This document shows positions 1 through 64,000 of a DNA stretch of 64,000 bases, piece after piece. The notes beneath the pieces were generated by a model that was not told where the DNA came from, made no database searches, and worked only from the letters and a program-made list of their open reading frames with translations. Positions within the stretch are counted from its first letter, which is position 1. Every line of letters begins with the position of its first letter. The stretch covers positions 1,392 through 65,391 of the forward strand of contig JAKSVT010000007.1 in the NCBI GenBank assembly GCA_024407875.1. Reading direction: 5' to 3'. The stretch comes from Alphaproteobacteria bacterium (lineage in GTDB: Bacteria; Pseudomonadota; Alphaproteobacteria; CAAGCB01; CAG-977). Position numbers and translations under genes: made by a program.

Positions 1-144
1 TGAAGATATAGCTTTCCCTGCTAATTTAACCAACATGATTACTGTAATACAGAAAGCAACAGCAACCCAAAACGTAGGATCTTCAAAAAATGATTCCTCA
101 TGATGTGCAGCAGCTTCTGCAGCGTGAGCAATAGAAATTATCAT
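1..144 (-). CDS. atpF: ATP synthase F0 subunit b, N-terminal part only; gene continues beyond window start
   Basis: Minus-strand ATG at 142-144 overlaps the upstream stop (ATGA). Translation MIISIAHAAEAAAHHEESFFEDPTFWVAVAFCITVIMLVKLAGK has the His/Ala-rich N-terminus plus TM helix typical of b subunits. Sits last in an atpB-atpE-atpF'-atpF order. Confidence 0.55.
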   Translation of the reverse strand, partial: MIISIAHAAEAAAHHEESFFEDPTFWVAVAFCITVIMLVKLAGKAISS

Positions 145-638
145 AAAATATCTCCAGAAATAGACTGTACTTTGTTTGAAATATCTGATTTTTGAATAGA
201 TATATTAGCACATTTCTTTATTAAAAGTTCAGTTAACTCTTCAGTTACTGATGAAACTTCTTTCAAAGCATCATTTTTTAATGATGCCAATTTTTCTTCG
301 TTTTCTTTAATTTGTTTTTCTAATTTTGCATTGAACTCTTCTTGAGCTTTCTTAACGGTTGCGTTAATTTCTTCCTGTGCAGCTTTAACAATTTCTGCAC
401 ATTTTTCATGCTTTTGTTCGTTCGTTGCATCATACTCTTTTTGACAGAGTTCAGCTTCAGACTTTAAGTCTTCAGTTTGCTTTATAAGCTTTTCTAGTTG
501 ATTTTGCCGAGCATCTACAGTTGCTTTCAATAAAGGTAATGCTACTTTCCATACAACAAGAAACATTGCTGTAAAGGTAACTAACATCCAAAATATTTGT
601 GTTGAAAAACACGTTGTATCAAACTGTGGCATCGGCAA
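141..638 (-). CDS. atpF2: ATP synthase F0 subunit b' (165 aa)
   Basis: N-terminal TM helix (FWMLVTFTAMFLVVW) followed by a long charged coiled-coil, sitting between atpE and atpF. This matches the alphaproteobacterial b' subunit. Confidence 0.65.
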   Translation of the reverse strand: MPMPQFDTTCFSTQIFWMLVTFTAMFLVVWKVALPLLKATVDARQNQLEKLIKQTEDLKSEAELCQKEYDATNEQKHEKCAEIVKAAQEEINATVKKAQEEFNAKLEKQIKENEEKLASLKNDALKEVSSVTEELTELLIKKCANISIQKSDISNKVQSISGDIL

Positions 639-661
639 AATCCCTAAAATTTAATTTGTAA

Positions 662-907
662 TTACAATACCAACATCATAATTGCGATAACTAAAGCATA
701 CAAAGCAATAGCTTCTGTTGCAGCGAAGCCGATCAAACCGAAAGCATTAACATCTTTCTTTACGTTTGGATTGCGACCAACTGTTTCAATTAAGGTCATC
801 CAAATCTTGGAAACGCCTTCTGCAGCGGCTTTCATACTTAATGCGCAGATACCACAAGCAAGAAACTTTGCTGCGTCAGCTACATATTTTAATACATCAG
901 CTTCCAT
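662..907 (-). CDS. atpE: ATP synthase F0 subunit c (81 aa)
   Basis: Two-helix hairpin proteolipid with the conserved loop and the GLIGFAATEAIALYALVIAIMML helix. Confidence 0.85.
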   Translation of the reverse strand: MEADVLKYVADAAKFLACGICALSMKAAAEGVSKIWMTLIETVGRNPNVKKDVNAFGLIGFAATEAIALYALVIAIMMLVL

Positions 908-946
908 TTTATTTTCCTTTCCTAAAAGCTAAAGTTATATAAAAAA

Positions 947-1675
947 TCAATGTGCGTGCAATGCATCACTTAAATAAACGCATGTGAGGATAGTATAAAC
1001 ATACGCTTGTAAAAATGCAATTGCCATTTCAAAAATAGTTAAACAAATAATGAATAAAAGAGGAATCCATCCTCCAATAAATCCTAAATCATATATAAAT
1101 CCGGCAATAACCTTTATCATGATATGGCCAACCATCATATTTACTGATAGACGGATGGTTAAGCTTAAAGGTTTGGAACAAAATGATATTACTTCAATTG
1201 GAACTAATATAGGTGCTAAAGCAATTGGTGTGCCTTTTGGAAAGAAGTTTGTAAACCAATTTAATCCTCTTCTTTTTAGACCAGCTACAACTGTAATCAA
1301 AATAGATAAAACAGACATAGAACCAACAGCAGCAAAGTGGCTTGTGTAAGTAAAACTATAAGGTAATAATCCCAAAAGATTGCCCATAGCTACGAATAAG
1401 AAAATTGTCATAATAAAAGGAACAAACTTCATTTCTGAAGGTCCTACCATTTCTGCCATCATTCCCCGTATTAATTCGTAAACCATTTCAGCTACGGATT
1501 GTAATTTTGTTGGATATTTTTGCTTTTTATGTAAAGCAACATAAAAGAAAACTGCTGTTACCAAAACACCTAAACACATAAACAAAGATGAATTAGTGAA
1601 TGAAATATTTACACCATTAACTTGTGGTAAATCTACTATTTCTTTAATCTTGAATTGTAACGTAGGATTGTGCAA
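947..1675 (-). CDS. atpB: ATP synthase F0 subunit a (242 aa)
   Basis: Polytopic membrane protein with the conserved LSLTIRLSVNMMVGH region (essential Arg helix) and a PYSFTYTSH motif. Confidence 0.9.
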   Translation of the reverse strand: MHNPTLQFKIKEIVDLPQVNGVNISFTNSSLFMCLGVLVTAVFFYVALHKKQKYPTKLQSVAEMVYELIRGMMAEMVGPSEMKFVPFIMTIFLFVAMGNLLGLLPYSFTYTSHFAAVGSMSVLSILITVVAGLKRRGLNWFTNFFPKGTPIALAPILVPIEVISFCSKPLSLTIRLSVNMMVGHIMIKVIAGFIYDLGFIGGWIPLLFIICLTIFEMAIAFLQAYVYTILTCVYLSDALHAH

Positions 1676-1680
1676 TTTCT

Positions 1681-2022
1681 TTATTCCTTTTCATTCAATG
1701 AATTATTCTTTTCATAATTGTTAATATAACGGATTGTGTTCAAAACTCCAGCAATACTTCCAATTAATAAAAAAATGCAGATGAAAATAGGTTTAGTTTC
1801 AAATTTATAATCTAGAAAATAACCTATAAGAAATCCGCAAATAATTCCTCCTAATAGTTCAGATACAACATTGAAAGCAATCCACATATACCTTCCAATT
1901 GAAGAACTAGACCTTTGATCAGTATTTTCATCAACGATATTCAAATCTTTTTTTGCTTTTTCCAACCGTTTTGAAATATCATCTAAATCTAACTTTTCTT
2001 TTGAATCACTATTCTTTGTCAT
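1681..2022 (-). CDS. AtpI/AtpZ-like small membrane protein preceding atpB (113 aa)
   Basis: Small two-TM protein immediately upstream of atpB on the same strand. This is the usual position of atpI in alphaproteobacterial F0 operons. Confidence 0.45.
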   Translation of the reverse strand: MTKNSDSKEKLDLDDISKRLEKAKKDLNIVDENTDQRSSSSIGRYMWIAFNVVSELLGGIICGFLIGYFLDYKFETKPIFICIFLLIGSIAGVLNTIRYINNYEKNNSLNEKE

Positions 2023-2065
2023 AATTACTCATAAAAATATTGTTTGTTATACAAAAAGTCAATTA

Positions 2066-2905
2066 TTATTTACTGTTTTCAGCTTGTTGAGTGTCTGAAG
2101 GTTCTTTTTGTGTTTCTTTTTCTTCGGTCTTTGTTGGATCAGGTTCTGGTTCAGGAATATAATTAGGATCAGATAATTTTGCTATAGTTTCTTCTATAGA
2201 TTGAATAGAAGGTAAACCAACTAAGTCTAAAGAATTCTTTCCTACTCTTATTACAACTGTAGGTGTTGCACGAATTTTATATTGCATAATATCTAAATTT
2301 TTAATTCTTTGGATTTCTTGCAATCCTTTTTCATTTGTTGCGCAAGCTTTCATTTCTTCTTCAGATAAACCGGCTAATTTTGCTAATGGAGCTAAAGCTT
2401 CTTGTAAATTTGGAGCTGTTGCCCACTGCATTTGGTTAGCATACAAAGTATCCATAAATGTAAAATAAGCATTATCATCTTTTAAACAATGAGCAACTAA
2501 TGAACCTGTCATAGCACGAATTTCTAAAGGAAAATCTTTCATAACTAATAAAGCTCTACCTGTATCAGCATAATCTTTCTTTAAAATAGGTAACAAGTTT
2601 TTATGCAAATTTACACAGTGAGGACATGTTAAAGATGTAAAAATAAACATTTTTACAGGTGCAGTCTTCAAACCAATTGTTCTTTCTGAAAAATTATAAT
2701 TAGGTTCAATAGATTTAGAATCTTCTACGAGAGCTTTAGGTTCTTGATTATCAGTTGTTCCTGATTTGTTATCTGTTTGTGATAGAATAACACGTTCTTT
2801 AGAGAAAAAACTTTTAATTTTATCAGTAAATGAATTTTCAGCCTTAGCTGATGTTGAAATAAGTATTAAAAATAAAGGTAATATTGTTAATAACTTCTTT
2901 TTCAT
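2066..2905 (-). CDS. DsbA-family thiol:disulfide oxidoreductase, secreted (279 aa)
   Basis: N-terminal signal peptide (LLTILPLFLILISTSAKA). CPHC thioredoxin active site in FTSLTCPHCVNLH context. Pro/Glu-rich low-complexity C-terminal tail. Confidence 0.7.
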   Translation of the reverse strand: MKKKLLTILPLFLILISTSAKAENSFTDKIKSFFSKERVILSQTDNKSGTTDNQEPKALVEDSKSIEPNYNFSERTIGLKTAPVKMFIFTSLTCPHCVNLHKNLLPILKKDYADTGRALLVMKDFPLEIRAMTGSLVAHCLKDDNAYFTFMDTLYANQMQWATAPNLQEALAPLAKLAGLSEEEMKACATNEKGLQEIQRIKNLDIMQYKIRATPTVVIRVGKNSLDLVGLPSIQSIEETIAKLSDPNYIPEPEPDPTKTEEKETQKEPSDTQQAENSK

Positions 2906-2965
2906 GGTTAATACCTCATACGTATAATTTTCTATATTTTTATATCTATTTTGTATTTTCGTAAA

Positions 2966-3493
2966 TTATTTTTTCTTAAATATTGCAATACTGAATTTTA
3001 AAAGGGCATTTTTTAATTCATCTGAAGTATTTTGGGGAATGTTTGCTTCAATTTTTTCAATATCATCGTTAGAAATCTCTTTTTTCTTTTCTTCTATAAT
3101 TTTATTTTTAGGAGAATTTATTGTTCCAATGATAGTTTTTATAGAAGAAATTCGATTCGGATTAATAAAAGAATTTGCTTTTGTTATAATGTTCTGCGAC
3201 AAAGCAATACATTGGGAACTATAAGCGTTAGAACTAACTTTTATGTATAAAATATAATCTTGTGTTAGTTTTGCTTTCTTTTTATTTGCCCAGTCAATGT
3301 CTAACTTTAAAGCTTCTGTGTTTGAAGAAAGTTCTTTCCCTACAATACTATCCCAATTTTTTATAATGTCTTTTAATAAAAAGTCTTTTTTATCTAAAAG
3401 GAAGGAGATAAATCTTCTCGTACAAGCACTTACTCTAACAAGGCCTTTTGTTGTATGTTCTTCTTTTACTTCATATTTTTTTTTATAACTCAT
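2966..3493 (-). CDS. Hypothetical protein, DUF721/DciA-like (175 aa)
   Basis: The W..IVG..L...T..L pattern ([19 protein letters not shown]) resembles the DUF721 family. The 4-nt overlap with tgt suggests co-transcription. Confidence 0.35.
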
Positions 3494-4581
3494 GAAAATG
3501 AACCTTTAGAAAATTCATCAAAATAATCATTTTTGATAGCATCTCTAATGTCTCTCATAAGATCTTGGTAATAAGTTAAATTATGCCATGTTAACAACAT
3601 TGAACCTAAGATTTCTCCGGCTCTAAATAAGTGATGGATATAGGCTCTTGAATAATGTTGGCAAGCAGGACATCTGCATTTATCATCAATAGGACGATCA
3701 TCGCTAATATGACATGCGTTTCTCATGTTTAAAATGCCATTTCTTGTAAAAGCTTGAGCTGTTCTACCTGATCTAGAAGGCATTACACAGTCAAACATAT
3801 CAATTCCGCGTTTTACAGCGCCAACAATGTCAGAAGGTCTTCCAACGCCCATTAAATAACGAGGCTTGTCATTAGGTAAATGAGGAGTTGTAAATGCTAT
3901 AGTTTTAAACATTAATTCTTGACCTTCTCCTACAGCTAATCCTCCTACAGCGTATCCATCGAAACCAATGTTTGTTAAGGCTTCACAAGATTTTATTCTT
4001 AAATCTTCATGTACCCCGCCTTGAACAATGCCAAATATTCCATAACCATCTCTGTCAATAAAAGCATCTTTTGATCTTTTTGCCCAACGCATAGATCTTT
4101 CTGTTGATTTTGCAACATATTCTCTTTCTGCAGGGTAAGGAGGACACTCATCAAAACACATAGTGATATTACTATCTAATTTGTATTGAATATCAACTGA
4201 GATTTCAGGAGAAAGTTTATGTAAACTCCCATCTAGATGAGATCTAAAATCAACACCTTCTTCTGTAATTTTTCTTAAAGAAGCTAAGGACATTACTTGG
4301 AAACCACCAGAATCTGTTAAGATTGGCTTGTTCCAATTCATGAATTTATGTAATCCTCCTAGCTGCTGAACTAAATCAGCACCAGGTCTTAACATTAAAT
4401 GATAAGTATTTCCTAATAAAATTTGAGCACCTGTTTCAGCAACAGATTCAGGCATCATAGCCTTAACTGTACCAATAGTTCCTACAGGCATAAAAGCAGG
4501 AGTTTCAATGTCTCCATGAGCTGTATGTAATATACCTAATCTCGAAGAATTGTATGTTTTTAATACATCATATTTTAGCAT
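3490..4581 (-). CDS. tgt: Queuine tRNA-ribosyltransferase (tRNA-guanine transglycosylase)
   Basis: Conserved [20 protein letters not shown] and [12 protein letters not shown] motifs. C-terminal zinc site [17 protein letters not shown]. Confidence 0.9.
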
Positions 4582-4602
4582 TTCTTTTCTACCGTATTAA
4601 TT

Positions 4603-4941
4603 TTATAAAATGTCAATTTTTCTTATCATTTTTAGTAGTTCATCAAAGTTATTATTCTTGTCTATGGAACTTGTATTATTGTTATTAATTAAATCTCTTA
4701 AAATATCTTCAATCATTTTTGATTCCAAAGATTTTAAAGCTGCTCTTGATGCTCTAATTTGTGTTAAGATATCTACATTATATCTGTCATTTTCTACCAT
4801 ATTTTTTATGCCTTCAATTTGGCCTAAAATACGGTTTAAACTCATTAAAGCTTTGTGCTTTTTGTCGTTATCAATTTGTTTTTGAATTGTATCTTCAGAA
4901 ACAAATAAAGGAAGGGCTTTTTCAGAGTTCATTTTTTTCAT
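4603..4941 (-). CDS. CsoR/RcnR/FrmR-family transcriptional repressor (DUF156), atypical (112 aa)
   Basis: LNRILGQIEGIKNMVENDRYNVDILTQIRASRAAL matches the family signature helix. The canonical Cys/His ligand positions are occupied by Asn/Ile/Leu and the protein contains no Cys. Confidence 0.6.
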   Translation of the reverse strand: MKKMNSEKALPLFVSEDTIQKQIDNDKKHKALMSLNRILGQIEGIKNMVENDRYNVDILTQIRASRAALKSLESKMIEDILRDLINNNNTSSIDKNNNFDELLKMIRKIDIL

Positions 4942-4959
4942 AGCTTTAACTTATACATA

Positions 4960-5991
4960 TTAGTTAGATTGTTGTAATAAATATTCTTCAGAAACAGTTT
5001 GGTCTAATTCTAAGAATTGAATTTCCTTACGAATAGGGGCAACTTTTATTGTTCCGGCTATGCCAGGTTTTGTTTTACCAATAGTTGGGAGTTTCATTAT
5101 TTCAGAAACAGCAATTCCAGGATGAACAAATATAGAATTTACAATTCTTTTTGTTAGCAATTGGTATAGATTTTCTGCGTATAATATAGTAAAGCCTGAA
5201 GTAGAAAGTTCAGCTTTAGTTTCTAATGGACGAAGTAGCTTGCTCCATGCTGAAGCTCCAAAACCACCGAATATAACTACAGGTTCATCTCGTGTTTTTG
5301 CAAAATAAGCCAATTCATTAATGTTATTACTTGCTTGAAAATAATGGTCTTTAGATTTCCAAGGTGAATTTTGTGAAGTAAGAACAATAGATAATTTTCT
5401 TTCTCCAACAATTCTTGATACCCAAATGCCGTTGTTATCACCAATTAAACCACGATTCGTTCCTGGTGTTTTTGACAATATTAATTGCATTTTTCCTTTT
5501 GTATCATAAGTTTGGTTTTGTAAAGCATAATTACCTTTAAAATTGTTGATTTCTCTATAAACGTCTGCAGGAACATTTGTCCACAATACAATATCAGAAT
5601 TATAGCTATCTAAAACTTCTTGTATTTTTATTATATCATGACGAGTTGCTCTTTTAAGGTCTTGGTACATAAATGTAAATGAGAAACTGTCTTCAGGTAG
5701 ATTTTTTGAATTGTTTACAAATTTGTAATGCGATGCAATGACAGTAACATTAATTATCATTACTATTAGATAAACACACATTTCGTAGTAATGTTTTTTT
5801 ATAACACACCAAATGCACATAAAAAAACACAGAACTAAAATTTGTATTTTAAATTCACCAATATGGTCAGCACTAAAATTTATTCCATTAAAAATTAAAC
5901 TGTATAATGTACAAAAGGGGAGCAAAACTAACATGATTAGAGAAAGTATTTTTTCTCTTTCAATAAATTTTCTTTTGGATAAATATCCCAT
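4960..5991 (-). CDS. Membrane-anchored protein, possible endonuclease/exonuclease/phosphatase (EEP) fold (343 aa)
   Basis: Three N-terminal TM helices followed by a soluble domain with a DIVLWTNVP segment resembling the EEP DIVxLQEV motif. Weak call. Confidence 0.3.
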   Translation of the reverse strand: MGYLSKRKFIEREKILSLIMLVLLPFCTLYSLIFNGINFSADHIGEFKIQILVLCFFMCIWCVIKKHYYEMCVYLIVMIINVTVIASHYKFVNNSKNLPEDSFSFTFMYQDLKRATRHDIIKIQEVLDSYNSDIVLWTNVPADVYREINNFKGNYALQNQTYDTKGKMQLILSKTPGTNRGLIGDNNGIWVSRIVGERKLSIVLTSQNSPWKSKDHYFQASNNINELAYFAKTRDEPVVIFGGFGASAWSKLLRPLETKAELSTSGFTILYAENLYQLLTKRIVNSIFVHPGIAVSEIMKLPTIGKTKPGIAGTIKVAPIRKEIQFLELDQTVSEEYLLQQSN

Positions 5992-6291
5992 TTCTTATGT
6001 CCTGTTATATAATAAAAAATACCTTACACGGTATATAACAATAATGATTTATATTTCAATAAAATTTTTGAAATAAATTATGCAAAATATTTTGTTTTAC
6101 AATAGGAATATTCAAGTAAGTTAGAAAATTTATATGCAAAAAAGGTGAGAAAATTCATAAATTTTTTTTCTTTTTATAAAAAAAAGCTGTTTTTTTAGAG
6201 AAATATTAAAAAAAGTGTTTATTTTTATAAACTATGTATTATAAAATCCTTTTTCAATTAGTCATGACAATTTATCTTTAAGGTTTTATAT

Positions 6292-7398
6292 ATGGAAACA
6301 CAGGCTCATCCACTGTTAGAATTAAAAAGTATAACAAAGTTTTTTGGTTCAAATAAAGTAATAGATGATTTAGATTTAAGTGTTTATGATGGTGAGTTTT
6401 TAACTTTACTTGGGCCATCAGGATGTGGAAAAACTACTTTATTAAGGTTAATTGGTGGTTTCGAACGACCTACAGGTGGACGTATATATATGGATGGAAC
6501 TGATATTACTTATACAGCTCCGCATAGAAGACCTGTTAATACTGTTTTTCAACAATATTCTTTATTCCCTCATATGAATGTTTTTGAAAATGTTGCATTT
6601 GGACTAAAAATGAAAAACCTCTCAAAAGATAAAATTGAAGAGGCAGTAAATTCATCTTTAAAAAAAGTTAAAATGGAGCATTTTGCTGATAGAATGCCAA
6701 TGGAATTGTCCTGTGGACAACAACAAAGAGTTTCTATTGCTAGAGCTTTTGTAAACAATCCAAAAATTTTATTATTAGATGAGCCTTTATCTGCATTAGA
6801 TTATAAATTACGTTGTGAAATGCAGTTAGAATTAAAGGAATTACAAAGAGATTTAGGAATTACATTCGTATTTGTAACCCATGATCAAGAAGAAGCTCTT
6901 TGCATGTCTGATAGAGTTGTTGTTTTAAATGAAGGTATGATAGAGCAAATAGGTTCACCAATCCAAATTTATGAAGAGCCAAAGAATTTATTTGTTGCTA
7001 ATTTCGTGGGTGAAATCAATGTTTTTGATGGTATAGTTGCAAGCACAACAGAAAAATATTTTACAGCTCTTGTAGCGGGAATGTCTTGTAAACTTAAAAA
7101 ACCTACAACTTTTGATGTAGAAAAAGGCTCTAAAATAAAAGTTTTATTAAGACCTGAAGATATGGTCATTGAAAAAATTAAAAAGCTTGATGAAGAATCT
7201 TCAAAATTACAAGGTGTAATCTCTCACTTAGTATATAAAGGAAGAACTATAGATTTGTGGATTCGTATGTCAGGTGGAATTATGGTTATGGCAACACAAT
7301 TCTTTAATGAAGATGATCCTGATATTATTTATTCAGTAGGGGATTTTGTTGATGTTTCTTGGATTGATGATTGGGAGGTAGTATTACCTGATGCATAA
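6292..7398 (+). CDS. potA: Spermidine/putrescine ABC transporter ATP-binding protein
   Basis: Walker A LLGPSGCGKTT. ABC signature LSCGQQQRVSIARAF. Walker B ILLLDEPLSALD. C-terminal TOBE-like domain. Confidence 0.85.
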   Translation: METQAHPLLELKSITKFFGSNKVIDDLDLSVYDGEFLTLLGPSGCGKTTLLRLIGGFERPTGGRIYMDGTDITYTAPHRRPVNTVFQQYSLFPHMNVFENVAFGLKMKNLSKDKIEEAVNSSLKKVKMEHFADRMPMELSCGQQQRVSIARAFVNNPKILLLDEPLSALDYKLRCEMQLELKELQRDLGITFVFVTHDQEEALCMSDRVVVLNEGMIEQIGSPIQIYEEPKNLFVANFVGEINVFDGIVASTTEKYFTALVAGMSCKLKKPTTFDVEKGSKIKVLLRPEDMVIEKIKKLDEESSKLQGVISHLVYKGRTIDLWIRMSGGIMVMATQFFNEDDPDIIYSVGDFVDVSWIDDWEVVLPDA

Positions 7399-8272
7399 AG
7401 CCAAGGATAATTTTTGTCGATCAATAATTCTCTATTTCATATTCATTTGGTTCTCTTTAATGATTGTGATGCCAAATATGCTTGTTGTTTTAGCAAGCTT
7501 TTTGACTAAGGATGAAACTTGGTATTTAAGATTACCTTTAAATTTAGATAATTATAGGGCTTTGTTTGATACTAATTTATGGATGTTGATAGCGAAGTCT
7601 ATTGGCTTAGCTTTATGTACGGGGCTAGCTTGTTTGTTAATAGGCTATCCTTTTGCGTATTTGATAGCAAAATTACCAAAAGAAAGACATTCTATATTCT
7701 TAATGCTTATTATGATTCCTTTTTGGACTAATTCTTTAGTTAGAAACTATGCTTTAGTTAGTGTGTTTAGTGATACCGGTTTAATTAATCAATGGCTTTT
7801 AAATTTAGGATTAATAAAAACTCCTATACATATATTGCATACTAATTTTGCTGTATTCTTTGGAATGACATATACATTATTACCATTTATGATTTTGCCT
7901 ATTTATGCAGTATTAGAAAAAATAGATAGATCTTTGGTTGAAGCTGCAAGAGATTTAGGTGCAAATAGTTTTGATGTTTTTAAAAAAATTATTATTCCTC
8001 TAAGCTTTTCAGGAATTGTAGCTGGATTTATTATGGTCTTTTTACCAGCATTAACATTGTTCTATGTTTCTGATATTTTAGGAGGTTCAAAAGTTCTTGT
8101 TTTAGGAAGTGTTATAAGAAATTATTTCCTTCCAGATCAATTAGGCGCTTTAAATGCAAATTGGCCTGTTGGTGCTGCAATTAGTGTGTCTTTGACATTA
8201 TCAATGCTTGTTTTGTTAACAATCTATTTTAAAAGTGGTAATACAGTCGAAGAGGAACAACAACTATGGTAA
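7391..8272 (+). CDS. potB: Spermidine/putrescine ABC transporter permease
   Basis: Six-TM permease with EAA-like loop (EAARDLGANSFDVFKKIIIPL), overlapping potA by a few nt. Confidence 0.8.
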   Translation: MHKAKDNFCRSIILYFIFIWFSLMIVMPNMLVVLASFLTKDETWYLRLPLNLDNYRALFDTNLWMLIAKSIGLALCTGLACLLIGYPFAYLIAKLPKERHSIFLMLIMIPFWTNSLVRNYALVSVFSDTGLINQWLLNLGLIKTPIHILHTNFAVFFGMTYTLLPFMILPIYAVLEKIDRSLVEAARDLGANSFDVFKKIIIPLSFSGIVAGFIMVFLPALTLFYVSDILGGSKVLVLGSVIRNYFLPDQLGALNANWPVGAAISVSLTLSMLVLLTIYFKSGNTVEEEQQLW

Positions 8273-9054
8273 AAAAACTTTTAAAATTATCATATATGTT
8301 ATTCGTAACGGCTGTTTTATACATGCCATTATTGGTTGTTTTAGTTATTTCCTTTAATGAAAAAAGTTTAGATGTTTCAAATTTAGGTCTTAAAGAATTT
8401 CATTTTACACCAAAATGGTACATATCTTTATTCGAAAACAAAGACTTAATTTATTCTGCTTTTAGATCTGTATGCTTAGCTGTTTCTTCTGCTACTATTT
8501 CGACTATAGTAGGAACTGTAATTGCTATTGCTCTTCATAGGTACAGATTTATTGGTCAAAAATTGGTTTATGGATCTTTATCCGTAATTATGATGACACC
8601 AGAAATTATTATTGGTATTTCTCTTGCTATGACCTTTATAATCATTGGTATTAAAATGGGATTTTGGTCATTACTATTAGCTCATACCGTTCTGTGCTTC
8701 CCTTATGTTACAATAACAGTATTATCAAGACTTAGATCTTTTAATAGAAGTCTAGCTGAAGCTGCTGCTGATTTAGGAGCTTCTGATATCGGAATTGCTA
8801 AAAATATATTATTGCCATTAATTATTCCTGCAATGTTCGCAGGTTGGCTTATGAGTTTTACTCTTTCACTAGATGATGTTATTGTTAGTTTCTTTGTTTC
8901 TAGTGATAAATATGAAATTTTACCGATGAAAATTTATTCAATGGTTCAAACAGGAATTCAACCTGATGTAAACGCTTTATGCTCAGTTATGTTCTTTATT
9001 ACGTTTATGGTTGTTGTTAGCGCTTATAGAATGGTTAGAAGTAAGCCTAATTAA
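8266..9054 (+). CDS. potC: Spermidine/putrescine ABC transporter permease
   Basis: Permease with EAA loop (AEAAADLGASDIGIAKNILLPL), overlapping potB. Confidence 0.8.
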   Translation: MVKKLLKLSYMLFVTAVLYMPLLVVLVISFNEKSLDVSNLGLKEFHFTPKWYISLFENKDLIYSAFRSVCLAVSSATISTIVGTVIAIALHRYRFIGQKLVYGSLSVIMMTPEIIIGISLAMTFIIIGIKMGFWSLLLAHTVLCFPYVTITVLSRLRSFNRSLAEAAADLGASDIGIAKNILLPLIIPAMFAGWLMSFTLSLDDVIVSFFVSSDKYEILPMKIYSMVQTGIQPDVNALCSVMFFITFMVVVSAYRMVRSKPN

Positions 9055-9204
9055 GATATTAGATAATTATCCAATTTTAGGCAAAAATATAAATAATCTA
9101 CGTATAAGAAATAATTTAAATATAAGTTTTTAGATAAACTTCCTTTACTTTTTGGCTGTAAGTCATTAAAATATATTCAATAATTTTTGTACAGGGGGCT
9201 ATAT

Positions 9205-9867
9205 ATGAATATATCTAAAGGCTTTTCTTTATTTTACGGAAGTAAAACTCTAGAACACAAAATTGATGAATTCCTAGATCGTATATCTGAAGCTGGCTTG
9301 ATTTATCGTAAAGCTTTAAGTGTTTATATGGATAATGGAGCTAGTGACGACTTCGTTGTTCATGCAGAACAAGTTGGATATATTGAAAGCCGAGCAGATG
9401 AACTTCGTAGAGAAATTGAAACAGGTCTTTATGAACAAAATTTAATTCCTGACTTAAGAGGTGATGTTTTAAGTTTGGTTGAAGATTTAGATGCTATTTT
9501 AAATGCTTATGACGGAAGTGGATATAGATTTTCTATTGAACAACCTGTATTCCCTGCAACATTGCATGTTGATATGGGGGCATTAGTTGAATCTGTTACT
9601 AATTCAGTAGAACAGATAACGATAGCATCAAGAACATTTTTTAGAGATTTTAATTCTTGCAGAGAATATATTCATAAAGTTCGTTTTTATGAAAGTGAAG
9701 CTGATAGAATTACAACAAAAATCAAACGTGCAATTTTCTCATCAGATTTGCCTTTAGCAAACAAAATGCACTTATGTAGTTTCGTTGATATGATTGATAA
9801 TTTGGCTGATATGGCTGAAGATATTACAGATAAATTAGCAATATACGTAATTAAGAGAGATAACTAA
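9205..9867 (+). CDS. DUF47 (PhoU-related) protein paired with the PiT phosphate transporter
   Basis: Helical protein of the DUF47/TIGR00153 type directly upstream of pit. ATG 9205 is preferred over the TTG at 9187 used by the ORF track because of the AGGGGG RBS 6 nt upstream. Confidence 0.6.
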   Translation: MNISKGFSLFYGSKTLEHKIDEFLDRISEAGLIYRKALSVYMDNGASDDFVVHAEQVGYIESRADELRREIETGLYEQNLIPDLRGDVLSLVEDLDAILNAYDGSGYRFSIEQPVFPATLHVDMGALVESVTNSVEQITIASRTFFRDFNSCREYIHKVRFYESEADRITTKIKRAIFSSDLPLANKMHLCSFVDMIDNLADMAEDITDKLAIYVIKRDN

Positions 9868-9886
9868 TTATATCGGAATATAAAAT

Positions 9887-11386
9887 ATGGGTATAACAGG
9901 ACTAGTTTTCTTAAGTAGTGGTTTGTTCTTAGGTTGGTCATTAGGGGCAAACGATGCTGCAAATATATTTGGTACAGCTGTTAGTACAAGAATGGTTAGA
10001 TTTAAAACAGCTGCAATTGTATGTAGTATATTTATAGCATTAGGTGCTGTAATCAGTGGTGTTGGTGCAGCTCATACATTAGGTAGTTTGGGTACTGTTA
10101 GTGCTATTGCGGGATCTTTTACTACGGCTTTGGCTGCTGCATTTACCGTTTATTCTATGATTAAATGTGGCTTGCCTGTTTCTGTTTCACAAGCTGTTGT
10201 TGGTTCTATTATTGGATGGAACTTGTTTACAGATTCTGTAACAGATGTAAACTCTGTAGTAAAGATTGCATCAACTTGGGCTGCTTGTCCTTTATTGTCA
10301 GCTATTGTTGCAGCATCAATTTATATGGCTTTAAATAAAACTGTAAGATCTGCAAAAGTTCATTTGTTAAGACGTGATTATTGCACACGAGTTGCTATGA
10401 TTTTGACAGGAGCTTTTGGTGCATATTCCTTAGGCGCAAACAACATGGCTAACGTTGTAGGTGTTTTCGTTCCAGTAGCTCCTTTCGTAGATTTTAATTT
10501 TGGATCATTTTCTTTCTCTGCTATTCAACAATTGTTTTTCGTCGGTTCAATAGCTACAGCAATTGGTGTATTTACTTATTCTCATAAAGTTATGGGAACT
10601 GTTGGAAAAGGATTGATGCCTTTATCACCATTTGCAGCTTGGGTAGTTGTTGTTGCACAATCCTTGGTATTGTTTATGTTTGCTTCTGAAGGTTTAGAAT
10701 ACTTCTTAGCAAGTCATCATATGCCGACAATTCCATTGGTACCAGTTTCTTCAACACAAGCAGTAGTAGGAGCTATTATTGGTATAGGATTATGCAAAGG
10801 AGCGGCCAAAAATATTAAATGGATTGTTGTTGGAAGAATTGTTTGTGGTTGGATAATTACTCCAATTATTGCTGCAACAATTTGTTTCTTTGCCTTATTC
10901 TTTATGCAAAATGTTTTTTCTCAGAAAGTCTATACTCCTAAGTTTTATGATTTGTCAGAAAAAGTAATTCAAAAGATTTCAGATAGTGAGAAGATTCCAT
11001 TTCATCAACTTATTTTATTAAAAGGTGAAAAATATAATTCAGGTAATGAATTTATTAAGGCAGCTAAAGAACGTGTTGGTAAAATAGATAGTGCTAAACA
11101 ACAGAGAATTTTAAATCTAGCAGAAAAAATTAATGTATTTATAGATTTAGAAAAAGCCAATAAGTTAGATCAAAATATTTTAACTCCAGAAAAAATTGAA
11201 CATGTAAAACAGTTAGCTGGATTGAAGTTTAGTTATCGTTGGGAATTACAAGACGCTTTAGTTAAAATTAGTCCAGATTGGAGCTACAAGTCTGAGAGCG
11301 TTTTGAATAAGAAATACAATAAAGAACTTTCTATTCAATTGAAAGAAGTTGAAAACTTATTTTCAGTTTGTGAAAACAAACGATAA
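9887..11386 (+). CDS. pit: Inorganic phosphate transporter, PiT family, with ~150-aa C-terminal soluble extension
   Basis: N-terminal GANDAANIFGTAVSTRMV and internal GANNMANVVG PiT repeats. The C-terminal ~150 residues are charged, helical and non-membrane. Confidence 0.85.
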   Translation: MGITGLVFLSSGLFLGWSLGANDAANIFGTAVSTRMVRFKTAAIVCSIFIALGAVISGVGAAHTLGSLGTVSAIAGSFTTALAAAFTVYSMIKCGLPVSVSQAVVGSIIGWNLFTDSVTDVNSVVKIASTWAACPLLSAIVAASIYMALNKTVRSAKVHLLRRDYCTRVAMILTGAFGAYSLGANNMANVVGVFVPVAPFVDFNFGSFSFSAIQQLFFVGSIATAIGVFTYSHKVMGTVGKGLMPLSPFAAWVVVVAQSLVLFMFASEGLEYFLASHHMPTIPLVPVSSTQAVVGAIIGIGLCKGAAKNIKWIVVGRIVCGWIITPIIAATICFFALFFMQNVFSQKVYTPKFYDLSEKVIQKISDSEKIPFHQLILLKGEKYNSGNEFIKAAKERVGKIDSAKQQRILNLAEKINVFIDLEKANKLDQNILTPEKIEHVKQLAGLKFSYRWELQDALVKISPDWSYKSESVLNKKYNKELSIQLKEVENLFSVCENKR

Positions 11387-11395
11387 TAATTTATA

Positions 11396-12436
11396 TTAAA
11401 TCAAATTGATTATGTCTTTACCTGTTAATAATGCACCTTCTATAGTGCAAGGGAGCTTTTTGTTCGTTTTATCGCCAACGAAATAAATACCATTTTTATA
11501 ATTTGGCTGATAAATAGTATTTTTTGTTTGCTTTAGTGTAGCATGTTTGTCAGCAATAACACGGTGTATGCTAGGAATAGGGGCTTGAGCTTTTGTAATT
11601 AGACATATATCATCCCAAACCTTCTTTGCAATATCTTCATTTTTAAGATTGTTTGCTGCACTTATAGTAGCTGATATTCCCCAATCTTTTTGAAATAACC
11701 AATCTGCTGTTTTGTTTATTAAACCAAGCATTTTTAAATTATTTGGTAATTTAATATCAGTTTTATAATGGATACTAATTATAGTTTCAAAATTCTTAGT
11801 AATTTTTGGTGATGAACATATAATTTTATCGCAGGAATTTAATTTATATGTTTTATTTTTGATTGTTAATAAATCTTTAGAATAGTTATTTACATTACAA
11901 GAAAAATTAAATTCTACTTTATCTTTAAGATAATTATATATAGGTAAAATAATTGATTTACTAAGGTTATCTTTAGCTAAATAAAAATTGTTATCTTTTG
12001 AAAATAATAATTTAAGGCAAGTGTTAAAATATAAAAATTTATTGGCTTCAGATTTGTCAGTGTTTAAAATAGATTTAATTGATAAAGGATATAACTTTAA
12101 AAATTTAAATGCATTTGGAATGACATTTTTTAATTTCATATCAATACTAGAAATCTTATTATTATCAAAATAACTTAATTTGCTACCAATATTAATGAGT
12201 TCATCGCTTTTATAATTACATGAATTCAATATTTCAAATAATGTATTGTTTGCCCCGCTAATTAAATGTGTTCCGTTATCTAAATAAGTATCAAAAGCCT
12301 TATCAAAAAACGAATAGCATCTTCCACCAACATGATTTGATGCTTCAAAAACAATAATATCTTTATAGCCTTTATTTAAAGCATAATAAGCAGTGCTTAA
12401 ACCTGATAATCCGGCACCAATTATGTATAAAGCCAT
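11396..12436 (-). CDS. hpnE: Squalene-associated FAD-dependent desaturase/reductase (HpnE-like amine oxidase)
   Basis: N-terminal Rossmann IIGAGLSGLSTAY plus GGRCYS segment. Located immediately downstream of the two squalene/phytoene-synthase-family genes. Confidence 0.55.
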   Translation of the reverse strand: MALYIIGAGLSGLSTAYYALNKGYKDIIVFEASNHVGGRCYSFFDKAFDTYLDNGTHLISGANNTLFEILNSCNYKSDELINIGSKLSYFDNNKISSIDMKLKNVIPNAFKFLKLYPLSIKSILNTDKSEANKFLYFNTCLKLLFSKDNNFYLAKDNLSKSIILPIYNYLKDKVEFNFSCNVNNYSKDLLTIKNKTYKLNSCDKIICSSPKITKNFETIISIHYKTDIKLPNNLKMLGLINKTADWLFQKDWGISATISAANNLKNEDIAKKVWDDICLITKAQAPIPSIHRVIADKHATLKQTKNTIYQPNYKNGIYFVGDKTNKKLPCTIEGALLTGKDIINLI

Positions 12437-12448
12437 TTTATTTTCCTA

Positions 12449-13315
12449 TTAAATACCAAATAAAGATATTTTTAATGCAGAAAGGAATAAAACTAATTTA
12501 GGGGTTCTTACTCGAGGTAATAAAATATCTAAGCCTCGTTTTTCTAATTTTTTTAAAATAAAGAAATAAGCATTGCCCATAATTACAGCAGGTTTCATAG
12601 CCCTTTTATTGATTTTGTTTAATAAGAAATTAGCTTCAGAAAATTTTGTAAAAGCTTCATTTGCTAATTTTTCTCTAATTAAACCAATATTTTTATTGTT
12701 TAAAATATCGCTTAATTTAGAATTATCATTAATTTTAATGCCAACATCTTCTAAATATTCATTAGGAATATAAAGTCTTCCTAATTCCATATCTTCATGC
12801 ATATCTCTTAAAATATTTGTTATTTGAACAGCATCTCCTAAAGTTAAAGCATATCTAATAGCATCTTGAGATGAATCTCCAAATATATATACAGATAAAA
12901 CTCCTACAGCTCCAGCAACTCGACGGGTATATAATTGTAATTCTGAAAAACTTGGAGCGCACATTCCGTCTGGAATATCCATTTCCATGCCATCTATTAA
13001 AGCTATAAATTCTTCTTTTGGTAGATTAAATTTTTTAACATAATAGACTAAATCTTTTGAAACAAAATGCTCAGGTTCTTCACCTTTATATATTTTATCT
13101 ATTTCGTTTCTCCAAAATTTAAGATTTGTTGATTTTTCTTCAATAGGAGCAGGTTCGTCTGCAATATCATCGATAATTCTACAAAATGCATATACAGCAA
13201 ACATTGCATTTCTTTTTTCTTTGCTTAAGAAACGCATAGCCCAATAAAAAGATGATCCAGATTGCTTTACTAATTCTGCGATTTCTTTTTCATTTTTTGC
13301 TTTTTCGTTACGCAT
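12449..13315 (-). CDS. hpnD: Presqualene diphosphate synthase (squalene/phytoene synthase family, HpnD-like)
   Basis: SSFYWAMRFL...AVYAFCRIIDDIAD matches the HpnD N-terminal signature with the first Asp-rich motif. A second DxxxD-like region (YIPNEYLEDVG) is present. Confidence 0.7.
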   Translation of the reverse strand: MRNEKAKNEKEIAELVKQSGSSFYWAMRFLSKEKRNAMFAVYAFCRIIDDIADEPAPIEEKSTNLKFWRNEIDKIYKGEEPEHFVSKDLVYYVKKFNLPKEEFIALIDGMEMDIPDGMCAPSFSELQLYTRRVAGAVGVLSVYIFGDSSQDAIRYALTLGDAVQITNILRDMHEDMELGRLYIPNEYLEDVGIKINDNSKLSDILNNKNIGLIREKLANEAFTKFSEANFLLNKINKRAMKPAVIMGNAYFFILKKLEKRGLDILLPRVRTPKLVLFLSALKISLFGI

Positions 13316-14187
13316 TTAATTTTTCTCCTAATAACCCCATCTAATATACCGTGTATAGTTGAAAATAACCAATCAGCTTTTGTTAAATCAACATGCTTTT
13401 TTAATATATCATTCTTTTTTAATCTATTAGAGAGTTTTTGAGCAAGTCTATAAATAACACAAATTTCCATTCTTAAACCACGGCTTTGCATTACTAAAGG
13501 TAAAGACGAGCCATCCACTAATAACCCATCAATACCTTCTATAACTTTGTTAAAAACTTTTCTTAAGTTTTCTGTTTCTGAAGACTTTCTCATTTCCTCA
13601 TAATCAATGCCAAATTCCTTAAACCAGTCTTTTGGAATATAAACACGATTTCTTGTTAATAAATCATCTTTGCAGTCTTGTAAGTGATTGTTTATTTGTA
13701 AAGCTGCACATAAAGCATCTGAAGGCCAATATGTACTTGGATTTTCTTTATGTAAATCCAACATATATCTGCCAACACTGCCAGCGGAATTTCTACAATA
13801 AGCTATTAAATCCATCCATGTATTATAAACAGTACCAATTGAATCTGCTCTAAAGGCTTTTAATAAATCTAGGGCATGTTGATTTGTTGTGCCTGTTTCT
13901 TCTAAGCTTTGTTTTAATAAATAAGCACAATTAGTATCTTCATTAGGTTCTTTATTGCCTAATAATACAGCTTCTAATTCATCTAAACGATCAAGTTTTT
14001 CTTGAGAAGATAATTGATCTGTATCAGCTATATCATCAGCGGTTCTTGCAAAGTTATAGAAATACATTACATGTTTTCTCAAATTAGGAGAAATCAATTT
14101 AGATCCAACAGGGAAATTTTCTTCTTTAGAGGTTTTGGATTGCTCTATTTTTTTTGAAATTTCACTCATTAAAGAGCTTCCTTCCAA
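13270..14187 (-). CDS. hpnC: Hydroxysqualene synthase (squalene/phytoene synthase family, HpnC-like)
   Basis: [12 protein letters not shown]...[14 protein letters not shown] matches the ENFPV signature typical of HpnC. A second motif [13 protein letters not shown] is present. Confidence 0.7.
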
Positions 14188-15506
14188 GCCTTTAATGCTT
14201 CTAAGGCTGCATCACTTTGAGCTTTCTTTCTGTCCATACCCTTTATCTTTTTCTTTCCAGGAGGAGGGAGAGGTGCAGGCATTAAGCCAAAATTTATGTT
14301 CATTGGTTGAAAACATTCTTCATTAGCATTTATAGTAATATGTCTTAACATAGAACCTAATGCTGTTTCTTGAGGAGGTAATATAATTTCTTTTCCTTGG
14401 TTTTCCCAGTAAGTAAATATACCGGCCATTAAACCAACAGAAGCACTTTCTACATAACCTTCACAACCGGTTACTTGCCCAGCAAATCTAATGTTTTTTT
14501 GTAATTTTAATCTAAGAGAAGTATCTAAAAGGTTAGGGGATTGTAAGAATGTATTTCTATGTATTCCTCCTAATCTTACAAATTCAGCATTTTCTAAACC
14601 TGGAATTTTTTGAAAAATTCTTTTTTGTTCACCATATGTTAGTTTTGTTTGAAAACCTACTAAATTTAATAAAGTTCCTTGTTTGTTCTCTTTTCTTAAT
14701 TGAACTACAGCATATGGACGAGTGTTCGTATGAGGATCTGTTAATCCAATTGGTTTCATAGGTCCAAAAGCTAAAGTTTCTTTTCCTCTTTGAGCCATAA
14801 CTTCAATAGGAAGACATCCTTCAAAATAAGGAGTGTTTACTTCCCAATCTTTAAATGTAATTTTTTGACCATTAATTAAGTCATCCACAAATTCTTCATA
14901 CTGCTTTTTTGTTAATGGGCAATTTATATAATCATCGCCATCACCTTTGTCATAGCGTGATTGTTTCCAAGCTTTTGATAAATCAACGGATTCTGCTGTG
15001 ACTATAGGTGCTATGGCATCAAAAAAATGAAGAATATTATCATTTGTAATATCTTTTAATTTATTTGCTAAAGCATCAGATGTTAATGGGCCTGTTGCAA
15101 TGATATATAAACCTTTATCAGCACTTGGAAGTTCTGTTAATTCTTCATTTTTAAAAGTAATGTTTGAAAATGAATGTAATTTATTTTCAATAAATTTTGA
15201 AAATTCAATTCTATCAACAGCAAGTGCTCCACCAGCAGGAACTTTTGTAGCATCTGCGGCTTGCATTATAAGCGAATCGCATTGACGCATTTCTTCATGT
15301 AATAAACCTACTGCATTATGTTCAAAATCATCTGAACGAAGAGAGTTTGAACAGACTAATTCAGCTAAATTGTTTGTTTTATGAGCTGGAGTTGTATTTA
15401 TTGGGCGCATTTCCTGTAATATAACATTTACGCCTCTTTTAGCTAATTGCCAAGCTGCTTCACAACCTGCTAGACCACCGCCAACAACTGTAACTGTATT
15501 AGACAT
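14169..15506 (-). CDS. trmFO: Methylenetetrahydrofolate--tRNA-(uracil-5-)-methyltransferase TrmFO
   Basis: N-terminal [25 protein letters not shown] motif. Overall length and conserved blocks ([13 protein letters not shown]) match TrmFO/Gid. Confidence 0.9.
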
Positions 15507-15614
15507 AAAAAGTTCCTTTGTAAAAATGAAATAAGAGGTTATATTGTATTTTGAATTGAGATTATATACTATATAATTGTTTTTGAAAAAAGATTTAATT
15601 TTGGGAGTTCTCTA

Positions 15615-16073
15615 ATGAATAATAAATTTATTCAATTACTTTGTGTTTTAGCTTTTTTGTATTTTCTTTTTGTACATATAATTCCAGCGTTTAATCATAA
15701 AGTTAGGGGAAAGAATGTTAAGTTTGTTTCTGCAGACGACTTAAACAAACAATTGTCTGAAAAACAAGATTTATTAATGATTGATATAAGAACTAGGGAT
15801 GAATTCTATAATATGTTTGGACATATAGATCATGCTATCAATTTACCTTATGGAGAATTCTTATTAAAGTTGTCTGAAAATATAGATAGTTTCACAGATT
15901 TTAAGAATACCAAAATTGTCATTATTGGCTTAAGAGATGAAAAAACAATTTATGATGCTTATAATGCTATAACTCAAAAAGGCTTTAATAATGTATATGT
16001 CTTAGAACATGGAATTTCAAATTGGTTGAGAGCTCAATATCCAACGGTAGAACGTAATGTCAAAAACAATTAA
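15615..16073 (+). CDS. Membrane-anchored rhodanese-domain protein (152 aa)
   Basis: N-terminal TM helix followed by a rhodanese-like segment (LMIDIRTRDEFYNMFGHIDHAINLPYGEF). No catalytic Cys is obvious. Confidence 0.55.
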   Translation: MNNKFIQLLCVLAFLYFLFVHIIPAFNHKVRGKNVKFVSADDLNKQLSEKQDLLMIDIRTRDEFYNMFGHIDHAINLPYGEFLLKLSENIDSFTDFKNTKIVIIGLRDEKTIYDAYNAITQKGFNNVYVLEHGISNWLRAQYPTVERNVKNN

Positions 16074-18324
16074 AATTATATTTTGTGCAGGTATAATTCT
16101 TTCATGTAGTGCTATAGCTTCAGTATTACCTCCTAATACTGTTGTTTATTTTTTACCTTCGAAAGATACGGCTCATGTAAATAATTTACAAGCCTCTGTT
16201 AATGAAGAAACTGTTCCAGGGGCTTTAAAAAGTTCTGTTTCAAATTTAGAAAGTATGGAACAGTCTGAACCATTAGGTATTGAAACAAAAGTCGGAGTTT
16301 CTTTAGTAGATAAGGAAAAAGAAATAACAGTTGATGAAGCCGCTGATATGGTTTTACAACCAACTAAAGTAATGATTATTCCTTATGATAAAGCGGGTAA
16401 AGTTAAAAGAAAAAAGGTAAAAATCAAAGAAGAAGATACTGTAAGTCCTGTATCTGTTCATATTTATCCTATAAAAAATTTAAAAAAGTTTGTTAAAGAA
16501 GAGCCTGTTGTAAAAAAAGAAAATAAATTTATTGTAGTTAAAGAAAAAACAAAAGATGTAAATGATATTCCATATGAAGAAGCAAAATGGACATCTTGGA
16601 TTGTAAAAGGTCTTGAAAATTGTGAAGGCTCAAAAGCCAATATGCTAAATACATTGGTTAAGCTTTTCGAAAATGACAAATTAACAGATGGCGAAACTGT
16701 ATGTTCTATGAAGCAAAAATTAGCAAAGCATTTGCAAAAGTGCCATCCATGGCCTGTTGAATACTATACACCAACAAATAATGACGTAAAACCTAATAAT
16801 GACGTTCAATTAAGTGTTGATATTTTAGGAAAAGAAATTAAAGGAAAAGAACAAGCCTGTGAATCTCTTGATTTGACTCATATAAATTTTGAAAAGATTG
16901 ATTTTCTAAAGTCGAATTTTAAAAATGAAATATTTGCAAATTCTTTCTTTAAGGAAGCTACATTTATAGATGCAGATTTAGCTGAAACGAATTTTGAAAA
17001 AGCTATATTAGATAAAGTTTTATTTAAAAATGTAAACTTAGAAAATGCTGTGTTGTCAAAAGCTTCATTTAAGTTTGCTAATTTTGATCACACGATTAGT
17101 GATAAAAACTATTTTAATCAAACAAATTTTGATAATGCTCAATTTAGAGACGTTGTATTTTCTTTTTCTGACTTTACAGATGCAAGTCTTCAAAATACAT
17201 ATTGGCAGGATGCTTTGGCAATTCGTATTAATTTGAACCAAGCTATTTTGTTTGATGCTGTATTCGATAATGTATTTATGGATACTGTTTTTGCAAACAA
17301 AACAGATTTTTCTAGATTAAAATGTAAAAAATGTTCCTTTGAAAGAGGAAAGTTTAACTATAGCAATTTTTATTCTGCAATATTCAATAATGTGAACTTT
17401 TCATGGGCATCTTTGCAAAATTCCGATTTTAAAGGATCAACATTTGATGGAAAAATAGTATTTGAACATGCGAACGTAGAAAGTGCAGATTTTTCAGAAG
17501 CAGACATATCTAAAGTTAAAGATATGAACTTATATAGAATAAGAAAAATTAAAATTGATGAGAATACAAAAACTCCAGATGTTTTTCCTGATTTTGAAGC
17601 AGTATCTTATGATGAAGAACTATTCAAAAATATGTTTAAGAGAAGATTTGAATGCTCTAAAAAATTCTGTGAAACTATAGCCTTAGGTAGAGTTAGCCAA
17701 GAGAATATAGCTGTAAAAGCAATGACTTATTTAGCATATGGATCTGATGATGAAAAAGATACTATGTGGAGTGTTTGTGCTTTAGGTTGTATAGCTGACA
17801 AAAATAAAGTTTTAGATCATGAATCTATTGATGCGTTAACAATGTTTGTCCGCTCTAAAATCCCATTTAGTTTAAAGGATGATTTGTTTTCATATCCAAA
17901 GGGATTTACCCCAGATGTTGATTTAGCTTTACGTATTTTAGTAGATAATTCAATAAAACATGATACAGGATATAATATTGATTTATCAGGCCTCGATTTA
18001 AGAAATTTTGATTTTTCTCACAGAGATTTAAGAAATATTTCTTTTGAAGGTTCAAATTTAAGTGGTGCTGACTTATCTTATTCTTTAACAGATTTTGAAT
18101 ATAGATTATTTAATCAAGTTGTTATCGATGAATTTACAAAGCTTCCTAAGAATATGAAGTTGTTTATGCCATTTAAACTTCCTGATGAAGGAATGCCTAA
18201 TTGGTGGAAACCTGAGACTATAGATGTATTGAAATATGGCGATACTTATTGGAATCAAATTATTGAGACTAAGCCGTTCTTAGATGAATATTTAACAGCT
18301 GTAAAACAGAAAGTTAAAGAATGA
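16057..18324 (+). CDS. Secreted pentapeptide-repeat protein (755 aa)
   Basis: N-terminal signal peptide, then a long run of A(D/N)LxxA-type pentapeptide repeats (ADLAETNFEKAILDKVLFKNVNLENAVLSKASFKFANF...), with a second block near the C-terminus (LSGLDLRNFDFSHRDLRNISFEGSNLSGADLSYS). Confidence 0.75.
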   Translation: MSKTIKIIFCAGIILSCSAIASVLPPNTVVYFLPSKDTAHVNNLQASVNEETVPGALKSSVSNLESMEQSEPLGIETKVGVSLVDKEKEITVDEAADMVLQPTKVMIIPYDKAGKVKRKKVKIKEEDTVSPVSVHIYPIKNLKKFVKEEPVVKKENKFIVVKEKTKDVNDIPYEEAKWTSWIVKGLENCEGSKANMLNTLVKLFENDKLTDGETVCSMKQKLAKHLQKCHPWPVEYYTPTNNDVKPNNDVQLSVDILGKEIKGKEQACESLDLTHINFEKIDFLKSNFKNEIFANSFFKEATFIDADLAETNFEKAILDKVLFKNVNLENAVLSKASFKFANFDHTISDKNYFNQTNFDNAQFRDVVFSFSDFTDASLQNTYWQDALAIRINLNQAILFDAVFDNVFMDTVFANKTDFSRLKCKKCSFERGKFNYSNFYSAIFNNVNFSWASLQNSDFKGSTFDGKIVFEHANVESADFSEADISKVKDMNLYRIRKIKIDENTKTPDVFPDFEAVSYDEELFKNMFKRRFECSKKFCETIALGRVSQENIAVKAMTYLAYGSDDEKDTMWSVCALGCIADKNKVLDHESIDALTMFVRSKIPFSLKDDLFSYPKGFTPDVDLALRILVDNSIKHDTGYNIDLSGLDLRNFDFSHRDLRNISFEGSNLSGADLSYSLTDFEYRLFNQVVIDEFTKLPKNMKLFMPFKLPDEGMPNWWKPETIDVLKYGDTYWNQIIETKPFLDEYLTAVKQKVKE

Positions 18325-19325
18325 AATATAAGTTATTATTAGCTTCATCAATTGTTGCATTATTACACAATAATGTTTGTTATGCAGCCAGCTATTCAGA
18401 GCTTTATAAAAAAGCTTTAGAAGGTGATGTTAATTCGGCAACTATGATTGGAGAAATGCTCTCTAAAGAAGCTAAATATGAAGATGCTGTAAAATGGCTA
18501 GAGCACTCAGCTCAAGCAGGTGATAGTAGGGCTGTTTATCAATTAGCTTTAATTGCAGAAAAAGTAAACGATGCAAATTATTCTGAAGAAAACTTGAGCC
18601 ATTTTTTAGACTTATTAAAAAAGTCAGCACAGATGGGTAATCTTGATGCTAATTTAAAGCTTGGAAAGGTTTATCAATTTGGGAGAAAAGGTGTTCAAAA
18701 AGATTTAAATCAAGCAAAAATATGGTATGAAAAGGCTGCAAATTTAGGATCTAATGAAGCTTTTCTACAATTAGATTTAATTTATCAACATAAAGGTGTT
18801 GATAGCTTTAATAAATTAAAAGAACAAGAAAATGTTGAATGGTTAAGAAAAACTATTAAAACAGGTAATGTTGATAGTATTGAAAATTTAACATCAATTT
18901 TAGAAAAAAAAGAAAATAAAACCCAAGAAGATTTAAAAGAAATAGCTGAGCTTTATAAGAAATCTGCTGAAGCTGGTAATATATATAGTGCAGAAAAGCT
19001 AGGCAATATATATTTGCTAGGAAAAGGCGTCGATAAAGATGAAAATAAAGCATTGCAATGGCTTAAAGTAGCAGGTTTGTCAGGTAATGCTAACGCTGCT
19101 AGAAAAATAGGCGAGATATATGCTAAAAAAGGCGATAATAACGATGAAGCTTTTGCATGGTTAGTAGTTGGATTATCAGCTTTATTTCCAGATGTTCAAG
19201 ACTTAACTAAAGTTTCTCCTGATCTAGAAGATTTGTTAAATAAAATGACTAGTGAAGAAGTCGAAAATGCTCAGAAAAATGCTGAAGAATTAGCTTTTAA
19301 AATAAAGTCTTCACAAAAGAAATGA
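18321..19325 (+). CDS. Secreted Sel1-repeat (TPR-like) protein (334 aa)
   Basis: Signal peptide (LLASSIVALLHNNVCYA). Multiple Sel1 repeats (AKIWYEKAANLGSNEAF, ALQWLKVAGLSGNANAARKIGEIYAKKG). Overlaps the preceding gene by 4 nt. Confidence 0.75.
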   Translation: MKYKLLLASSIVALLHNNVCYAASYSELYKKALEGDVNSATMIGEMLSKEAKYEDAVKWLEHSAQAGDSRAVYQLALIAEKVNDANYSEENLSHFLDLLKKSAQMGNLDANLKLGKVYQFGRKGVQKDLNQAKIWYEKAANLGSNEAFLQLDLIYQHKGVDSFNKLKEQENVEWLRKTIKTGNVDSIENLTSILEKKENKTQEDLKEIAELYKKSAEAGNIYSAEKLGNIYLLGKGVDKDENKALQWLKVAGLSGNANAARKIGEIYAKKGDNNDEAFAWLVVGLSALFPDVQDLTKVSPDLEDLLNKMTSEEVENAQKNAEELAFKIKSSQKK

Positions 19326-19337
19326 TTTTGCTTTTAA

Positions 19338-21128
19338 CTAATTGTTTGGGCAATTTGTAAAATCAACGTGATAAACAAGCCAAGGCAAAGGAATAGGATG
19401 ATATTCCGTAAATCCACAAGGAAGTTCAGTTCCTCTAATTAATATTGACGGTAAAACGTTTTTTGCAGGATCAAATAATTTGTAATATTCACGCATTCTC
19501 CAGTCAAAAGCTAATAAATTTTTCTTAGAAGGTTCTGCTAGATATAGAGCAATTGTCGACACTTGATGTTTCTTTAATAAGAAAATTACATTTTTTAAAT
19601 TTAAATCGTTAAATAAGTATATTTCATCGCTCATACCTTCAATATTTGAATGATATGGTGCTGTTACAACATTTTTACCAGTTCTCCAAATTGCATCAGG
19701 AGCAAAAGTTGTTTGAATTAATAAAGAACCTTCTTTTTTTGATAAAGCAGGGATAATTCTTTCTACTCTGTCATATAAAGAATTTTGTATTCCTATAAAA
19801 AGGACTTTATAGGAACTAAAGAATATAAGATTTATAGCAAGGAAGTAGCAAATAATAATAGTATTTTTATAAATTCTTTTTGTTATATATTCAGAAATAT
19901 TTTTTGATTTAAATAAAATGTTCAATGATAGAACAAATGGTACAAACATAAATGTACTAGCTAATCTACTAAAACGAATGGTGTAGCAAGTCTGAATTGT
20001 AAAAGCGAGTAAAGGGATAAAGCATATGAATAAAATCTTTTTTTGCTTTTGATCAGCTTTTTTATAAACAAATAATGATAATAATAATGAGATAAATGGT
20101 GGAATTAAACAAGATTGAACGGTTTCTTGTTTTCTTAATGCTGGTTGCATTTCTATAACAAATCTTAGCCAATATTTGTTTAAAAATTCAGGAAACCAAG
20201 GCTCAAGTATTTGTTGCGGGTCATAAATGAAGAATAATGTAATTACTGATGTTAAAGATAAAACAAAGATTAAAAGAATACGATACAATATCTTAGAAAT
20301 ATTATAGTTCTTTTCAATAAAATCACAGACAAATAAAACTACAGATGTGAATATTGAGATTGTAACATATAGAAAGGAGAGTCTGTTATTATCAGGGTAG
20401 AAAAAACCTTTATAAGGATAATTACAACAAAGAAATACAAAATTGCCTATTGTAAAAGAATAAATAAATTTAGTTATTATTTGTAAATCTAGTTTTTTAT
20501 AACACCATAATAGCAATAAAGGTATTAACATTATGTATGTAAGGAATAATCCTTCTATTGATGCCCATAAGCCTAAAGATGCTGATATGCCGGCTATTAT
20601 AGAATATTTGCTGTTATCAAGAGCTTTAATTAAACCTCCTATTGTAATAATTGCAAATAGGGTAGTTAAAGAATGATGATCAGGTTTTGATATTAAATAC
20701 GTTTCTATGATTGCAGGCTGAATTAAATAAAATACAAGAGCTAAAAATCTATATAATAAAGGAACTGTTGATTTTAATGACCAAATAATACTGATTGCAG
20801 ATAATATCAAAAGAAGTGTTTGTAATGAGGCTCCGCCATAAAAAACGGCTTCTTTAAGAGGATAAATTAAAAATAATGGTAATGAAGCAATAATCCAAAA
20901 TATATCAGGTAATCTGGTAAAATGAAGTATTTCACCAAAAGGGTAATTAGTATGTGTGTAAATGTTTTCCAACCATTTATGATTAGTCAATAAATCTAAA
21001 ACTCTAATAGCATGAGTATAGTTATCTGTATCAACATATCTGCTGTTAAAGAAGCATAGGCACATTATTTGAACAGCCAAAGCCATTAAAATAACAATAG
21101 GATATTCAAATTTTTGGAAAAATTTCAT
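19338..21128 (-). CDS. Large polytopic membrane protein, possible GT-C-type glycosyltransferase (596 aa)
   Basis: About 12 predicted TM helices with an early acidic motif (YVDTDNY) and a C-terminal soluble domain, an architecture reminiscent of ArnT/PMT/STT3-like enzymes. No firm motif match. Confidence 0.3.
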   Translation of the reverse strand: MKFFQKFEYPIVILMALAVQIMCLCFFNSRYVDTDNYTHAIRVLDLLTNHKWLENIYTHTNYPFGEILHFTRLPDIFWIIASLPLFLIYPLKEAVFYGGASLQTLLLILSAISIIWSLKSTVPLLYRFLALVFYLIQPAIIETYLISKPDHHSLTTLFAIITIGGLIKALDNSKYSIIAGISASLGLWASIEGLFLTYIMLIPLLLLWCYKKLDLQIITKFIYSFTIGNFVFLCCNYPYKGFFYPDNNRLSFLYVTISIFTSVVLFVCDFIEKNYNISKILYRILLIFVLSLTSVITLFFIYDPQQILEPWFPEFLNKYWLRFVIEMQPALRKQETVQSCLIPPFISLLLSLFVYKKADQKQKKILFICFIPLLAFTIQTCYTIRFSRLASTFMFVPFVLSLNILFKSKNISEYITKRIYKNTIIICYFLAINLIFFSSYKVLFIGIQNSLYDRVERIIPALSKKEGSLLIQTTFAPDAIWRTGKNVVTAPYHSNIEGMSDEIYLFNDLNLKNVIFLLKKHQVSTIALYLAEPSKKNLLAFDWRMREYYKLFDPAKNVLPSILIRGTELPCGFTEYHPIPLPWLVYHVDFTNCPNN

Positions 21129-22546
21129 TATTTCGAACCGCCAACAGTAATCTTTTTAATTCTAATTGTTGGTTGTCCAACTCCTACAGGAACCATTTGT
21201 CCAGCTTTCCCACAAGAACCAATTCCAGGATCTAAGCATAAATCATTACCAATCATATCGACATTATTCATAACTTCAATTCCACTTCCTATTAAAGTAG
21301 CATCTTTAATAGGAGCTGTTATTTTACCATTTTCAATCAAATAAGCTTCAGCGGTTGTAAATACAAATTTACCTGATGTAATATCAACTTGACCACCATG
21401 GAATGATTTGGCATAAATACCATTTTTTACAGAACTTATTATTTCTTCAGGATTTTTGTCTCCATTTTCCATAAATGTATTTGTCATTCTGACGACAGGA
21501 GAATATTTATATGATGTTCTTCTGCCATTGCCTGTTAAAGGCTTGTTCATTAATTTAGCATTTATACGATCTGTCATATAGTTCTTTAAAATGCCATCTT
21601 CGATTAGAACAGTTCTTGATGATGGAGTTCCTTCGTCATCTATATTTATAGAACCTCTCAATGAATTAATAGTACCATCGTCAACAATTGTAATGCCTTT
21701 TGCTGTTACTTGCTCTCCGATTTTGTTTGAAAATACAGAAGTTCCTTTTCTATTAAAGTCTCCTTCTAGTCCATGGCCAACAGCTTCATGTAATAAAACA
21801 CCACTGAAACTGTTACCAAGAACAACAGGCATTTCTCCAATAGGAGCTTTTTTAGCATCGAAACCCATTAAAGAAAGTCTTACAGCTTCATCGGATATAT
21901 GTTTCCAATTGCTTTCTTGTAATAATTTTTCGTATTCATATCGGCCTCCTAAACCAGAAGATCCTGAATACGATTCATTATTATTTTTGGATACAACATT
22001 TACTCTTAAATTTACTTGAGGCCTAATGTCAAAAGTTTTAAAACCATCAGCTCTAATAATATAAATAACTTTCCAACCACCAGACAAAGAAATAGAGGCT
22101 TGAGACACTTTGTTGTTCTGCTTTCTAACGTAATCGTTTATTTCATAAAGCAGTTTAACTTTTTTATCGAAGTCTATGTTTTCAAAAGGATTTTCTTTTG
22201 TATACAGGTCGTGTTTGTCTAATAATTTTGGTAAAAATTTAGGACTGTTAGACGTTAGAGGTTTTAAATTTTCACTAGCGTCTAATAAGCTCTTTTTAGT
22301 TATATTATCAGATATAGCAGTAATAGATTTGTCGTCACTAATGCCACGAAGACAAAAACCTTTGTCAATATTGTAAGAAGAACTTTTTATTATGTTTTGA
22401 TCAAGGTATAAGTGCTCACTAATAGAATATTCAAGGAAAAGCTCCCCATCATCTAATTTTTGTAATGTATTAGTTGTAATTTTTGTTGCTTCGTCAATTG
22501 ACAATTCATTAAACAAAAGATTCGCAGTGTTTTGATCAATATCCAT
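21128..22546 (-). CDS. tldD: Metalloprotease TldD (peptidase U62)
   Basis: Conserved HEAVGHGLEGDFNRKGTS block and a Gly-rich C-terminal region typical of TldD. Confidence 0.85.
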   Translation of the reverse strand: MDIDQNTANLLFNELSIDEATKITTNTLQKLDDGELFLEYSISEHLYLDQNIIKSSSYNIDKGFCLRGISDDKSITAISDNITKKSLLDASENLKPLTSNSPKFLPKLLDKHDLYTKENPFENIDFDKKVKLLYEINDYVRKQNNKVSQASISLSGGWKVIYIIRADGFKTFDIRPQVNLRVNVVSKNNNESYSGSSGLGGRYEYEKLLQESNWKHISDEAVRLSLMGFDAKKAPIGEMPVVLGNSFSGVLLHEAVGHGLEGDFNRKGTSVFSNKIGEQVTAKGITIVDDGTINSLRGSINIDDEGTPSSRTVLIEDGILKNYMTDRINAKLMNKPLTGNGRRTSYKYSPVVRMTNTFMENGDKNPEEIISSVKNGIYAKSFHGGQVDITSGKFVFTTAEAYLIENGKITAPIKDATLIGSGIEVMNNVDMIGNDLCLDPGIGSCGKAGQMVPVGVGQPTIRIKKITVGGSK

Positions 22547-22567
22547 AATGATTTCCTTAAAACTAAA

Positions 22568-23761
22568 TTAGTCTAGTTGATAAACTAACATTTTTAAATA
22601 AGCTGTTTCTGGTAATTGTGGATGAACAGGGTGGTCAGGGCCAGCTCCTGCTTGATATATTAATTTTCCTGTTTTTCCAGCTTCTATTATTCCTCTTGAA
22701 CATTCTTCGAAAAATTCGTCAGGCTTTACATGGTGTGAGCATGATCCTAAAGCTAAAAATCCATCATGTTCAACAATTCGTGCTGCTAAATGAGCCATCT
22801 TTCTATAGCCTCTTAATCCTGCTTGAATATCTTTTTTGTTCTTAGCAAAAGCAGGAGGATCGCAAATTACTACACCAAATTTTTCTTTGTCTTGATAGAA
22901 ATTTTCTAAAACATCAAAGGAATTGTCTTTTATCCAAGAAACTTTGTCAGTTACATTGTTCTTTTCTGCTGCTAACTTTGCTAAATTAAGAGCTGTTTCA
23001 GAACGGTCGATTCCAATAACTTCTTTTGCTCTTCCTATTGCTGTATGTAAAGCAAAGCCTCCTGCATAAGTGTAAAAATCAACGCATCTTTTGTTTGGAG
23101 CTAATTTGCCAATAAAAGATCTGTTTTCTCTTTGGTCGTAGAACCAGCCTGTCTTTTGTCCATCTTTTAAATCAGCAAAGAAATAAATTCCGTTTTCTCT
23201 AACAGGGACAACGTCAGGTAAATTTCCTTTTACAACTTCATATAAAGGTTCCAATCCTTCTAAAGCTCTAGCATTGCTTTCTGCTCTTAAAACAATACAT
23301 TTTGGATTTAAAACTTTATCTAAAGCGTTAACGATTTGCGTCTTTAATAATTCCATACCAGCTGTGTTTATTTGGACAGCTATAATATCATCAAATCTGT
23401 CTACAATTAATCCAGGAAGTCCATCAGCTTCAGAGTGAATTAATCTATAAAAAGGAGAATTAATCAAAGCGTTTCTAACAAAAAGAGCTTTGTTTAATTT
23501 TTTTACTATAAAATCTTCATTTATTTCTGTTTGAATATCACCAGCAAATTTTCTAAATGCAATTAAAGAATGCATATTAAAAGAGCCAACGCCCATAAAT
23601 GTATTTTGAGCATCAAAAAGCTTTACGATTGTTCCTGATGGTATTTGTTTTGTTTCTTGAGTCATATCAATTTCGTTAGAATAAACCCAAGGAGAACCTG
23701 ATTTTATACGACGATTTGCGCCTTGTTTTAATTTTATTTCAGGTATAAGTAAATTTTTCAT
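22568..23761 (-). CDS. rlmI: 23S rRNA (cytosine-C5) methyltransferase RlmI-like (PUA plus class I SAM-MTase)
   Basis: N-terminal PUA-like LKQGANRRIKSGSPWVYSNEI. SAM-binding FYTYAGGFALH and DPPAFAKNKKD motifs. Confidence 0.75.
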   Translation of the reverse strand: MKNLLIPEIKLKQGANRRIKSGSPWVYSNEIDMTQETKQIPSGTIVKLFDAQNTFMGVGSFNMHSLIAFRKFAGDIQTEINEDFIVKKLNKALFVRNALINSPFYRLIHSEADGLPGLIVDRFDDIIAVQINTAGMELLKTQIVNALDKVLNPKCIVLRAESNARALEGLEPLYEVVKGNLPDVVPVRENGIYFFADLKDGQKTGWFYDQRENRSFIGKLAPNKRCVDFYTYAGGFALHTAIGRAKEVIGIDRSETALNLAKLAAEKNNVTDKVSWIKDNSFDVLENFYQDKEKFGVVICDPPAFAKNKKDIQAGLRGYRKMAHLAARIVEHDGFLALGSCSHHVKPDEFFEECSRGIIEAGKTGKLIYQAGAGPDHPVHPQLPETAYLKMLVYQLD

Positions 23762-23809
23762 AGAGTTTCCTTTATAAATTAATTAAAATGATTTTCGCAC
23801 AAGTATATC

Positions 23810-25879
23810 ATGATAGAGGGTAAGATGTCCAAAAAAGAAAAAAGATTTTCTGCAGGCCAGATTTTATTTAATCAGGGCAAGCCTTGTCAATACGTTTATA
23901 ACCTAATAATGGGGCAAGTAGAACTATTTACCATAAAAAATGGTAAAGAGGTTGTAATAAGAACCGTTGATAAAGATGAATCTTTTGGTAATGAAGATGC
24001 TTTAAGTGGTGTATATGGATATTCTGCTCGTGCAAAGTCTACAACTTTAGTTATAGAACAACCAACCAGAGAGTATATTTCAGAACTTGAACAACATGGC
24101 CAATTAGCTCCTTCAAAAAAGAATGAAAATGTTCAGGAAAGTGCTTTAGATGATTTTAATTTTGATATCGAAACAAAGGCTGAGCCTGAACGTAGACCAA
24201 GGCCTATTAGGTCAGGAAGAGATGGAGCAAGACCGCCTAGAAGAGGATTAGGAAGATCTGAGGATAAAATAGAGGATAATTCATTTGATTTTTCGGATTC
24301 TGATTCTAATAGCAATAAGCCAATAGTAAGTTCAAATAATAGTCCGTTAGTAAAAGTAAATGAGAAATTTTCTATAGCTCCTGCGCCAAATACAATTGTT
24401 GATTTAAAACCACAGCATTTTAAAACCGAAATAAAGAATCCAACTTTAGCTAGATGGTTTAGAGATGGTAGCAAAAAGGAAAATGTAACTTACGGTCCGG
24501 TTCTTTTGTTAGCTTCAATTGAAAGAGATATCAATGGAGATATTGTAAATCACATTTATAGCATTTTAAGACAAGTTCCGAATTTACAGGTAAAAATAGT
24601 AGATAAATACATTTCAGATCCAAGCTATTCAAGAGCTTCATTACAAATGCAATCATGGTTGGAGATGCATGAAGCTGATTTCGGTATGTATGCAACATTA
24701 GATAATGCAGGAAGAATATTGGAAATTTACTTAGTAAATCCAACTTACAATAACAAAGAAAAGTTCTATACGAGATTTTTCTTGCCTGTAGATATGGATG
24801 ATAAATGCAATGCTTTGTTAAAAGCTTTTACTGTAAGCGTTATTAATCCAACAAGATTAGAAGCTGAACAAATAGTTAGATTTTATTTGCCAAATTCAGT
24901 AAAAGAGATTTCTTCGTATGCTGGAGAACCTTTGGTTGGGTTAAACCCTGAAGATGCTGCTGTTAATATGGTTGTTTATGCAAATATTTTGTCAATGCTA
25001 ACAATTTATGGCTGGATTGAAAACAAATATGATGAAGCTTATAAAGTTTATAAAAAAGCTATAGATAAGTTACCTATATTTACGTCAGAATATGTTTTTG
25101 CTAGACGTCAATTGGGGTTAATGTGTCAATTAAATGCTGAACAAAATCAAAATGTTGAAAATTATATAGAAGCTGAACATTGTTTTAGTGCTGCATTAAA
25201 AACAGTTTCAAGACATAAACAACCTGATTTGTATGGCGATTTAAACCTAAGAGTTGGAAAAGTTAGACAACAAATTGCAAGTTATTCAGGTAAGGGCACT
25301 GATTTTGCTGATGCTATGCAGTCATATAGAGACGCTTTGACAGTTTTAAGAGTTTATAAAGATGTTGAAAAATGGGCCGATGCTGTAAATGGCCTTGCTA
25401 AAACAATGCAAATATTTTCTTCATATAGCTCAAAAACTATATTGTTAAGTAAATCTATTGAATTATATGAGATGGAAATTAACTTAATTGATAAAGAAAA
25501 ATATCCATTACTTTGGGCAAGAGCTTCGAATAACTTAGCTTCAGCGTTGTTTTTATTGTCTGATAGAGAAAATCAAAATCCAAGTCTATTAAGAAGAGCT
25601 GTTGAGGCCTTTTCTAATGCATTATCTGTATATGAGAATGAAGGCGCTGAAAAAATGGCAGATATTACTCAGCGCAATTTAAAACGAGCAGAGTTATCTT
25701 TAAAAGATGTAGAAAGCGAGTTAGAAAAGAAAGAAAACTGGTTTGATGATTTAATTGAGGACTTGAATAATAAAGAAAAAACGACTGAAGAAGTAAAAGA
25801 AGATGCTGAGGAAAAACCTGAAGAGCCTTTAGTATTTGAAAAAATAACAGTTTTCGATGAGCTCGATGAAGAAGAATAA
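23810..25879 (+). CDS. Multidomain protein: N-terminal cyclic-nucleotide-binding-like domain, Arg/Pro-rich disordered linker, C-terminal TPR-like helical repeats (689 aa)
   Basis: FSAGQILFNQGKPCQYVYNLIMGQVELF...ESFGNEDAL resembles cNMP-binding beta-roll. Linker RRPRPIRSGRDGARPPRRGLGRS. Acidic C-terminal tail. Confidence 0.4.
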   Translation: MIEGKMSKKEKRFSAGQILFNQGKPCQYVYNLIMGQVELFTIKNGKEVVIRTVDKDESFGNEDALSGVYGYSARAKSTTLVIEQPTREYISELEQHGQLAPSKKNENVQESALDDFNFDIETKAEPERRPRPIRSGRDGARPPRRGLGRSEDKIEDNSFDFSDSDSNSNKPIVSSNNSPLVKVNEKFSIAPAPNTIVDLKPQHFKTEIKNPTLARWFRDGSKKENVTYGPVLLLASIERDINGDIVNHIYSILRQVPNLQVKIVDKYISDPSYSRASLQMQSWLEMHEADFGMYATLDNAGRILEIYLVNPTYNNKEKFYTRFFLPVDMDDKCNALLKAFTVSVINPTRLEAEQIVRFYLPNSVKEISSYAGEPLVGLNPEDAAVNMVVYANILSMLTIYGWIENKYDEAYKVYKKAIDKLPIFTSEYVFARRQLGLMCQLNAEQNQNVENYIEAEHCFSAALKTVSRHKQPDLYGDLNLRVGKVRQQIASYSGKGTDFADAMQSYRDALTVLRVYKDVEKWADAVNGLAKTMQIFSSYSSKTILLSKSIELYEMEINLIDKEKYPLLWARASNNLASALFLLSDRENQNPSLLRRAVEAFSNALSVYENEGAEKMADITQRNLKRAELSLKDVESELEKKENWFDDLIEDLNNKEKTTEEVKEDAEEKPEEPLVFEKITVFDELDEEE

Positions 25880-25901
25880 TTTTTATAAATGAGAATAAAT
25901 T

Positions 25902-27713
25902 ATGAATTTAAATCCAATTGATATAGGGATTATAGTTTCCTTTTTGGTAATTACGTTTATTATAGGTTTTTCAACTACTCATTCTTCTGGTAAAAATAAA
26001 GAAGAATTCTTTTTAGGTGGTAGATCAATGCCTTGGTGGCTTTTAGGCTTTTCAATGGTAGCGACTACATTTAGTGTAGATACACCTAATTTAGTTACAA
26101 ATTTAGTTAGAACAGGAGGGGTTAGCTCAAATTGGAGTTGGTGGGCGATGCTTCCTGGTGGAATGCTTACTGTTTTCTTGTATGCAAATTTGTGGAGAAG
26201 AAGTGAAGTATTAACAGATATAGAATTTTATGAACTTAGATATTCAGGAAAATTGGCTACATTTTTAAGAAAATTTCGTACAGTTTTTATAGGATTATTC
26301 TTTACGATTATTTCTATAGCTAACATTACATTGGCCTTAATTAAAGTATGTGGTGTCGTTTTAAATTTTTCTCCGATATTGACAATTGTTATTGCAATGG
26401 GAATTACAACAGCTTTTTCTGCAGCTGGTGGATTAAAGGGCGTTTTGTTAAGTGATATGCTGTTATTTGTCCTAGCTATGATAGCATCTGTTGTATCAGC
26501 AATTTTTGTTGTCAATTTGCCAGAAATTGGTGGATTGTCAACGATGATTCAAAAACTAGCTCAAAGTCCAGAAAATGTCAATAAGATGGGAATAGTTAGT
26601 TTTGGATCCGTCTCTGATTTTATATCGATGTTTTTAATTCCTATTTCTTTGGTTTGGTGGAGTGTGTGGTATGCTGGAGCTGAACCGGGAGGTGGAAGTT
26701 TTGTTGCACAAAGAATGTTAGCAGCAAAAGACGAAAATCACGCAGTAAAGGCAACTTTGTTCTTTAATATATTACATTATAGCATTCGTCCGTGGCCTTG
26801 GATGTTGGTGGCTTTGGCTTCTTTGGTGTTGTATCCAAATCATGAAGCTCTAGTTTTGGCATTAAAAGGAGTTGTTCCTGAACATCAAATTGGAGCAGAT
26901 GTAGCATATTCTTTAATGATAAATAAAATTCCTCATGGATGGTTAGGCTTAGTTATAACGTCGATGGTTGCAGCGTATGTTTCGACATTATCTACTTTAT
27001 TGAATTTATCATCAGGATATTTCGTAAATGATTTATATGTTAGGTTTATAAATCCAGCAGCATCTTCAAAAAAACAAGTTTTTGTTGGAAGGTTTGTAAC
27101 TGTTGTTATTGCTGTATTAAGTGCTGTTTTTTCTTTGTTTTTAAACAATGCATTAGATGTATTTCAATTTTTGTTATCATTTGGTGCAGGGACAGGCTTA
27201 ATCTTTATGCTTAGATGGTTCTGGTGGCGTATAAACGCTTTATCGGAATTAATTGCTATGATTAGTGCTTTTGTTTTCTCTATTTATTTTACTTTTGTTC
27301 ATCAGCACATTTTCCCAAATGTTGAGATTTCTTGGGCGTTTTCTTTAGTTTTACAAACAATTCTTGTAACAATATGCTGGGTTGTAGCTGCATATTTGGG
27401 ACCTAAAACTGATAAAGATACATTGATAAAGTTTTATAAAAAAACAAAACCTGCTGGATACGGATGGAATTATGTAATTAAATTAGCAAAGGAAGAGAAT
27501 ATTGATGTTGAAGTATCTAAGAAAAGCCTGTTAAAAAAATCTGTTTTTGCTGCTTTTTGTGGAACAGTAATGATTTACTCAATTTTGTTTTTAAGTGGTG
27601 AATTTATTTATGGTAGGACATTAAGTGGCATTTTATATTCACTTTTGTTTGTTGCTACATTTTATTTAACTCTATATATGATGAAAAATATTAGAAAAGA
27701 TATTAACAAATAA
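25902..27713 (+). CDS. Sodium:solute symporter family (SSF) transporter (603 aa)
   Basis: About 13 TM helices, with the SSF-like block GGRSMPWWLLGFSMVATTFSVDTPNLV. Confidence 0.65.
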   Translation: MNLNPIDIGIIVSFLVITFIIGFSTTHSSGKNKEEFFLGGRSMPWWLLGFSMVATTFSVDTPNLVTNLVRTGGVSSNWSWWAMLPGGMLTVFLYANLWRRSEVLTDIEFYELRYSGKLATFLRKFRTVFIGLFFTIISIANITLALIKVCGVVLNFSPILTIVIAMGITTAFSAAGGLKGVLLSDMLLFVLAMIASVVSAIFVVNLPEIGGLSTMIQKLAQSPENVNKMGIVSFGSVSDFISMFLIPISLVWWSVWYAGAEPGGGSFVAQRMLAAKDENHAVKATLFFNILHYSIRPWPWMLVALASLVLYPNHEALVLALKGVVPEHQIGADVAYSLMINKIPHGWLGLVITSMVAAYVSTLSTLLNLSSGYFVNDLYVRFINPAASSKKQVFVGRFVTVVIAVLSAVFSLFLNNALDVFQFLLSFGAGTGLIFMLRWFWWRINALSELIAMISAFVFSIYFTFVHQHIFPNVEISWAFSLVLQTILVTICWVVAAYLGPKTDKDTLIKFYKKTKPAGYGWNYVIKLAKEENIDVEVSKKSLLKKSVFAAFCGTVMIYSILFLSGEFIYGRTLSGILYSLLFVATFYLTLYMMKNIRKDINK

Positions 27714-27741
27714 TAGTTTTTCTTTTCGTTTTTATAAAAAA

Positions 27742-27770
27742 CTCCACTATAAAAAGTGGAGATTTTTTTT
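27742..27770. terminator. Bidirectional rho-independent terminator between convergent genes
   Basis: Stem CTCCACT (27742-27748) / AGTGGAG (27755-27761) with loop ATAAAA, flanked by an A-run upstream and T8 downstream. Confidence 0.5.
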
Positions 27771-27784
27771 GAAATTTTTAAGTT

Positions 27785-28522
27785 TTATTGAATTAAATTA
27801 TTTAATAAAATTCGTATGTTATCAAAAGAAGTTAATGTAATATATAAAATAACTGTAATATAAACACTTAAGCCATAAGAACCTTCTCTACTTCGTTTTA
27901 TGTATAAACTAATGGCAAAAGGAATTATTGAAACGATAATAACAAAAACTAAACCAGTTATTCCAAACCAAGATCCTATACCTGCTAATAACTTAACATC
28001 GCCACCGCCAAGTTTTTCGGGTAAAAATGAGTGAGTTAAAGCACTTGTTATCATAGGAATAATGTAGCCACATATTGCTCCAATAATTGATGCTTCAGGT
28101 GATATGCCTGATAATTGATAAGTTGCAGCAAAAAAACCTAAAATTATTGAAGGAACAGTTAATACATCAGGTAAAATACTGAATTTTTCATCAATTGCTG
28201 ACATTAATGCTAACATCAAAATTAAAAATGTAATGAATGGATAATTAGGACAAAAATAGTTTGTTAAAAGAACTGTAATTGTTCCTATAATGCACGAAAT
28301 AAAGCAGTTTACTATAAGCTTTGACCATAATTTCTTTCTTAATTTTTGGCGTTTTTCATCTTTAGCTTTTGAAAATTTTGGAAAATGAAAAGATTTAACA
28401 AAAGCAGTTCCTGCATCAGCAGGCATAAATTTGCCATATCTTCGAGCAAAAAGAGGAATGCAAAAATAAAAAACTGAACAAATTAATATTAATGTGGAAA
28501 AATTCATAACTTTATCTTTCAA
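27785..28522 (-). CDS. Prepilin peptidase, A24 family (245 aa)
   Basis: Polytopic membrane protein with the conserved GGGDVKLLAGIGSWFG motif and a second Asp region typical of type IV prepilin/Tad peptidases. Confidence 0.6.
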   Translation of the reverse strand: MKDKVMNFSTLILICSVFYFCIPLFARRYGKFMPADAGTAFVKSFHFPKFSKAKDEKRQKLRKKLWSKLIVNCFISCIIGTITVLLTNYFCPNYPFITFLILMLALMSAIDEKFSILPDVLTVPSIILGFFAATYQLSGISPEASIIGAICGYIIPMITSALTHSFLPEKLGGGDVKLLAGIGSWFGITGLVFVIIVSIIPFAISLYIKRSREGSYGLSVYITVILYITLTSFDNIRILLNNLIQ

Positions 28523-28587
28523 ACTAAATATTTAGAAGTATAATATCATTTTAGTTAACAGTCGAGAGTTTTAACGAAAGATTTAAT

Positions 28588-29514
28588 ATGAGTTGTTTAT
28601 TTGACAAAGTTACTTTTATTGGTATGGGGCTGATAGGATCTTCTTTAGCTAGAGTTTTAAAAAATAATAATTTATGTAATAAAATAATTGCAGTTACAAG
28701 AAATCCTGAAACCAAAGATAAAATTTTAAGTTTAAATTTAGCTGATGAAGTTTTTTTTGAAGCAAAAGAAGCCGTAAAAGATAGTGATATTGTTATTATT
28801 GCAACGCCAGTTAGTTCTATAATTAAAATTATTCCTGATATTGAAGGATTTATGAAAAAGGGAGCTATTTTAACGGATGTAGGCTCTGTTAAAGGTTCAA
28901 TTGCTAGTATAAAGGTTTCTAATAATATTCATTTTATTCCAGCTCATCCTATTGCAGGTACCGAAAAATCTGGTCCAGAAAATGGTTTTGCCGAACTTTT
29001 TGAAAACAGGTGGTGTATTATTACGCCATTAGATAGAAAAGATAATGAATATAAAAATTCATTAGATTTGGTATGTGAAATGTGGAAAATTGCAGGGATG
29101 CGAGTCGAAATTATGGACCCTAAAAGACATGATATGGTTATGGCTTTAATGTCCCATTTGCCACACTTAATAGCGTATACAATTGTAGGTACAGCAGCAG
29201 ATTTAGAAGAAAACTCCGGCCATGATGTTTTAAAATATGCAGCAGGAGGTTTTAGAGATTTTACGAGAATTGCAGGTTCTGACCCTGTTATGTGGAGAGA
29301 TATTTTCTTTAATAACACAGAAGCAGTATTAGAATGTTGTCAAAGGTTCAATGAAGATTTGACTATGCTTCAAAAAGCAATTAGATATAAGGATAGCGAT
29401 TCATTGTTAAAGTGGTTTGAGAGAACAAGACAAATTCGAAGAGAAGTTGTTGAGTATGGTCAAGCTCAACCAGAAAATGAAAAAATATTGTTAAAAGGTA
29501 AAAAGGTGAACTAA
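28588..29514 (+). CDS. tyrC: Prephenate/arogenate (cyclohexadienyl) dehydrogenase
   Basis: N-terminal NAD-binding FIGMGLIGSSLARVL. Catalytic HPIAGTE block. Confidence 0.8.
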   Translation: MSCLFDKVTFIGMGLIGSSLARVLKNNNLCNKIIAVTRNPETKDKILSLNLADEVFFEAKEAVKDSDIVIIATPVSSIIKIIPDIEGFMKKGAILTDVGSVKGSIASIKVSNNIHFIPAHPIAGTEKSGPENGFAELFENRWCIITPLDRKDNEYKNSLDLVCEMWKIAGMRVEIMDPKRHDMVMALMSHLPHLIAYTIVGTAADLEENSGHDVLKYAAGGFRDFTRIAGSDPVMWRDIFFNNTEAVLECCQRFNEDLTMLQKAIRYKDSDSLLKWFERTRQIRREVVEYGQAQPENEKILLKGKKVN

Positions 29515-30464
29515 TGAGAATTACTTATCAAGGAATTATTGGATGCTTTTCATCTATGGTATGCGAAAAATATTTTCCAAACGATGTCCATCGCAGTTGT
29601 TTATCTTTTTCTGATGCAATAAATGCCGTTTGCAATGATGAGGCTGATGTAGCTGTTATTCCTGTTGAAAATTCAACAGCAGGTCGTGTGGCTGAAGTTT
29701 ATGGTATTTTACCAGAAGCAAATTTATCTATTATTGGTGAAGCTTTTTTACCAATTCATCATTGTTTAATGATGCCTACAAAGTTCGTTAAAGGAATTCC
29801 TCCTCAAAATTTAACAGAAGAAGAACTTTTGGAATGGAAAAAAACACCATTAACAGATATCGAAATTTCTAAATTTGCTAATCACATTATAGAAGTAAGA
29901 TCTCATCCACAAGGCTTATTACAATGCAATAAGTTTTTGGAAAAAGAACTTCCTAATGCTCGTAAAAAAGAATGGTGGGATACAGCAGGTTCTGCACGTG
30001 ATTTAGCTAGAGAAATGACACCAAATGTTGCTGTTATTGCTCCTAAAGGTGCAGAAAGATATAATATGACAATATTAAAGGAAAATATTGAGGATTTAAA
30101 AAATAATACAACTCGCTTTTTATTCTTAAGAAAAACAGCTTTAAATCCAGAAGAATTGTCTAATAAGCCTTTAATTACAACATTGTTGTTTAGAACAATG
30201 CATAAAGCAGGTGCTTTAGTAGAAGCATTGCAAATATTTAAAAAATATAATATTAATATGACGAAATTAGAAACTTATATGACCGGAACATATCATTCAG
30301 AGCCTGTTTTCTATGTTGATGTTGCAATGAATCAATTTGATGAAAAAGGAAGAGCTATATTAAGTGAACTGAAAGAAAAGACATTAGAATGTCAAATTTT
30401 GGGAACTTATGAGACATCAGATATGCGTAGCAGAGAATTAGGTTTCTTACCTGTTGAAGAGTAA
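29514..30464 (+). CDS. pheA: Prephenate dehydratase with C-terminal ACT domain
   Basis: VAVIPVENSTAGRV PDT motif. C-terminal ACT-like regulatory domain. Start codon overlaps the tyrC stop. Confidence 0.8.
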   Translation: MRITYQGIIGCFSSMVCEKYFPNDVHRSCLSFSDAINAVCNDEADVAVIPVENSTAGRVAEVYGILPEANLSIIGEAFLPIHHCLMMPTKFVKGIPPQNLTEEELLEWKKTPLTDIEISKFANHIIEVRSHPQGLLQCNKFLEKELPNARKKEWWDTAGSARDLAREMTPNVAVIAPKGAERYNMTILKENIEDLKNNTTRFLFLRKTALNPEELSNKPLITTLLFRTMHKAGALVEALQIFKKYNINMTKLETYMTGTYHSEPVFYVDVAMNQFDEKGRAILSELKEKTLECQILGTYETSDMRSRELGFLPVEE

Positions 30465-30468
30465 AATT

Positions 30469-30609
30469 ATGACAAGTAAAGACGAAAAATTTGAAAAACA
30501 AGCTCAAATGCTTAAAAAGAATTTGATTTTAAGAAAAAAACAGTTAGCAGACAGAGAAAAACTAAAAGAAGAATTAAAAAATAAAAAAGAAAGTTCTGAA
30601 AATAACTGA
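30469..30609 (+). CDS. Small charged helical ORF (46 aa) between pheA and murA
   Basis: ATG 30469 to TGA 30607-30609. Translation MTSKDEKFEKQAQMLKKNLILRKKQLADREKLKEELKNKKESSENN. Below the 60-aa ORF-track cutoff. No recognisable family. Confidence 0.2.
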   Translation: MTSKDEKFEKQAQMLKKNLILRKKQLADREKLKEELKNKKESSENN

Positions 30610-30630
30610 TTTAATTAAGGATAACAGATT

Positions 30631-31905
30631 ATGGATCGTATTAAAATAGAAGGCGGATATCCTTTACATGGAACTATTTCAATTAGTGGAGCTAAAAATG
30701 CAGCTTTACCATTAATGGCATCGGCTCTTTTAACTGATGAAGTTCTAACGCTTACTAATTTACCTCATTTAGCTGATATTATGACAATGGCTCAATTGTT
30801 AGCTGGACATGGCGTAAAGTTAACTATGACGGATGAAGATAGAGGGACATTTCAATTTGATGGTTCAAACATCTTTAATTTAAAGGCTCCTTATGACATA
30901 GTTCGTAAAATGAGAGCTTCTGTTTTGGTTTTAGGCCCTTTAACTGCTAGATATGGTAGAGCTAAAGTTTCTTTGCCTGGTGGATGCGCAATTGGAGCAA
31001 GACCTGTTGATATTCATTTAGCTGCCTTAGAAAAAATGGGAGCTGAAATTCAAATTAAGGAAGGTTATATAGTAGCTCATGCAAAAGATGGACATTTAAA
31101 TGGTGCAGATATTACTTTCCCAAAGGTAACTGTAGGTGGTACAGAAAATATTCTTATGGCAGCAACGCTTGCAAAAGGGCAAACTATTTTGCGTAATGCT
31201 GCTTGTGAACCTGAAATTTCCGATTTAGCCGAATGTTTAGTTAAAATGGGAGCTGATATTACAGGTATTGGTACAAATACACTTGTAATTAATGGAAAAG
31301 AAAAATTGCATGGAGCAACTCACAAAGTTATAGCAGATAGAATTGAGGCAGCTTCTTATGCAATTGCCGCAGCAATAACAAGAGGTCGTATTGAGTTTAA
31401 AAATGCTAATTTAAAAGATTTAACAGCTGTTGTTCGTATTTTGGTTGATTGTGGTGTTAACATGATTGAAACTGAAGACGGCTTTATAGCTGATGCTCAA
31501 GATGCATATTTAATTGGTACTGATGTTATGACAGAACCTTATCCAGGTTTCCCAACAGATGTTCAGGCTCAATTAACTGCATTACTAGCTACAGCAGGGG
31601 GAGCTTCTTTAATTACAGAAACAATTTTCGAAAATAGATTTATGCATGTGCCAGAACTCGCAAGAATGGGAGCAAATATTAATGTTCATGGTCCATCTTC
31701 AGCTATTGTTAGAGGTGTTCCAAAACTATCTGGTGCTGAAGTTATGGCTACAGATTTAAGAGCTTCAATGTGTTTAGTTTTAGCAGGTTTAGTTGCGACT
31801 GGCACGACAATTATTAACAGAGTATATCATTTGGATCGTGGTTATGAACATTTAGAAGAAAAACTTACAGCTTGTGGTGCTCATATAGAAAGACTTACAG
31901 ATTAA
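30631..31905 (+). CDS. murA: UDP-N-acetylglucosamine 1-carboxyvinyltransferase
   Basis: [28 protein letters not shown]-terminus and the catalytic Cys loop region [15 protein letters not shown]. Confidence 0.92.
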
Positions 31906-31920
31906 TAATAGGCGTTACTT

Positions 31921-32583
31921 ATGATTAATAATGAAACAAAGCCAAATATTATAATAGCTTTGCCAAAGGGTAGGATTTTGGATGAAATTATGCCTTTTTT
32001 TGAAAAGGCTAATATTATTCCAGAAAGCGCTTTTTTCGACAAGGATTCAAGATTATTAAGATTTAAAACAAATAAAAGTAATGTTGAGATTATTCGTGTA
32101 CGTAGTTTCGATGTCGCAACATTTGTTGCTTTTGGTGCTGCCCAGATAGGTGTATGTGGAGATGATGTTTTAGAAGAGTTTAAATATTCAGAAATTTACT
32201 CTCCAATAGATTTCAATGTTGGTAAATGTCATATGGCTGTGGCAGCTCCTGTTGATTTTAATGAAAAAAGTGAATTTGAAAAAATAGGGCATATTAGAAT
32301 AGCAACAAAATATCCTAATATAACAATGAATTACTATCAACAAAAAGGCATTCAAGTTGAATGTGTAAAATTATCAGGAGCTATGGAATTAGCACCAACG
32401 GTTGGTTTATGCCATAGAATTGTTGATGTCGTATCTTCAGGAGCAACTTTAAAAGCAAATGGTTTAATAGAACTTGAACATATTATGGATGTTTCAGCTA
32501 AACTAATTGTAAATAGAAGTTTCTTAAAAGCTTCTCCAAAAGTAATGAAAGATTATATAGATCTATTTAAATCAACTTTATAG
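31921..32583 (+). CDS. hisG: ATP phosphoribosyltransferase (short form)
   Basis: IIALPKGRILDE N-terminal motif and the DVVSSGATLKANGL PRPP-binding block. Confidence 0.85.
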   Translation: MINNETKPNIIIALPKGRILDEIMPFFEKANIIPESAFFDKDSRLLRFKTNKSNVEIIRVRSFDVATFVAFGAAQIGVCGDDVLEEFKYSEIYSPIDFNVGKCHMAVAAPVDFNEKSEFEKIGHIRIATKYPNITMNYYQQKGIQVECVKLSGAMELAPTVGLCHRIVDVVSSGATLKANGLIELEHIMDVSAKLIVNRSFLKASPKVMKDYIDLFKSTL

Positions 32584-32603
32584 TGATATTAAAGGAAAAT
32601 AAG

Positions 32604-33896
32604 ATGACTTTTTTTGTGAATGTAAATAGTGAAAATTTTGATAAAGAATTCAAAGCTTTTTTATCAAAAAAGAGAGAAAATGAAAAAGATGTTTCAGATG
32701 TTGTTTCTAATATTATAAATGATGTTAGAGATAATGGAGATAAAGCTCTTTTTGAATACACAAAAAAGTTCGATAAGCTTGATTTAAACAAGGATACTGT
32801 AAAAGTATCTAGAGAAGAAATAGATAATGCAATAAAGCAATGTGATAAAGATGTTTTAGATGCTTTATATTTGGCTGCTGAAAGAATTGAAGCTTTTCAT
32901 AACGGTCAAATGCCAGAAAATAAAGTTTATCAAGATGAAAATGATATGTTGTTGGGGTGGCGTTGGACACCTGTTCAATCTGTTGGGCTATATGTTCCTG
33001 GTGGTACAGCTGCATATCCATCATCAGTATTAATGAATGCTGTTCCTGCTAAAGTCGCTGGTGTAAAACGTATTGTTATGGTCGTTCCTTCTCCAAATGG
33101 TCAATTAAATCCTTTAGTCTTAGCAGCGGCAGATTGTGTTGGCGTTGATGAAATTTATAAAGTTGGTGGGGCTCAAGCTATTGCTGCTTTAGCTTATGGT
33201 ACAGAAAGCATTGATAAGGTAGATTTAATTACAGGACCAGGAAATGCTTATGTTGCAGCAGCAAAAAGACAAGTTTTTGGTAGAGTTGGTATTGATATGA
33301 TTGCTGGACCTTCAGAAATTATGGTTGTTGCTGACAAAACTGCAAATTTAAAATGGTTGGCTGCAGACTTGTTAAGTCAATCTGAACATGATGCTTCAGC
33401 ACAATCTATTCTTGTAACTGATAGTAAAGAAATATTTGAAAATATAAATGCTGAAGTTGAGGCTCAATTAGAAAAACTAGAACGCAAAGATATAGCAAAA
33501 GCGGCTTGGGAAAATAATGGGGCAGTTTTCTTTGTTGATGATGTCATGAAAGATGCTGGATATCTAGTAGATCAAGTAGCTCCTGAACACTTAGAATTAG
33601 TTGTAAAAGAACCTGAAGAATTAAGCAGATATATTCATAATGCTGGAGCTATTTTCTTAGGAGATTTAACCCCTGAAGCTATAGGTGATTATGTTGGAGG
33701 ACCAAATCATGTATTGCCAACAGCTAGAAGTGCTAAGTTCTCATCAGGATTAGGTGTTCAGACTTTTATGAAGAGAACGACTTTGTTAAAATGTTCTAAA
33801 AAAGCTTTAAAACAAATTGGCAATGCTGCAGTTCTTTTGGGAAATGCTGAGGGATTAGGTGCCCACGCTAATTCTGTAAAGGTAAGATTAGATTAA
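32604..33896 (+). CDS. hisD: Histidinol dehydrogenase
   Basis: Conserved blocks GPGNAYVAAAKRQVFGRVGIDMIAGPSE and SEHDASAQSILVT. ATG 32604 preferred over the ORF-track start 32583 because of an AAGGA RBS. Confidence 0.9.
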   Translation: MTFFVNVNSENFDKEFKAFLSKKRENEKDVSDVVSNIINDVRDNGDKALFEYTKKFDKLDLNKDTVKVSREEIDNAIKQCDKDVLDALYLAAERIEAFHNGQMPENKVYQDENDMLLGWRWTPVQSVGLYVPGGTAAYPSSVLMNAVPAKVAGVKRIVMVVPSPNGQLNPLVLAAADCVGVDEIYKVGGAQAIAALAYGTESIDKVDLITGPGNAYVAAAKRQVFGRVGIDMIAGPSEIMVVADKTANLKWLAADLLSQSEHDASAQSILVTDSKEIFENINAEVEAQLEKLERKDIAKAAWENNGAVFFVDDVMKDAGYLVDQVAPEHLELVVKEPEELSRYIHNAGAIFLGDLTPEAIGDYVGGPNHVLPTARSAKFSSGLGVQTFMKRTTLLKCSKKALKQIGNAAVLLGNAEGLGAHANSVKVRLD

Positions 33897-34471
33897 ACTT
33901 CCGATTGTGTGTTTGATACTAAATATGGAGAAATGCCTTGAGAGTTCAAGGCTGCGGCCCATTTACAATCAATAGGTTGATCAAATAAAATATCTGTTGT
34001 TGCCGGAATTGGAAGCCAAGAATTACTTTTTAACTCTTGTTCTAATTGTCCTTTACCCCAACCTGTATAGCCTAAAATAATTAGATATTTCTCAGGACCT
34101 TTGTTATATGCAATGTCTTGAATTACACCTGTTGTAAAAGAAAATGAATAATTACTGTCAATAGCAAGAGTTCCTTTGCTTTTGTATTCAGGAGTATGTA
34201 ATACAAAACCTCTTGTTGGATCCATAGGACCTCCACTTAGAATATTTATATCTTTTTTCTCGGGCAAATCTAATAATTTTAATTGGGAAGCTAAATCTTT
34301 AAATGTAAATTCTGGAATTATTTTGTTAATAACTAATCCCATTGCACCATTTTCATTGTGTAGACAAATGTATATTACTTTCTTAGAAAATACAGGATCT
34401 ACCATTCCTGGCATAGCAACTAAAAATTGTCCTGTTAATGAAAACATATTAATCTCCTTAATTTGTTTCAT
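33893..34471 (-). CDS. yqgE: YqgE/AlgH family protein (UPF0301)
   Basis: QFLVAMPGMVDPVFSKKVIYICLHNENGAMGLVINK matches the family N-terminal signature. Confidence 0.8.
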   Translation of the reverse strand: MKQIKEINMFSLTGQFLVAMPGMVDPVFSKKVIYICLHNENGAMGLVINKIIPEFTFKDLASQLKLLDLPEKKDINILSGGPMDPTRGFVLHTPEYKSKGTLAIDSNYSFSFTTGVIQDIAYNKGPEKYLIILGYTGWGKGQLEQELKSNSWLPIPATTDILFDQPIDCKWAAALNSQGISPYLVSNTQSEV

Positions 34472-34596
34472 TTTAGATTAAAGTTATTAACAATAAATAT
34501 ATTTTTTAGAAAAAAGCTGTTAAAAAAATTTTTCTTTTTTTATTTGATGTAAAATAGTAATCTTATATCAATTAAAGTCGGTATAAGAGGTTTGTA

Positions 34597-36870
34597 ATGC
34601 GCTTTTTGGTTTCTATAGTGTCTTTCTTTGTAATTTTGCTTACAAGTGTTAAAAGTAATGCCGAAGTAATTCCTATGACTTACGGAGATTTGGCTATATA
34701 TAAAGCTTTGCCAAAAAAAGAAAAACTTTCATTTTTAAGAGAATTTTACAAGAAGAATAAAGCTGTAGGTGCGACAGATGGTGAAATTTTAAATGAAATT
34801 GTTAAAATTGATGAGGTAAGAGATAATAAAATTACAAAACTGTTAGCAAAGCTTTCAAAACAAGCTGAAGATATAGATGACTATATTGATTTAGAAGTAG
34901 CTTTTATTAACAAACAAATTGAGAGTGTTCATCCCGATAAAGACAATATCTATGTTGATAAAAAAGATATAAAAACTTGGAAAAATATTAAAAATGTTGT
35001 ACCTGAAGGTCATCCGATTAAAGAATATTTTCATGAATTGTCTTCAAATAAAGGATATTCTAACATAATACGTGGAAAATTTGGAGATATTCAAATTATA
35101 TCATGTTCTTTATTAGATGATAAACAAGAAGAATTCTTTTCTGGAATATATTTAAAATTAAATGATGGGTACTATCTAAAGTCTAATGATGATAAGTGGG
35201 TTGATATAGATTTATCAAAATCAAAAAATTATGCTTTGCAAAAAATGTACTATCCTATGCCTAATTATATAAGGGAAGGTAAGTTTGTAGGTTATACTGG
35301 AGAATTTATAATTCCTTTTAAAGGGAAAATATTAAGTAAAGCAAAAGAGGTTTTAATTGATCCTAGTTTTAATTTTACTTTTTGTAAAGATGAGGAATGT
35401 TTTTCAGAAGATTTGCCAAATATAAATTACACTCCTTATATAACATCATTTCAACCAACAACTTGTTCTATGATTCAGCAAGAATATGTTAAGGTTCCAG
35501 AAAATAATAATTCAAAAATTAAGCTAATTACATCTAAAATTAGTAAAAGTGATAAAAGCCTCTATATTCTTATTGAAAACGATAATACTATAAAGCGTAA
35601 AGTTAACCTTTATATTATTGATGATTTACAATTGAAATTTGGTAAACCTGTAATTTCTATGAAAAATAATAAATTATTGTATAGATATACAATTTTAAAT
35701 TACGATGATATAGACCTATCAAAAGGTTTAGACTTTGCATTATACTTTGAACATCAAAAACTAACATCGAAAGTAGATGTAAAAGCTGAACTGGTAGATG
35801 TGTTTAAGTATAAGGAAAAATTTAATTTAATTAATTTTATGAAAATAGTTATTTTAGGAATTCCTTTCGTATTAATTACGCCATTTTCGTTATTTATTTT
35901 ATCGTTGTTTTTTATAAAATTATCTAATTCATCAGAAAATTCAGAAAACTTTTTTAATGGACTATTTGATAGTTTAAAAATTGCATTTCCTTTAGGTCTG
36001 TTCTTGTGCTATGTGCCTCAACTAAAAGATATGCTGTTCTTGAATATTGGTGTTATTAATATCTTTATGACTTTAACTTTGCTGTTTTTAATTTATTTCG
36101 TCAAATTTATTAATCACGTTAATCAAAATGAATGGACAGCTAGTTTCCAAAAAACAGGTTTTTATTTTGGAATTTTGTTTGCATGTTTGGTTTTAATTGA
36201 TCCTCAAGTATTTTTGTATGATTATATATACGATATTTTACAGGATAATATCCTTCTATACGGGTTATCTTTAATAATTCCTTTTGTTATAGGTTTGTGT
36301 TTTGTTTTCTTGGTTCCAGTAACTGCAAAAATTTCAAATAAATCGAGTTCTATTTTAAGAAAAATGGTTCTTTATCCTTTGATTTTTATGATAATTAATT
36401 ACATTTGTTTAATTATAATCAGAACAAATATTGCTATTGGACTAAGTGCTTTAATTGTAAATATTGTTATTGTTGTAGCTTGTTTTAAATTAAAAGATAA
36501 ACATATTGCTTTAGCACTAGGTTTGCTTCTCTGTGTGGGGCTGAATTTGCTTAAATTTGATAATGCAAATAACTTTGATGAGGCAATATTAACTAGTGAT
36601 AAAAAAGTTATAATTAGTGTCCATAAAAAAGATTGCTTTGCTTGTAAGCTCAATGATTTTTCAATAAATTATTTTGTGAAAAAACACCAAGTTGAAAACA
36701 ATAAATTTGAATTTGTTAAAATGGACTATGATTCAGAAATAGTTAAAAGCCTTTTGGGGGCATCTTTTTATAATCATCCTGTTATGAATATTATATTGTC
36801 TAATAAGGAAAAATTGATAAAGGTTGTAAAAGGAACAAAATTAATTTGGAATGTTCAGACATTAGAATAG
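34597..36870 (+). CDS. Large secreted/membrane protein with central multi-TM region and C-terminal CxxC thioredoxin-like segment, possibly DsbD-like (757 aa)
   Basis: Signal peptide. About 400-aa N-terminal soluble domain. About 8 TM helices containing single Cys residues. C-terminal HKKDCFACKL motif. Lies immediately upstream of the T6SS locus. Confidence 0.3.
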   Translation: MRFLVSIVSFFVILLTSVKSNAEVIPMTYGDLAIYKALPKKEKLSFLREFYKKNKAVGATDGEILNEIVKIDEVRDNKITKLLAKLSKQAEDIDDYIDLEVAFINKQIESVHPDKDNIYVDKKDIKTWKNIKNVVPEGHPIKEYFHELSSNKGYSNIIRGKFGDIQIISCSLLDDKQEEFFSGIYLKLNDGYYLKSNDDKWVDIDLSKSKNYALQKMYYPMPNYIREGKFVGYTGEFIIPFKGKILSKAKEVLIDPSFNFTFCKDEECFSEDLPNINYTPYITSFQPTTCSMIQQEYVKVPENNNSKIKLITSKISKSDKSLYILIENDNTIKRKVNLYIIDDLQLKFGKPVISMKNNKLLYRYTILNYDDIDLSKGLDFALYFEHQKLTSKVDVKAELVDVFKYKEKFNLINFMKIVILGIPFVLITPFSLFILSLFFIKLSNSSENSENFFNGLFDSLKIAFPLGLFLCYVPQLKDMLFLNIGVINIFMTLTLLFLIYFVKFINHVNQNEWTASFQKTGFYFGILFACLVLIDPQVFLYDYIYDILQDNILLYGLSLIIPFVIGLCFVFLVPVTAKISNKSSSILRKMVLYPLIFMIINYICLIIIRTNIAIGLSALIVNIVIVVACFKLKDKHIALALGLLLCVGLNLLKFDNANNFDEAILTSDKKVIISVHKKDCFACKLNDFSINYFVKKHQVENNKFEFVKMDYDSEIVKSLLGASFYNHPVMNIILSNKEKLIKVVKGTKLIWNVQTLE

Positions 36871-37089
36871 CAAATCATTAAACGAATAATTAATCTCTTG
36901 TTTAAAGAACATTCGGATAAGATTTTTGTTATTTATTGTTTGTTGGATTTTAACAAACAGTGGGGTCATTTTTAAATAAAATATACTTAGAGTGGTATTC
37001 CTATTGAATTCACCTATATCAAAATTTTAAATTATATCAGCAAAAAGTAGTCGTAAATGTGATTTTTTGCTTTTAATATTTGATTTTAT
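36871..37089 (+). promoter_or_regulatory. Candidate promoter/operator region upstream of tssA
   Basis: A 219-bp AT-rich intergenic region containing an 8-bp inverted repeat TGTTTGTT-N7-AACAAACA (36937-36959) and a sigma70-like TTGAAT-N17-TTAAAT (37004-37032). Such matches are common by chance at this AT content. Confidence 0.2.
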
Positions 37090-38169
37090 TTGATAATATC
37101 TATTCCAGAATTTTTTAATTTTTTTAGTAGGTGCAAATTGTCTGAATTTGATGATTTAAAACAAGTATTAAGTGCTGATAATAAAACTGGAGAAAATATG
37201 GAGTATGATGCTCTATATTTGGATTTGGAAAATTTAGTAAAACATGATGAAGATAATGCGCCAGACTGGCGAAAATTAAAGAAGAACTGTCTTGAATTAT
37301 GGAAAAAGACAAGAGATTTAAGAGTAGCGTCCTATCTTTGTGTTGCAGAGACTTTGATTAACGGCTTTGAAGGTCTAGCTAATGGATTAGATTTAATCCA
37401 TTGGTTGATTAATGAATGTTGGGAGGACCTCTATCCAAGATTAGATCCTGATGATGATAATGATCCTCTAGAAAGAATAAATATATTGTCTTTGTTATCT
37501 CCAGAACCGGGCGCTTTTGATGATGCTGTTATGTTACCATCTAAAATTCGTTTATTTAAATTGATGCCAAATTTAAAATACACTTTGCGAGACGTCATGA
37601 TTTTAAATGGCGAAATTGATGGTGAATTAGATTTTGATATGAATTTGGTTAACGCAGAAATTCGTTCTCAGCCTCATGGTGCATTAAAAAATCAATTAGA
37701 TTTAATCAATAAGATAATAGATACCTTAAAACTAATTGAAAATACTATTGAAGAAAAGATTGCTGGCAAATATCCTTTAAAGATGGAAACTTTGAATAAA
37801 GATATTATGAGAATTAAACGTTTGCTAGACAGTCAAATATCTTTGAGTGATGGTGAAGAAATTAATGAAAATGAGGTTCAATCAATGGATGCTTCTGATG
37901 ATAGTGCAAAGGTTGAACAAATTAGTTCTGTTCAAATGAATAATATTTCTAATATAGCAAATGCAAAAATTAAGACAAGAGCAGACGCTTTGTTGCTTTT
38001 GAGAAAAAGTATGGAATATTTTCAGTCGGAAGAGCCAACAAGCCCAGTTCCTTATTTGTTACAAAGAGCTATGCGTGTTGCTGAAATGAATTTTATGGAT
38101 TTACTCCAAGATATTGCTCCTGATGCTTTGTCAAGAGGACGTGATGTTTTAGGTGTTAAGGAAGAATAA
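37090..38169 (+). CDS. tssA: Type VI secretion protein TssA (ImpA N-terminal domain)
   Basis: ImpA_N-like block LSADNKTGENMEYDALYLDLENLV...WRKLKKNCLELWKKTRDLRVASYLCVAE...WEDLYP. The true start codon is uncertain (a TTG near 37138 is possible). Confidence 0.7.
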   Translation: MIISIPEFFNFFSRCKLSEFDDLKQVLSADNKTGENMEYDALYLDLENLVKHDEDNAPDWRKLKKNCLELWKKTRDLRVASYLCVAETLINGFEGLANGLDLIHWLINECWEDLYPRLDPDDDNDPLERINILSLLSPEPGAFDDAVMLPSKIRLFKLMPNLKYTLRDVMILNGEIDGELDFDMNLVNAEIRSQPHGALKNQLDLINKIIDTLKLIENTIEEKIAGKYPLKMETLNKDIMRIKRLLDSQISLSDGEEINENEVQSMDASDDSAKVEQISSVQMNNISNIANAKIKTRADALLLLRKSMEYFQSEEPTSPVPYLLQRAMRVAEMNFMDLLQDIAPDALSRGRDVLGVKEE

Positions 38170-38210
38170 GAATTTTTATAGATGTTTTGATAGTGTGAAA
38201 GGAAAAAACA

Positions 38211-38744
38211 ATGGCTTCAAATAATAGTGGTCAAAAATTTATAGGAAAAAATCGTGCTCCACGTGTTCAAGTTGAATATGATGTTGAATTGTATGGTGCA
38301 GAGAAGAAAGTTAATTTACCTTTTGTTATGGGTGTAATGTCTGATTTATCTGGCAAACCAGCAGAACCACTACCAAAGGTAGAAGATCGTAAAATGATGG
38401 AAATCGATGCTGACAACTTTGATGATAGACTTAAAAGTGTAAAACCTCGTGTAGCTTTTAATGTTCCTAACGTTTTATCAGGTGAAGGAAACTTAGCTGT
38501 TGATATGACATTTGAAAACATGGAAGACTTTTCTCCAGCAGCTGTTGCAAAGAAAGTTGATGGTTTAAAGGAATTGTTGCAAGCTCGTCAAGAATTAGCT
38601 AATTTACTTTCTTACATGGATGGTAAATCTGGTGCAGAAGATTTAATTAATAAGATTTTAGAAGATCCTGCATTATTAAAGGCTTTATCACAAAAAGCTA
38701 AAGAAAAAGAAGTTGCTGAAGAAAAAGCAGAAGATAAAGAATAG
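38211..38744 (+). CDS. tssB: Type VI secretion sheath small subunit TssB/VipA
   Basis: RVQVEYDVELYGAEKKVNLPFVMGVMSDLSG is the canonical TssB core. Confidence 0.9.
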   Translation: MASNNSGQKFIGKNRAPRVQVEYDVELYGAEKKVNLPFVMGVMSDLSGKPAEPLPKVEDRKMMEIDADNFDDRLKSVKPRVAFNVPNVLSGEGNLAVDMTFENMEDFSPAAVAKKVDGLKELLQARQELANLLSYMDGKSGAEDLINKILEDPALLKALSQKAKEKEVAEEKAEDKE

Positions 38745-38765
38745 TTTTTAGGAGATTTTTTAATT

Positions 38766-40253
38766 ATGGCTAATGAAACACAACAATTAGATCAAGCAAA
38801 AACAGAAACATTGGAAATGTCTGATTTTGAAAAACTCTTAGACCAAGAGTTTAAGCCAAAATCAGAAGAAGCAAATACTGCTGTTAAAAACGCTGTTTCT
38901 ACTTTAGCATCTCAAGCTTTACAAAATGCAGCATTAGTTTCAGATAATTCAATTAAGACAATTGAAGGAATTATTGCTGAATTAGATAAGAAAATTTCTG
39001 AACAAGTAAATTTAATTATTCACCACAAGGATTTCTCTACATTAGAAGGTGCTTGGCGTGGTTTGAATTATTTGGTTTCAAATACACAAACAAGTGAATC
39101 AATGAAAATTCGTGTTTTGAATATTTCTAAAAGTGATATTGCTAAAACATTGAAGAAATATAAGGGAACAGCTTGGGATCAAAGCCCATTGTTTAAGAAG
39201 TTATATGAAGAAGAATATGGTACAGCTGGTGGTGAACCATTTGGTTGCTTAATTGGTGACTACTATTTTAACCATAGTGCTCCAGATTTGGAAATCTTGA
39301 AGGGCGTAGCACAAATTGCTGCTGCTTCTCATATGCCTTTCGTTTCTGCTTCAGATCCTTCTATTATGAATATGGACTCATGGCAAGAATTAGCAAATCC
39401 TCGTGATATTACAAAGATTTTCTCAACACCAGAATATGCTGCATGGCGTTCTTTCAGAGATTCTGAAGATAGTCGTTATGTTGCATTGGCAATGCCACGT
39501 GTTTTAAGCCGTATGCCTTATGGTTCTAAAACAAATCCTGTAGAAGAATTCAATTTTGAAGAAGATACAGGTGCTGGTTCAAGTGATAAATATAACTGGA
39601 TGAATGCAGCTTATGCAATGGGTGCAAACATCAATCGTTCTTTCACAAATTATGGTTGGTGTGCAAACATTCGTGGTGTAGAATCTGGTGGTGCTGTTGA
39701 AGGATTGCCTACACATACATTCCCTACAGATGATGGTGGTGTAGCTATGAAGTGTCCTACAGAAGTTGCTATTACAGATCGCCGTGAAGCTGAATTATCA
39801 GCAAATGGTTTCTTACCATTAGTTCACTGGAAAAATACAGACTATGCTGTATTCTTAGGTGGTCAAACAGTAAATAAACCAAAAGAATATGATAATGCTG
39901 ATGCAACAGCTAATGCTGCTTTATCTGCACGTTTGCCTTACATTTTTGCAACAAGCCGTTTTGCTCATTACTTAAAATGTATTGTTCGTGATAAGGTAGG
40001 TTCTTTTAAAGAAAAAGAAGATATGCAAAGCTGGTTGAGTGATTGGATTTCTAATTACGTAACAGCAGATGCTCATGCTTCTGAAGAAGTAAAAGCTAAA
40101 TATCCTTTAGCAGAAGCAAAAGTTGAAGTTGATACTATTGAAGGTCAACCAGGATACTATTCAGCAAAATTCTATTTAAGACCACATTACCAATTAGAAG
40201 GTTTAACAACTTCATTAAGATTGGTAACTAAAGTTCCAAGTGGAAATAAATAA
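38766..40253 (+). CDS. tssC: Type VI secretion sheath large subunit TssC/VipB
   Basis: 495 aa with conserved TssC blocks (WRGLNYLV, GCLIGDYYF, ALAMPRVLSRMPYG, NGFLPLVHWKNTDYAVF). Confidence 0.92.
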   Translation: MANETQQLDQAKTETLEMSDFEKLLDQEFKPKSEEANTAVKNAVSTLASQALQNAALVSDNSIKTIEGIIAELDKKISEQVNLIIHHKDFSTLEGAWRGLNYLVSNTQTSESMKIRVLNISKSDIAKTLKKYKGTAWDQSPLFKKLYEEEYGTAGGEPFGCLIGDYYFNHSAPDLEILKGVAQIAAASHMPFVSASDPSIMNMDSWQELANPRDITKIFSTPEYAAWRSFRDSEDSRYVALAMPRVLSRMPYGSKTNPVEEFNFEEDTGAGSSDKYNWMNAAYAMGANINRSFTNYGWCANIRGVESGGAVEGLPTHTFPTDDGGVAMKCPTEVAITDRREAELSANGFLPLVHWKNTDYAVFLGGQTVNKPKEYDNADATANAALSARLPYIFATSRFAHYLKCIVRDKVGSFKEKEDMQSWLSDWISNYVTADAHASEEVKAKYPLAEAKVEVDTIEGQPGYYSAKFYLRPHYQLEGLTTSLRLVTKVPSGNK

Positions 40254-40268
40254 TATTTAATTTGTATG

Positions 40269-40327
40269 CCTTTGCTAGATAAGATCGTTTATAACGAAAA
40301 TTTCTAGCAAAGGATTTTTTTGTTTTT
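40269..40327 (+). terminator. Rho-independent terminator/attenuator after tssC
   Basis: An 11-bp perfect stem CCTTTGCTAGA (40269-40279) / TCTAGCAAAGG (40303-40313) followed by ATTTTTTTGTTTTT. Confidence 0.5.
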
Positions 40328-40362
40328 ATGTTTTGTTGTATAGGATTTTTTGTTCCTAATTC

Positions 40363-40890
40363 TTGTTTATTAAAGGGGTTTTTATGAATAATCAGTTTTT
40401 GAAAAATAAACAAGAAGCTTTGTATCTACCGTGCCTACTTCACAGATTAACAGATTTAAATCCTGAAGAAAAAAAAGAAAATGTATTACCAGGTGTTTAT
40501 ATCAGCAATTTAAAAAAAGATATTTTTGAAAATATTGAGATGATATTAAATTCTAAAACTCATCCTCAAGATGCTGATGTAAATAATATATCTGAAATTG
40601 AAAACAGTGTTTTGTTTTATGGCCTTAAAGATTGTTGTGGAAAATCTTATTCTAAAGATAGTTCTGAAAAAATTAGAGATGAGATTGAGCTTCAAATTAA
40701 ATTGTTTGAACCTCGTATAAATCCAGATACTTTAAATGTAGAGATCGTTGAAAATAAAGAGGCAGAAAAACCTTTTTTAATGTTTAGTATTTCAGGAAAT
40801 GTTGAGGTCGGAGAACTTTCTGAAGAAATAGTATTTTTATCTAAATTAAATTTAGAAACCGGTGAAACAAATATAAAATTTAAAGATTAA
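40363..40890 (+). CDS. tssE: Type VI secretion baseplate protein TssE (gp25/GPW-like)
   Basis: LLHRLTDLNPEE corresponds to the LLDRLTD signature of TssE/gp25 lysozyme-like proteins. Size and position (before tssF) fit. Confidence 0.6.
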   Translation: MFIKGVFMNNQFLKNKQEALYLPCLLHRLTDLNPEEKKENVLPGVYISNLKKDIFENIEMILNSKTHPQDADVNNISEIENSVLFYGLKDCCGKSYSKDSSEKIRDEIELQIKLFEPRINPDTLNVEIVENKEAEKPFLMFSISGNVEVGELSEEIVFLSKLNLETGETNIKFKD

Positions 40891-40903
40891 GTGGGGATGT
40901 AAT

Positions 40904-42703
40904 ATGGATTTTCTTGAATATTATCGTGAAAATCTTAGTTATTTGAGAACATTAGGCGCTGAATTTGCAAATGAATTTCCGAAAATTGCAAATAGATTGA
41001 ATATTAATCAATTTGATTGTGCTGATCCGTATGTAGAAAGACTTCTTGAAGGAACAGCTTTCTTGTCTGCTCGTGTTGAAAAAAAATTAGATGATGGCCA
41101 TAAGAGATTTTTAGAATCTATCTTATCAACAACATCTCCAGATGTTTTATGTCCTGTTGTTTCCGGTGCTGTTTTCGAATTAGAACCTAATTCAATTCAA
41201 GAAAAGAAAGATTTTATCGTAAAATCAGAAACAAAAATCAATGTTAAAATTCCAAAAATTAGTACGCCATGTACGTTCTCAACTATTTGGGATACAAACT
41301 TAATAGCCGCAACAGTTTCAAATGCAGAATATATAACAAGGGATTTAGCGGATTATAATTTAGATGAACAATGTGAGGCAGCTTTACATTTTACTTTAAG
41401 TCCAATTAAAGATAAAGGTAAAGGCCGTTTAATTTATGATAAACTTCATTTGTATTTTAATTCTTCAGATGTTGTAGCTTCAACGTTGTTACGTCAATGC
41501 CAGACTGATTTTGTCGGTGTTTATATTTCTAATGATGGAAAAAATTTTGTAAATTTAAATGATGTAAAAATTAAAGTTCCTGCTGCTGATCTAGATTCTA
41601 CAATATTTTCTATATATAAAGGAAATGCAAAAGGGCTAAGAGTTTTACAAAACTATATGTTGTATCCTTCATTTTTTAAATTTATTAGTCTTGAATGTGA
41701 TACTTTTTCTTGGGCTATAGAAAATAATACATTAGATGTTTTGATAACATTTAACCGAAGAGAAAATGAATTAATTAATGAAATTCGTAGTGATAGCGTA
41801 AAAGTAAATTGTGTTCCTACTCTTAATCTATTTAAAAAACGTTCAGATAGAATTGTCCTTGATAAAGATTCTTACGAATTGCATGTATTTCCAGAAAAAA
41901 TGAGGGCTCGAGATTTCGAAATCATTTACATTTATAAAATGGAATTTTATAACGAATTAAATGAAGAATTGTTTGATGCTTCTAGCTTTTATGATGAACA
42001 TTTAAAAGAAAAAGATAAGAGAAATTTTTATAGTATTCATAGAAGAAGAAGTTTGTTTGATAAAAAGGCTACTTTAAGATCTTCTTATTCTGGTACAGAA
42101 GTCTTTGCTTCGGTATCAGGTAATGCTGTGGATATGCAACCTATTAATCAATATCTTGCAGATATGGTTTGCTCAAATAGAGATTTGCCTTTATTAGTCA
42201 CAAATACTTCTGAAATTGAAATAAATGAAAAAAATATAAATTCAGCAAAATTTGTTTCGATGCCTACAAGACCTAATTATCCTTTAATTGATAGTGGTAA
42301 AGAAAATGATTGGGTTAAAGTTTCTCATGTTATGATGAATATTTCTAGCATAATGTGGGAGAATGGAACACTACCTTTAAGTATATTTAAGGATATTATT
42401 AAAAATTATAACTCACGTTCTGTAGATGAATTGGCACGCTTGTTAGAGGGTATTGTTGATTTGCATGGAGAACCTACAACATTTAGATTTATAAAAAATG
42501 GAAATGTATTCTTTGAAACTGGTTGGAAAATAAGTTTTACTTTAAATGAAAATTCTTATGCAGGCTTAGGCTTTTATACTTTTGGTGTGATTATAGCTGA
42601 AATGCTTAAATCTTTTTCTTCTTTGAATGCATTGGTAGAGATTGAATTTTTAACACAACAATCTGGATTAATTAAAACATGGCGGACATCGGAAAATATA
42701 TAA
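40904..42703 (+). CDS. tssF: Type VI secretion baseplate protein TssF
   Basis: N-terminus MDFLEYYRENLSYLRTLGAEFANEFPKIANRL matches the conserved TssF start. About 600 aa. Confidence 0.85.
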   Translation: MDFLEYYRENLSYLRTLGAEFANEFPKIANRLNINQFDCADPYVERLLEGTAFLSARVEKKLDDGHKRFLESILSTTSPDVLCPVVSGAVFELEPNSIQEKKDFIVKSETKINVKIPKISTPCTFSTIWDTNLIAATVSNAEYITRDLADYNLDEQCEAALHFTLSPIKDKGKGRLIYDKLHLYFNSSDVVASTLLRQCQTDFVGVYISNDGKNFVNLNDVKIKVPAADLDSTIFSIYKGNAKGLRVLQNYMLYPSFFKFISLECDTFSWAIENNTLDVLITFNRRENELINEIRSDSVKVNCVPTLNLFKKRSDRIVLDKDSYELHVFPEKMRARDFEIIYIYKMEFYNELNEELFDASSFYDEHLKEKDKRNFYSIHRRRSLFDKKATLRSSYSGTEVFASVSGNAVDMQPINQYLADMVCSNRDLPLLVTNTSEIEINEKNINSAKFVSMPTRPNYPLIDSGKENDWVKVSHVMMNISSIMWENGTLPLSIFKDIIKNYNSRSVDELARLLEGIVDLHGEPTTFRFIKNGNVFFETGWKISFTLNENSYAGLGFYTFGVIIAEMLKSFSSLNALVEIEFLTQQSGLIKTWRTSENI

Positions 42704-43749
42704 AAGTTGTATCCCGTAAATTAAAACAGGGAATTTCCGAACCAGATTTTTTTGAATTGGTTCGTCGGTTTGAGCAAAATTATAAAGATTTGCCAAGAAT
42801 AGGTTGTGCAAAAAGACCAACACAAGAAAAAATAAGGTTTGGTCAAGCTCCTTTTTTGAATTTCCCAGCTAATAATATATCGGAAATACGTACAGATAAA
42901 GGTTATTGTGATGCAATTATAATGACTTATTTCTTTGGTTTGTTAGGTGTTAATGGACCTATGCCATTAGAATTTACGAACTATGTATTTCAAAGATCTC
43001 ATAATTTTTATGATCAAACATGGCGTAGATTTTTGGATATAATTCATCATAGAATGATAACTTTGTTCTACTATGCTTGGGCAAAGAATGAACAAGCAGT
43101 AAGCTTTGATAGAAAAGACGATGATTTAATAACAACAATAATTAAATCGTTGGCTGGCGTTAGTTCTAAAAATGAAGACGTAAATGATGATTTATATTAT
43201 TTAAGTGCAGGAAATTGCAATTTTTTTGGTTCTTTTATTAAAAGTAAAACAGGTCTTGAACAAGTATTAAGAGGATTTTTTCATTCTGATATAAGAGTAA
43301 AAGAATTTGTTCCTTTTATGTACCCAATTCCAGAACAACATAGATGTAAATTAGGAAATTTTGAGACATCAATATTAGGAAACAATATCCAAATTGGTCG
43401 CTCTTATATGACTATTTCTAAGAAATTTAAAATTTTTATAGGCCCTTGTGATTTTAATTTTTCAAAAGATTTTATGCCAGGGTTTAAAAAGTTTGAATTG
43501 TTAATAAGAATAATAAATAAATATTTAAGCCGACCTTATGATTACGATATAGATTTAGAAATAAATTCAAAGACTTTACCTAAAGCAAAATTAGGTGATG
43601 TAAATGCTTCAACTTTAGGTTATAATTGTTGGCTAGGAAAAATTGATACAAATAAAAATGTAAATTTAAATATTGATGCAGGAAGAATTGCTTTAAAACA
43701 ACATATGGCATCAATTAAACATAAAAGGAGTATGAAATGGGCAAGTTAA
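42679..43749 (+). CDS. tssG: Type VI secretion baseplate protein TssG
   Basis: EPDFFELVRRFEQ matches the TssG N-terminal FDFFQAVRLLE signature. Overlaps tssF. Confidence 0.8.
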   Translation: MADIGKYIKVVSRKLKQGISEPDFFELVRRFEQNYKDLPRIGCAKRPTQEKIRFGQAPFLNFPANNISEIRTDKGYCDAIIMTYFFGLLGVNGPMPLEFTNYVFQRSHNFYDQTWRRFLDIIHHRMITLFYYAWAKNEQAVSFDRKDDDLITTIIKSLAGVSSKNEDVNDDLYYLSAGNCNFFGSFIKSKTGLEQVLRGFFHSDIRVKEFVPFMYPIPEQHRCKLGNFETSILGNNIQIGRSYMTISKKFKIFIGPCDFNFSKDFMPGFKKFELLIRIINKYLSRPYDYDIDLEINSKTLPKAKLGDVNASTLGYNCWLGKIDTNKNVNLNIDAGRIALKQHMASIKHKRSMKWAS

Positions 43750-46385
43750 AACGTGTTCAAATGTTTGCAAAGTTAAACGCTGTTGCTTATAAGGCTATTG
43801 AAAGCGCTACGATTTTATGCAAAACAAGAGGAAACCCTTATGTAGAATGTGTTCATTGGGTTAACCAAATTATAATGGGTGATAATAATGATTTTCATGC
43901 CATTATTAAATATTTTGCTTTGGATGAAGCTAAATTGGCAAAAGATTTGACAAGAGCCATGGATGCTTTACCTCGTGGAGCAACATCAATTTCTGATTTT
44001 TCAAGTACAATTGAACATGTTATCAAAGAAGCTTGGATGACAACATCTTTGGTATTTAGTGAAGGAGCTATCCGTACAGGACACGTTATGTGTGCAATGA
44101 AATCTAATCAAGATATTGCACGTTTGCTTCATGAAATGAGTGATGAATTTGTTAAAATTAATGGCGATTTATTAGTTGAAAAATTCAAAGAAATTGTAAA
44201 AGATTCTTCTGAACAATCTGTTGTTGTATCAGGCGGAGATTCTGCTGCTACAGGCCAAGCTGGTCAATTAATGGGTAATGCTCAAATGGGTAAGGGTGAA
44301 GCGTTAAAACTTTACACTGTTGATATGACAGAACAAGCTAAGTCTGGAAAATCTGATCCTATTGTTGGTAGAGATGCTGAAATTCGTAAGATTATTGATA
44401 TCTTAATGCGCCGTCGCCAAAACAATCCAATTTTAACAGGTGATGCTGGCGTTGGTAAAACTGCCGTTGTAGAAGGATTTGCTCAACGTTTAGCTGCTGG
44501 CGATGTTCCTGATTGCTTAAAGGGTACAATTTTAAGATCATTAGATATTGGCTTGCTTCAAGCTGGTGCAAGTATGAAAGGTGAGTTTGAAAATCGTTTA
44601 AAACAAGTAATTGAAGAAGTACAATCTTCAGAAACACCAATTATTTTGTTTATTGATGAAGCTCATACTTTGATTGGTGCTGGTGGCCAAGCTGGTCAAA
44701 ATGATGCTGCTAATTTGTTAAAGCCTGCTTTAGCTCGTGGTCAATTGCGTTGTATTGCAGCAACAACTTGGGCTGAGTATGTAAAATATTTTGAAAAAGA
44801 CCCTGCATTAACACGTAGATTCCAAAATATTTTGGTGGATGAACCTGATGATGATAAAGCTACTCAAATGATGAGAGGTATTTCTGGAGCTTTAGAAAAA
44901 CATCACAAGGTATTGATTTTAGATGAAGCTTTATCTTCAGCTGTTAAATTATCTCGTAGATATATTCCAGCTCGTCAATTGCCTGACAAAGCTGTAAGTA
45001 TTTTGGATACTGCTTGCGCAAGAGTTGCTTTGTCTCAAAATTCAGATCCTGCAGAATTAGAATTCTGTAAACGTAAAATACAGGCTTTAGAGTTAGAACA
45101 AGAAATTTTAAATCGTGAACAAACAGAAGGTTGTAATCATGAAGAAAAGTTAGCATCTATTAAAGCTGAAATAGAAAAGCAAAATGTTAAAAAAGAAGAA
45201 TTAGAAAAACGTTTAGATGCTGAAAAGAAACTTGTTGAAGAATGTCGTAAATTACGTGATGATTTAAGAGAAAAAGGTTCTTCTGACGAAACAATTCGTG
45301 AAAAATTGTTAGAAAAACAAAAAGAATTGGCAACATTACAAGGTGAAGATCCTTTAGTATTGCCACAAGTTGATACTCAAGCTGTTTCAACAATTATTTC
45401 TGAATGGACAGGTATTCCATTAGGAAGAATGGTTAAGAATGAAATTCAGTCGGTATTGAATTTAGGCGATGAAATGAACAAACGTGTTATCGGACAAAAA
45501 CACGGTTTGGATTTGATAGCACGTCGTGTTATGACTGCAAGAGCATCATTAGCAGATCCTAATAGACCTATTGCTGTTATTATGTTAGCCGGACCAAGTG
45601 GTGTTGGTAAAACAGAAACAGCTTTAGCTCTTGCTGAACAAATGTACGGTTCTGAACAAAATATTGTAACGATTAATATGTCAGAATTCCAAGAAGCTCA
45701 TACTGTATCAACATTGAAAGGAGCTCCTCCGGGATATGTAGGATATGGTGAAGGTGGCGTTTTAACAGAAGCTGTTAGACGTAAGCCTTACAGTGTTGTT
45801 TTATTGGATGAAGTTGAAAAAGCTCATCCTGATGTTCATGAAATATTCTTCCAAGTATTTGATAAAGGTCAAATGGAAGACGGAGCAGGGCGTTTAATTA
45901 ACTTCAGAAACACAGTTATTATTTTAACAACAAATGTTGGTGATAATGCTATTTGTGATTTGTGTGAAGATGAAGATAATTTGCCTGATATGTCAGTATT
46001 AGAAGAAGCTGTAAGACCTGCTATGATGAAGGTTTTCCCAGCTGCTTTGTTAGGACGTATTTCTATAGTTCCTTATTATCCTTTAGGCAAAAAAGCTTTA
46101 TATTCAATTATTGATTTGAAATTAGCTAAAGTTCAAAAGAGAGTTAAAGAAAATTATCATGCTGAATTAACTTATACAGATAATGTAAGAAATGAAATTA
46201 TTAGACGTTGTAATAATGTTGCTTCAGGTGCTCGTTTGATTGATGCTATAATCAATAATGACTTATTGCCAGAGATTTCAGCTTCATTTTTACGCAATAC
46301 AATGGAAGGTCATGTTATGAAAAAAGCCATTGTTGATGCTAAGGATGAAAATTTCACTTATAGCTTTGAAAATAAGGATGAGTAA
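43737..46385 (+). CDS. clpV: Type VI secretion ATPase ClpV/TssH (AAA+ ClpB-like)
   Basis: Clp N-domain. Two AAA+ modules (GDAGVGKTAVVEG and GPSGVGKTETALALAE Walker A motifs), middle coiled-coil, VVLLDEVEKAHPDV Walker B. No ClpP-binding loop is evident. Confidence 0.92.
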   Translation: MGKLKRVQMFAKLNAVAYKAIESATILCKTRGNPYVECVHWVNQIIMGDNNDFHAIIKYFALDEAKLAKDLTRAMDALPRGATSISDFSSTIEHVIKEAWMTTSLVFSEGAIRTGHVMCAMKSNQDIARLLHEMSDEFVKINGDLLVEKFKEIVKDSSEQSVVVSGGDSAATGQAGQLMGNAQMGKGEALKLYTVDMTEQAKSGKSDPIVGRDAEIRKIIDILMRRRQNNPILTGDAGVGKTAVVEGFAQRLAAGDVPDCLKGTILRSLDIGLLQAGASMKGEFENRLKQVIEEVQSSETPIILFIDEAHTLIGAGGQAGQNDAANLLKPALARGQLRCIAATTWAEYVKYFEKDPALTRRFQNILVDEPDDDKATQMMRGISGALEKHHKVLILDEALSSAVKLSRRYIPARQLPDKAVSILDTACARVALSQNSDPAELEFCKRKIQALELEQEILNREQTEGCNHEEKLASIKAEIEKQNVKKEELEKRLDAEKKLVEECRKLRDDLREKGSSDETIREKLLEKQKELATLQGEDPLVLPQVDTQAVSTIISEWTGIPLGRMVKNEIQSVLNLGDEMNKRVIGQKHGLDLIARRVMTARASLADPNRPIAVIMLAGPSGVGKTETALALAEQMYGSEQNIVTINMSEFQEAHTVSTLKGAPPGYVGYGEGGVLTEAVRRKPYSVVLLDEVEKAHPDVHEIFFQVFDKGQMEDGAGRLINFRNTVIILTTNVGDNAICDLCEDEDNLPDMSVLEEAVRPAMMKVFPAALLGRISIVPYYPLGKKALYSIIDLKLAKVQKRVKENYHAELTYTDNVRNEIIRRCNNVASGARLIDAIINNDLLPEISASFLRNTMEGHVMKKAIVDAKDENFTYSFENKDE

Positions 46386-46476
46386 TTTTTTTATGTATTA
46401 TTGTAACCTTATTAAACTAAAAACGTTTAATTGGTAGAATAATATATAACAAACTCTATAAATAAGGAGATGTGAT

Positions 46477-46770
46477 ATGCCAACACCAGTTGCTACTATT
46501 GCTAATTTAACAGCTACAGGAGATGTAATCGTCGGACCAGGTGGAATTACTACAATGGTTAAAGGATTGCCTGTTGCTTGTATGGGAGATGCTGTTACTG
46601 GACCTATGTGTATAGGAGCAATTACGATGACTACTGCCTTAAACAAATTAGCAAAAGGTCGTCCAATTGCAAATTTAGGTTCTATGGTTACAGGTATAAA
46701 TCCTGCTGCTTTTGGAGCTCCAATGGCTACGGCAGTTGCTGTTTGTCCTAATGTTAATGAGATTGTTTAA
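46477..46770 (+). CDS. PAAR-like spike-tip protein (97 aa), atypical
   Basis: Three P-x-A/C-x-x-G repeats (LPVACMGD, GPMCIGA, RPIANLGS) in a small hydrophobic beta-rich protein, located between clpV and vgrG. Confidence 0.5.
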   Translation: MPTPVATIANLTATGDVIVGPGGITTMVKGLPVACMGDAVTGPMCIGAITMTTALNKLAKGRPIANLGSMVTGINPAAFGAPMATAVAVCPNVNEIV

Positions 46771-46831
46771 TTTTTATTCGGATAAAGCGTTATTAAAGTA
46801 GAAAGATAAAAATAATATAAGGAATAAAAAA

Positions 46832-48028
46832 ATGAACTCAAATGAAAATGAATTATTAAAATTATCTTTTGTTGATAAAAAATTAGAAGATTTTTATTTA
46901 TATAATATCGACTTAGAGGAAAACCTTAGTTTTGATTATAAAGCTACTTGTATCGCTTTGTCTGAAAAGCCTCATACAGTTGAGGAATTAAAAGAAGTTC
47001 TTGGATTTAAAGCAGACATACAAATTATTCAATTTGATGAACGTCAAAATTCAAGAAAAAGATATTTATCAGGTGTTGTCACATCAATTGAACATTTAGG
47101 ACTTTTCTGCAGATTAGAAAAATCTGAGGTTTTTGCATATAAATTTACTGTTGAACCTCAAGTTGCTGTTCTTAAAAATGTTATAAAGCTACAAGCTTAT
47201 AACAATACTAATGTTTATGATGTTATTAATGAAGTTTCTCAACAATATGGGTTAGGCTTTATTTTAAACGAAAATTATATTTTAAAAGATGATTACATTC
47301 CTAAATGTAATTATAATCAAAATGAAGTATCAACATACCATTTCTTAAAAGAAATTTTTGAAATGTATGGCCTATCTTTATGCTATAATCATTCTAAAGA
47401 TGCTACTCAAGTATTTGTTACAAATGGAAACAAGGTTCCAGTAGCTTCTGCTCTTGAGTTTTCTAAGGGTAAAGATGACGTTGAAAAACCTTATAATATT
47501 GATTTATACAAGTATAAAAATGATGATGATGCTAATTTGTTGCATATGGATCAATGGAATATGAAAACTTCACTTGGAGTTGATGGTGTACGTTTGTTAG
47601 AAACATATCCTAATTCGAATGTAAGTGGAGAAGAATGGAAAACAAAAGGCTTTGAGGATAAGAAAAGATTTGTTGAATATACAAGACATTTCCATATGTA
47701 TGCCTATGGATGCACCAAAGAAGAAGTTGATAAAGATGTAAAAACTATATTAGAAGCTCAACAAAGAAGAAATGATATTAATAAAGATTTGTGGCAAGGA
47801 AAAGCTTCAAATATAATGTTAATGCCTGGTAGATTAATAAAAGTATTTCATGCTTATTCCAATAAAGACAATAGTGCTTTATTTGCTCTGATTAATAAAA
47901 CACATTTAAATGTTTATGCTAGATTCCCAACTAATTTAGCTCAATTGGTAGATCTAGAAAAATCAAATAAATTTGAAGTAAGCATTGAAGCAATGAATTA
48001 TAGTGAAGAAAAGAGATTTGTTGGATAG
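46832..48028 (+). CDS. vgrG: VgrG N-terminal half (gp27-like hub domain) encoded as a separate ORF (398 aa)
   Basis: VgrG/gp27-like blocks (RYLSGVVTSIEHLG, VYDVINEVSQQYGLGFI). Ends with tandem TAG TAG stops (48026-48031) in the same frame as the downstream gp5-like ORF. Confidence 0.7.
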   Translation: MNSNENELLKLSFVDKKLEDFYLYNIDLEENLSFDYKATCIALSEKPHTVEELKEVLGFKADIQIIQFDERQNSRKRYLSGVVTSIEHLGLFCRLEKSEVFAYKFTVEPQVAVLKNVIKLQAYNNTNVYDVINEVSQQYGLGFILNENYILKDDYIPKCNYNQNEVSTYHFLKEIFEMYGLSLCYNHSKDATQVFVTNGNKVPVASALEFSKGKDDVEKPYNIDLYKYKNDDDANLLHMDQWNMKTSLGVDGVRLLETYPNSNVSGEEWKTKGFEDKKRFVEYTRHFHMYAYGCTKEEVDKDVKTILEAQQRRNDINKDLWQGKASNIMLMPGRLIKVFHAYSNKDNSALFALINKTHLNVYARFPTNLAQLVDLEKSNKFEVSIEAMNYSEEKRFVG

Positions 48029-48040
48029 TAGGAGTTTTTC

Positions 48041-50581
48041 ATGAATTTAAAAGAAATGATTGTTTGCGGTGTAAACGGAGAAATTTCAGGAAAAGTTAGT
48101 TCACAAAAGGCAAATGATAAATTTTCATTCTATGCAAAGATTGATGATAATCAAAAAAATCCTTTTGTTATTAAATACATGATGCCAGTTGGTGGTGTAA
48201 CCAATGGGCTATATAGATTTCCAAAAGTAGGAGAAAAAGTTTTAGTATCAGAAGAAGGCGAAACAAGATATTTAATGGGATATCTTCCTAATTCTTTAAG
48301 TCAAGATTTTGATACAACTAATGAAACTGATACAGCTTATAAAAATGAAGGATTAGTTTTACGTTATAAAAAATCAGGCTCTAATAATTCAAATAAAGAA
48401 TATTCAGAGATTGGTTTTTATTCTAAGCAAAGTGACTTTTTAACGTCTCCAACAGAATTAAAAGATGAAAAAACAAAAATAAAGAAGATAATTGAAGATG
48501 ATTATGAGTATTATGTAAACACAAAAGACCCGTTGATTGCAGAGATAAGAGCTAATACTAAGAAAAATTTGGATAAATTTGGTCAACGTTCGAACGATTT
48601 CAATTTAGATCCTTTAAAAGGGGCGTTTGTTAATGCTCTTGTTGATTATAAAGTAGGGAATAAGATTGCAACTCTAAATATGGATAGTGTGGAGCTTTAT
48701 TCTACGGGAGATATTCAGTCAAAAGCTCAGAATATAAACGAATTGTTCGGCCAACGTTTATCATTAAGGTCTTCTTTCTTAAATGATGAAAATATACATA
48801 TAGACGATAAAGCAGTTCCATTAAAGAAAGATTTAAAAACAAAAGGTGAACTTTTAAAAGCAAAATCGAAAGAACTTATTTCAATTGAAAAGGAAATTGA
48901 AAAACTTCAAGAAGAGAAGTATGAGAAAAAGCAAAAGAAAGAGAATACAAGCAATATCGATAGTGCAATAAATACTAAAGTATCAAATTTAGAAAAATTA
49001 GGAGAACAATATAACAATTTAAGTAAAGAGATTGCTAAGCTCAAAAATGATATCAAATCAAAGAACGGAAAAAATATTCAGTTGTTTGATTATAGAAAAT
49101 CTGATGTAACAAAAGGTAGTATAGCAATAGTAGCCGACAATGAAATTTCGATAAATGCTAGGTCTGGAATTACTTTATCTGTTGGTGCTATAAAACTAAA
49201 GATTTCTCCGACGGGTGTTGATATTACATGTAATAGGGTAAATGGTGTAGGTAGAGGTGTTTTTGATAGTACTTTTAGTATGAAGCAAAATGGTTCTGTT
49301 TTGCTAACAGGTTCTACTGTAGGTATTTCAGGAACAAGATCTGTTTCAGTTGGAGATGGATTAGGCGGAAGATTATCTACAGAATTAGGAAACGTTGATA
49401 TAAAAGGTGGTTCAATATCAACTTCTACACAGAGTGCTTTTGTGATGACACAAAACTTAGCATGGTATCTTAATGACTTTGCTCATCAAATCACGGCTCT
49501 TTGTGAAAGTAATCCTACTAGATCATGGGCAAGAGATGTAACTGCAGATAGTTCTTGGGGGGCTGCTTTAAAAACAATTAAAAAGGTTATTGGTGTAGCA
49601 AATAAAGTTGCTCCTACAGGAGCCAAAACTGCAAACAATGATGTTAGACATGAAGCTATGGATGCAGTATCAAGATTAATCTCATTAATGTTAATAATAT
49701 TAGATAATGTTAAAAATGTTTTGATTGAAAAGAAAGTTAATAACAAACTAGCTATTAATTATAATCTCGAAACAGGAAAATTTAATACTTATGACAATAG
49801 ATTTGATTATGAAATGGCATTCGCTGTTTGTGAAGCTACGCTAATAACAACAATTATGTCATTGACAATTCTTTCTGCTAAAGAGGCTTATTTTCATCAA
49901 GCTTCTATTAAATATACTCAAGCCGGAAGTTTAGTTTTAGACTCTAAAGGTTATTATCAAGATTCTATACTAGCAAAAACAGCTAGAGCTGTACTTGCTG
50001 GTATTGCTAAACTTCAAGCTAAAAAGGAGGCTCATGATTCTAATAATGGTAATCCTGCTTTAACCAATGAAGAGGAGGAGTTCCTCAATAATCATAGAGA
50101 AACTAATATAAACGATAAAAAGACAGCATACGAAACTGCTCTTATTGAAGAGAAAAAAGCAGAAGATGATTTTAAAGCAGATCCTACTAATGCTACTAAA
50201 GAAACTGCTTATAAGAATGCTCTGGCAGAACGTAAGAGAAAAGAAAGAGAATATAGAGAGGTTAACAAATACCATGGAATAGTAGCAGGTGAAGATTATT
50301 ATTTAGGAAGGACTTTGTATAAGTCATATCAATTAGAAGGGGATGTTGTAAATGGATATACTGTTAAATGGGGTTCTATTTCAGATATAATTAAAAATGC
50401 TAAAGAAAGAGATGATGATGGTAATGAGTTTACAAATCGATTCACACAGTTAAATAATACTACTGCGATTTTAGGCTGGATTAATGATGCAGCAACTATA
50501 TGGGGGGCTTTCTCTTTAGCTTATTGTGATTACTATAATGTGATAACTCCTGAAACAAGGTCTAAATTAATTGAATTATAA
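48041..50581 (+). CDS. vgrG: VgrG C-terminal half: gp5-like OB-fold, coiled-coil insertion, beta-helix repeats, and ~380-aa uncharacterised C-terminal extension (846 aa)
   Basis: RFPKVGEKVLVSEEGETRYLMGYLPN is the gp5 OB-fold signature. Later GSIAIVADNEISINARSGITLSVGAIKLKISPTGVDI beta-helix-like repeats. AGGAG RBS 6 nt upstream of the ATG. Confidence 0.7.
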   Translation: MNLKEMIVCGVNGEISGKVSSQKANDKFSFYAKIDDNQKNPFVIKYMMPVGGVTNGLYRFPKVGEKVLVSEEGETRYLMGYLPNSLSQDFDTTNETDTAYKNEGLVLRYKKSGSNNSNKEYSEIGFYSKQSDFLTSPTELKDEKTKIKKIIEDDYEYYVNTKDPLIAEIRANTKKNLDKFGQRSNDFNLDPLKGAFVNALVDYKVGNKIATLNMDSVELYSTGDIQSKAQNINELFGQRLSLRSSFLNDENIHIDDKAVPLKKDLKTKGELLKAKSKELISIEKEIEKLQEEKYEKKQKKENTSNIDSAINTKVSNLEKLGEQYNNLSKEIAKLKNDIKSKNGKNIQLFDYRKSDVTKGSIAIVADNEISINARSGITLSVGAIKLKISPTGVDITCNRVNGVGRGVFDSTFSMKQNGSVLLTGSTVGISGTRSVSVGDGLGGRLSTELGNVDIKGGSISTSTQSAFVMTQNLAWYLNDFAHQITALCESNPTRSWARDVTADSSWGAALKTIKKVIGVANKVAPTGAKTANNDVRHEAMDAVSRLISLMLIILDNVKNVLIEKKVNNKLAINYNLETGKFNTYDNRFDYEMAFAVCEATLITTIMSLTILSAKEAYFHQASIKYTQAGSLVLDSKGYYQDSILAKTARAVLAGIAKLQAKKEAHDSNNGNPALTNEEEEFLNNHRETNINDKKTAYETALIEEKKAEDDFKADPTNATKETAYKNALAERKRKEREYREVNKYHGIVAGEDYYLGRTLYKSYQLEGDVVNGYTVKWGSISDIIKNAKERDDDGNEFTNRFTQLNNTTAILGWINDAATIWGAFSLAYCDYYNVITPETRSKLIEL

Positions 50582-50596
50582 GAAGGAAAATAGAAA

Positions 50597-50989
50597 ATGG
50601 CTTTAGATGAAGATGATAAATTAGTAATAAAAGCTGTTGTAGAGCCAATAATTGATACAGTAGGTATAGAATTGTTAACAGCAGCTGTAAATGCTGGTAT
50701 AAAAAAATTATCTGCAACAAATGTTGAAGAAAGTGATTTATCAGGTAAGAGAGATTTAAAACCTTCAGAACAAGAGGTTACAATAAGTAAAACAGAGACA
50801 GCAGCTTCAGAAACAGAAGGCAAATTGTCTAAAGATGGTGTGTCTGCTCAACATGGTGATATTGAAGCTTCAGAAACGACGGCTGTAGCACAAGGAGCTG
50901 AAGCAACAGCTTTAGAATCTGGTGCCCAAGCTGTAAGAACGAAAGCAGGTGCTTCAGATATTGAAGCAAAAGCTTTGAAGATAACCTGA
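50597..50989 (+). CDS. Hypothetical Ala/Thr/Glu-rich protein downstream of vgrG (130 aa)
   Basis: In operon position immediately after vgrG. Low-complexity acidic sequence. Not Hcp-like. Confidence 0.3.
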   Translation: MALDEDDKLVIKAVVEPIIDTVGIELLTAAVNAGIKKLSATNVEESDLSGKRDLKPSEQEVTISKTETAASETEGKLSKDGVSAQHGDIEASETTAVAQGAEATALESGAQAVRTKAGASDIEAKALKIT

Positions 50990-51021
50990 TATTTGCTATT
51001 GTATAATTTAAGGAATAAACA

Positions 51022-52200
51022 ATGAGTGATAATTTAAGCTGGACAAAACGTCATTTCGTCTTATTGAGATATCTTGAATTAAAAGATGTAATTGAAAAAG
51101 AACAATATAAGAAAAGACCAGATTTACAAGAATTCTATGAAAATAGAAAAAGTGTAGAAGATATAATTTGGCATTTTGCTGATAAATCTCGTTATAAATG
51201 TGCTTGTGATTTGCTTGCATATTCTTCAAATAGAAGAGCTGTAATTTGGTGGTTGTATTTATGTGTATTATCATTATTTGAAGAATTTAAAATTAAGCCA
51301 AATATGGATAGAGATATAGAAGATATAGCAAAATCTTTTAAACCTGTTGTTCCCGATTTTGCAAAAATAGAACCCCCAAAACCAACTGATGGACAAATTC
51401 AAGAATTGGAAAATGATTTGGCTGAAATAAAATCTGCAGTAGCTTCTGTTAGAGAACTTGTAAACCCTGAAGTTATGGCAGAAGTTGATGAAGCTATGGA
51501 TTATGCTAACCAATTGTTTAAAGATAAATATGGTTCTTTTCCATTAGATTTAATTAAAAAACAATTGGAAAATCAAAAAGATCCTATGCCAATAGATCCA
51601 GAATCTCCAATTTATAAAGCTGCAGATGAGTTGGAACAAAAATTACAAGCTGTTCGTAAAAAGACTATTGATACTATTAAATCTGTTATTCCTCCAACAA
51701 TTCCGGAGCACGATAAAAAAATTATGGATGATGCTTTGCGTGCTGTATATAAATGGGTTATTTCTCCTGATGAAATAAATTCAAAAATTTGTTTGGATGC
51801 AGGTAATGAGTGTCCAGATAAGCCTGCAGGTCTACTAGCATTATCTGCTTTTTGGGCCGGTGGAAATTTAATGCCTGGTTCACAACAAGTCGTTCCAACA
51901 CCTCCAGGTCTTGCTGCAAATGGAGCATGCCAGGTTTTATTAATGTGCTCTTTAGCAAAAGGTGGAATAAGAGACGTAAAAGAACGCTTTAAACTCTATT
52001 TTGAGATAGGCGTTGATGTTATGATTGGTAAAAATGTATGGGATGATATTGTAGAAGTTAACCAGAAGAAATCTGCTGTTTATGATAAAATCCATGTTGA
52101 TAAAGAGAAATTAGAAAAAAATACAAACAATGAAAATATAATGCCTTCTGAAAATGTTTCTAATTTGAAATATTCTAGATGGAAACCTGATATTAAATAA
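51022..52200 (+). CDS. Hypothetical protein, T6SS-associated by position (392 aa)
   Basis: Coding-like, co-oriented, between vgrG and the terminator before tssJ. No recognised family. Confidence 0.35.
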   Translation: MSDNLSWTKRHFVLLRYLELKDVIEKEQYKKRPDLQEFYENRKSVEDIIWHFADKSRYKCACDLLAYSSNRRAVIWWLYLCVLSLFEEFKIKPNMDRDIEDIAKSFKPVVPDFAKIEPPKPTDGQIQELENDLAEIKSAVASVRELVNPEVMAEVDEAMDYANQLFKDKYGSFPLDLIKKQLENQKDPMPIDPESPIYKAADELEQKLQAVRKKTIDTIKSVIPPTIPEHDKKIMDDALRAVYKWVISPDEINSKICLDAGNECPDKPAGLLALSAFWAGGNLMPGSQQVVPTPPGLAANGACQVLLMCSLAKGGIRDVKERFKLYFEIGVDVMIGKNVWDDIVEVNQKKSAVYDKIHVDKEKLEKNTNNENIMPSENVSNLKYSRWKPDIK

Positions 52201-52220
52201 ATTGTTCTGACTTATTTATG

Positions 52221-52278
52221 GCTATATTTCATTTAAATAGAAAATATTACTAAAGAAATGAAATATAGCTTTTTTATT
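52221..52278 (+). terminator. Rho-independent terminator-like hairpin after the vgrG-associated genes
   Basis: A 14-bp stem GCTATATTTCATTT (52221-52234) / AAATGAAATATAGC (52256-52269) with ~21-nt loop, followed by TTTTTTATT. Confidence 0.45.
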
Positions 52279-52529
52279 GTTAATATATTTAAAACAATAT
52301 ACGAGACAGTTTTTTAGGCAATTAAAATCTGCGGTATTTTAGTAATCATTAGAGCTTTTCTATAGCTTTAAATACGACTTTTTTCTGTTTAAACAATCTA
52401 TATTTTTTTAATCAAAAATTAATTTATTTTGTTGCTAAATCTTTTAAAAAAATATAAATATATCAAATAAGTGTTAATGTATTATTAACATTGTTTTTTG
52501 TTGTGTAAATTCTAAGGAAATGTTTAAGG

Positions 52530-53186
52530 ATGAAACATATATTCTATTTGTTGTTAATAAGTACTGTTATGTTAACGGGGTGCTATACAAAATGTGGAAT
52601 GGTTGCAGGCTTTGCTCCTAAACTAAAATCTTCTTATTCAAATAGATATCCTACGGTAGAACTTGATTATATGGCTATAACAGAGGATGAAGCCGTTGAA
52701 TTGTCGAGTATTTCTGTTGAGGAATATTTTTCTTTTTCTCAATTACGTAAATCTTTAAATCCATATACTATAGTTTTATCTTCCGAAGAAACAGAACCTC
52801 AAGAAATGCTTACAAAAGTTGATAATTGGGATAATTGGTTAGATAAAAACCCTGAAAAAATAGCTGTTGTTGTTAATATTCCAAAATTGGTTCAAAAAGA
52901 AAAAACAGATAAAGATAAAAACAAAGATAGTCGTCTTTTAATATATCCTTTAAAGAAAAGCTGGTTTTCTCCAAGAACGGATTATTTAGAAATTCGTCCT
53001 GGAAATGTTATAAAAATAGCTACTAGACCTGTTGATCCTGAAGCAAAAACCAAGAAAATAGCAAAACAAGAAAAAGAAGATGCTATTAAGAAAGCTGAAG
53101 AAGAACAAAAACAAGAAGAAATTAAACAAGCTGAAGAACGTAAGAAAAAGCGTAAATGCAGAAAAGTTAGATGTAAAGTAATGTAA
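52530..53186 (+). CDS. tssJ: TssJ-like outer-membrane lipoprotein with polybasic Cys-containing C-terminal tail (218 aa)
   Basis: Lipobox LLISTVMLTGC. Located directly upstream of tssK-tssL-tssM (conserved tssJKLM order). Unusual C-terminal KKKRKCRKVRCKVM. Confidence 0.5.
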   Translation: MKHIFYLLLISTVMLTGCYTKCGMVAGFAPKLKSSYSNRYPTVELDYMAITEDEAVELSSISVEEYFSFSQLRKSLNPYTIVLSSEETEPQEMLTKVDNWDNWLDKNPEKIAVVVNIPKLVQKEKTDKDKNKDSRLLIYPLKKSWFSPRTDYLEIRPGNVIKIATRPVDPEAKTKKIAKQEKEDAIKKAEEEQKQEEIKQAEERKKKRKCRKVRCKVM

Positions 53187-53204
53187 TTTTTAGGAATTAA
53201 GATA

Positions 53205-54587
53205 ATGCGTTTTGATGAAAGTATACACTGGAATAATGGTTTATTTATGCAGCCTCATCATTTGCAATATATGCAAAGATATATAGATTCTATGGCTCAT
53301 GCTAATAGACAATTAATATCTTCATATCCATATGGATTGATTGATTTTGTCCCTGATTTGGATGCTTTGTCTGGGGATAGAGTTGTAATAAAACGCTTAT
53401 CAGCTGTTATGCCTGATGGAACAGAAATTAGCCAACCAGGTAATTGTGTTATTCATCCTTTAGATTTAAAAAATGTTTTAAATGAACAAGTTTCATCATT
53501 TAAGGTTTATTTAGGTATCCCAGTTTGGTCTGAATTTGATGCAAACTTATCTGAAAATGAGAAGAATGAAAAGAAACGTAGATTTTTAACTGTTGAAAAA
53601 TCTATTAGAGATGAAAATACTGGGGATGACGAAATATCTGTTGTTACAAGAAGATTAAATGTTTCATTGTTAACAGAATTCGATGATATGGAGGATATGG
53701 TTACTATCCCTCTTATGAAAATTAATGTTCTTATTAATGATAACGCAGAAAAACGTCTTGAATGTGATGAAAAATTCATTCCTCCATTTATTGTTGTTTC
53801 AAATGATAGTTCTTTAGTTTCATTAGTTTCTAATTTAATGTCTGAAGTACGTCGTTGCAGAGATAAATTATTAAACGATTTGATGTTAACAAAGTTTACA
53901 TCAGAAAACTTTTCTGGAGCTGAAGCTTATAACACATTACAATATCGTGTTTTAAATTTATATGAAAACAGGTTATCAATGGAGATTTCTGGATGTAAAA
54001 TATCTCCATTTGAATTGTATTTTGAATTAAGATCTTTCTTAGCAGAATTAATGGGACTTCATCCATTAAATGAAATTAAAGAGATTCAAAATTACAATCA
54101 CTTAGATTGTTCTCCTCAATTTTATGAATTAGTAAATGATATTCAATCAATGATTATGTCTGAAGGTGGAGCAAGTTATATTGCTTTGAAACTTAATCCA
54201 ATTGATGATGGAGATTATTTATTTACAGAAATTCAAACACAACACATTGTAAAAGCTAGTGAATTTTATTTGGCTGTTCGTGCAGATTTAGAAGATCGTA
54301 GAGTTATTCAAGCTTTAGAAAAAGGTGATACATTTAAGATAATTAATCCAAGAGCAAAGATGATGCGTATTCGTGGTATCAAATTATCTGAAATGAGATA
54401 TCCTCCAAGATTTTTGCCAAATTTAAACAATACACTTTGGTTTAAACTTGACGTAGAAGAAACCCCTAAAACATGGCAAGATATTTGTTCTGAACATGGG
54501 ATTCTTGTTGATTATGCTAAGGATTTATTCCCAAGCTTAGAAGCTACTTTATTCTTAACAATTGTTGATTCTGAAACAAGGAATTAG
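53205..54587 (+). CDS. tssK: Type VI secretion baseplate protein TssK
   Basis: N-terminus MRFDESIHWNNGLFMQPHHLQYMQRY matches the conserved TssK start (W-EG-L-PQHFQ). Confidence 0.85.
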   Translation: MRFDESIHWNNGLFMQPHHLQYMQRYIDSMAHANRQLISSYPYGLIDFVPDLDALSGDRVVIKRLSAVMPDGTEISQPGNCVIHPLDLKNVLNEQVSSFKVYLGIPVWSEFDANLSENEKNEKKRRFLTVEKSIRDENTGDDEISVVTRRLNVSLLTEFDDMEDMVTIPLMKINVLINDNAEKRLECDEKFIPPFIVVSNDSSLVSLVSNLMSEVRRCRDKLLNDLMLTKFTSENFSGAEAYNTLQYRVLNLYENRLSMEISGCKISPFELYFELRSFLAELMGLHPLNEIKEIQNYNHLDCSPQFYELVNDIQSMIMSEGGASYIALKLNPIDDGDYLFTEIQTQHIVKASEFYLAVRADLEDRRVIQALEKGDTFKIINPRAKMMRIRGIKLSEMRYPPRFLPNLNNTLWFKLDVEETPKTWQDICSEHGILVDYAKDLFPSLEATLFLTIVDSETRN

Positions 54588-54590
54588 TTA

Positions 54591-55424
54591 ATGTCCGCTT
54601 TAGAAAATATTTGTCGTCCAATATTAATTAGTATGTGTAATTATTGGCAACTTATTGAAAATAATCAATCTGTTGACAAAGATACTTTTAAAAAAGAAAT
54701 AAGATCTTTAATTAGTGAAGCCAGAGAAACAGCTAATAAATCTCCTTCATTAGAAAGAGAATTTTCTCGTGTTGAAAAGCCTTTGATTTTCTTCGTTGAC
54801 TATATGGTTAAAGAAGGAAATTTTCCATTTAAAAATGAATGGAGAGAAATAGGGCGTGAATATAATGAACTTTCAGGCGATGAAAAATTCTTTGATATGT
54901 TAACAGAAACTTTGGATGACCCAGATTCTGCGAACAGTTTAGAAATTTTCTATAATGTTATGGGATTAGGGTTTAGTGGTATTTACCAAAACGATCCTGA
55001 ATATCTTGAACGTAGAATGAAGGTTTGTGCATCTCGTTTTGATACTAATAGTTTAGATTTGACTAAAGAAGAAATTATAAAAGTTGATGAAACAATTTTA
55101 GATAAAAAAGTGATTCCTAATGAAAAACAAATGTTTAAAGTTAGAAATTTGGTTTTCTTCTGCTTGTTTGTAATGCTTGTTACTTTTGGAGTCAATTTGT
55201 GGAAATTCTTATCTGTTACGTATGAATATAGAGATGCTTTAGATAGGGCTGTGGATGCATCTATACCAAACTCAATTATTGTTGATAGTAGAAATAGACA
55301 CCGTGCAAAAAAACAAACATTTTCAAATGAAAAAAGCAGTAAAAAAGATAAGGCTTTTTTAGAAGAAAATAAGAATCGTAAACAACTGAAGAAAAAGAAT
55401 AGAAATAATTTGGAGGAAAACTAA
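54591..55424 (+). CDS. tssL: Type VI secretion membrane protein TssL (DotU/IcmH family)
   Basis: Cytoplasmic DotU-like domain followed by a single C-terminal TM helix (LVFFCLFVMLVTFGVNLW). No OmpA/peptidoglycan-binding extension. Confidence 0.75.
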   Translation: MSALENICRPILISMCNYWQLIENNQSVDKDTFKKEIRSLISEARETANKSPSLEREFSRVEKPLIFFVDYMVKEGNFPFKNEWREIGREYNELSGDEKFFDMLTETLDDPDSANSLEIFYNVMGLGFSGIYQNDPEYLERRMKVCASRFDTNSLDLTKEEIIKVDETILDKKVIPNEKQMFKVRNLVFFCLFVMLVTFGVNLWKFLSVTYEYRDALDRAVDASIPNSIIVDSRNRHRAKKQTFSNEKSSKKDKAFLEENKNRKQLKKKNRNNLEEN

Positions 55425-55425
55425 G

Positions 55426-58400
55426 ATGGATAAGTCTTTAGCTGCCGTAAAGAATGTTAAAACTCCAGATTTATCATCCATTCCAACATGGATGTATTGG
55501 GTAATTGGTATACTTGTTGCCGTAGTTCTTATATTTTTAGTTGTTTTACCATTTCTTAGAAAAATTCGTCGCAAACAAATTAAAGTAAAAGAAACTACAG
55601 AAATCAAAAAAGATTTGATGATTTGGCATCACCTTGCTCAGTTGGTTAGAGGTGGATCTGCACATCAAAAAGCAAAGAAAGTTTTGTCTGATCAAATAGC
55701 AAACATCGATATAGCTTTTGAAAAAGGTATGAAGATGTTGTCTGATCACAACAGAAATGTTAATAATCAACCGTGTTATTTAATTGTTGGCGAACCTATG
55801 AGTGGTAAGTCAACATTGCTTCGTAATAGTGAACAAGAATTAGTTGTTTCAAAAGAAGAAGAAAGAGACGAAGAAAGTAATAAGGGGGAAGCTCTTCGTT
55901 TGTGGATGGGAGCCAAATCTTTAACTTATGATATTGGTGGTCATATTTTCTTCGATAGATGGATGGAAGGCTCTAGTGCTGAATGGAGCTATATTGCAAA
56001 GATAATTTCTAAAAAACGTCGTAAAAAACCTCTAGATGGTGTTATTTTAACTATTCCTGCTGACGCTTTATTAGCCGATGATGATGGATTAACACAACAA
56101 AAAGCTGTTTTAATGTCAACAGAATTAGGTCAATTATTGCATACTTTAGGTATGTATATGCCTTGTTATGTAGTTGTTACTAAAACAGATATGGTTAACG
56201 GCTTTAGTGAATATATGATGTCCATTGCAGAAGATTTGCGTTCTCAAATTTTTGGATGGGTAAATGATGATCCAAAAGCAAGATATGATGTAGATAAATT
56301 TAATATTTTCTGGAAAGACTTGTTATATAGATTGCGCAAAGGTTGTGCTAAAAACATGATTTCCAAAAACGTTACATCTCGTTTGACAGGATATGCAAAC
56401 AAAATGGAAATCAATGGTAAAATATTCGTATTTCCTGATAACTTTGCAAAAATGTATAAAAACATATCTACTTATCTAAAAGCTATTTTTGGCGAGGGTA
56501 ATTATTATGGTGCAGGAAACGCTTTGTTTGAAGGCTTGTTCTTCACATCTGCTGTAGAAGGTGATTTTACATTAAGTCCGGATTTAGCGATGATTTGCGA
56601 ACAAAAAATTGATGATATGCCAGTTGTGCATGAACATAAAATGAATTCAAAACCTTTATTTATTAAAGATTTACTTCAAAAAGTAATATTTAAGAATTCT
56701 GTTAATGCTGCATTCACACAAGTTAAAAAAGCAAAATTAAATATACCTAAATATGTTGCATGTTTTTGTATGCTTTTAATTGGAGGATTGTGGGCTTTTA
56801 GAGGAGTTTCTAAAAATGTTGATTTTGAAACAGCCTTACAACCAAAAATTTTATACTTGCAAACTTTAACTGACATGATGAAAAGTGGGGGTGTATTTAA
56901 TTCTCCTCTTATAAAGAAAACTGAAGAAGGTCAATATGTTTTGAATTCAGATCCTGTTGAAAATATGGATATTTCAAGACTTCATTTCTTCTTTGAAGCA
57001 TTTACAGAAAGAGAATCAAAAATTGTAGCACCGTTTGGCTTTAAATTAGCAAGTCTTTTTGTTTTTGGTTTTGAAAAGAGTATGGGATATGACGATTTTG
57101 CTATAATTATAAACCAATTGTTTGGCTTTATGATTAGAACTCCATTAATTAAATTAGTTGGAGACAAAATCGATTCTGAAGGAACAAATGCTCATTTAAC
57201 TGTAAGGAAAAAAGGGGCTGTTGCATCTTATTCTTTATTAAATGAAGTAAGATTTGAAGATTTTACAGATTTATTTGCTGATAAAAAGGCTTTTGATGTT
57301 TCAAACATGATGTATTATTTAATGCCTGAAATTTCAGCAGATACTATTAATATCTTAGATGCTTATTTGCCTCAATATGATGAAAAGTATACAGGAACAT
57401 TTGATTCAACATATCTTTATACTGAAGATTATTCTAGATCTTTAAAAAAAGGTGTTTCTTCAATATTAAATTCTTGGAATGATTTAACAGCATATCCAAG
57501 TAGTTCTTTTTCAAAAATTAGAACATTAATCAAGAATACTAGACTTTTAGAAAGCTCTTATGCTGATATCAATCACCGTGTAAATGTTATGGAAAGTGCT
57601 CAATCTTTAGAAGAACTTACACAACAAATTAATTCTCTTGTTGATTTATTAAAAGAACAAGAAAATCGTACGGAAACTATTATATTAACATATAAAAACT
57701 TACTTTCTTTAACGGATACAAAGAAAATCGATGTTTCTAAAGAAGAAAGTAAATCTATGGGAACAGAAGATTTAGCTGTTAGAATGTTGTTAAATAAAGC
57801 TACTGACGAATATAAGAATCATTTAAAAACAGACTTTTCTTTCTTAATAGATAACGCAGATGAATTATCTTCAGAAGAATTTACAGTTTCTGATATTCGT
57901 AAATCATTGCCTAGAATTAGAAAAAATATCTTAATAGAGATTGACGCTAAGAAAAAAGAAATGAGTAAAGGTTTAAATGACTTTAGAAATAAACCTTTAT
58001 TACAATGGCAATTTGTTGAAAAAGAAGGTGCTTCTAATTATACCTATCATATTCTTTATGATGGCTATAAATACTTAGATAACCTAGAAATTCCTACACG
58101 TGCTAAATTGCTAGAAAATGATTTTAGAACAAATTGGTCTAGAGCAAATAGATCTATTCGTGATGTTAATGCTGATTTTGAAGATTTTATGGAAATTTAT
58201 TCTAAGAGTGAAAATTTAAAACCTCAATTAGATTTAATGAAACGTGTTTACGATTTGTTCTTTGCTTTAATTAAGTATTCAATTGTTGATACAGAATTAT
58301 CTAAACTTCCTGAAACTGTAAGCGAGTTGTATAGTTATGTCGAACAAAAATCTGAAGAAAATCAAGTATTTGGATTTACAGAAGATTTAGCAAGAGAAAC

Positions 58401-59802
58401 TATGGGAGACTTACGTTATTTGAAAGGCTATGATCCTAAGGAATTTAGTAAAACTTTAGGGGATTTGTTTAAGTTCGCTCACCAAATTATGAATGCACAA
58501 AAGTCAAAAACAGACAAAAATAATGAAAAAGATAAACAACAACAAATTTCACAATTGTTTACTAAGGAATTCCAACATTACAAAAAATCTTTAGAGGTTT
58601 TTGAAGGATATTTGGATGATTATATTCGTTATTGGGGTGGATATTCTGATCGCGTATATGTTCCAGCAAAAGATTGGCATGAATTTAAGGTTCGTTTGAA
58701 GGTATTAAAAGCTTATAAGATTAACTCGTTATTACAACAAGTTTATTCTCAATGCTTAACTATTTTGAAATCAGTAGATGAATCTTTGATTTCAGATCAC
58801 TTGAAGCAAAAGAAGAAAGCTTTATTAGATTTGTTAAGTGATAAAATTAGTATCATGACACCTTTGTTTACAGATGCTGGTGAAAAGACTTTGTTAGGAT
58901 GGTCTGAATTACCAAACAGTTCTGAACAAGCTTGGGAGCAAATTTCTTCAACTTCAGATGCTACATTAAAAGAAACGTTGTTTAACGTATATTCAAAGAC
59001 ACCTCGTAGTAAGATTTCTTGGTGGAATGAATTTATTGATAATGGTATTGCTCTTTTAAAACATGAAAATGAGAAACGTATTGAAAATAATTATGTAGAT
59101 TTAATTAAGTCTATGAATATGTTCCCATTATGTAAGAATTGTCAAACAAAGGGTGTTATTAACGTTAATGATATGAAGAAATTAACTACATTACTTTCTT
59201 CTAGTGTTTCTGTTCCAAAAGCAAAAGAAGACGAAGAAAGCGGTAATGATAGTAAAGAAGAGTTGTTTGATAGAAAACTTAACTTGTTTAAAGATTTGAA
59301 GACAATTGATTGGGCAAAAGAAATCTTAACAGTTGCAAAGCAATTACAAAATACCAAAAAGCCTTTGTCTTGGACTTTGTATCAAGCAGGTGTTGAAAAT
59401 CAAACAGGTTTATTAGAAGAAAATGAACTCTCTGCAATTAACAGATTCCGTTATGTTGAAGTTGTAACTGGTAAAAAGACTAAACGTTATAGCACAGCTG
59501 CAATGAAAGATAGTGCAATCGGTAGAGGTAAAGCTGAAGATAAGTTGATTATTAACTTCTATAAATATTCAACAGATACTAAACCTGAGATTTCTTTGAG
59601 ATATAACACCACTTGGGCTATCTTTAAGATCTATTTGGCTAATGGTGCTATTTCTGATCCTGCTGAAGATAAAGTTTATATTCCTTTGAATATTGTTGAT
59701 AAAGACGGCACAAAGTATAAGTATTTTGTAACTGTTAAATTTAACAATGAAATCTTAAAAGCGGATGAATGGCCAACCAAGAAGAATTGGAATAAAAAAT
59801 AG
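55426..59802 (+). CDS. tssM: Type VI secretion membrane protein TssM (IcmF family), 1458 aa
   Basis: N-terminal TM helix, Walker A GEPMSGKST, a later TM segment (YVACFCMLLIGGLWAF), and a large C-terminal periplasmic domain. Start overlaps the tssL stop. Confidence 0.9.
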   Translation: MDKSLAAVKNVKTPDLSSIPTWMYWVIGILVAVVLIFLVVLPFLRKIRRKQIKVKETTEIKKDLMIWHHLAQLVRGGSAHQKAKKVLSDQIANIDIAFEKGMKMLSDHNRNVNNQPCYLIVGEPMSGKSTLLRNSEQELVVSKEEERDEESNKGEALRLWMGAKSLTYDIGGHIFFDRWMEGSSAEWSYIAKIISKKRRKKPLDGVILTIPADALLADDDGLTQQKAVLMSTELGQLLHTLGMYMPCYVVVTKTDMVNGFSEYMMSIAEDLRSQIFGWVNDDPKARYDVDKFNIFWKDLLYRLRKGCAKNMISKNVTSRLTGYANKMEINGKIFVFPDNFAKMYKNISTYLKAIFGEGNYYGAGNALFEGLFFTSAVEGDFTLSPDLAMICEQKIDDMPVVHEHKMNSKPLFIKDLLQKVIFKNSVNAAFTQVKKAKLNIPKYVACFCMLLIGGLWAFRGVSKNVDFETALQPKILYLQTLTDMMKSGGVFNSPLIKKTEEGQYVLNSDPVENMDISRLHFFFEAFTERESKIVAPFGFKLASLFVFGFEKSMGYDDFAIIINQLFGFMIRTPLIKLVGDKIDSEGTNAHLTVRKKGAVASYSLLNEVRFEDFTDLFADKKAFDVSNMMYYLMPEISADTINILDAYLPQYDEKYTGTFDSTYLYTEDYSRSLKKGVSSILNSWNDLTAYPSSSFSKIRTLIKNTRLLESSYADINHRVNVMESAQSLEELTQQINSLVDLLKEQENRTETIILTYKNLLSLTDTKKIDVSKEESKSMGTEDLAVRMLLNKATDEYKNHLKTDFSFLIDNADELSSEEFTVSDIRKSLPRIRKNILIEIDAKKKEMSKGLNDFRNKPLLQWQFVEKEGASNYTYHILYDGYKYLDNLEIPTRAKLLENDFRTNWSRANRSIRDVNADFEDFMEIYSKSENLKPQLDLMKRVYDLFFALIKYSIVDTELSKLPETVSELYSYVEQKSEENQVFGFTEDLARETMGDLRYLKGYDPKEFSKTLGDLFKFAHQIMNAQKSKTDKNNEKDKQQQISQLFTKEFQHYKKSLEVFEGYLDDYIRYWGGYSDRVYVPAKDWHEFKVRLKVLKAYKINSLLQQVYSQCLTILKSVDESLISDHLKQKKKALLDLLSDKISIMTPLFTDAGEKTLLGWSELPNSSEQAWEQISSTSDATLKETLFNVYSKTPRSKISWWNEFIDNGIALLKHENEKRIENNYVDLIKSMNMFPLCKNCQTKGVINVNDMKKLTTLLSSSVSVPKAKEDEESGNDSKEELFDRKLNLFKDLKTIDWAKEILTVAKQLQNTKKPLSWTLYQAGVENQTGLLEENELSAINRFRYVEVVTGKKTKRYSTAAMKDSAIGRGKAEDKLIINFYKYSTDTKPEISLRYNTTWAIFKIYLANGAISDPAEDKVYIPLNIVDKDGTKYKYFVTVKFNNEILKADEWPTKKNWNKK

Positions 59803-59822
59803 TTCATCATTAGGCTGCTAAT

Positions 59823-62800
59823 ATGATTATTAAATTACATAGACTTAGAGGAAGATTTTTAGCATTATTATTAGTAATGCTGTCTTCCAATGTCTATGCT
59901 CAAGATTGTAGTAATTCAAACAATATTTGCGGAAAAATAGCTAATAATCCAAGTCTTATTGATAGTGGCTATGAAGTAGATACTTTTTTAAAAGTAAAAG
60001 AACTAAAAGCAAATTTAGGAAATATATATGGCGCCTTTATATATAATAACAAAATGGAAGATGTTAGTGTTAAGCCTGGCACAGGAGTGGCTTTGTTTGG
60101 ATTAAGCGCAGATGTTTCTAAATTTGAAATTGGTGCAGCAAATATTCAAGGTGGGCTTTTATATAATTCAGGTAGTCTAAATATAGTAAATGGTTTTGAT
60201 TTTATAAAAAATGAAGATAAATTTTTTATAACTTCTGCTAGATTGTTAGAAGGTGGATATTTATATAATTCAGGAAAAATAAATAACAATGCTCCTAAAT
60301 TTAAATTAAATTCTAATGTTTTATCTAATGGAGATGTTCACGGAGGATTTATTTATAATTCAGGGACAATTAATAACGTTTCTTTTGATGCAAGTGTAGC
60401 AATTACTGATAAAGTTATATTAGTTCGTGCGACAGGAAATTTATTAGGTGGTGTTGTTTATAATACGGGTACAATAACTAATGTAGGTGAAGAAACTAAA
60501 AGTGTAGTAGCACAGTCAAATACAGCTTCTGCTATAGGAGGATTTATTTATAACGAAGGTACATTAGTAATTGATTCAGATTTGATAGCCAATCAGGTTA
60601 AAGCAAATTCAGGAAGTGGTTTTGGCGGAGCTGCAGCAAATGATGTTGGTGTTCTTACATTTAAATCTAAATCATTCAAAAATAACGCTGCATATGCTAA
60701 TATAAATTCATATGGTGGTGCTATATTTAATGGTAAAGTAAGTTCTGCTAAAGTTGATAAAGGTAGAAAAATTGAATTTGATTATCAAGGTGGAGATACA
60801 ACTTTTGAAAATAATTTTGCTCAAGCTAATATAGGAGCTGCTTATGGCGGAGCTATTTTAAACAGTACAGATCCTGCTGACACTACTAAGATTTATACAG
60901 TTGATTTTAAAGGTAAAAAATATATATTTACACAGAATTATACAGAAGCTAAGGTAAATTATTCTGGAGGTGGGGCCATCTCAAATGATGGAATTATAAA
61001 CTTTAATAGTACAGGAATCTTGGAATTTACCCAAAATTATTCAATAAGTAATAATAATAAACCACAACAATCAAATAAAATTGTTGCATCAGTTACTGCT
61101 TCTGGTGGAGCTATTGATAATGATGGAAATATTAATTTTGCTTCTAGCGTTACAAATGTAAATTTTTCAAAAAATTATACTAAAGGTTATGCTGCTTTTG
61201 GTGGAGCTATGTCTTCTGATAAAAGCATAAAAAGAGGTGTGATAACAACAACCATAAGTACAATTTTTAATTTCGAAGAGAATTATGCTTCTGGTTCTGA
61301 ATTTGCCTACGGTGGCGCTATTGCAAATACAGGAACAATTAGCACTTTAAAAGGTACTTTTTCAAAAAATTATGCTGATGCAGGGAAAAAAGCCTATGGT
61401 GGCGCTATTGCAAATGTTTCAGGCTCAATAACTTTTGAAGATACAAATTTTGAATATAACTACGCAATTTCTAAAGATGTTGCGATGGGTGGTGCTATAT
61501 ATAACGAAAACGGTAACATTATTATAAAAGCAGTAGGAACAGACGTGCTTTTTAAAAATAATTATGTTGTTGGAAAAAATTCAGTTTTTGGTGGAGCTAT
61601 ATACAATAACAAAGAAATACAGTTATTACCAGCAGCTGATAAAAGTATAGGATTTTCAGTTTGGGAAGGAAGCACAGATTCATTAAAAGACAAGGGAAAA
61701 TTTACTACAAATGATATTTATAATGATGGCGTTTTGAAACTAGGCGACGCTAAAAACAGTTTTTCTGGTTCGATTAGTTTTTATACTGATGTTTTGGGAA
61801 ATGGATCTATAGAAGTAAATGGGGCAAATGTTGTTATTAATGATGTTAAATTTAATCAGAAAAATTTAACTATAAATTCAGGTTCTGTTTTAGCATCATT
61901 AAAATCTTTTAATATTTCTAATACTATTGTTAATAATGCTAGTTTATCACTAAATGGAATAGGTGTGATAAATAACATATCAGGTTCAGGAACTTTAACT
62001 CTTACACCTGAAACAAAATCAGATAAAAAAGAAGAAAACAAAATTACTATTAAAGGAAATATAGGAAACAAAATTGTTGTTAGCGGTGCTGTTGGAGGAG
62101 CTACAGATCCTGTTAATGTATATAACGAAGGAACTATTCTTAACGATTTGACGATAAAGAGTGGCTCTTTATATAATAAAAATATAATCCAGGGGAAAGT
62201 TGACATAAAGGCCAATGCTTATTTAGTTGTTAACGGTAATTCAAAAATATATGGAGATATTTTAGGTGAAGATGATTCAACGCTTGCTGTTTTAGAAAAA
62301 AATAACTTGTTTAAGAATAATCAAATAAATGTTTCTAATGCGATTTTCGATCATGCTTATGCAAAGATTGATACGAACGATTTTTTCATAAAAAATAGTT
62401 TTGTTCTTGATTCTGAACTTGATTTTATTAATAAAGAAATAACAACTTCTAAATTTGAAAATATATTTTTTCAAAACGCAAATTTTGCAATAGATGTGGA
62501 TTTAGAAGAATTAGAAATGGACCAATTTTCTATTGGTAGTTTAAGTTCTAGTTCTGTCAGCAGTCGTTTTATTATTTCTAATGTTAATTTGATGACAGAT
62601 ACAAAACAAGAATCTGTAACTATTCCTTTGTTTGTTGATACAGATCAGGCTGTTTTAAATGCTTTAAAAAACAAAGTTTCAACTAATATTAAAAAGCCTA
62701 TTTATTCAAGAATATATAAATATGATGTTTCTTTTGTAAATAATAGCACAGATTTGCTTTTTAGACGTTATAAAGGAAACAAACCTTCAGATTTTAACCC

Positions 62801-63740
62801 ATATACATATTCAAATGTGGTAACAGCGCAATCTTTAATGTCCTTACAAACAAATATTGCTAATACAGCAATGGCTGCGTTAGATACTGTAACTTTTAGT
62901 ATGAGTTCCTCTAAAATATCCGGATTAAATGGTGGAGATGAGGAAGAAAATGAACCTTTAAGATTAGGTAATAGTTGGTATAAGCTTATTGGGTTTAATG
63001 AAGATCTTAAATTTAAAGATTTTGAAAATGTAAAATCCAAAACAGGCTCAATAATTGCTGGTATAAATACTGAAGATATCGAAATCGGCGACGGAGATAT
63101 GTTGTTTGGTGCCTATGTTGGTGGTGTTTTGGGTAAGCAAAAATATACGAATAATGAAAACTCTCAAAAGGGTGCATATTTTGGTCTTAACTCTTCATTA
63201 TTCTACGATCAATTCTATATTCAATCCAACTTTACTTATGGTTTTGTAAAAACAGACAATAAGAATATGTATGGAACAGATAAAATTGATTCAACATGGT
63301 ATAATGTAACTTTAAAAACGGGGTACAATATCCCTTTGGATGTTTTTGAAAGATGGACATTACAACCAAATTTAGCATTCGGACTTACAAGAGTAAAAAC
63401 CAAGGACTATACTTCTAAATCAGGAATAAAATTTGAGCCTGGTAAAAGTAAAGCTTATAATATTGATCCTGGTGTAAAACTCTCAAGAGAAATGAGTGAA
63501 AATTGGCATTTCTTTGCAACGTATAAACGATCATATATCAAGAATAAAAGTAAAGAAACTGTAGTTGATAAAGATGTTTATTTGCCTAAGTTAGCTCTCA
63601 AGTCTTATAAAGAAATTGGGGCTGGTATAGATGTTGATTTGAATGAAGATTGGACAATGAATTTAAATGTTAACCATAGGTCCGGAGATATTGAAGGATG
63701 GAATGGCAGTTTAACATTTAACTATTATTTCTCTCTATAA
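59823..63740 (+). CDS. Autotransporter with polymorphic-membrane-protein (Pmp)-like GGA[ILV]/FxxN repeats (1305 aa)
   Basis: Signal peptide (LALLLVMLSSNVYAQD). At least 12 repeats of GGAI/GGFI-Y/F-N-x-G-x-I (for example GGAIYNENGNIIIK, GGAIANTGTIS). C-terminal ~280 aa has alternating amphipathic strands ending ...SLTFNYYFSL, consistent with a beta-barrel translocator. Only 20 nt downstream of tssM. Confidence 0.75.
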   Translation: MIIKLHRLRGRFLALLLVMLSSNVYAQDCSNSNNICGKIANNPSLIDSGYEVDTFLKVKELKANLGNIYGAFIYNNKMEDVSVKPGTGVALFGLSADVSKFEIGAANIQGGLLYNSGSLNIVNGFDFIKNEDKFFITSARLLEGGYLYNSGKINNNAPKFKLNSNVLSNGDVHGGFIYNSGTINNVSFDASVAITDKVILVRATGNLLGGVVYNTGTITNVGEETKSVVAQSNTASAIGGFIYNEGTLVIDSDLIANQVKANSGSGFGGAAANDVGVLTFKSKSFKNNAAYANINSYGGAIFNGKVSSAKVDKGRKIEFDYQGGDTTFENNFAQANIGAAYGGAILNSTDPADTTKIYTVDFKGKKYIFTQNYTEAKVNYSGGGAISNDGIINFNSTGILEFTQNYSISNNNKPQQSNKIVASVTASGGAIDNDGNINFASSVTNVNFSKNYTKGYAAFGGAMSSDKSIKRGVITTTISTIFNFEENYASGSEFAYGGAIANTGTISTLKGTFSKNYADAGKKAYGGAIANVSGSITFEDTNFEYNYAISKDVAMGGAIYNENGNIIIKAVGTDVLFKNNYVVGKNSVFGGAIYNNKEIQLLPAADKSIGFSVWEGSTDSLKDKGKFTTNDIYNDGVLKLGDAKNSFSGSISFYTDVLGNGSIEVNGANVVINDVKFNQKNLTINSGSVLASLKSFNISNTIVNNASLSLNGIGVINNISGSGTLTLTPETKSDKKEENKITIKGNIGNKIVVSGAVGGATDPVNVYNEGTILNDLTIKSGSLYNKNIIQGKVDIKANAYLVVNGNSKIYGDILGEDDSTLAVLEKNNLFKNNQINVSNAIFDHAYAKIDTNDFFIKNSFVLDSELDFINKEITTSKFENIFFQNANFAIDVDLEELEMDQFSIGSLSSSSVSSRFIISNVNLMTDTKQESVTIPLFVDTDQAVLNALKNKVSTNIKKPIYSRIYKYDVSFVNNSTDLLFRRYKGNKPSDFNPYTYSNVVTAQSLMSLQTNIANTAMAALDTVTFSMSSSKISGLNGGDEEENEPLRLGNSWYKLIGFNEDLKFKDFENVKSKTGSIIAGINTEDIEIGDGDMLFGAYVGGVLGKQKYTNNENSQKGAYFGLNSSLFYDQFYIQSNFTYGFVKTDNKNMYGTDKIDSTWYNVTLKTGYNIPLDVFERWTLQPNLAFGLTRVKTKDYTSKSGIKFEPGKSKAYNIDPGVKLSREMSENWHFFATYKRSYIKNKSKETVVDKDVYLPKLALKSYKEIGAGIDVDLNEDWTMNLNVNHRSGDIEGWNGSLTFNYYFSL

Positions 63741-63744
63741 TAAC

Positions 63745-63975
63745 TTAATGTAGTATATTAGGAACTTTTCTGAACTTATTGTTTTTTAATATTTCTTTAT
63801 TAGAAAAATCAATACCTATCAGATAAGGAAGATTTAACATTTGATATTTTAATAATTCTTTGTTTTGAAAATATAATTTTCTATAAAGTTCTTTATCGGA
63901 TTTAGGCAAGTTAACAAAAGTTTTTGCAAAATAAGAGTAAACATTCATTTGTTGAATATGTAGTAATTTATCCAT
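63745..63975 (-). CDS. Hypothetical small ORF at window edge (76 aa)
   Basis: ORF-track only. AT-rich, no recognisable features. Could be spurious. Confidence 0.15.
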   Translation of the reverse strand: MDKLLHIQQMNVYSYFAKTFVNLPKSDKELYRKLYFQNKELLKYQMLNLPYLIGIDFSNKEILKNNKFRKVPNILH

Positions 63976-64000
63976 TTTGTTAAAATAGTGATTTACTAAA

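Follow-up and report, generated by a model that had tools for sequence, protein, structure and literature searches.

The locus studied here raises the question of whether a T6SS-i gene cluster from which hcp, the gene of the tube protein, is missing can still code for a working machine. It lies in a window of 64,000 nucleotides (the whole stretch of DNA that was analysed) from the chromosome of an uncultured alphaproteobacterium with ~30% GC. In itself it is another T6SS-i cluster, and its value lies in the leads that it gives on hcp, on a split VgrG and on a lineage that crosses phyla. The system is an ordinary T6SS-i with two unusual details, hcp gone from its slot and a spike encoded by two genes, rather than an endosymbiont oddity.

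Gene content and affiliation of the cluster

The cluster is an intact T6SS-i of the proteobacterial kind, nearest to the lineage of Pseudomonas aeruginosa H1 (i3). Pfam and NCBIfam searches of its ORFs support 11 core proteins, with TssA, TssB, TssC, TssE, TssF, TssG, ClpV, TssK, TssL, TssM and the VgrG hub above curated cut-offs, and bear out the gene set read from the sequence in a preliminary description of this DNA. The first genes code for TssA, the sheath, the baseplate and ClpV:

37090..38169, plus strand: tssA, short TssA1-like form (ImpA_N 98.9 bits; TIGR03363 176 bits, cut-off 160.85)
38211..38744, plus strand: tssB, small sheath subunit (T6SS_VipA 195 bits)
38766..40253, plus strand: tssC, large sheath subunit, MCQ2914182.1 (VipB 441 bits, VipB_2 158 bits)
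40363..40890, plus strand: tssE, gp25-like baseplate wedge (GPW_gp25 44.6 bits; Logan call of 168 aa)
40904..42703, plus strand: tssF (T6SS_TssF 375 bits, full length)
42679..43749, plus strand: tssG (T6SS_TssG 243 bits)
43737..46385, plus strand: clpV (tssH), sheath-recycling AAA+ ATPase (AAA_2, AAA_lid_9, AAA and ClpB_D2-small domains)

The start of tssA is uncertain, either the TTG at 37090 or a codon at ~37138 implied by a 343-aa Logan gene call, while that of tssE is probably the ATG at 40384. TssB is 87-89% identical to its alphaproteobacterial relatives, and ClpV, with a double AAA+ architecture, is 83-90% identical to the ClpV found at the same position in relatives. The top PDB match of TssC is 5n8n_B (750 bits), which we take to be the TssB1C1 sheath of P. 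aeruginosa; V. cholerae VipB gives ~370 bits. The i3 assignment follows from PDB bit scores and gene order, namely this sheath match and synteny apart from hcp. Among the components of a T6SS-i, the sheath pair TssB and TssC (by profiles and PDB sheath matches), the baseplate proteins TssE, TssF, TssG and TssK, each above its cut-off, and TssA and ClpV are present, while Hcp (TssD) is missing from the 64-kb window. Some of the T6SS proteins of this organism already bear names in the public NCBI record.

The named genes all lie on the plus strand in the order tssABC, tssEFG-clpV-PAAR-vgrG(hub)-vgrG(needle)-130aa-DUF6931, tssJ-KLM, where tssJ is a candidate. Hairpins had been described between the blocks, and terminator-like hairpins with a T-run behind them are indeed found at 40269-40313 and at 52221-52269. 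All 17 cluster ORFs are open and agree in length with their counterparts in relatives where such exist.

None of the cluster-region ORFs of at least 80 aa has a domain of the FHA, Pkinase, PP2C or TagF families, so the reported lack of fha, ppkA, pppA and tagF from the locus is confirmed. The threonine-phosphorylation control of H1-like i3 systems (Fha, PpkA, PppA, TagF, TagQRST) is thus not seen here. This lack had been presented as a special feature, a view that finds no support: judged by gene order, the visible tssJKLM regions of relatives L004, L010 and L019 leave no room for Fha, PpkA, PppA or TagF either, and absence of the regulators appears common to the few relatives inspected. Their absence alone does not show constitutive expression.

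Host and relatives

The NCBI record labels the source as an Alphaproteobacteria MAG ('Alphaproteobacteria bacterium'), in agreement with the alphaproteobacterial host deduced earlier from the split F0 operon; the GC content of ~30% given for the window was reproduced by computation. The atp operon reported there is found as atpI-B-E-F' at 141-2022. A second gene starts at ~144 on the minus strand and runs past the window edge; we take it to encode another b subunit of F0. At 30.8% GC the T6SS does not stand out from its flanks (30.2%), which suggests that the cluster is a long-term resident.

A reduced, endosymbiont-like genome had also been proposed. The window encodes biosynthesis of aromatic amino acids, histidine and squalene (prephenate dehydrogenase and dehydratase, EPSP synthase, HisG/HisD, two squalene/phytoene synthases and an amine oxidase), together with Pi and ABC transporters and a prepilin peptidase. 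The loss of biosynthetic pathways that would mark an endosymbiont is not seen in it, and the closest T6SS relatives are, by record titles, MAGs from human gut, rumen, bird gut and termite gut rather than intracellular symbionts, so that the proposal finds no support.

Nor is there support for the view that a T6SS is uncommon in this group. The best TssC match has 90% identity, the TssC cluster at 90% identity has 26 members, several of them labelled Alphaproteobacteria, and further alphaproteobacterial MAGs have the same gene cluster (L002, L030, L083 and L084). TssC is 70-90% identical to proteins of gut, rumen and termite MAGs that are labelled Alphaproteobacteria, Treponema, Succinivibrionaceae, Lentisphaeria, Verrucomicrobia/Akkermansia and Melainabacteria; a scan of JGI metagenomes with TssF returned no match. 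The cluster belongs to a sub-lineage common to gut-associated bacteria of several phyla. Its distribution suggests a T6SS-i lineage adapted to the gut and shared by horizontal transfer, which would stand apart from the well-studied Bacteroidales systems.

The vacant hcp slot

The position of hcp in all relatives corresponds here to a short spacer:

40254..40362, no strand: tssC-tssE spacer, slot of hcp in all relatives (hairpin 40269-40313, then T-run)

The gene is found directly 3' of tssC in all 73 non-self relatives with enough sequence (73/73), likewise in L084, L086 and L087. The spacer measures 109 nt; in the comparison with the 73 relatives the distance from tssC to tssE is 113 nt in the source and at least 557 nt in the relatives. 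The spacer hairpin is terminator-like (-25.7 kcal/mol), and in relatives a hairpin lies 3' of hcp. A search of the 64-kb window with tblastn and an Hcp HMM built from ~80 Hcp sequences of relatives found no hcp (best E = 0.67), in line with the absence from the locus noted before. That the gene is gone from exactly the slot filled in every relative had escaped the preliminary description.

A mistaken assembly of this region, with the tssC-tssE junction collapsed or chimeric, is very improbable. The contig does come from a metagenome-assembled genome, and the two assemblies that display the same hcp-less junction (the NCBI MAG contig and Logan contig L001) may share the reads SRR17543911; the NCBI and Logan contigs are nonetheless identical across a junction that lies neither at a contig end nor at a repeat, the flanking genes are full length, the hairpin in the spacer is coherent, and assemblers rarely make clean internal deletions of 0.5 kb.

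The state of the remaining genes bears on the fate of hcp. Stop codons arise easily at 30% GC and the cluster ORFs, one of them of 1458 codons, are nonetheless all open. The identity of TssB, TssC and ClpV to five outgroups equals that of the AT-rich relative L084, which has two hcp genes, while TssE, TssF and TssG are on average ~2 points below L084; taken together, the values give no hint of relaxed selection. L084 and L087 carry an additional hcp away from the canonical slot, and their clusters are interrupted behind the hub gene, showing that relocation of parts occurs in this lineage. Since the rest of the cluster is intact and has diverged no further than in a relative that carries hcp, the gene is probably located elsewhere in the genome of the source.

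We accordingly lean, with some reserve, towards an intact T6SS-i of an H1-like sub-lineage that receives its Hcp from elsewhere and is still functional. Modelled on T6SS-i machines generally, TssJLM would anchor the TssEFGK baseplate around the hub-needle-PAAR spike, TssA would prime polymerisation of the Hcp tube within the TssBC sheath, contraction would fire the spike and its cargo, and ClpV would recycle the sheath. An hcp gene at another site of the genome would keep such a system functional.

The main competitor of this reading, unlikely yet deserving serious weight, is a recent inactivation: hcp was cleanly deleted, the organism has no second copy, and too little time has passed for the other genes to decay. 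T6SS loss through such inactivation is common in host-associated lineages. It would account for the absence of hcp precisely from the conserved slot and from the rest of the 64 kb, and for the outcome of an Hcp-family search in which neither the best 120 of 342 matches nor the members listed for 20 clusters of those 120 include an accession of the source MAG (MCQ29...). The searched collections also hold no relative closer than the 90% TssC match by which the loss could be dated. A very recent deletion would likewise leave the remaining genes intact and unaccelerated, and their intactness is thus no proof of function. Against it speak the 17 open ORFs of 17 in such AT-rich DNA, the absence of excess divergence relative to the hcp-bearing L084, a spacer that keeps a well-formed hairpin and T-run rather than deletion debris, and the extra-cluster hcp copies of the closest AT-rich relatives.

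Least probable of all is a machine kept without canonical Hcp, either with a non-homologous inner tube or in a new role that requires no tube: its sole support is an otherwise intact, apparently constrained cluster that lacks hcp and has uncharacterised small proteins (a 130-aa protein, DUF6931), while every relative keeps hcp, the 130-aa protein is not Hcp-like, and contractile injection systems that do without a tube are not known. It is correspondingly most doubtful that the organism has no hcp at all and yet keeps the other cluster genes under selection; if true, this would be a contractile T6SS with a non-Hcp tube or one repurposed to tubeless work.

A spike encoded by two genes

Between clpV and the accessory genes three ORFs code for the spike:

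46477..46770, plus strand: PAAR-like spike tip protein, 97 aa, divergent (PAAR_motif E = 3.4e-5, 24.4 bits)
46832..48028, plus strand: vgrG part 1, stand-alone gp27/gpD-like hub, 398 aa (Phage_GPD 51.4 bits, cut-off 30.1)
48041..50581, plus strand: vgrG part 2, gp5-like OB-fold and needle, 846 aa (fold match, colinearity with fused homologues)

The PAAR assignment made earlier is partly upheld: the only PDB matches, weak ones, are PAAR proteins and relatives have homologues, 75-89% identical, at the same place 3' of clpV and 5' of the VgrG hub, but the score lies below the Pfam cut-off of 27 bits. The VgrG read there stands as to the hub, which exceeds the Phage_GPD cut-off, and not as to its being one gene, since hub and needle are separate ORFs. 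The preliminary description had missed this split.

The hub, named 'phage late control D family protein' by PGAP, reaches only 72 bits against TIGR03361 (cut-off 186). Its nearest homologues all measure ~400-414 aa; at greater distance the homologues are fusions 950-1220 aa long. The second gene carries its own ribosome-binding site (AGGAG). Its product gives a weak Phage_base_V match and an AF2 model of pLDDT 68, whose top 12 Foldseek matches in the PDB are all spike proteins with probability 1.00 (among them VgrS, VgrG1, PVC/Afp spikes and the R2 pyocin spike). It is colinear with the C-terminal halves of the distant fused homologues, which places the break at the gp27/gp5 junction. A coiled coil at residues ~270-340 is specific to the window, and the C-terminal ~190 aa are almost free of homologues. 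No effector-immunity pair was recognised, and among the local sequences this homologue-poor C-terminal segment of the needle protein is the best candidate for cargo.

Hub and needle are also separate ORFs in L002, L016, L020 and L083, and stand-alone hubs are found in L009, L011, L084 and L087. In the branch of the sub-lineage that comprises the alphaproteobacterial and Treponema relatives, two neighbouring genes thus code for VgrG; one carrier of the split VgrG, Treponema primitia ZAS-10, appears to be a cultured isolate. Canonical fused VgrG is found in Paraburkholderia and Desulfobacter relatives, and the hub-containing proteins of Akkermansia relatives are fused as well. With these sister lineages fused, the split would most simply be a secondary fission and not the ancestral state.

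Membrane complex and accessory genes

The 3' part of the cluster is organised as follows:

50597..50989, plus strand: 130-aa A/E/T/S-rich protein (no Pfam, NCBIfam, PADLOC or PDB match)
51022..52200, plus strand: DUF6931 accessory gene (DUF6931 79 bits; homologues in several relatives)
52221..52269, no strand: terminator-like hairpin with 23-bp arms and a T-run, boundary ahead of the tssJKLM block
52530..53186, plus strand: lipoprotein, positional TssJ candidate (lipobox LTG/C, just before tssK)
53205..54587, plus strand: tssK (T6SS_VasE 207 bits; PGAP name TssK)
54591..55424, plus strand: tssL (DotU) (DotU 60.5 bits)
55426..59802, plus strand: tssM, 1458 aa, divergent periplasmic part (IcmF-related_N 133 bits, above the Pfam cut-off)

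The 130-aa protein is low-complexity and, to judge by its sequence, disordered. It is not Hcp (Hcp HMM E = 1.5). The hcp-bearing L083 has a 132-aa gene in the same place after vgrG part 2, alike by position and size only. A DUF6931 homologue lies directly 5' of the tssJ candidate in L004 and on the opposite strand in L019 and L024.

The 'TssJ-like' protein of the preliminary description keeps its lipobox and its position before tssK as arguments, but has no Pfam, NCBIfam or PDB match, and its structure model (pLDDT 48) is unusable. Homologues are found directly 5' of tssK in L010 (lipobox LIAC), L004 (IVGC) and L018/L019. Only the N-terminal third of TssM is recognised (TIGR03348 covers 31-452 with 160 bits, cut-off 388); its periplasmic part is unrecognisable to profiles and the protein has no PDB match. 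A full-length homologue is present in L004.

Comparison with known systems

P. aeruginosa H1-T6SS is arranged as tssA-tssB-tssC-hcp-tssE-tssF-tssG-clpV-vgrG with a second block tssJ-K-L-M. The cluster shares this gene order and second block, a short TssA1-type TssA (TIGR03363) and a sheath whose nearest match among solved structures is that of H1. An Hcp1-like Hcp is encoded by relatives whose TssC is 67-70% identical (E down to 1e-81 with an approximate Hcp1 query). Unlike H1, the cluster is without hcp and without Fha, PpkA, PppA, TagF and TagQRST, its VgrG is divergent and formed by two genes, the DUF6931 gene precedes the candidate tssJ where H1 has fha1, and the TssJ candidate and periplasmic TssM escape the profiles.

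The T6SS-i of V. cholerae works although hcp is absent from its main cluster; its tube genes lie in auxiliary clusters, a precedent for an hcp located elsewhere. That system is of another subtype, as the lower VipB score indicates, and its arrangement is species-wide, whereas the relatives of the source all keep hcp in the cluster; no auxiliary hcp locus of the source was seen in the 64-kb window. Being a natural hcp knock-out or relocation, the locus can show whether such clusters function with the tube gene in trans.

The Bacteroidales T6SS-iii, a gut system carried on integrative conjugative elements, resembles the present one as a gut-associated T6SS common to distantly related gut bacteria. 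The cluster is of another T6SS class, having TssA, ClpV, TssL and TssM of proteobacterial type. No conjugation genes adjoin it in the window and its GC gives no sign of recent transfer; in relative L083 a TraG/VirD4-type coupling protein is encoded ~2 kb upstream of tssA.

Baseplate hub and spike are separate proteins in phages P2 (gpD and gpV) and T4 (gp27 and gp5). The cluster likewise has separate genes for the hub and the OB-fold/needle protein, with the break at the corresponding junction, but its split spike sits among T6SS-i genes, with ClpV and TssJLM. Such a split VgrG could inform spike assembly and cargo swapping. As a novelty the two-gene spike is more likely than an hcp-free machine, and the case is about evenly balanced that this hub-plus-needle organisation defines an undescribed, biologically meaningful T6SS-i sub-lineage spread among gut anaerobes.

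Gene content of the cluster

The plus strand of the window is occupied from 37090 to 59802 by 17 consecutive ORFs, with no credible gene on the minus strand. The preliminary description considered the core set of Tss proteins to be readable from the translations. This holds for 11 proteins that score above the curated cut-offs of Pfam or NCBIfam; it does not extend to PAAR, which is sub-threshold, nor to TssJ, which lacks a profile or PDB match, and VgrG is encoded by two genes.

Table. Profile matches of cluster proteins
TssA: ImpA_N, 98.9 bits; TIGR03363, 176 bits (cut-off 160.85)
TssB: T6SS_VipA, 195 bits
TssC: VipB, 441 bits; VipB_2, 158 bits
TssE: GPW_gp25, 44.6 bits
TssF: 375 bits
TssG: 243 bits
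ClpV: AAA_2, AAA_lid_9 and ClpB_D2-small
VgrG hub: Phage_GPD, 51.4 bits
TssK: VasE, 207 bits
TssL: DotU, 60.5 bits
TssM: IcmF-related_N, 133 bits, N-terminal third only; TIGR03348, 160 bits (cut-off 388)

The PAAR protein reaches 24.4 bits, under the Pfam cut-off of 27, and its PDB matches are weak and to PAAR proteins only. The TssJ candidate (52530-53186) has a lipobox (LTG/C) and homologues found directly 5' of tssK in relatives, two of them also with a lipobox. Pfam searches with five homologues and a profile search of the PDB gave it no support, and its single-sequence AF2 model (pLDDT 48) was unusable. Terminator-like hairpins followed by T-runs are found at 40269-40313, 3' of tssC, and at 52221-52269, 3' of the gene for a DUF6931 protein; the layout in hairpin-separated blocks proposed initially is therefore correct.

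The cluster proteins have accessions MCQ2914179 to MCQ2914196 (locus tags MJ247_) and are matched as well by Logan contigs of run SRR17543911. In the entries consulted, PGAP annotates TssC and TssK as parts of a T6SS, the hub as a 'phage late control D family protein' and the needle protein as hypothetical. The cluster is already named in part in the public record.

A spike encoded by two genes

Two adjacent ORFs occupy the position of vgrG:

46832-48028, + strand: hub, 398 aa, gp27/gpD-like
48041-50581, + strand: needle protein, 846 aa, gp5-like, starting 12 nt past the hub and with its own AGGAG ribosome-binding site

The AF2 model of the needle protein (57 homologues, pLDDT 68) shows a beta domain at the N-terminus and a region of beta-strands. 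Its best 12 Foldseek matches in the PDB are all spike proteins, with probability 1.00, and include Salmonella VgrS, VgrG1 of P. aeruginosa and P. protegens, the PVC, Afp and AlgoCIS spikes and the R2 pyocin spike. Both halves are joined in one order in distant homologues (943-1220 aa), whose residues 1 to ~400 correspond to the hub and those from ~414 to the needle protein; this colinearity shows that together the two ORFs make up one VgrG. Separate hub and needle ORFs are found in loci L002, L016 and L083 (Alphaproteobacteria) and in L020 (Treponema), and stand-alone hubs of 402-414 aa in four further loci (L009, L011, L084 and L087). A canonical fused VgrG (GPD, base_V and Gp5_trimer_C) is present in Paraburkholderia and Desulfobacter relatives, and one of the two Akkermansia proteins tested combines GPD, base_V and DUF2345 in a single ORF. 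As judged from these sequences, the VgrG split is real and conserved.

The hub belongs to a small family, with 57 matches at E <= 1e-3 among 1.84 billion cluster representatives, the closest all of ~400 aa. In the needle protein, a coiled coil specific to the window spans about residues 270-340, and the C-terminal ~190 residues have almost no homologues; of the local regions, this last one would be the strongest candidate for a cargo or adaptor domain.

Absence of hcp and status of the system

The usual position of hcp is directly 3' of tssC, where it is found in 73 of the 73 non-self loci with at least 700 nt past tssC (L012 and L083 being corrected by hand in this count) and likewise in L084, L086 and L087. 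The Hcp ORFs of the fetched loci were found with a P. aeruginosa Hcp1 query, and agree with the precomputed Pfam T6SS_HCP calls where such calls exist. The distance from tssC to tssE is 113 nt in the window versus at least 557 nt in every relative. That hcp is missing from the gene set, as first reported, was borne out over the whole 64-kb window by an HMM built from the relatives' Hcp and by tblastn with the closest ones, neither of which found an Hcp (best E = 0.86 and 0.67). The 109-nt tssC-tssE spacer contains a hairpin with an 11-bp stem, then a T-run, analogous to the hairpins 3' of hcp in L002, L016, L030 and L083, and the gap looks as if hcp and its ribosome-binding site had been cleanly excised. 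The 130-aa ORF of the cluster was rejected as a hidden Hcp, being of low complexity, with E = 1.5 against the Hcp HMM and no PDB match.

Hcp is indispensable for the T6SS. On balance, hcp would be encoded elsewhere in the genome and the system would be functional, a reading that we favour somewhat. In this AT-rich genome the 17 ORFs are all open, and where relatives have counterparts the lengths agree. When compared with five outgroup loci, TssB, TssC and ClpV of the window are as similar as those of L084, an AT-rich locus with two hcp genes, while TssE, TssF and TssG are on average about two points lower. L084 and L087 (35% GC; TssC and ClpV 90% identical to the window) are the closest AT-rich relatives. 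Their two hcp genes, at 6836-7318 and 10717-11199 in L084, precede tssA and follow tssC, and are 66% identical to each other. In both loci the cluster stops after the hub gene and aspS comes next, so these genomes must carry the needle gene and tssJKLM at other sites. T6SS parts thus do become dispersed in this lineage. Together, the open ORFs, the L084-like similarity and this dispersal argue for a system in use with hcp at another site.

Recent inactivation is a weaker but serious alternative, as a very recent deletion would be expected to have an identical appearance and no hcp attributable to the MAG was found among the matches and cluster members listed. None from the same MAG was present among the best 120 of the 342 matches of a profile from five close Hcp sequences to 5.8 billion proteins, nor any MCQ29... 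accession among the listed members of 20 Hcp clusters, the large clusters being listed in part. One hcp candidate on a short contig belongs to a different assembly, and FYMINK versus GARP composition did not discriminate the Hcp of AT-rich genomes, such proteins being too conserved. An assembly artefact is very improbable, since the Logan assembly (SRR17543911 contigs) gives the identical hcp-less junction, and a machine operating independently of Hcp is the least probable reading of all. Two features raise this cluster above routine, its split spike and a loss of hcp specific to its lineage.

Regulators, effectors and neighbouring genes

No FHA, kinase, PP2C or TagF domain was found in any ORF of at least 80 aa in the cluster region, in agreement with the reported lack of Fha/PpkA/PppA/TagF-type regulators. 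This lack had been regarded as a special feature. By gene order, such genes are likewise not seen in L004, L010 and L019, the few relatives whose tssJKLM region is visible, so their absence would not set the window genome apart. No effector-immunity pair was recognised, and a PADLOC scan of the uncharacterised ORFs found nothing relevant. Genes of the cluster and its borders with less defined roles are:

34597-36870, + strand: 757-aa protein just 5' of tssA, with a signal peptide, an N-terminal soluble domain and ~10 hydrophobic segments
51022-52200, + strand: DUF6931 protein, directly 5' of the tssJ candidate
59823-63740, + strand: 1305-aa protein directly 3' of tssM, with a signal peptide and many GGAI/FxxN-type repeats

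The DUF6931 gene is directly ahead of the tssJ candidate in L004 too, and L019 and L024 have homologues of it; a single paper mentioning the family was found. The 757-aa protein has a C-terminal CxxC motif (DCFAC) and no profile match, and looks like a putative disulfide reductase of the DsbD/ScsB type. The 1305-aa protein, named autotransporter by PGAP, has no Pfam or NCBIfam match; its repeats are reminiscent of chlamydial polymorphic membrane proteins and its C-terminal region is read as a beta-barrel. Both were rejected as T6SS effectors, the former for its signal peptide, multiple transmembrane segments and CxxC motif, the latter as an autotransporter, and neither is beside the T6SS in relatives. 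These flanking proteins are not part of the T6SS.

Genome background

The split F0 operon typical of Alphaproteobacteria was correctly recognised, with atpI, atpB, atpE and atpF' at 141-2022; a minus-strand gene from ~144 runs past the window edge and is read as a second b subunit. The pentapeptide and Sel1 proteins are also present, as adjacent genes at 16057-19325 (+) coding for a 755-aa pentapeptide-repeat and a 334-aa Sel1-repeat protein. After the Sel1 gene, a 596-aa ORF with no Pfam match lies on the opposite strand (19338-21128).

The proposal of an endosymbiont-like genome is not borne out by the window, which has genes for aromatic amino acid, histidine and squalene biosynthesis and for transporters. 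Among its products are prephenate dehydrogenase and prephenate dehydratase, EPSP synthase, HisG/HisD, a prepilin peptidase, TldD/PmbA, Tgt and TrmFO, and transporters of the Pi and ABC types. Two squalene/phytoene synthase genes and a flavin amine oxidase gene at 11396-14187 (-) form an HpnC/HpnD/HpnE-like squalene synthesis set, whose presence at 30% GC speaks against an extremely reduced genome.

The GC content of the cluster (30.8%) equals that of the remainder of the window (30.2%), indicating that the cluster is long resident and ruling out its recent horizontal acquisition by this genome. The nearest alphaproteobacterial loci have 52-58% GC, versus the 35% of L084 and L087. Identity to the nearest relatives is 79-90% for TssB, TssC, ClpV and PAAR, about 47-56% for TssA, TssE, TssF and TssG and 29-35% for the hub, a disparity of rates inside one cluster (37090-50581 compared with L002, L016, L083 and L084). 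In TssF, Treponema loci (54-58% identity) are no farther from the L002 group than the window is (52%).

Distribution and relation to known systems

At least 120 protein clusters share 80-90% identity with TssC. When one genome per species was scanned, the closest loci, with taxa as in the record titles, were from Alphaproteobacteria or 'Rhodospirillaceae' MAGs (UMGS1574, UBA6347), Lentisphaeria, Verrucomicrobia UBA1727, many Treponema/Spirochaetaceae MAGs, Treponema primitia ZAS-10, Succinatimonas, 'Candidatus Avigastranaerophilus' (Melainabacteria), Kiritimatiellota and Akkermansia; Planctomycetota, methanotrophs, Paraburkholderia and others follow at 66-70%. The T6SS had been described as uncommon in its group, a view that is not supported, as the same system recurs in, and is evidently common among, uncultured gut-type Alphaproteobacteria MAGs. 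A JGI metagenome scan with TssF, aimed at closer relatives, found none.

Several of these loci deserve separate mention. A T6SS-i whose TssC is 70-83% identical to that of the window is present in L018/L019 (Candidatus Avigastranaerophilus), L022-L031 (Akkermansia), L003 (Lentisphaeria) and L021 (Kiritimatiellota); no paper on clusters of this kind in Melainabacteria, Akkermansia and other non-proteobacterial gut bacteria was found. Treponema primitia ZAS-10 (L015, NZ_JAJQRB010000009.1), apparently a cultured isolate, bears a T6SS of this lineage, with a TssC 78% identical to the window and PAAR, hub and needle homologues 3' of clpV; it could be an experimental model for the split spike. L016 (CAVCSV010000011.1) is a 55.5-kb contig deposited as the Gram-positive 'Limosilactobacillus gorillae' that carries a Gram-negative T6SS cluster at 54% GC, and this MAG contig has almost certainly been mis-binned or mislabelled. 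Genes of the window organism also occur as gene-length records of 1197 and 1488 bp in GCA_024500515.1 (L089) and GCA_024500545.1; one accession number among these reaches 17 millions, and both appear to be very large submissions of metagenomes or gene catalogues rather than genomes. In the alphaproteobacterial L083 (TssC 89% identical), a TraG/VirD4-type type IV coupling protein is encoded at 3869-6205, ~2 kb 5' of tssA. Its proximity hints at possible carriage of the cluster by a conjugative element in some hosts, which, if true, could account for its cross-phylum spread.

A gut T6SS gained by horizontal transfer was described in Mucispirillum, with a 'putative' VgrG and related to those of Helicobacter and Campylobacter (PMC5285517). 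Searches of the literature, whose coverage is incomplete, found nothing specific on the present gut-associated lineage, the split VgrG, DUF6931 or the accessions, nor a paper describing a two-gene VgrG in a T6SS-i or in this lineage; priority is not claimed.

The best solved homologue of TssC is 5n8n (750 bits), which we take to be the P. aeruginosa TssB1C1 sheath, ahead of V. cholerae VipB (~370 bits) and Francisella IglB (256 bits). The H1 (i3) cluster is ordered tssA-B-C-(hcp)-E-F-G-clpV-vgrG, then tssJ-K-L-M, and the window cluster shares this order except for the hcp slot. It differs from H1 in the absence of the phosphorylation switch, in its split and very divergent VgrG and in having no Hcp within the window. 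On the defining features tested, the cluster is a T6SS-i of the H1/i3 lineage, with Hcp, VgrG, the putative TssJ and the phosphorylation switch as exceptions.

What the first reader, a model, noticed from the sequence alone, without database searches (positions are those of the whole stretch)
46832..50581. VgrG split into separate gp27-like and gp5-like genes by tandem in-frame TAG-TAG stops with a perfect RBS
The 398-aa ORF carries the gp27-like hub part of VgrG and stops with TAG TAG (48026-48031). The next ORF starts at 48041 in the SAME reading frame (48041-46832 = 1209 = 3 x 403) and opens with the gp5 OB-fold signature (RFPKVGEKVLVSEEGETRYLMGYLPN). The second TAG forms part of an AGGAG Shine-Dalgarno 6 nt before the ATG. 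This recreates the ancestral phage arrangement (separate gp27 and gp5) inside a T6SS. It could be a functional two-gene spike, or a very recent nonsense inactivation of vgrG. It is not a frameshift.
Basis: seen in the sequence. Interest (0 to 1): 0.7.

Follow-up and report, generated by a model that had tools for sequence, protein, structure and literature searches.

The report
Two-gene VgrG: separate hub and spike
In this gut bacterium's type VI secretion system the normally single-piece VgrG spike protein is made from two separate genes, a hub and a spike; related bacteria have the same split and keep one hub gene next to up to four different spike genes, so it is a lasting design and not a broken gene.

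Summary
ORF1 (46832-48028, 398 aa, gp27-like) ends TAG-TAG, AGGAG overlaps the second TAG, and ORF2 (48041-50581, 846 aa) starts in the same frame at the gp5-type OB fold.

It is not a recent nonsense mutation.
- An exhaustive HMMER search found that the nearest relatives of ORF1 (27-36% identity) are all stand-alone proteins of about 400 aa ending at the same KRF(C) motif.
- All 14 related hub loci encode a separate hub. Every spike gene whose 5' end is visible starts at the conserved M-x-L-x-E-M-I-V.
- The hub-spike junction varies: ATGA overlap, 3-24 nt spacers in any frame, genes 6.5 kb apart, or the order reversed. The in-frame TAG-TAG is therefore incidental. Tandem stops follow 11 of 43 ORFs in this window.
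- Both genes are under purifying selection in relatives.
- More distant relatives, including L031 with the same accessory genes, are fused.
- Relatives carry one PAAR-hub pair and 1-4 spike-p130-DUF6931 cassettes. Their docking domains are conserved and the remainders diverge.

Best reading: an old fission of a canonical T6SS VgrG in gut Alphaproteobacteria and termite-gut spirochaetes that lets one hub serve exchangeable spikes. Reviews describe T6SSi VgrG as a fusion, so this is a new variant of a known kind.

The parts
46477..46770 (+). PAAR-like tip protein (97 aa), directly upstream of the hub gene
   Evidence: Pfam PAAR_motif E 3.4e-05, 24.4 bits, just below the 27-bit cut-off. A 96-103 aa homologue sits in the same position in relatives.
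46832..48028 (+). Stand-alone gp27-like hub gene (398 aa), the N-terminal half of a VgrG; ends ...EEKRFVG-TAG
   Evidence: Pfam Phage_GPD 1.2e-13 and TIGR03361 positions 7-316 of 513. The family profile hits the N-terminal part of solved VgrGs. The nearest relatives are all stand-alone proteins of 391-423 aa.
48026..48043 (+). Junction: TAG (48026-28), TAG (48029-31), AGGAG (48030-34), 6-nt spacer, ATG (48041-43)
   Evidence: Read directly. Identical in a second assembly. The Shine-Dalgarno pattern is typical of the cluster, and tandem stops are common in the window.
48041..50581 (+). Stand-alone gp5-like spike gene (846 aa). N-terminal OB fold (about aa 1-84), neck (LRYKK...YSEIGFY), a coiled-coil insertion, a conserved beta-rich region (about aa 355-470), and a C-terminal region with hydrophobic helices and an extension.
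50597..50989 (+). p130, the first accessory gene of the spike cassette (130 aa, no known family)
   Evidence: No Pfam or PHROG hit. A homologue follows nearly every complete spike gene in relatives; none was detected after the first spike of L021.
51022..52200 (+). DUF6931 protein, the second accessory gene of the spike cassette (392 aa)
   Evidence: Pfam DUF6931 E 4.7e-22. It is the third gene of each spike-p130-DUF6931 cassette in relatives.
37090..46385 (+). Upstream T6SS core genes: tssA, tssB, tssC, tssE, tssF, tssG, clpV, all intact
   Evidence: Pfam ImpA_N, VipA, VipB, GPW_gp25, TssF and TssG. ClpV is an 882-aa ORF with AAA domains on record.
52530..59802 (+). Downstream T6SS genes: a lipoprotein-like ORF, tssK, tssL, tssM, all intact
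   Evidence: TssK: Pfam 7.7e-61 and TIGR03353 7.7e-67. DotU and IcmF-related_N.

Best explanation
ORF1 and ORF2 are the two halves of a canonical T6SSi VgrG. An old gene fission divided it at the short linker between the gp27-like hub and the gp5-like OB fold. Both halves are kept as functional genes.

Proposed mechanism (inferred, by analogy with T4 gp27-gp5):
- The hub trimer sits in the TssEFGK baseplate and seeds the Hcp tube.
- The spike trimer docks non-covalently on the hub through its conserved N-terminal OB domain.
- The spike carries the beta-structured shaft that the upstream PAAR-like protein caps, plus a variable C-terminal payload.
- p130 and DUF6931 are spike-specific helpers. 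Their roles are unknown; chaperone, adaptor or immunity are possibilities.

In this window the two genes are co-transcribed. The second is translated from its own Shine-Dalgarno site, which overlaps the second stop codon.

The likely advantage of the split is modularity. One conserved hub can be combined with several exchangeable spike cassettes, as seen in relatives with 2-4 cassettes.

Shown: the split, its conservation, its boundaries, its varied junctions, selection on both genes in relatives, and fused outgroups. Inferred: non-covalent assembly, hub sharing, and the accessory roles.
For: 1. Nearest relatives are stand-alone hubs. In an exhaustive HMMER search, relatives P0002-P0011 (E 6e-67 to 7e-31) are 345-423 aa and match end to end. 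Fused proteins of 920-1220 aa appear only from E 5e-19.
2. The hub C-terminus is conserved. All hubs end within about 12 residues of a conserved KRF(C) motif.
3. Genomic context agrees.
   - 14 hub loci all encode hub ORFs of 403-423 aa, measured stop to stop.
   - Every spike ORF whose 5' end is visible begins at spike-profile position 1. In 24 of 27 that is within 12 codons of an upstream stop; in L016, L024 and L026 the stop-to-stop frame extends further upstream.
   - All 27 examined spike genes start with a version of M-x-L-x-E-M-I-V.
4. Junctions differ between relatives.
   - ATGA overlap, frame +2: L003, L012, L018, L019.
   - TAA plus 3, 24 or 4 nt: L020, L021, L024.
   - Hub and spike 6.5 kb apart: L006/L015.
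   - Hub downstream of the cassette: L022.
   - PAAR directly before the spike: L023.
5. Fused homologues keep both motifs joined by a short linker.
   - L031: ...DKRFCAKEPEMRHNEAPVIREAVVCDINGKT.
   - P0016: ...EKRWVPGEREEGGVKRKEALFPSSLNLIETVVC.
   - Window: EEKRFVG | MNLKEMIVCGVNGE.
   - L031 has the same PAAR ... p130-DUF6931 neighbours.
6. In a tree of the gp27 region, all stand-alone hubs but one form a single clade among fused VgrGs.
7. Both genes are under purifying selection in relatives. For the least saturated pairs, dN/dS is 0.12 for hubs and 0.17 for spikes.
8. Cassettes multiply behind a single hub: x2 in L003 and L019, x3 in L021, and x4 in L013, where the hub gene itself lies outside the fetched stretch. 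Paralogous spikes keep the OB domain at 54-95% identity while the remainder falls to 29-60%.
9. All other T6SS core genes in the window are intact.
10. The hub derives from VgrG and not from a phage.
   - The family profile hits solved VgrGs.
   - It has no PHROG match.
   - tblastn finds nothing in 50,697 phage records.
Against: - There is no experimental evidence that the two proteins assemble or that the system fires.
- No close relative of this particular organism was found. The best hub match is 36% identical, and one search found nothing. Selection was therefore measured on other members of the family, not on the window's own genes.
- The OB assignment rests on weak single-sequence Pfam matches (best 1.1e-5).
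- The family profile of the spike N-terminus found no VgrG in PDB by sequence.
- The beta-helix and PAAR-binding part of ORF2 was not modelled.
- The clade of split hubs has only 60/100 support in a crude neighbour-joining bootstrap.
- No hcp gene lies in the window.
Confidence: 0.85

Rival explanations
1. A recent nonsense mutation (sense codon to TAG) inactivated a normal fused vgrG, and ORF2 is a decaying remnant that happens to have an ATG.
For: The two ORFs are in the same frame and only 12 nt apart. More distant relatives of the same subfamily are fused.
Against: - Every close relative is split at the same boundary, with different junction geometries.
- The hub C-terminus and spike N-terminus are conserved family features.
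- An 846-codon open frame in 30% GC DNA is not expected from a decaying remnant.
- The Shine-Dalgarno site and ATG are placed as in other genes of the cluster.
- The linker present in fused homologues is absent here, rather than interrupted.
Confidence: 0.02
2. The stops are a sequencing or assembly artefact, and the real gene is continuous.
For: The window comes from a metagenome-assembled genome. No raw reads were inspected.
Against: A second assembly pipeline (Logan, run SRR17543911) gives an identical 10,980-bp contig, although possibly from the same reads. Two adjacent stops plus a start context would need several errors. Unrelated assemblies of relatives show the same architecture.
Confidence: 0.01
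3. Programmed read-through of TAG-TAG gives a minor fused hub-spike protein alongside the two separate products.
For: The in-frame arrangement would allow it: the translation reads ...KRFVG * * E F F M N L K....
Against: - Two consecutive stops make read-through very inefficient.
- TAG ends tssB, tssK and tssM here, at positions that match the ends of their Pfam models.
- No tRNA gene, suppressor or otherwise, lies in the window.
- Relatives with out-of-frame overlaps or unlinked genes cannot do this.
Confidence: 0.03
4. There was no fission. The T6SS lost the gp27 part of its VgrG and recruited a phage or tailocin gpD-type hub, as the database name 'phage late control D family protein' suggests.
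For: NCBI names ORF1 that way, and Pfam Phage_GPD covers both phage gpD and VgrG. Separate hub and spike genes are the rule in P2-like phages and pyocins (general knowledge).
Against: - The next-nearest relatives of the hub are fused VgrGs of the same subfamily, which also carry the spike-type C-terminal part.
- Fused homologues contain both the KRF(C) hub end and the LxExxV spike start.
- There is no PHROG hit and no tblastn hit in 50,697 phage records.
- The family profile hits solved T6SS VgrGs.
Confidence: 0.06

Closest known systems
Canonical T6SSi VgrG (TssI), e.g. P. aeruginosa VgrG1 (PDB 4MTK/4UHV) and E. coli c3393 (2P5Z)
   Same: It has the same domain order: gp27-like hub, OB fold, beta-structured spike, optional C-terminal extension. 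It sits in the same place in a tssA-M/clpV cluster next to a PAAR gene. The hub profile matches these structures by sequence, and the model of the spike N-terminus matches them by fold.
   Different: Here the hub and the OB-plus-spike part are two polypeptides from two genes. Reviews state that in T6SS types i and iii VgrG is a single fused polypeptide (PMC10433429, PMC8632748). The relatives also multiply only the spike half, not the whole vgrG.
Phage T4 gp27 + gp5 (+ gp5.4)
   Same: There are two separate proteins, split before the OB fold. In T4 the gp5 N-terminal OB domain docks on the gp27 trimer, and a PAAR-type protein caps the tip (PMC5924787).
   Different: No lysozyme domain was detected in ORF2. 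The hub is most closely related to VgrGs and not to phage proteins. The arrangement looks secondarily derived by fission and not retained from a phage ancestor.
Francisella T6SSii VgrG (164 aa) + PdpA
   Same: It is a T6SS whose central spike is built from two proteins instead of one VgrG (PMC5924787, PMC8632748).
   Different: The split point differs: Francisella VgrG lacks both gp27 and the OB fold, and PdpA is proposed to supply them. The machinery also differs (Igl/Pdp genes), whereas this window has canonical TssA-M and ClpV.
P2 gpD + gpV, R-type pyocin hub and spike (PDB 4S37, 3QR8), Mu gp44 + gp45
   Same: Hub and spike genes are separate. The spike starts with an OB fold, and these spikes are among the fold matches.
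   Different: Those spikes are about 170-210 aa with no long C-terminal part. There is no sequence relation to ORF1 in the phage collections. The context here is a T6SS and not a tail module.
Multiple vgrG paralogues with cognate adaptor/effector genes (vgrG islands) in T6SSi bacteria
   Same: The logic is the same: several alternative spike modules, each with its own downstream accessory genes (PMC13373197 abstract, and general knowledge).
   Different: In known systems each island duplicates the whole vgrG, including gp27. Here only the spike half with p130 and DUF6931 is duplicated, behind a single hub.

Membership tests
VgrG/TssI of T6SSi | gp27-like hub domain | tested here: met
   ORF1 matches Pfam PF05954 at E 1.2e-13, above its cut-off. 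The family profile hits solved VgrGs at 1e-12 to 8e-5. TIGR03361 matches at 2.8e-20 but below its curated cut-off, as expected for half a protein.
VgrG/TssI of T6SSi | gp5-type OB fold following the hub | tested here: met
VgrG/TssI of T6SSi | Trimeric beta-helical or prism spike that binds PAAR | tested here: inconclusive
   ORF2 residues of about 355-470 are homologous to the matching region of fused VgrGs of the subfamily. No confident structure was obtained; the single-sequence model failed. A PAAR-like gene is adjacent.
VgrG/TssI of T6SSi | Hub and spike fused in one polypeptide | tested here: not met
   Two stops, a Shine-Dalgarno site and a new ATG separate them. The separation is conserved in all close relatives.
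VgrG/TssI of T6SSi | Encoded within a T6SSi core gene cluster | tested here: met
   TssA, B, C, E, F, G, ClpV, K, L and M lie on the same strand around it. hcp is not in the window.
Phage P2 gpD ('late control D') hub, as the gene is named in NCBI | Part of a phage or tailocin tail module and related to phage hub proteins | tested here: not met
   The neighbours are T6SS genes. There is no PHROG family match and no tblastn match in the phage collection. The nearest non-split relatives are VgrGs.
T4-type gp27 + gp5 two-protein spike | Separate hub and spike genes, split before the OB fold | tested here: met
   ORF2 begins at the first strand of the OB domain.
T4-type gp27 + gp5 two-protein spike | gp5 lysozyme domain and phage ancestry | tested here: not met
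   ORF2 has no lysozyme or other Pfam hit. There are no phage relatives.
Francisella-type T6SSii spike (VgrG + PdpA) | Short VgrG lacking the OB fold; PdpA as cap; Igl/Pdp machinery | tested here: not met
Functional two-protein complex (hub trimer plus spike trimer) | Physical 3+3 assembly and secretion | not testable with these tools
   No multimer prediction or experiment was available. The only support is indirect: conserved termini, a conserved OB domain among paralogues and purifying selection.

The most novel reading that the evidence does not exclude
A distinct lineage of T6SSi in gut Alphaproteobacteria and termite-gut spirochaetes has permanently uncoupled the VgrG hub from the spike. 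This creates a combinatorial loading system. One hub gene serves a library of exchangeable spike-p130-DUF6931 cassettes that compete for the same docking site. The non-covalent joint may also let the loaded spike detach from the tube and hub after firing. That would be a new organisational principle for T6SS effector diversification. It would also be a natural test bed for how gp27-type hubs recognise gp5-type spikes.
Probability: 0.5. Interest if true: 0.7.

Novelty: new variant of a known kind. Interest (0 to 1): 0.6.

Why it matters
- **It is an exception to a stated rule.** Reviews describe the gp27-gp5 fusion as a feature that sets T6SS (types i and iii) apart from phages (PMC10433429, PMC8632748). 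A conserved, selected split inside an otherwise canonical T6SSi shows that the covalent link is dispensable.
- **It suggests a cheaper route to effector diversity.** Relatives duplicate only the spike half with two helper genes, so one hub can serve many payloads.
- **It affects annotation.** The hub is named 'phage late control D family protein'. Spike fragments from relatives are named 'hypothetical protein'. I infer that automated T6SS detection would score these clusters as lacking VgrG.
- **It assigns a context to two uncharacterised families.** DUF6931 and p130 travel with each spike.
- **It could be useful experimentally.** A separable hub and spike would help in studying or engineering spike loading.

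Tried and rejected
- **Word-indexed protein searches reached little.** ORF1 alone found only itself. The hub alignment found 5 proteins. The spike N-terminal alignment found 10 contig-end fragments and not even ORF2 itself. The census therefore rests on the exhaustive HMMER search and the contig scans.
- **Some contig scans failed.** A scan of metagenome contigs for close relatives of ORF1 found none.
- **The first structure prediction was wasted.** Single-sequence AF2 of ORF2 aa 1-320 gave pLDDT 44.
- **PDB sequence searches with the spike found nothing relevant.** This holds for ORF2 alone and for the spike N-terminal profile.
- **PHROGs gave nothing** for the hub, spike, p130 or DUF6931 proteins.
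- **Literature searches** for a split VgrG or separate gp27-like and gp5-like genes in T6SSi found no such report. DUF6931 appears once, in passing, in an unrelated preprint. Holosporales T6SS papers describe scattered clusters with ordinary vgrG and are not the same system.
- **Explanations considered and rejected:** TAG reassignment or read-through, a phage-derived hub, an assembly error, and a recent pseudogene. See the rival explanations.
Full report
**1. The observation**

- ORF1 runs 46832-48028 (398 aa) and ends ...EEKRFVG-TAG.
- A second TAG follows at 48029-48031. AGGAG occupies 48030-48034. Six bases later the ATG at 48041 opens ORF2 (48041-50581, 846 aa).
- The two ORFs are in the same frame.

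Domain matches also agree.
- ORF1 matches Pfam Phage_GPD over nearly the whole model (E 1.2e-13) and positions 7-316 of the 513-position VgrG model TIGR03361.
- ORF2 residues 36-73 match the Phage_base_V OB domain weakly.

An independent assembly (Logan, SRR17543911) is identical over 10,980 bp across the junction.

- A second in-frame stop follows 11 of 43 ORFs in this 30% GC window.
- An AGGA/GGAG motif 6-9 nt before the ATG is the usual start context in the cluster.

**2. Surroundings**

The pair lies inside a complete, intact, single-strand T6SSi cluster. The gene order is:
- tssA, tssB, tssC, tssE, tssF, tssG, clpV
- a 97-aa PAAR-like gene
- ORF1, ORF2
- a 130-aa gene with no known family (p130)
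- a DUF6931 gene
- a lipoprotein-like gene
- tssK, tssL, tssM

No hcp gene and no second spike gene are in the window. NCBI labels the source a MAG of an alphaproteobacterium. ORF1 and the hub of a horse-faeces MAG (P0060) occur in the same large assembly, GCA_024500515.1. This suggests a horse-gut origin, but that is an inference.

**3. Is the split conserved?**

An exhaustive HMMER search of 1.84 billion representative proteins with ORF1 found 57 relatives.
- The ten best after self (27-36% identity, E 6e-67 to 7e-31) are 345-423 aa and match ORF1 end to end.
- Shorter fragments also stop at the end of the hub profile.
- Fused proteins of 920-1220 aa appear only from E 5e-19. They carry both a hub part and an ORF2-like part.
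- The stand-alone hubs align along their whole length and all end within a few residues of a conserved KRF(C) motif.

Genomic context was recovered for four hubs, for 17 loci from species-representative genomes, and for 6 metagenome loci. I scored stop-to-stop ORFs with family HMMs.
- All 14 distinct hub loci encode a hub ORF of 403-423 aa.
- Every spike ORF whose 5' end is visible begins at spike-profile position 1. In 24 of 27 this is within 12 codons of an upstream in-frame stop; in L016, L024 and L026 the stop-to-stop frame reaches further upstream.
- All 27 examined spike genes open with a version of the same motif, M-x-L-x-E-M-I-V.

The carriers are gut Alphaproteobacteria MAGs (sheep and buffalo rumen, horse, human gut) and termite-gut Treponema/Spirochaetaceae MAGs. 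Their loci have 30-56% GC, so the split is not a by-product of AT-richness.

**4. The junction is variable but the boundary is not**

Among adjacent hub-spike pairs:

| Locus | Junction | Relative frame |
|---|---|---|
| Window | TAG + 12 nt | 0 |
| L003, L012, L018, L019 | 4-nt ATGA overlap | +2 |
| L020 | TAA + 3 nt | 0 |
| L021 | TAA + 24 nt | 0 |
| L024 | TAA + 4 nt | +1 |

Other arrangements also occur.
- In L006/L015 the spike cassette lies 6.5 kb from the hub, behind hcp, aspS and other genes.
- In the Treponema locus L022 the hub follows the cassette.
- In L023 the PAAR gene directly precedes a spike.

The in-frame TAG-TAG of the window is therefore one incidental solution, not a trace of a nonsense event.

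**5. Where the break falls**

I aligned hub plus spike pairs with fused homologues. The break sits in the linker between the gp27-like domain and the first OB strand. Fused proteins keep both boundary motifs joined by a short variable linker:
- P0016: ...QEKRWVPGEREEGGVKRKEALFPSSLNLIETVVCDRSGN
- L031: ...DKRFCAKEPEMRHNEAPVIREAVVCDINGKT
- Window: EEKRFVG | MNLKEMIVCGVNGE

L031 is especially telling. It has the order PAAR, one 951-aa fused hub-spike, p130, DUF6931. That is the same module, unsplit.

A neighbour-joining tree of the gp27 region puts all stand-alone hubs except P0029 in one clade, next to fused VgrGs (60/100 in a crude bootstrap). Taken with the general rule that T6SSi VgrGs are fused, this points to an old fission and not to retention of a phage-like state.

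A phage origin of the hub is not supported.
- The hub family profile hits solved T6SS VgrGs.
- There is no PHROG match.
- tblastn finds nothing in 50,697 phage records.

**6. Is ORF2 really gp5-like?**
- Phage_base_V is the only Pfam family found. It is found in 25 of 26 family N-termini, best E 1.1e-5.
- An AF2 model of residues 1-175 with an 11-sequence alignment has pLDDT of about 70-85 for residues 1-84 and shows a five-strand barrel.
- Foldseek ranks PVC, Afp and other CIS spikes first, but no E-value is at or below 0.001.
- Sequence-only searches of PDB found nothing for this part.

The assignment is therefore moderately supported by fold. It is strongly supported by homology to the matching part of fused VgrGs. 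The shaft and the C-terminal region were not modelled.

**7. Function of the split**

Both genes are under purifying selection in relatives.
- For the least saturated pairs, dN/dS is 0.12 for hubs (L012 vs L019, dS 0.28) and 0.17 for spikes (L003 vs L010, dS 0.27).
- Many other pairs are saturated, so those values are only indicative.

Relatives carry one PAAR-hub pair but one to four tandem three-gene cassettes of spike-p130-DUF6931. I found x2 in L003 and L019, x3 in L021, and x4 in L013, where the hub gene itself lies outside the fetched stretch.

Within a genome, paralogous spikes keep the N-terminal OB domain at 54-95% identity, while the remainder is 29-60% identical. The OB domain is the more conserved part in 10 of 10 pairs, one of them by only 61 to 60%.

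This is the pattern expected if all spikes must dock on one shared hub while their payload ends diversify. I therefore propose a 'one hub, many spikes' system in which the non-covalent hub-spike joint works like T4 gp27-gp5. The assembly itself and the roles of p130 and DUF6931 are inferred, not shown.

**8. Comparison with what is known**

[quoted passage not shown] They contrast this with phages and with Francisella type ii, where a 164-aa VgrG lacking gp27 and the OB fold works with PdpA (PMC10433429, PMC8632748, PMC5924787).

The present system has canonical type-i machinery, is split like T4 (before the OB fold), and is split at a different point from Francisella. Full-text searches found no description of such a split in T6SSi. 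That is absence of evidence in the searched library only.

I rate it a new variant of a known kind.

**9. Rivals**

| Rival | Status | Key evidence |
|---|---|---|
| Recent pseudogene | Effectively excluded | |
| Assembly error | Effectively excluded |, and the same architecture in unrelated assemblies |
| TAG-TAG read-through | Effectively excluded | TAG ends tssB, tssK and tssM; out-of-frame or unlinked genes in relatives |
| Phage-derived hub | Unlikely | |

**10. Limits**
- No close relative of this organism was found.
- No multimer modelling or experiment was possible.
- Fold evidence for the OB domain is modest.
- The phylogeny is crude.

Noticed in passing
window 50597-52200; L003 13082-18247; L013 1-14238; L021 9992-20234: A near-invariant three-gene cassette (spike, a protein of about 130 aa with no known family, DUF6931) is repeated one to four times in tandem in relatives; p130 was not detected after the first spike of L021. 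DUF6931 has essentially no literature, with one passing mention. The cassette gives both proteins a T6SS spike-associated context.
   Followed up: partly
window 40254-40362 (tssC-tssE gap) and the whole window: No hcp gene is in the 64-kb window (tblastn). Relatives L003 and L008 carry hcp between tssC and tssE, and L006 has hcp copies outside the operon. The tube gene must lie elsewhere in this genome or be missing.
   Followed up: partly
window 34597-36870 and 59823-63740: Two large ORFs (757 aa and 1305 aa) flank the T6SS cluster on the same strand. Neither has a Pfam or PHROG match. They may be effectors or lineage-specific T6SS components.
   Followed up: no
window 52530-53186: This 218-aa ORF starts MKHIFYLLLISTVMLTGC, which looks like a lipoprotein signal peptide with a lipobox. 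It sits just before tssK, and a 229-aa gene occupies the same place in L003. It is a candidate divergent TssJ. It has no Pfam hit.
   Followed up: no
L021, L022, L023, L025, L026 versus L010-L020, L024: The same split-VgrG module occurs in gut Alphaproteobacteria MAGs and in termite-gut Treponema/Spirochaetaceae MAGs. This implies horizontal transfer of the T6SS module between phyla that share gut habitats.
   Followed up: no
L031 3360-8382: This metagenome contig carries the same module unsplit: PAAR, one 951-aa fused hub-spike, p130, DUF6931. Only about 13 residues link the KRFC motif to the OB start. It is a natural comparator for the fission.
   Followed up: yes
L030 367-1292; L032 3-1883: L030 has a 250-aa truncated spike ORF directly followed by another spike start. 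L032 has a spike broken into two ORFs. These look like decayed or recombined cassettes, which shows what real degradation looks like in this family.
   Followed up: no
window 48041-50581 (ORF2 about aa 255-345 and about aa 655-846): Compared with the 611-646-aa spikes of L003, the window's spike has a lysine/glutamate-rich coiled-coil insertion and a C-terminal extension of about 190 aa. Spike lengths in the family range from 529 to 934 aa, which suggests variable payload regions.
   Followed up: no
P0029 (406 aa): One stand-alone hub-length protein groups with fused VgrGs, next to P0030, and not with the split clade. It may be a second, independent fission or a truncated gene. Its genomic context could not be retrieved.
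   Followed up: no

Follow-up and report, generated by a model that had tools for sequence, protein, structure and literature searches.

VgrG spikes are normally single gp27-gp5 fusions that owe their diversity to C-terminal toxin domains or bound cargo. In the canonical VgrG/TssI protein, exemplified by VgrG1 of Pseudomonas aeruginosa (PA0091, PDB 4mtk/4uhv), the OB fold is followed by the beta-helix, and a PAAR gene lies in the T6SS cluster. Evolved VgrGs, such as VgrG1-ACD and VgrG3 of Vibrio cholerae, VgrG2b of P. aeruginosa, and VgrG-5 of Burkholderia, carry their effectors C-terminal to the beta-helix, and the C-terminal domain of VgrG-5 is implicated in membrane fusion. In phages, the hub and the spike are separate polypeptides, as in gpD and gpV of P2, gp44 and gp45 of Mu, and gp27 and gp5 of T4; in T4 gp5, a lysozyme domain is placed between the OB fold and the beta-helix. 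Membrane-targeting T6SS effectors, which have hydrophobic helices or glycine zippers and chaperones of their own, include the prePAAR/Eag type, Tde1 with its glycine zipper (PMC10240207), and pore formers such as Ssp4 (PMC12669606). Our literature search found no account of a split VgrG with a small protein and a DUF6931 protein as partners. Here, we describe such a spike in the window, i.e., the whole 64,000-nucleotide stretch of DNA that was analysed.

A VgrG split into hub and needle genes

An uninterrupted 846-aa ORF was confirmed at 48041-50581 on the forward strand by the ORF check of the window. Its product is 100% identical to the hypothetical protein MJ247_03235 of an Alphaproteobacteria MAG. 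The surrounding genes were assigned by Pfam and NCBIfam to TssA, B, C, E, F, G, ClpV, PAAR, K, L, and M, and the T6SS cluster that they form is complete and belongs to an uncultured alphaproteobacterium of the gut. The spike module consists of the following genes.

46477..46770, + strand: PAAR-like tip protein of 97 aa that opens the spike module (match to Pfam PAAR_motif at E=3.4e-5, under the gathering score)
46832..48028, + strand: hub gene of the split VgrG, gp27-like (398 aa; Pfam Phage_GPD, E=1.2e-13, aa 34-354)
48041..50581, + strand: needle-half ORF, gp5-like half of the split VgrG (846 aa; ORF, Pfam, AF2, Foldseek)
50597..50989, + strand: small partner protein (130 aa; directly downstream of the spike in 26 of the 30 loci labelled; alignment A5)
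51022..52200, + strand: partner protein with DUF6931 (392 aa), highly conserved and soluble (two stretches match Pfam DUF6931, E=4.7e-22)

The 846-aa ORF is the gp5-like half, comprising OB fold plus predicted beta-helix, of a VgrG that is split into two genes. No Pfam match to Phage_GPD was observed in this ORF; the hub domain sits in the upstream ORF (46832-48028), which in turn covers only profile positions 7-316 of the 513 of the VgrG model TIGR03361. In the fused relative P0056, Pfam detected Phage_GPD plus Phage_base_V in one protein. M1 of the needle aligns to aa 414 of this fused VgrG, and the needle OB fold aligns to its aa 414-550, directly past the gp27 domain. Furthermore, when the AF2 model of the needle was searched with Foldseek, the top matches were VgrG1 (4mtk/4uhv), Pvc8, and Afp8, with a probability of 1.0 and an E value of about 1e-3; the alignment with VgrG1 spans approximately 450 columns at a TM score of 0.15-0.19. 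The AF2 models are of modest confidence, with a mean pLDDT of 62-67 and about 60-80 in the tail core. The assignment to the gp5-like half of a split VgrG, already made in the preliminary description of this DNA, is thus borne out by the separate Phage_GPD gene, the OB-fold matches, and the Foldseek results. Only the hub gene and the needle gene together are the equivalent of a VgrG.

The split is genuine: a frameshift artefact was rejected because both genes come with a ribosome-binding site of their own and because 10 further loci show the split, in the same order of PAAR, gp27-half, and spike. An AGGAG ribosome-binding site lies 6 nt 5' of the needle ATG, and the gap from the stop codon of the gp27-like gene to this ATG is 12 nt. 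In a related T6SS whose TssC is 79% identical, a fused VgrG is followed by a DUF6931 gene.

The needle resembles canonical VgrG/TssI in having the OB fold, here before a putative beta-helix, and a PAAR gene in the cluster; VgrG1 is its best structural match and the needle family includes fused relatives. It differs from canonical VgrG in its separate hub gene, its short predicted beta-helix of about 110 aa, two helical insertions in the N-terminal strand region, and a hydrophobic helical tail of about 200 aa. The separate hub and spike are shared with the phage pairs. However, a tblastn search of phage and plasmid collections with the spike gave no match, the inserted part is a coiled coil instead of a lysozyme, no apex domain was detected, a helical hydrophobic tail being in its place, and the genomic setting is a T6SS cluster that has TssJ/K/L/M-type genes.

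Domain map of the needle protein

The 846-aa protein was divided into the following segments by alignment with its relatives and by AF2 modelling.

48041..48310, + strand: OB-fold domain, aa 1-90 (Phage_base_V at aa 36-73; motif PxGG..G..R.P.VGEK; occupancy 0.90-0.97)
48311..48439, + strand: strand block b1, aa 91-133 (R108-Y109, YSEIGF; invariant or near-invariant columns; AF2 strands 105-110 and 121-130)
48440..48667, + strand: helical insertion 1, aa 134-209, specific to this protein (occupancy 0.21-0.24 in relatives; AF2 helices 137-208)
48668..48772, + strand: strand block b2, aa 210-244 (conserved STGD at 221-224; occupancy 1.0)
48773..49096, + strand: insertion 2, aa 245-352, including a Lys/Glu-rich antiparallel coiled-coil hairpin at aa 259-343 (alignment, AF2, heptads)
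49097..49426, + strand: predicted short beta-helix, aa 353-462 (occupancy 0.99-1.0; conserved Gly/Asp columns; AF2 strands)
49427..50002, + strand: alpha-helical tail core, aa 463-654, conserved in the family (alignment A4; occupancy 0.88-0.94)
50003..50470, + strand: hypervariable spacer, aa 655-810 (occupancy 0.37-0.49; 11% identity)
50471..50578, + strand: C-terminal segment, aa 811-846, a weakly hydrophobic helix and a ...KLIEL-COOH motif (L843 and L846 conserved)

The Pfam match to Phage_base_V at aa 36-73 is weak (E=0.0076, 17 bits) and below the gathering score of 23.8; the same family matches 13 of the 59 relatives, with a best E value of 6e-5. Together with Foldseek and the alignment to P0056, these matches confirm the OB fold that had been proposed for the first 90 or so residues, and the peptides quoted in the preliminary description are present in the protein.

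Following the OB fold, a single coiled-coil insertion of about 250 aa had been described. The coiled coil is real, at aa 259-343 only. The insertion is not single, because the conserved strands of aa 91-133 and 210-244 lie within it, and S221, T222, G223, and D224 in the second of these blocks are invariant among close relatives. There are instead two insertions, aa 134-209 and 245-352, which have an occupancy of about 0.2 in the relatives. In the AF2 model, the hairpin is formed by helices 259-298 and 304-343 with a pLDDT of 85-92; its composition is 25% Lys and 14% Glu, and the second helix shows heptad periodicity (p=0.002). This coiled coil is confined to the 846-aa protein, and close relatives skip from aa ~268 to aa ~353 of the needle within 4 residues. 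When the insertions and the spacer were compared with the window by tblastn, no donor or duplicate sequence emerged. An insertion at this place has a precedent in gp5 itself, namely the lysozyme domain that T4 gp5 has there.

The strand-rich block of aa 353-462 is kept in all relatives (occupancy 0.99-1.0) and consists of 8 short strands over about 110 aa in the AF2 model. The Foldseek matches to VgrG1, Pvc8, and Afp8 and DUF2345 hits in five relatives also suggest a beta-helix here. A structural plug of the DUF2345/TTR kind had been named as the alternative to an effector at this end of the protein; Pfam gave no DUF2345 or TTR match to the 846-aa protein at E<=1, and DUF2345 matched 5 of the 59 relatives. 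Capping of the beta-helix by PAAR may be hindered by a C-terminal tail of this size. As for the overall layout, non-canonical additions do stand before and after the beta-helix, but they are not a coiled coil plus a single effector domain. The two helical insertions and the spacer, lineage-specific elements at three variable sites, explain most of what the preliminary description had noted; they are most likely tolerated surface decorations or spacers and no catalytic domains.

The C-terminal extension and the downstream partner genes

Residues 463-846 lie beyond the beta-helix. The description of this region of about 380 aa as having no recognisable motif was upheld, whereas its description as one domain was not: it comprises the tail core, the hypervariable spacer, and the C-terminal segment. 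About half of the extension (aa 463-654) is constant in the family; it is not variable cargo on one VgrG. Every relative likewise has at least about 190-250 aa after the beta-helix.

The tail core contains hydrophobic helices at aa 539-562 and 593-611 and ends at an ...LAG motif (A653, G654). The Kyte-Doolittle values of these two helices are 1.47 and 1.82, as compared with 1.6-2.6 in relatives, whose tails have two or three hydrophobic 19-mers each; the hydrophobic helices of the needle are among the weakest of the family, and Asn and Asp occur in its third helix. In alignment A4, which consists of the tails trimmed from the relatives, conserved acidic residues were found inside the hydrophobic helices. 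The AF2 model places helices at 538-569 and 587-612, linked by a beta-hairpin. A hydrophobic helical hairpin within a helical bundle, as in pore formers, is therefore present in both the sequence and the model. Throughout the family, the predicted short beta-helix leads into an alpha-helical tail of about 200-250 aa with a hairpin of two hydrophobic helices and a buried acidic residue in each; after it come a third hydrophobic helix, usually Gly/Ala-rich, and the C-terminal motif ...ELExL. Among the conserved parts of the spike, the tail diverges most (15-24% identity). At three loci of spirochaetes, the hydrophobic module has an ORF of its own (147-162 aa), which resembles a cargo version of a fused effector.

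In the spacer, aa 688-748 form a helical hairpin with a pLDDT above 90, and aa 749-810 are a Tyr/Gly-rich stretch with a pLDDT below 50 and without homologues. The corresponding position in paralogues is empty, Pro/Gln-rich, or occupied by up to about 300 aa of coiled coil; in P0006 and P0064, the likeness to the needle spacer is limited to aa 663-727. The basic/acidic patch (aa 688-748) had been pointed out as a feature of the extension; it is a helical hairpin within this spacer that is absent, Pro/Gln-rich, or coiled coil in paralogues. At the extreme C-terminus, L843 and L846 are invariant among close relatives, and in approximately 36 of the 59 relatives a hydrophobic helix rich in Gly/Ala comes before a terminal ...ELEAL, LKEL, or LRSL.

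Subsequently listed are the searches for toxins and enzymes. Pfam and NCBIfam gave no toxin or enzyme domain in the 846-aa protein, and Pfam gave no toxin or enzyme family in any of the 59 members (the needle and 58 relatives). Sequence and profile searches of the PDB showed no enzyme or toxin relative, and Foldseek against PDB and BFVD showed no toxin or enzyme fold at E<=1e-3. An exhaustive phmmer search of aa 463-846 against 1.84e9 proteins returned 8 matches, all from the same family and at the same position. As for alpha-pore formers, AhlB and SmhB were the best in Foldseek, with insignificant scores (E>1, probability about 0.1), and no Pfam pore-former family matched the 846-aa protein. 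The needle accordingly shares with evolved VgrGs the extra polypeptide past the beta-helix, but differs from them in that it lacks a recognisable toxin or enzyme domain, its added module is constant in the family and not swapped-in cargo, and two conserved partner genes stand in place of an immunity gene. The C-terminal domain of VgrG-5 would be the nearest functional analogue of the needle tail.

The first partner, the small protein, has a variable N-terminal hydrophobic helix and a near-invariant C-terminal region of about 65 aa rich in Ala, Glu, Thr, and Gly. Alignment A5 showed 67% mean column identity from Alphaproteobacteria to Spirochaetia, and no relatives were found in Pfam, NCBIfam, or PDB. 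A detached piece of a VgrG beta-helix was rejected as its identity (hhalign against the fused VgrG P0045, probability 0.05%). The second partner belongs to DUF6931, for which we collected 354 homologues of about 380-420 aa; 57 columns are invariant over 30 sequences from two phyla. Neither a toxin family in Pfam/NCBIfam nor a PDB relative was found for it. Paralogues within one array are 50-60% identical and have the same invariant residues. A second DUF6931 paralogue, P0161, lies on a 1.2-kb contig of the same MAG. A 559-aa DUF6931 protein beside a fused VgrG was considered as a fusion of the two partners and dismissed, as the small-protein profile did not match it. In the literature, we found DUF6931 only in a passing mention in a Pseudovibrio preprint, in which it is conserved beside vgrG and PAAR and carries a "putative immunity" label. 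A search for a cognate immunity gene among the two downstream ORFs had been proposed. Both ORFs exceed the spike in conservation and accompany spike paralogues in two phyla, which does not fit typical immunity genes, and the locus has no gene that looks like a usual immunity gene.

The 846-aa protein belongs to an uncharacterised spike family of gut Alphaproteobacteria and termite-gut spirochaetes. In the relatives, PAAR and one gp27-half gene are followed by tandem triplets of spike, small protein, and DUF6931, up to five or more; such triplets were observed in most of the 28 loci scanned. Several divergent copies of the spike tail are kept per genome. Among 25 triplets, the mean pairwise identity was 30% for the spike tail and 52% for the spike N-terminus, 37% and 70% for the N- and C-terminus of the small protein, and 62% for DUF6931. 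Tail identity correlated with that of the small-protein N-terminus at r=0.54 and with that of the spike's own N-terminus at r=0.28 (25 triplets), although these statistics are confounded because the triplets duplicate as units. The hydrophobicity of the small-protein helix also tracks that of the spike tail.

Possible roles of the tail and its partners

From hydropathy and architecture, we infer that the conserved hydrophobic tail may be membrane-active, and an effector-like role is possible. The reading that we tentatively prefer, as plausible rather than established, is a split-VgrG needle with a membrane-inserting helical tail, dedicated partner proteins, and spacer decorations. The tail would be a pore-former-like module that reaches the target as part of the spike. 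Within the producing cell, its hydrophobic helices would pair with the variable helix of the adjacently encoded small protein, and the DUF6931 protein would act as a chaperone or loader of the complex, possibly via the C-terminal motif; alternatively, the small protein might confer immunity. Against membrane insertion stand the low hydrophobicity of the needle helices, the modest confidence of the AF2 models, and the insignificant Foldseek scores for AhlB and SmhB; burial of the tail helices in the core of an obligate trimer is equally possible. Since relatives have one hub gene and several needle/partner triplets, interchangeable needles on a common hub are suggested. A more specific form of this reading seems doubtful: a modular spike with a single gp27-like hub and swappable gp5-like needles, each with a polymorphic membrane-inserting hairpin effector, its own small transmembrane partner as chaperone or immunity protein, and a DUF6931 loader that reads the ELExL tag.

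Membrane-targeting effectors (prePAAR/Eag, Tde1, Ssp4) likewise have TM-like hydrophobic helices on a secreted T6SS component; a Gly/Ala-rich helix is found in many needle relatives, and dedicated small partner genes are adjacent. Nevertheless, the needle shows no sequence or fold similarity to them, its hydrophobic module is on the VgrG needle itself and not on PAAR or a cargo effector, and neither the small protein nor DUF6931 is related to Eag/DUF1795.

The tail might instead be purely structural, either as a trimeric cap or plug that stabilises the unusually short beta-helix or by docking the spike in the baseplate or membrane complex, with the partners as assembly chaperones or accessory proteins of this T6SS subtype, the coiled coils as spacers, and nothing toxic. 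A family-constant tail that is no variable cargo fits this, as do the lack of a toxin fold in the searches, the hydrophobic helices expected in the core of a trimeric bundle, and the high conservation of DUF6931 and the small-protein C-terminus in two phyla, like that of core components; moreover, DUF6931 also follows the fused VgrG of the related T6SS and lies beside vgrG/PAAR in Pseudovibrio (preprint). We nonetheless consider it unlikely: a simple plug would not usually be down to 15-24% identity and kept in several divergent copies in each genome, the acidic residues within the helices and the Gly/Ala-rich TM-like helix look more membrane-like than coiled-coil cores, and the module can be a separate ORF. 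If the tail and the C-terminal motif were a docking platform, they would recruit DUF6931 as the delivered effector, the small protein would be an adaptor or immunity protein, and each needle paralogue would load its own DUF6931 paralogue. The order of spike, small protein, and larger protein mimics classical vgrG-adaptor-effector cassettes, the conserved extreme C-terminus resembles a docking peptide, and the invariant His, Cys, Asn, Asp, and Arg of DUF6931 are compatible with a catalytic site. Yet paralogues that are 50-60% identical with the same invariant residues would mean that near-identical cargo is delivered several times; no separate immunity gene lies alongside, DUF6931 has no detectable toxin family or fold relative, and the most variable parts are the spike tail and the small-protein helix rather than the supposed cargo. 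This arrangement is accordingly quite unlikely.

The model of the preliminary description, in which aa ~470-846 are the enzymatic or toxic effector of an evolved VgrG with one downstream ORF as its cognate immunity gene, is highly improbable. The extension does lie where evolved VgrGs carry effectors, and aa 749-810, fold-less in AF2 (pLDDT <50) and without homologues, could hold a small novel domain. However, aa 463-654 are constant in the family, aa 655-748 are a helical spacer partly homologous to the coiled-coil spacers of paralogues, Foldseek, Pfam, profile, and phmmer searches gave no toxin or enzyme match, and the downstream genes exceed the spike in conservation and occur whatever extension the paralogue has. 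In this protein, the striking coiled coil and a large part of the C-terminal extension are lineage-specific spacers and hide no enzyme.

The needle system was found only in uncultured gut Alphaproteobacteria and termite-gut spirochaetes, in which T6SS biology is almost unexplored. Under the modular-needle reading, the target may be protist or host membranes rather than bacteria, given that the hosts are rumen and termite-gut symbionts. Whereas VgrG diversity usually arises on a single fused protein, the hub and the needle are separate genes here. Should that reading be true, the system would represent a new class of spike-borne pore-forming or translocon modules. If the tail is membrane-active, the piercing tip itself would be diversified, and DUF6931 and the new small-protein family would gain their first functional context.

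A split VgrG within a complete T6SS cluster

The 846-aa ORF at 48041-50581 runs on the + strand without interruption (window G+C ~30%), and its product showed 100% identity to MJ247_03235, a hypothetical protein encoded by the MAG of an uncultured member of the Alphaproteobacteria. When the window ORFs were assigned with Pfam and NCBIfam, this ORF, here called the spike, was found inside a complete T6SS cluster:

37090, TssA
38211, TssB
38766, TssC
40363, TssE
40904, TssF
42679, TssG
43737, ClpV
46477-46770, PAAR protein
46832-48028 (+), Phage_GPD (gp27-like) protein, 398 aa, here the gp27-half
48041-50581 (+), spike
50597-50989 (+), 130-aa ORF, here the small protein
51022-52200 (+), DUF6931 protein, 392 aa
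3' of the DUF6931 gene, lipoprotein, TssK, TssL and TssM

The only Pfam match of the spike was a sub-threshold one to Phage_base_V (OB fold) at aa 36-73. Of the 59 members of its family, however, 13 were recognised by Phage_base_V and 5 by DUF2345, several (950-1218 aa) carry a fused Phage_GPD domain, and residue 1 of the query aligns to aa 414 of one fused relative, directly past its gp27 domain. Furthermore, the best Foldseek matches in the PDB to an AlphaFold2 model of the spike (monomer of modest confidence, 59 sequences; mean pLDDT 66.8) were VgrG1 (4mtk, 4uhv), Pvc8 and Afp8, with a probability of 1.0. The OB-fold matches in relatives, the fused relatives and the Foldseek result therefore identify the spike as a gp5-like needle half, as the preliminary description had proposed. 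The VgrG is split, the spike being its needle half, and belongs to a distinct, uncharacterised family.

The spike ATG lies 12 nt past the gp27-half stop with an AGGAG site in the gap, and 10 further loci, spread over two phyla, show the same split; a frameshift is thereby ruled out and the VgrG is a real two-gene one.

Several other features of the cluster were observed. Neither the T6SS cluster nor the remaining window ORFs that were scanned yielded an hcp gene; the tssC-tssE gap is only 110 nt (window 40254-40362), and the related cluster in L002 has hcp at exactly this position (L002:4060-4560). The large ORFs bordering the cluster, one of 757 aa upstream of tssA (window 34597-36870; no Pfam match) and one of 1305 aa downstream of tssM (window 59823-63740; no Pfam or NCBIfam match), are candidate effectors or accessory components. 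At 1458 aa, the TssM homologue (window 55426-59802) is long; TssM/IcmF models match its N-terminal ~460 residues only, and the remainder, matching no model, is presumably the periplasmic part. A 218-aa protein (window 52530-53186), which starts with a lipobox-like sequence (…VMLTGC) and has a basic C-terminus rich in Lys/Glu and containing Cys, gave no family match and occupies the expected TssJ position, before tssK. A 230-aa ORF lies at the matching position in L003, a locus of a relative.

Insertions and C-terminal tail of the spike

A single coiled-coil insertion of ~250 aa had been described in the stretch that joins the OB fold to the beta-helix. Per-segment occupancy in the alignment showed instead two strand blocks kept in all relatives, aa 91-133 (R108-Y109, YSEIGF) and aa 210-244 (STGD), and two separate helical insertions nearly absent from relatives (occupancy ~0.2), one between the blocks (aa 134-209) and the other after the second block (aa 245-352). 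In close homologues, four residues suffice to pass from query position ~268 to ~353. The true antiparallel coiled-coil hairpin is limited to aa 259-343 (pLDDT 85-92; 25% Lys, 14% Glu), with significant heptad periodicity in its second helix; no other protein was found to carry the insertion, and no donor was found elsewhere in the window. T4 gp5 has its lysozyme domain after the OB fold and before the beta-helix, and an insertion in this position therefore has a precedent in gp5.

All family members have at least ~190-250 residues past the beta-helix. In a trimmed-tail alignment, the 384 post-beta-helix residues of the query consisted of three parts:

Parts of the spike tail
aa 463-654, conserved helical tail core; occupancy 0.88-0.94
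aa 655-810, hypervariable spacer; in paralogues absent, Pro/Gln-rich, or a Lys/Glu coiled coil of up to ~300 aa
aa 811-846, C-terminal segment; a weakly hydrophobic helix, then an ...L-x-E-L-COOH end

The tail core contains two hydrophobic helices (aa 539-562 and 593-611; Kyte-Doolittle 1.47 and 1.82 in the query versus 1.6-2.6 in relatives), each with a conserved acidic residue and linked by a short beta-hairpin, and terminates with an ...(S)P-L-A-G motif (A653, G654). The acidic/basic patch at aa 688-748 is a helical hairpin inside the spacer (pLDDT >90), distantly similar to "TAY" coiled-coil repeats of two paralogues. In many relatives the helix of the C-terminal segment is Gly/Ala-rich and TM-like; L843 and L846 do not vary in close relatives, and ELEAL, LKEL or LRSL ends ~36 of the 59 members. 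In three loci of termite-gut spirochaetes (L004:1578-3625, L023:31-1615 and L027:4308-6263), the hydrophobic hairpin module is an ORF of its own (147-162 aa) between the spike and the small protein, and thus acts as an autonomous module. Beyond their first tail helix, the spikes of these loci run into a low-complexity stretch and end there.

No known toxin or enzyme was matched by Pfam/NCBIfam on the query, by Pfam in any of the 59 members, even where the tail reaches 400-570 aa, or by phmmer or the tail profile against all PDB sequences. Foldseek of a dedicated AF2 model of aa 455-846 (monomer; mean pLDDT 61.7) against PDB and BFVD gave nothing at E<=1e-3, and its sole suggestive matches were the alpha-pore-forming toxins AhlB and SmhB (probability ~0.1). 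An exhaustive phmmer search with aa 463-846 against 1.84 billion representative proteins gave eight proteins, all of the spike family at the equivalent position, none of which matched aa 742-846. Since the matches were confined to the spike family, the extension is not a mobile toxin domain common to other delivery systems.

Partner genes and triplet arrays

Scanning of species-representative genomes gave 28 loci, all hosted by uncultured rumen or human-gut Alphaproteobacteria or by termite-gut Treponema and Spirochaetaceae. When their ORFs were labelled with family profiles, a stereotyped order was observed: PAAR, gp27-half, and then one to at least five triplets of spike, small protein and DUF6931 protein. 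Tandem arrays of two to at least five copies were present at L001:1151-18631, L003:1-15737, L009, L006 and L017, and in one alphaproteobacterial locus, syntenic with the window, four triplets separate the gp27-half from the lipoprotein/TssK genes. At the array position, the window itself holds a single triplet. Wherever the start of an array could be seen, it was preceded by one PAAR gene and one gp27-half gene. In a T6SS with a 79% identical TssC, the VgrG is fused and a DUF6931 protein comes next, the small protein being absent. In the query's MAG, a second DUF6931 paralogue (P0161, locus tag MJ247_05210, locus L033; 50% identical) lies on another contig, of 1.2 kb, which suggests that the genome holds one or more additional spike triplets.

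Mean pairwise identity over 25 distinct triplets
Spike N-terminus (130 aa), 52%
Spike tail (last 250 aa), 30%
Small protein N-terminal helix, 37%
Small protein C-terminal 85 aa, 70%
DUF6931, 62%

Tail divergence correlated with that of the small protein N-terminus at r=0.54 versus r=0.28 with the spike's own N-terminus, and small-protein helix hydrophobicity rose with spike-tail hydrophobicity, both comparisons being confounded because whole triplets duplicate as units. The small protein has a variable N-terminal hydrophobic helix and ~65 C-terminal residues, Ala/Glu/Thr/Gly-rich (…SETEGKLSKDGVSAQ…RTKAGASDIEAKALKIT), that are near-invariant between Alphaproteobacteria and Spirochaetia; neither a family nor a structure was matched by it. 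In DUF6931, 57 columns are invariant over 30 aligned sequences, and its 354 homologues are all hypothetical. Relatives of known structure were found for neither partner. In the window protein, Pfam DUF6931 was matched in two stretches, the N-terminal part and aa 235-333, divided by a ~135-aa variable helical insert; a 559-aa homologue beside a fused VgrG (L002:11682-13361) shares this layout with a longer Lys/Glu-rich insert.

Possible role of the spike and its partners

Taken together, these findings show that most of the eye-catching features of the spike are helical spacers, specific to its lineage and placed at three hot spots of insertion, and that what is both conserved and novel is the hydrophobic helical tail, with its C-terminal motif and two dedicated partner genes. 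We tentatively favour a reading in which the tail would be a putative membrane-inserting, pore-former-like module carried to the target on the spike. The variable hydrophobic helix of the small protein may pair with the tail, as chaperone or immunity; DUF6931 would be a conserved loader or chaperone, possibly recognising the spike C-terminal motif; and the arrays would supply alternative needles to a single hub.

The preliminary description had proposed an evolved VgrG with a hidden effector in a ~380-aa extension of unknown function. A gp5-half whose additions past the beta-helix hold no known domain was indeed found, but the extension is composite, its core is constant across the family, and neither profile nor Foldseek comparison of the C-terminal region revealed an enzymatic or toxin fold; an enzymatic effector with downstream immunity is thus highly improbable. 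The tail might alternatively be a purely structural cap, with the partners as assembly factors, which we regard as unlikely, or the tail might be a docking platform with DUF6931 as its cargo, which seems more doubtful still.

Canonical VgrGs share the fold and the cluster context, but are fused and lack the tail. Phage hub/spike pairs (P2 gpD/gpV, T4 gp27/gp5) share the two-protein arrangement, and no sequence match of the spike was found in phage records. Evolved VgrGs have an addition at the equivalent position, but theirs is a recognisable effector, and T6SS effectors that have dedicated chaperones and carry TM helices or glycine zippers are functional analogues, not homologues. No description of a split VgrG with these partners was found in the literature searched. 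The claim of an evolved VgrG with a hidden effector is only partly supported.
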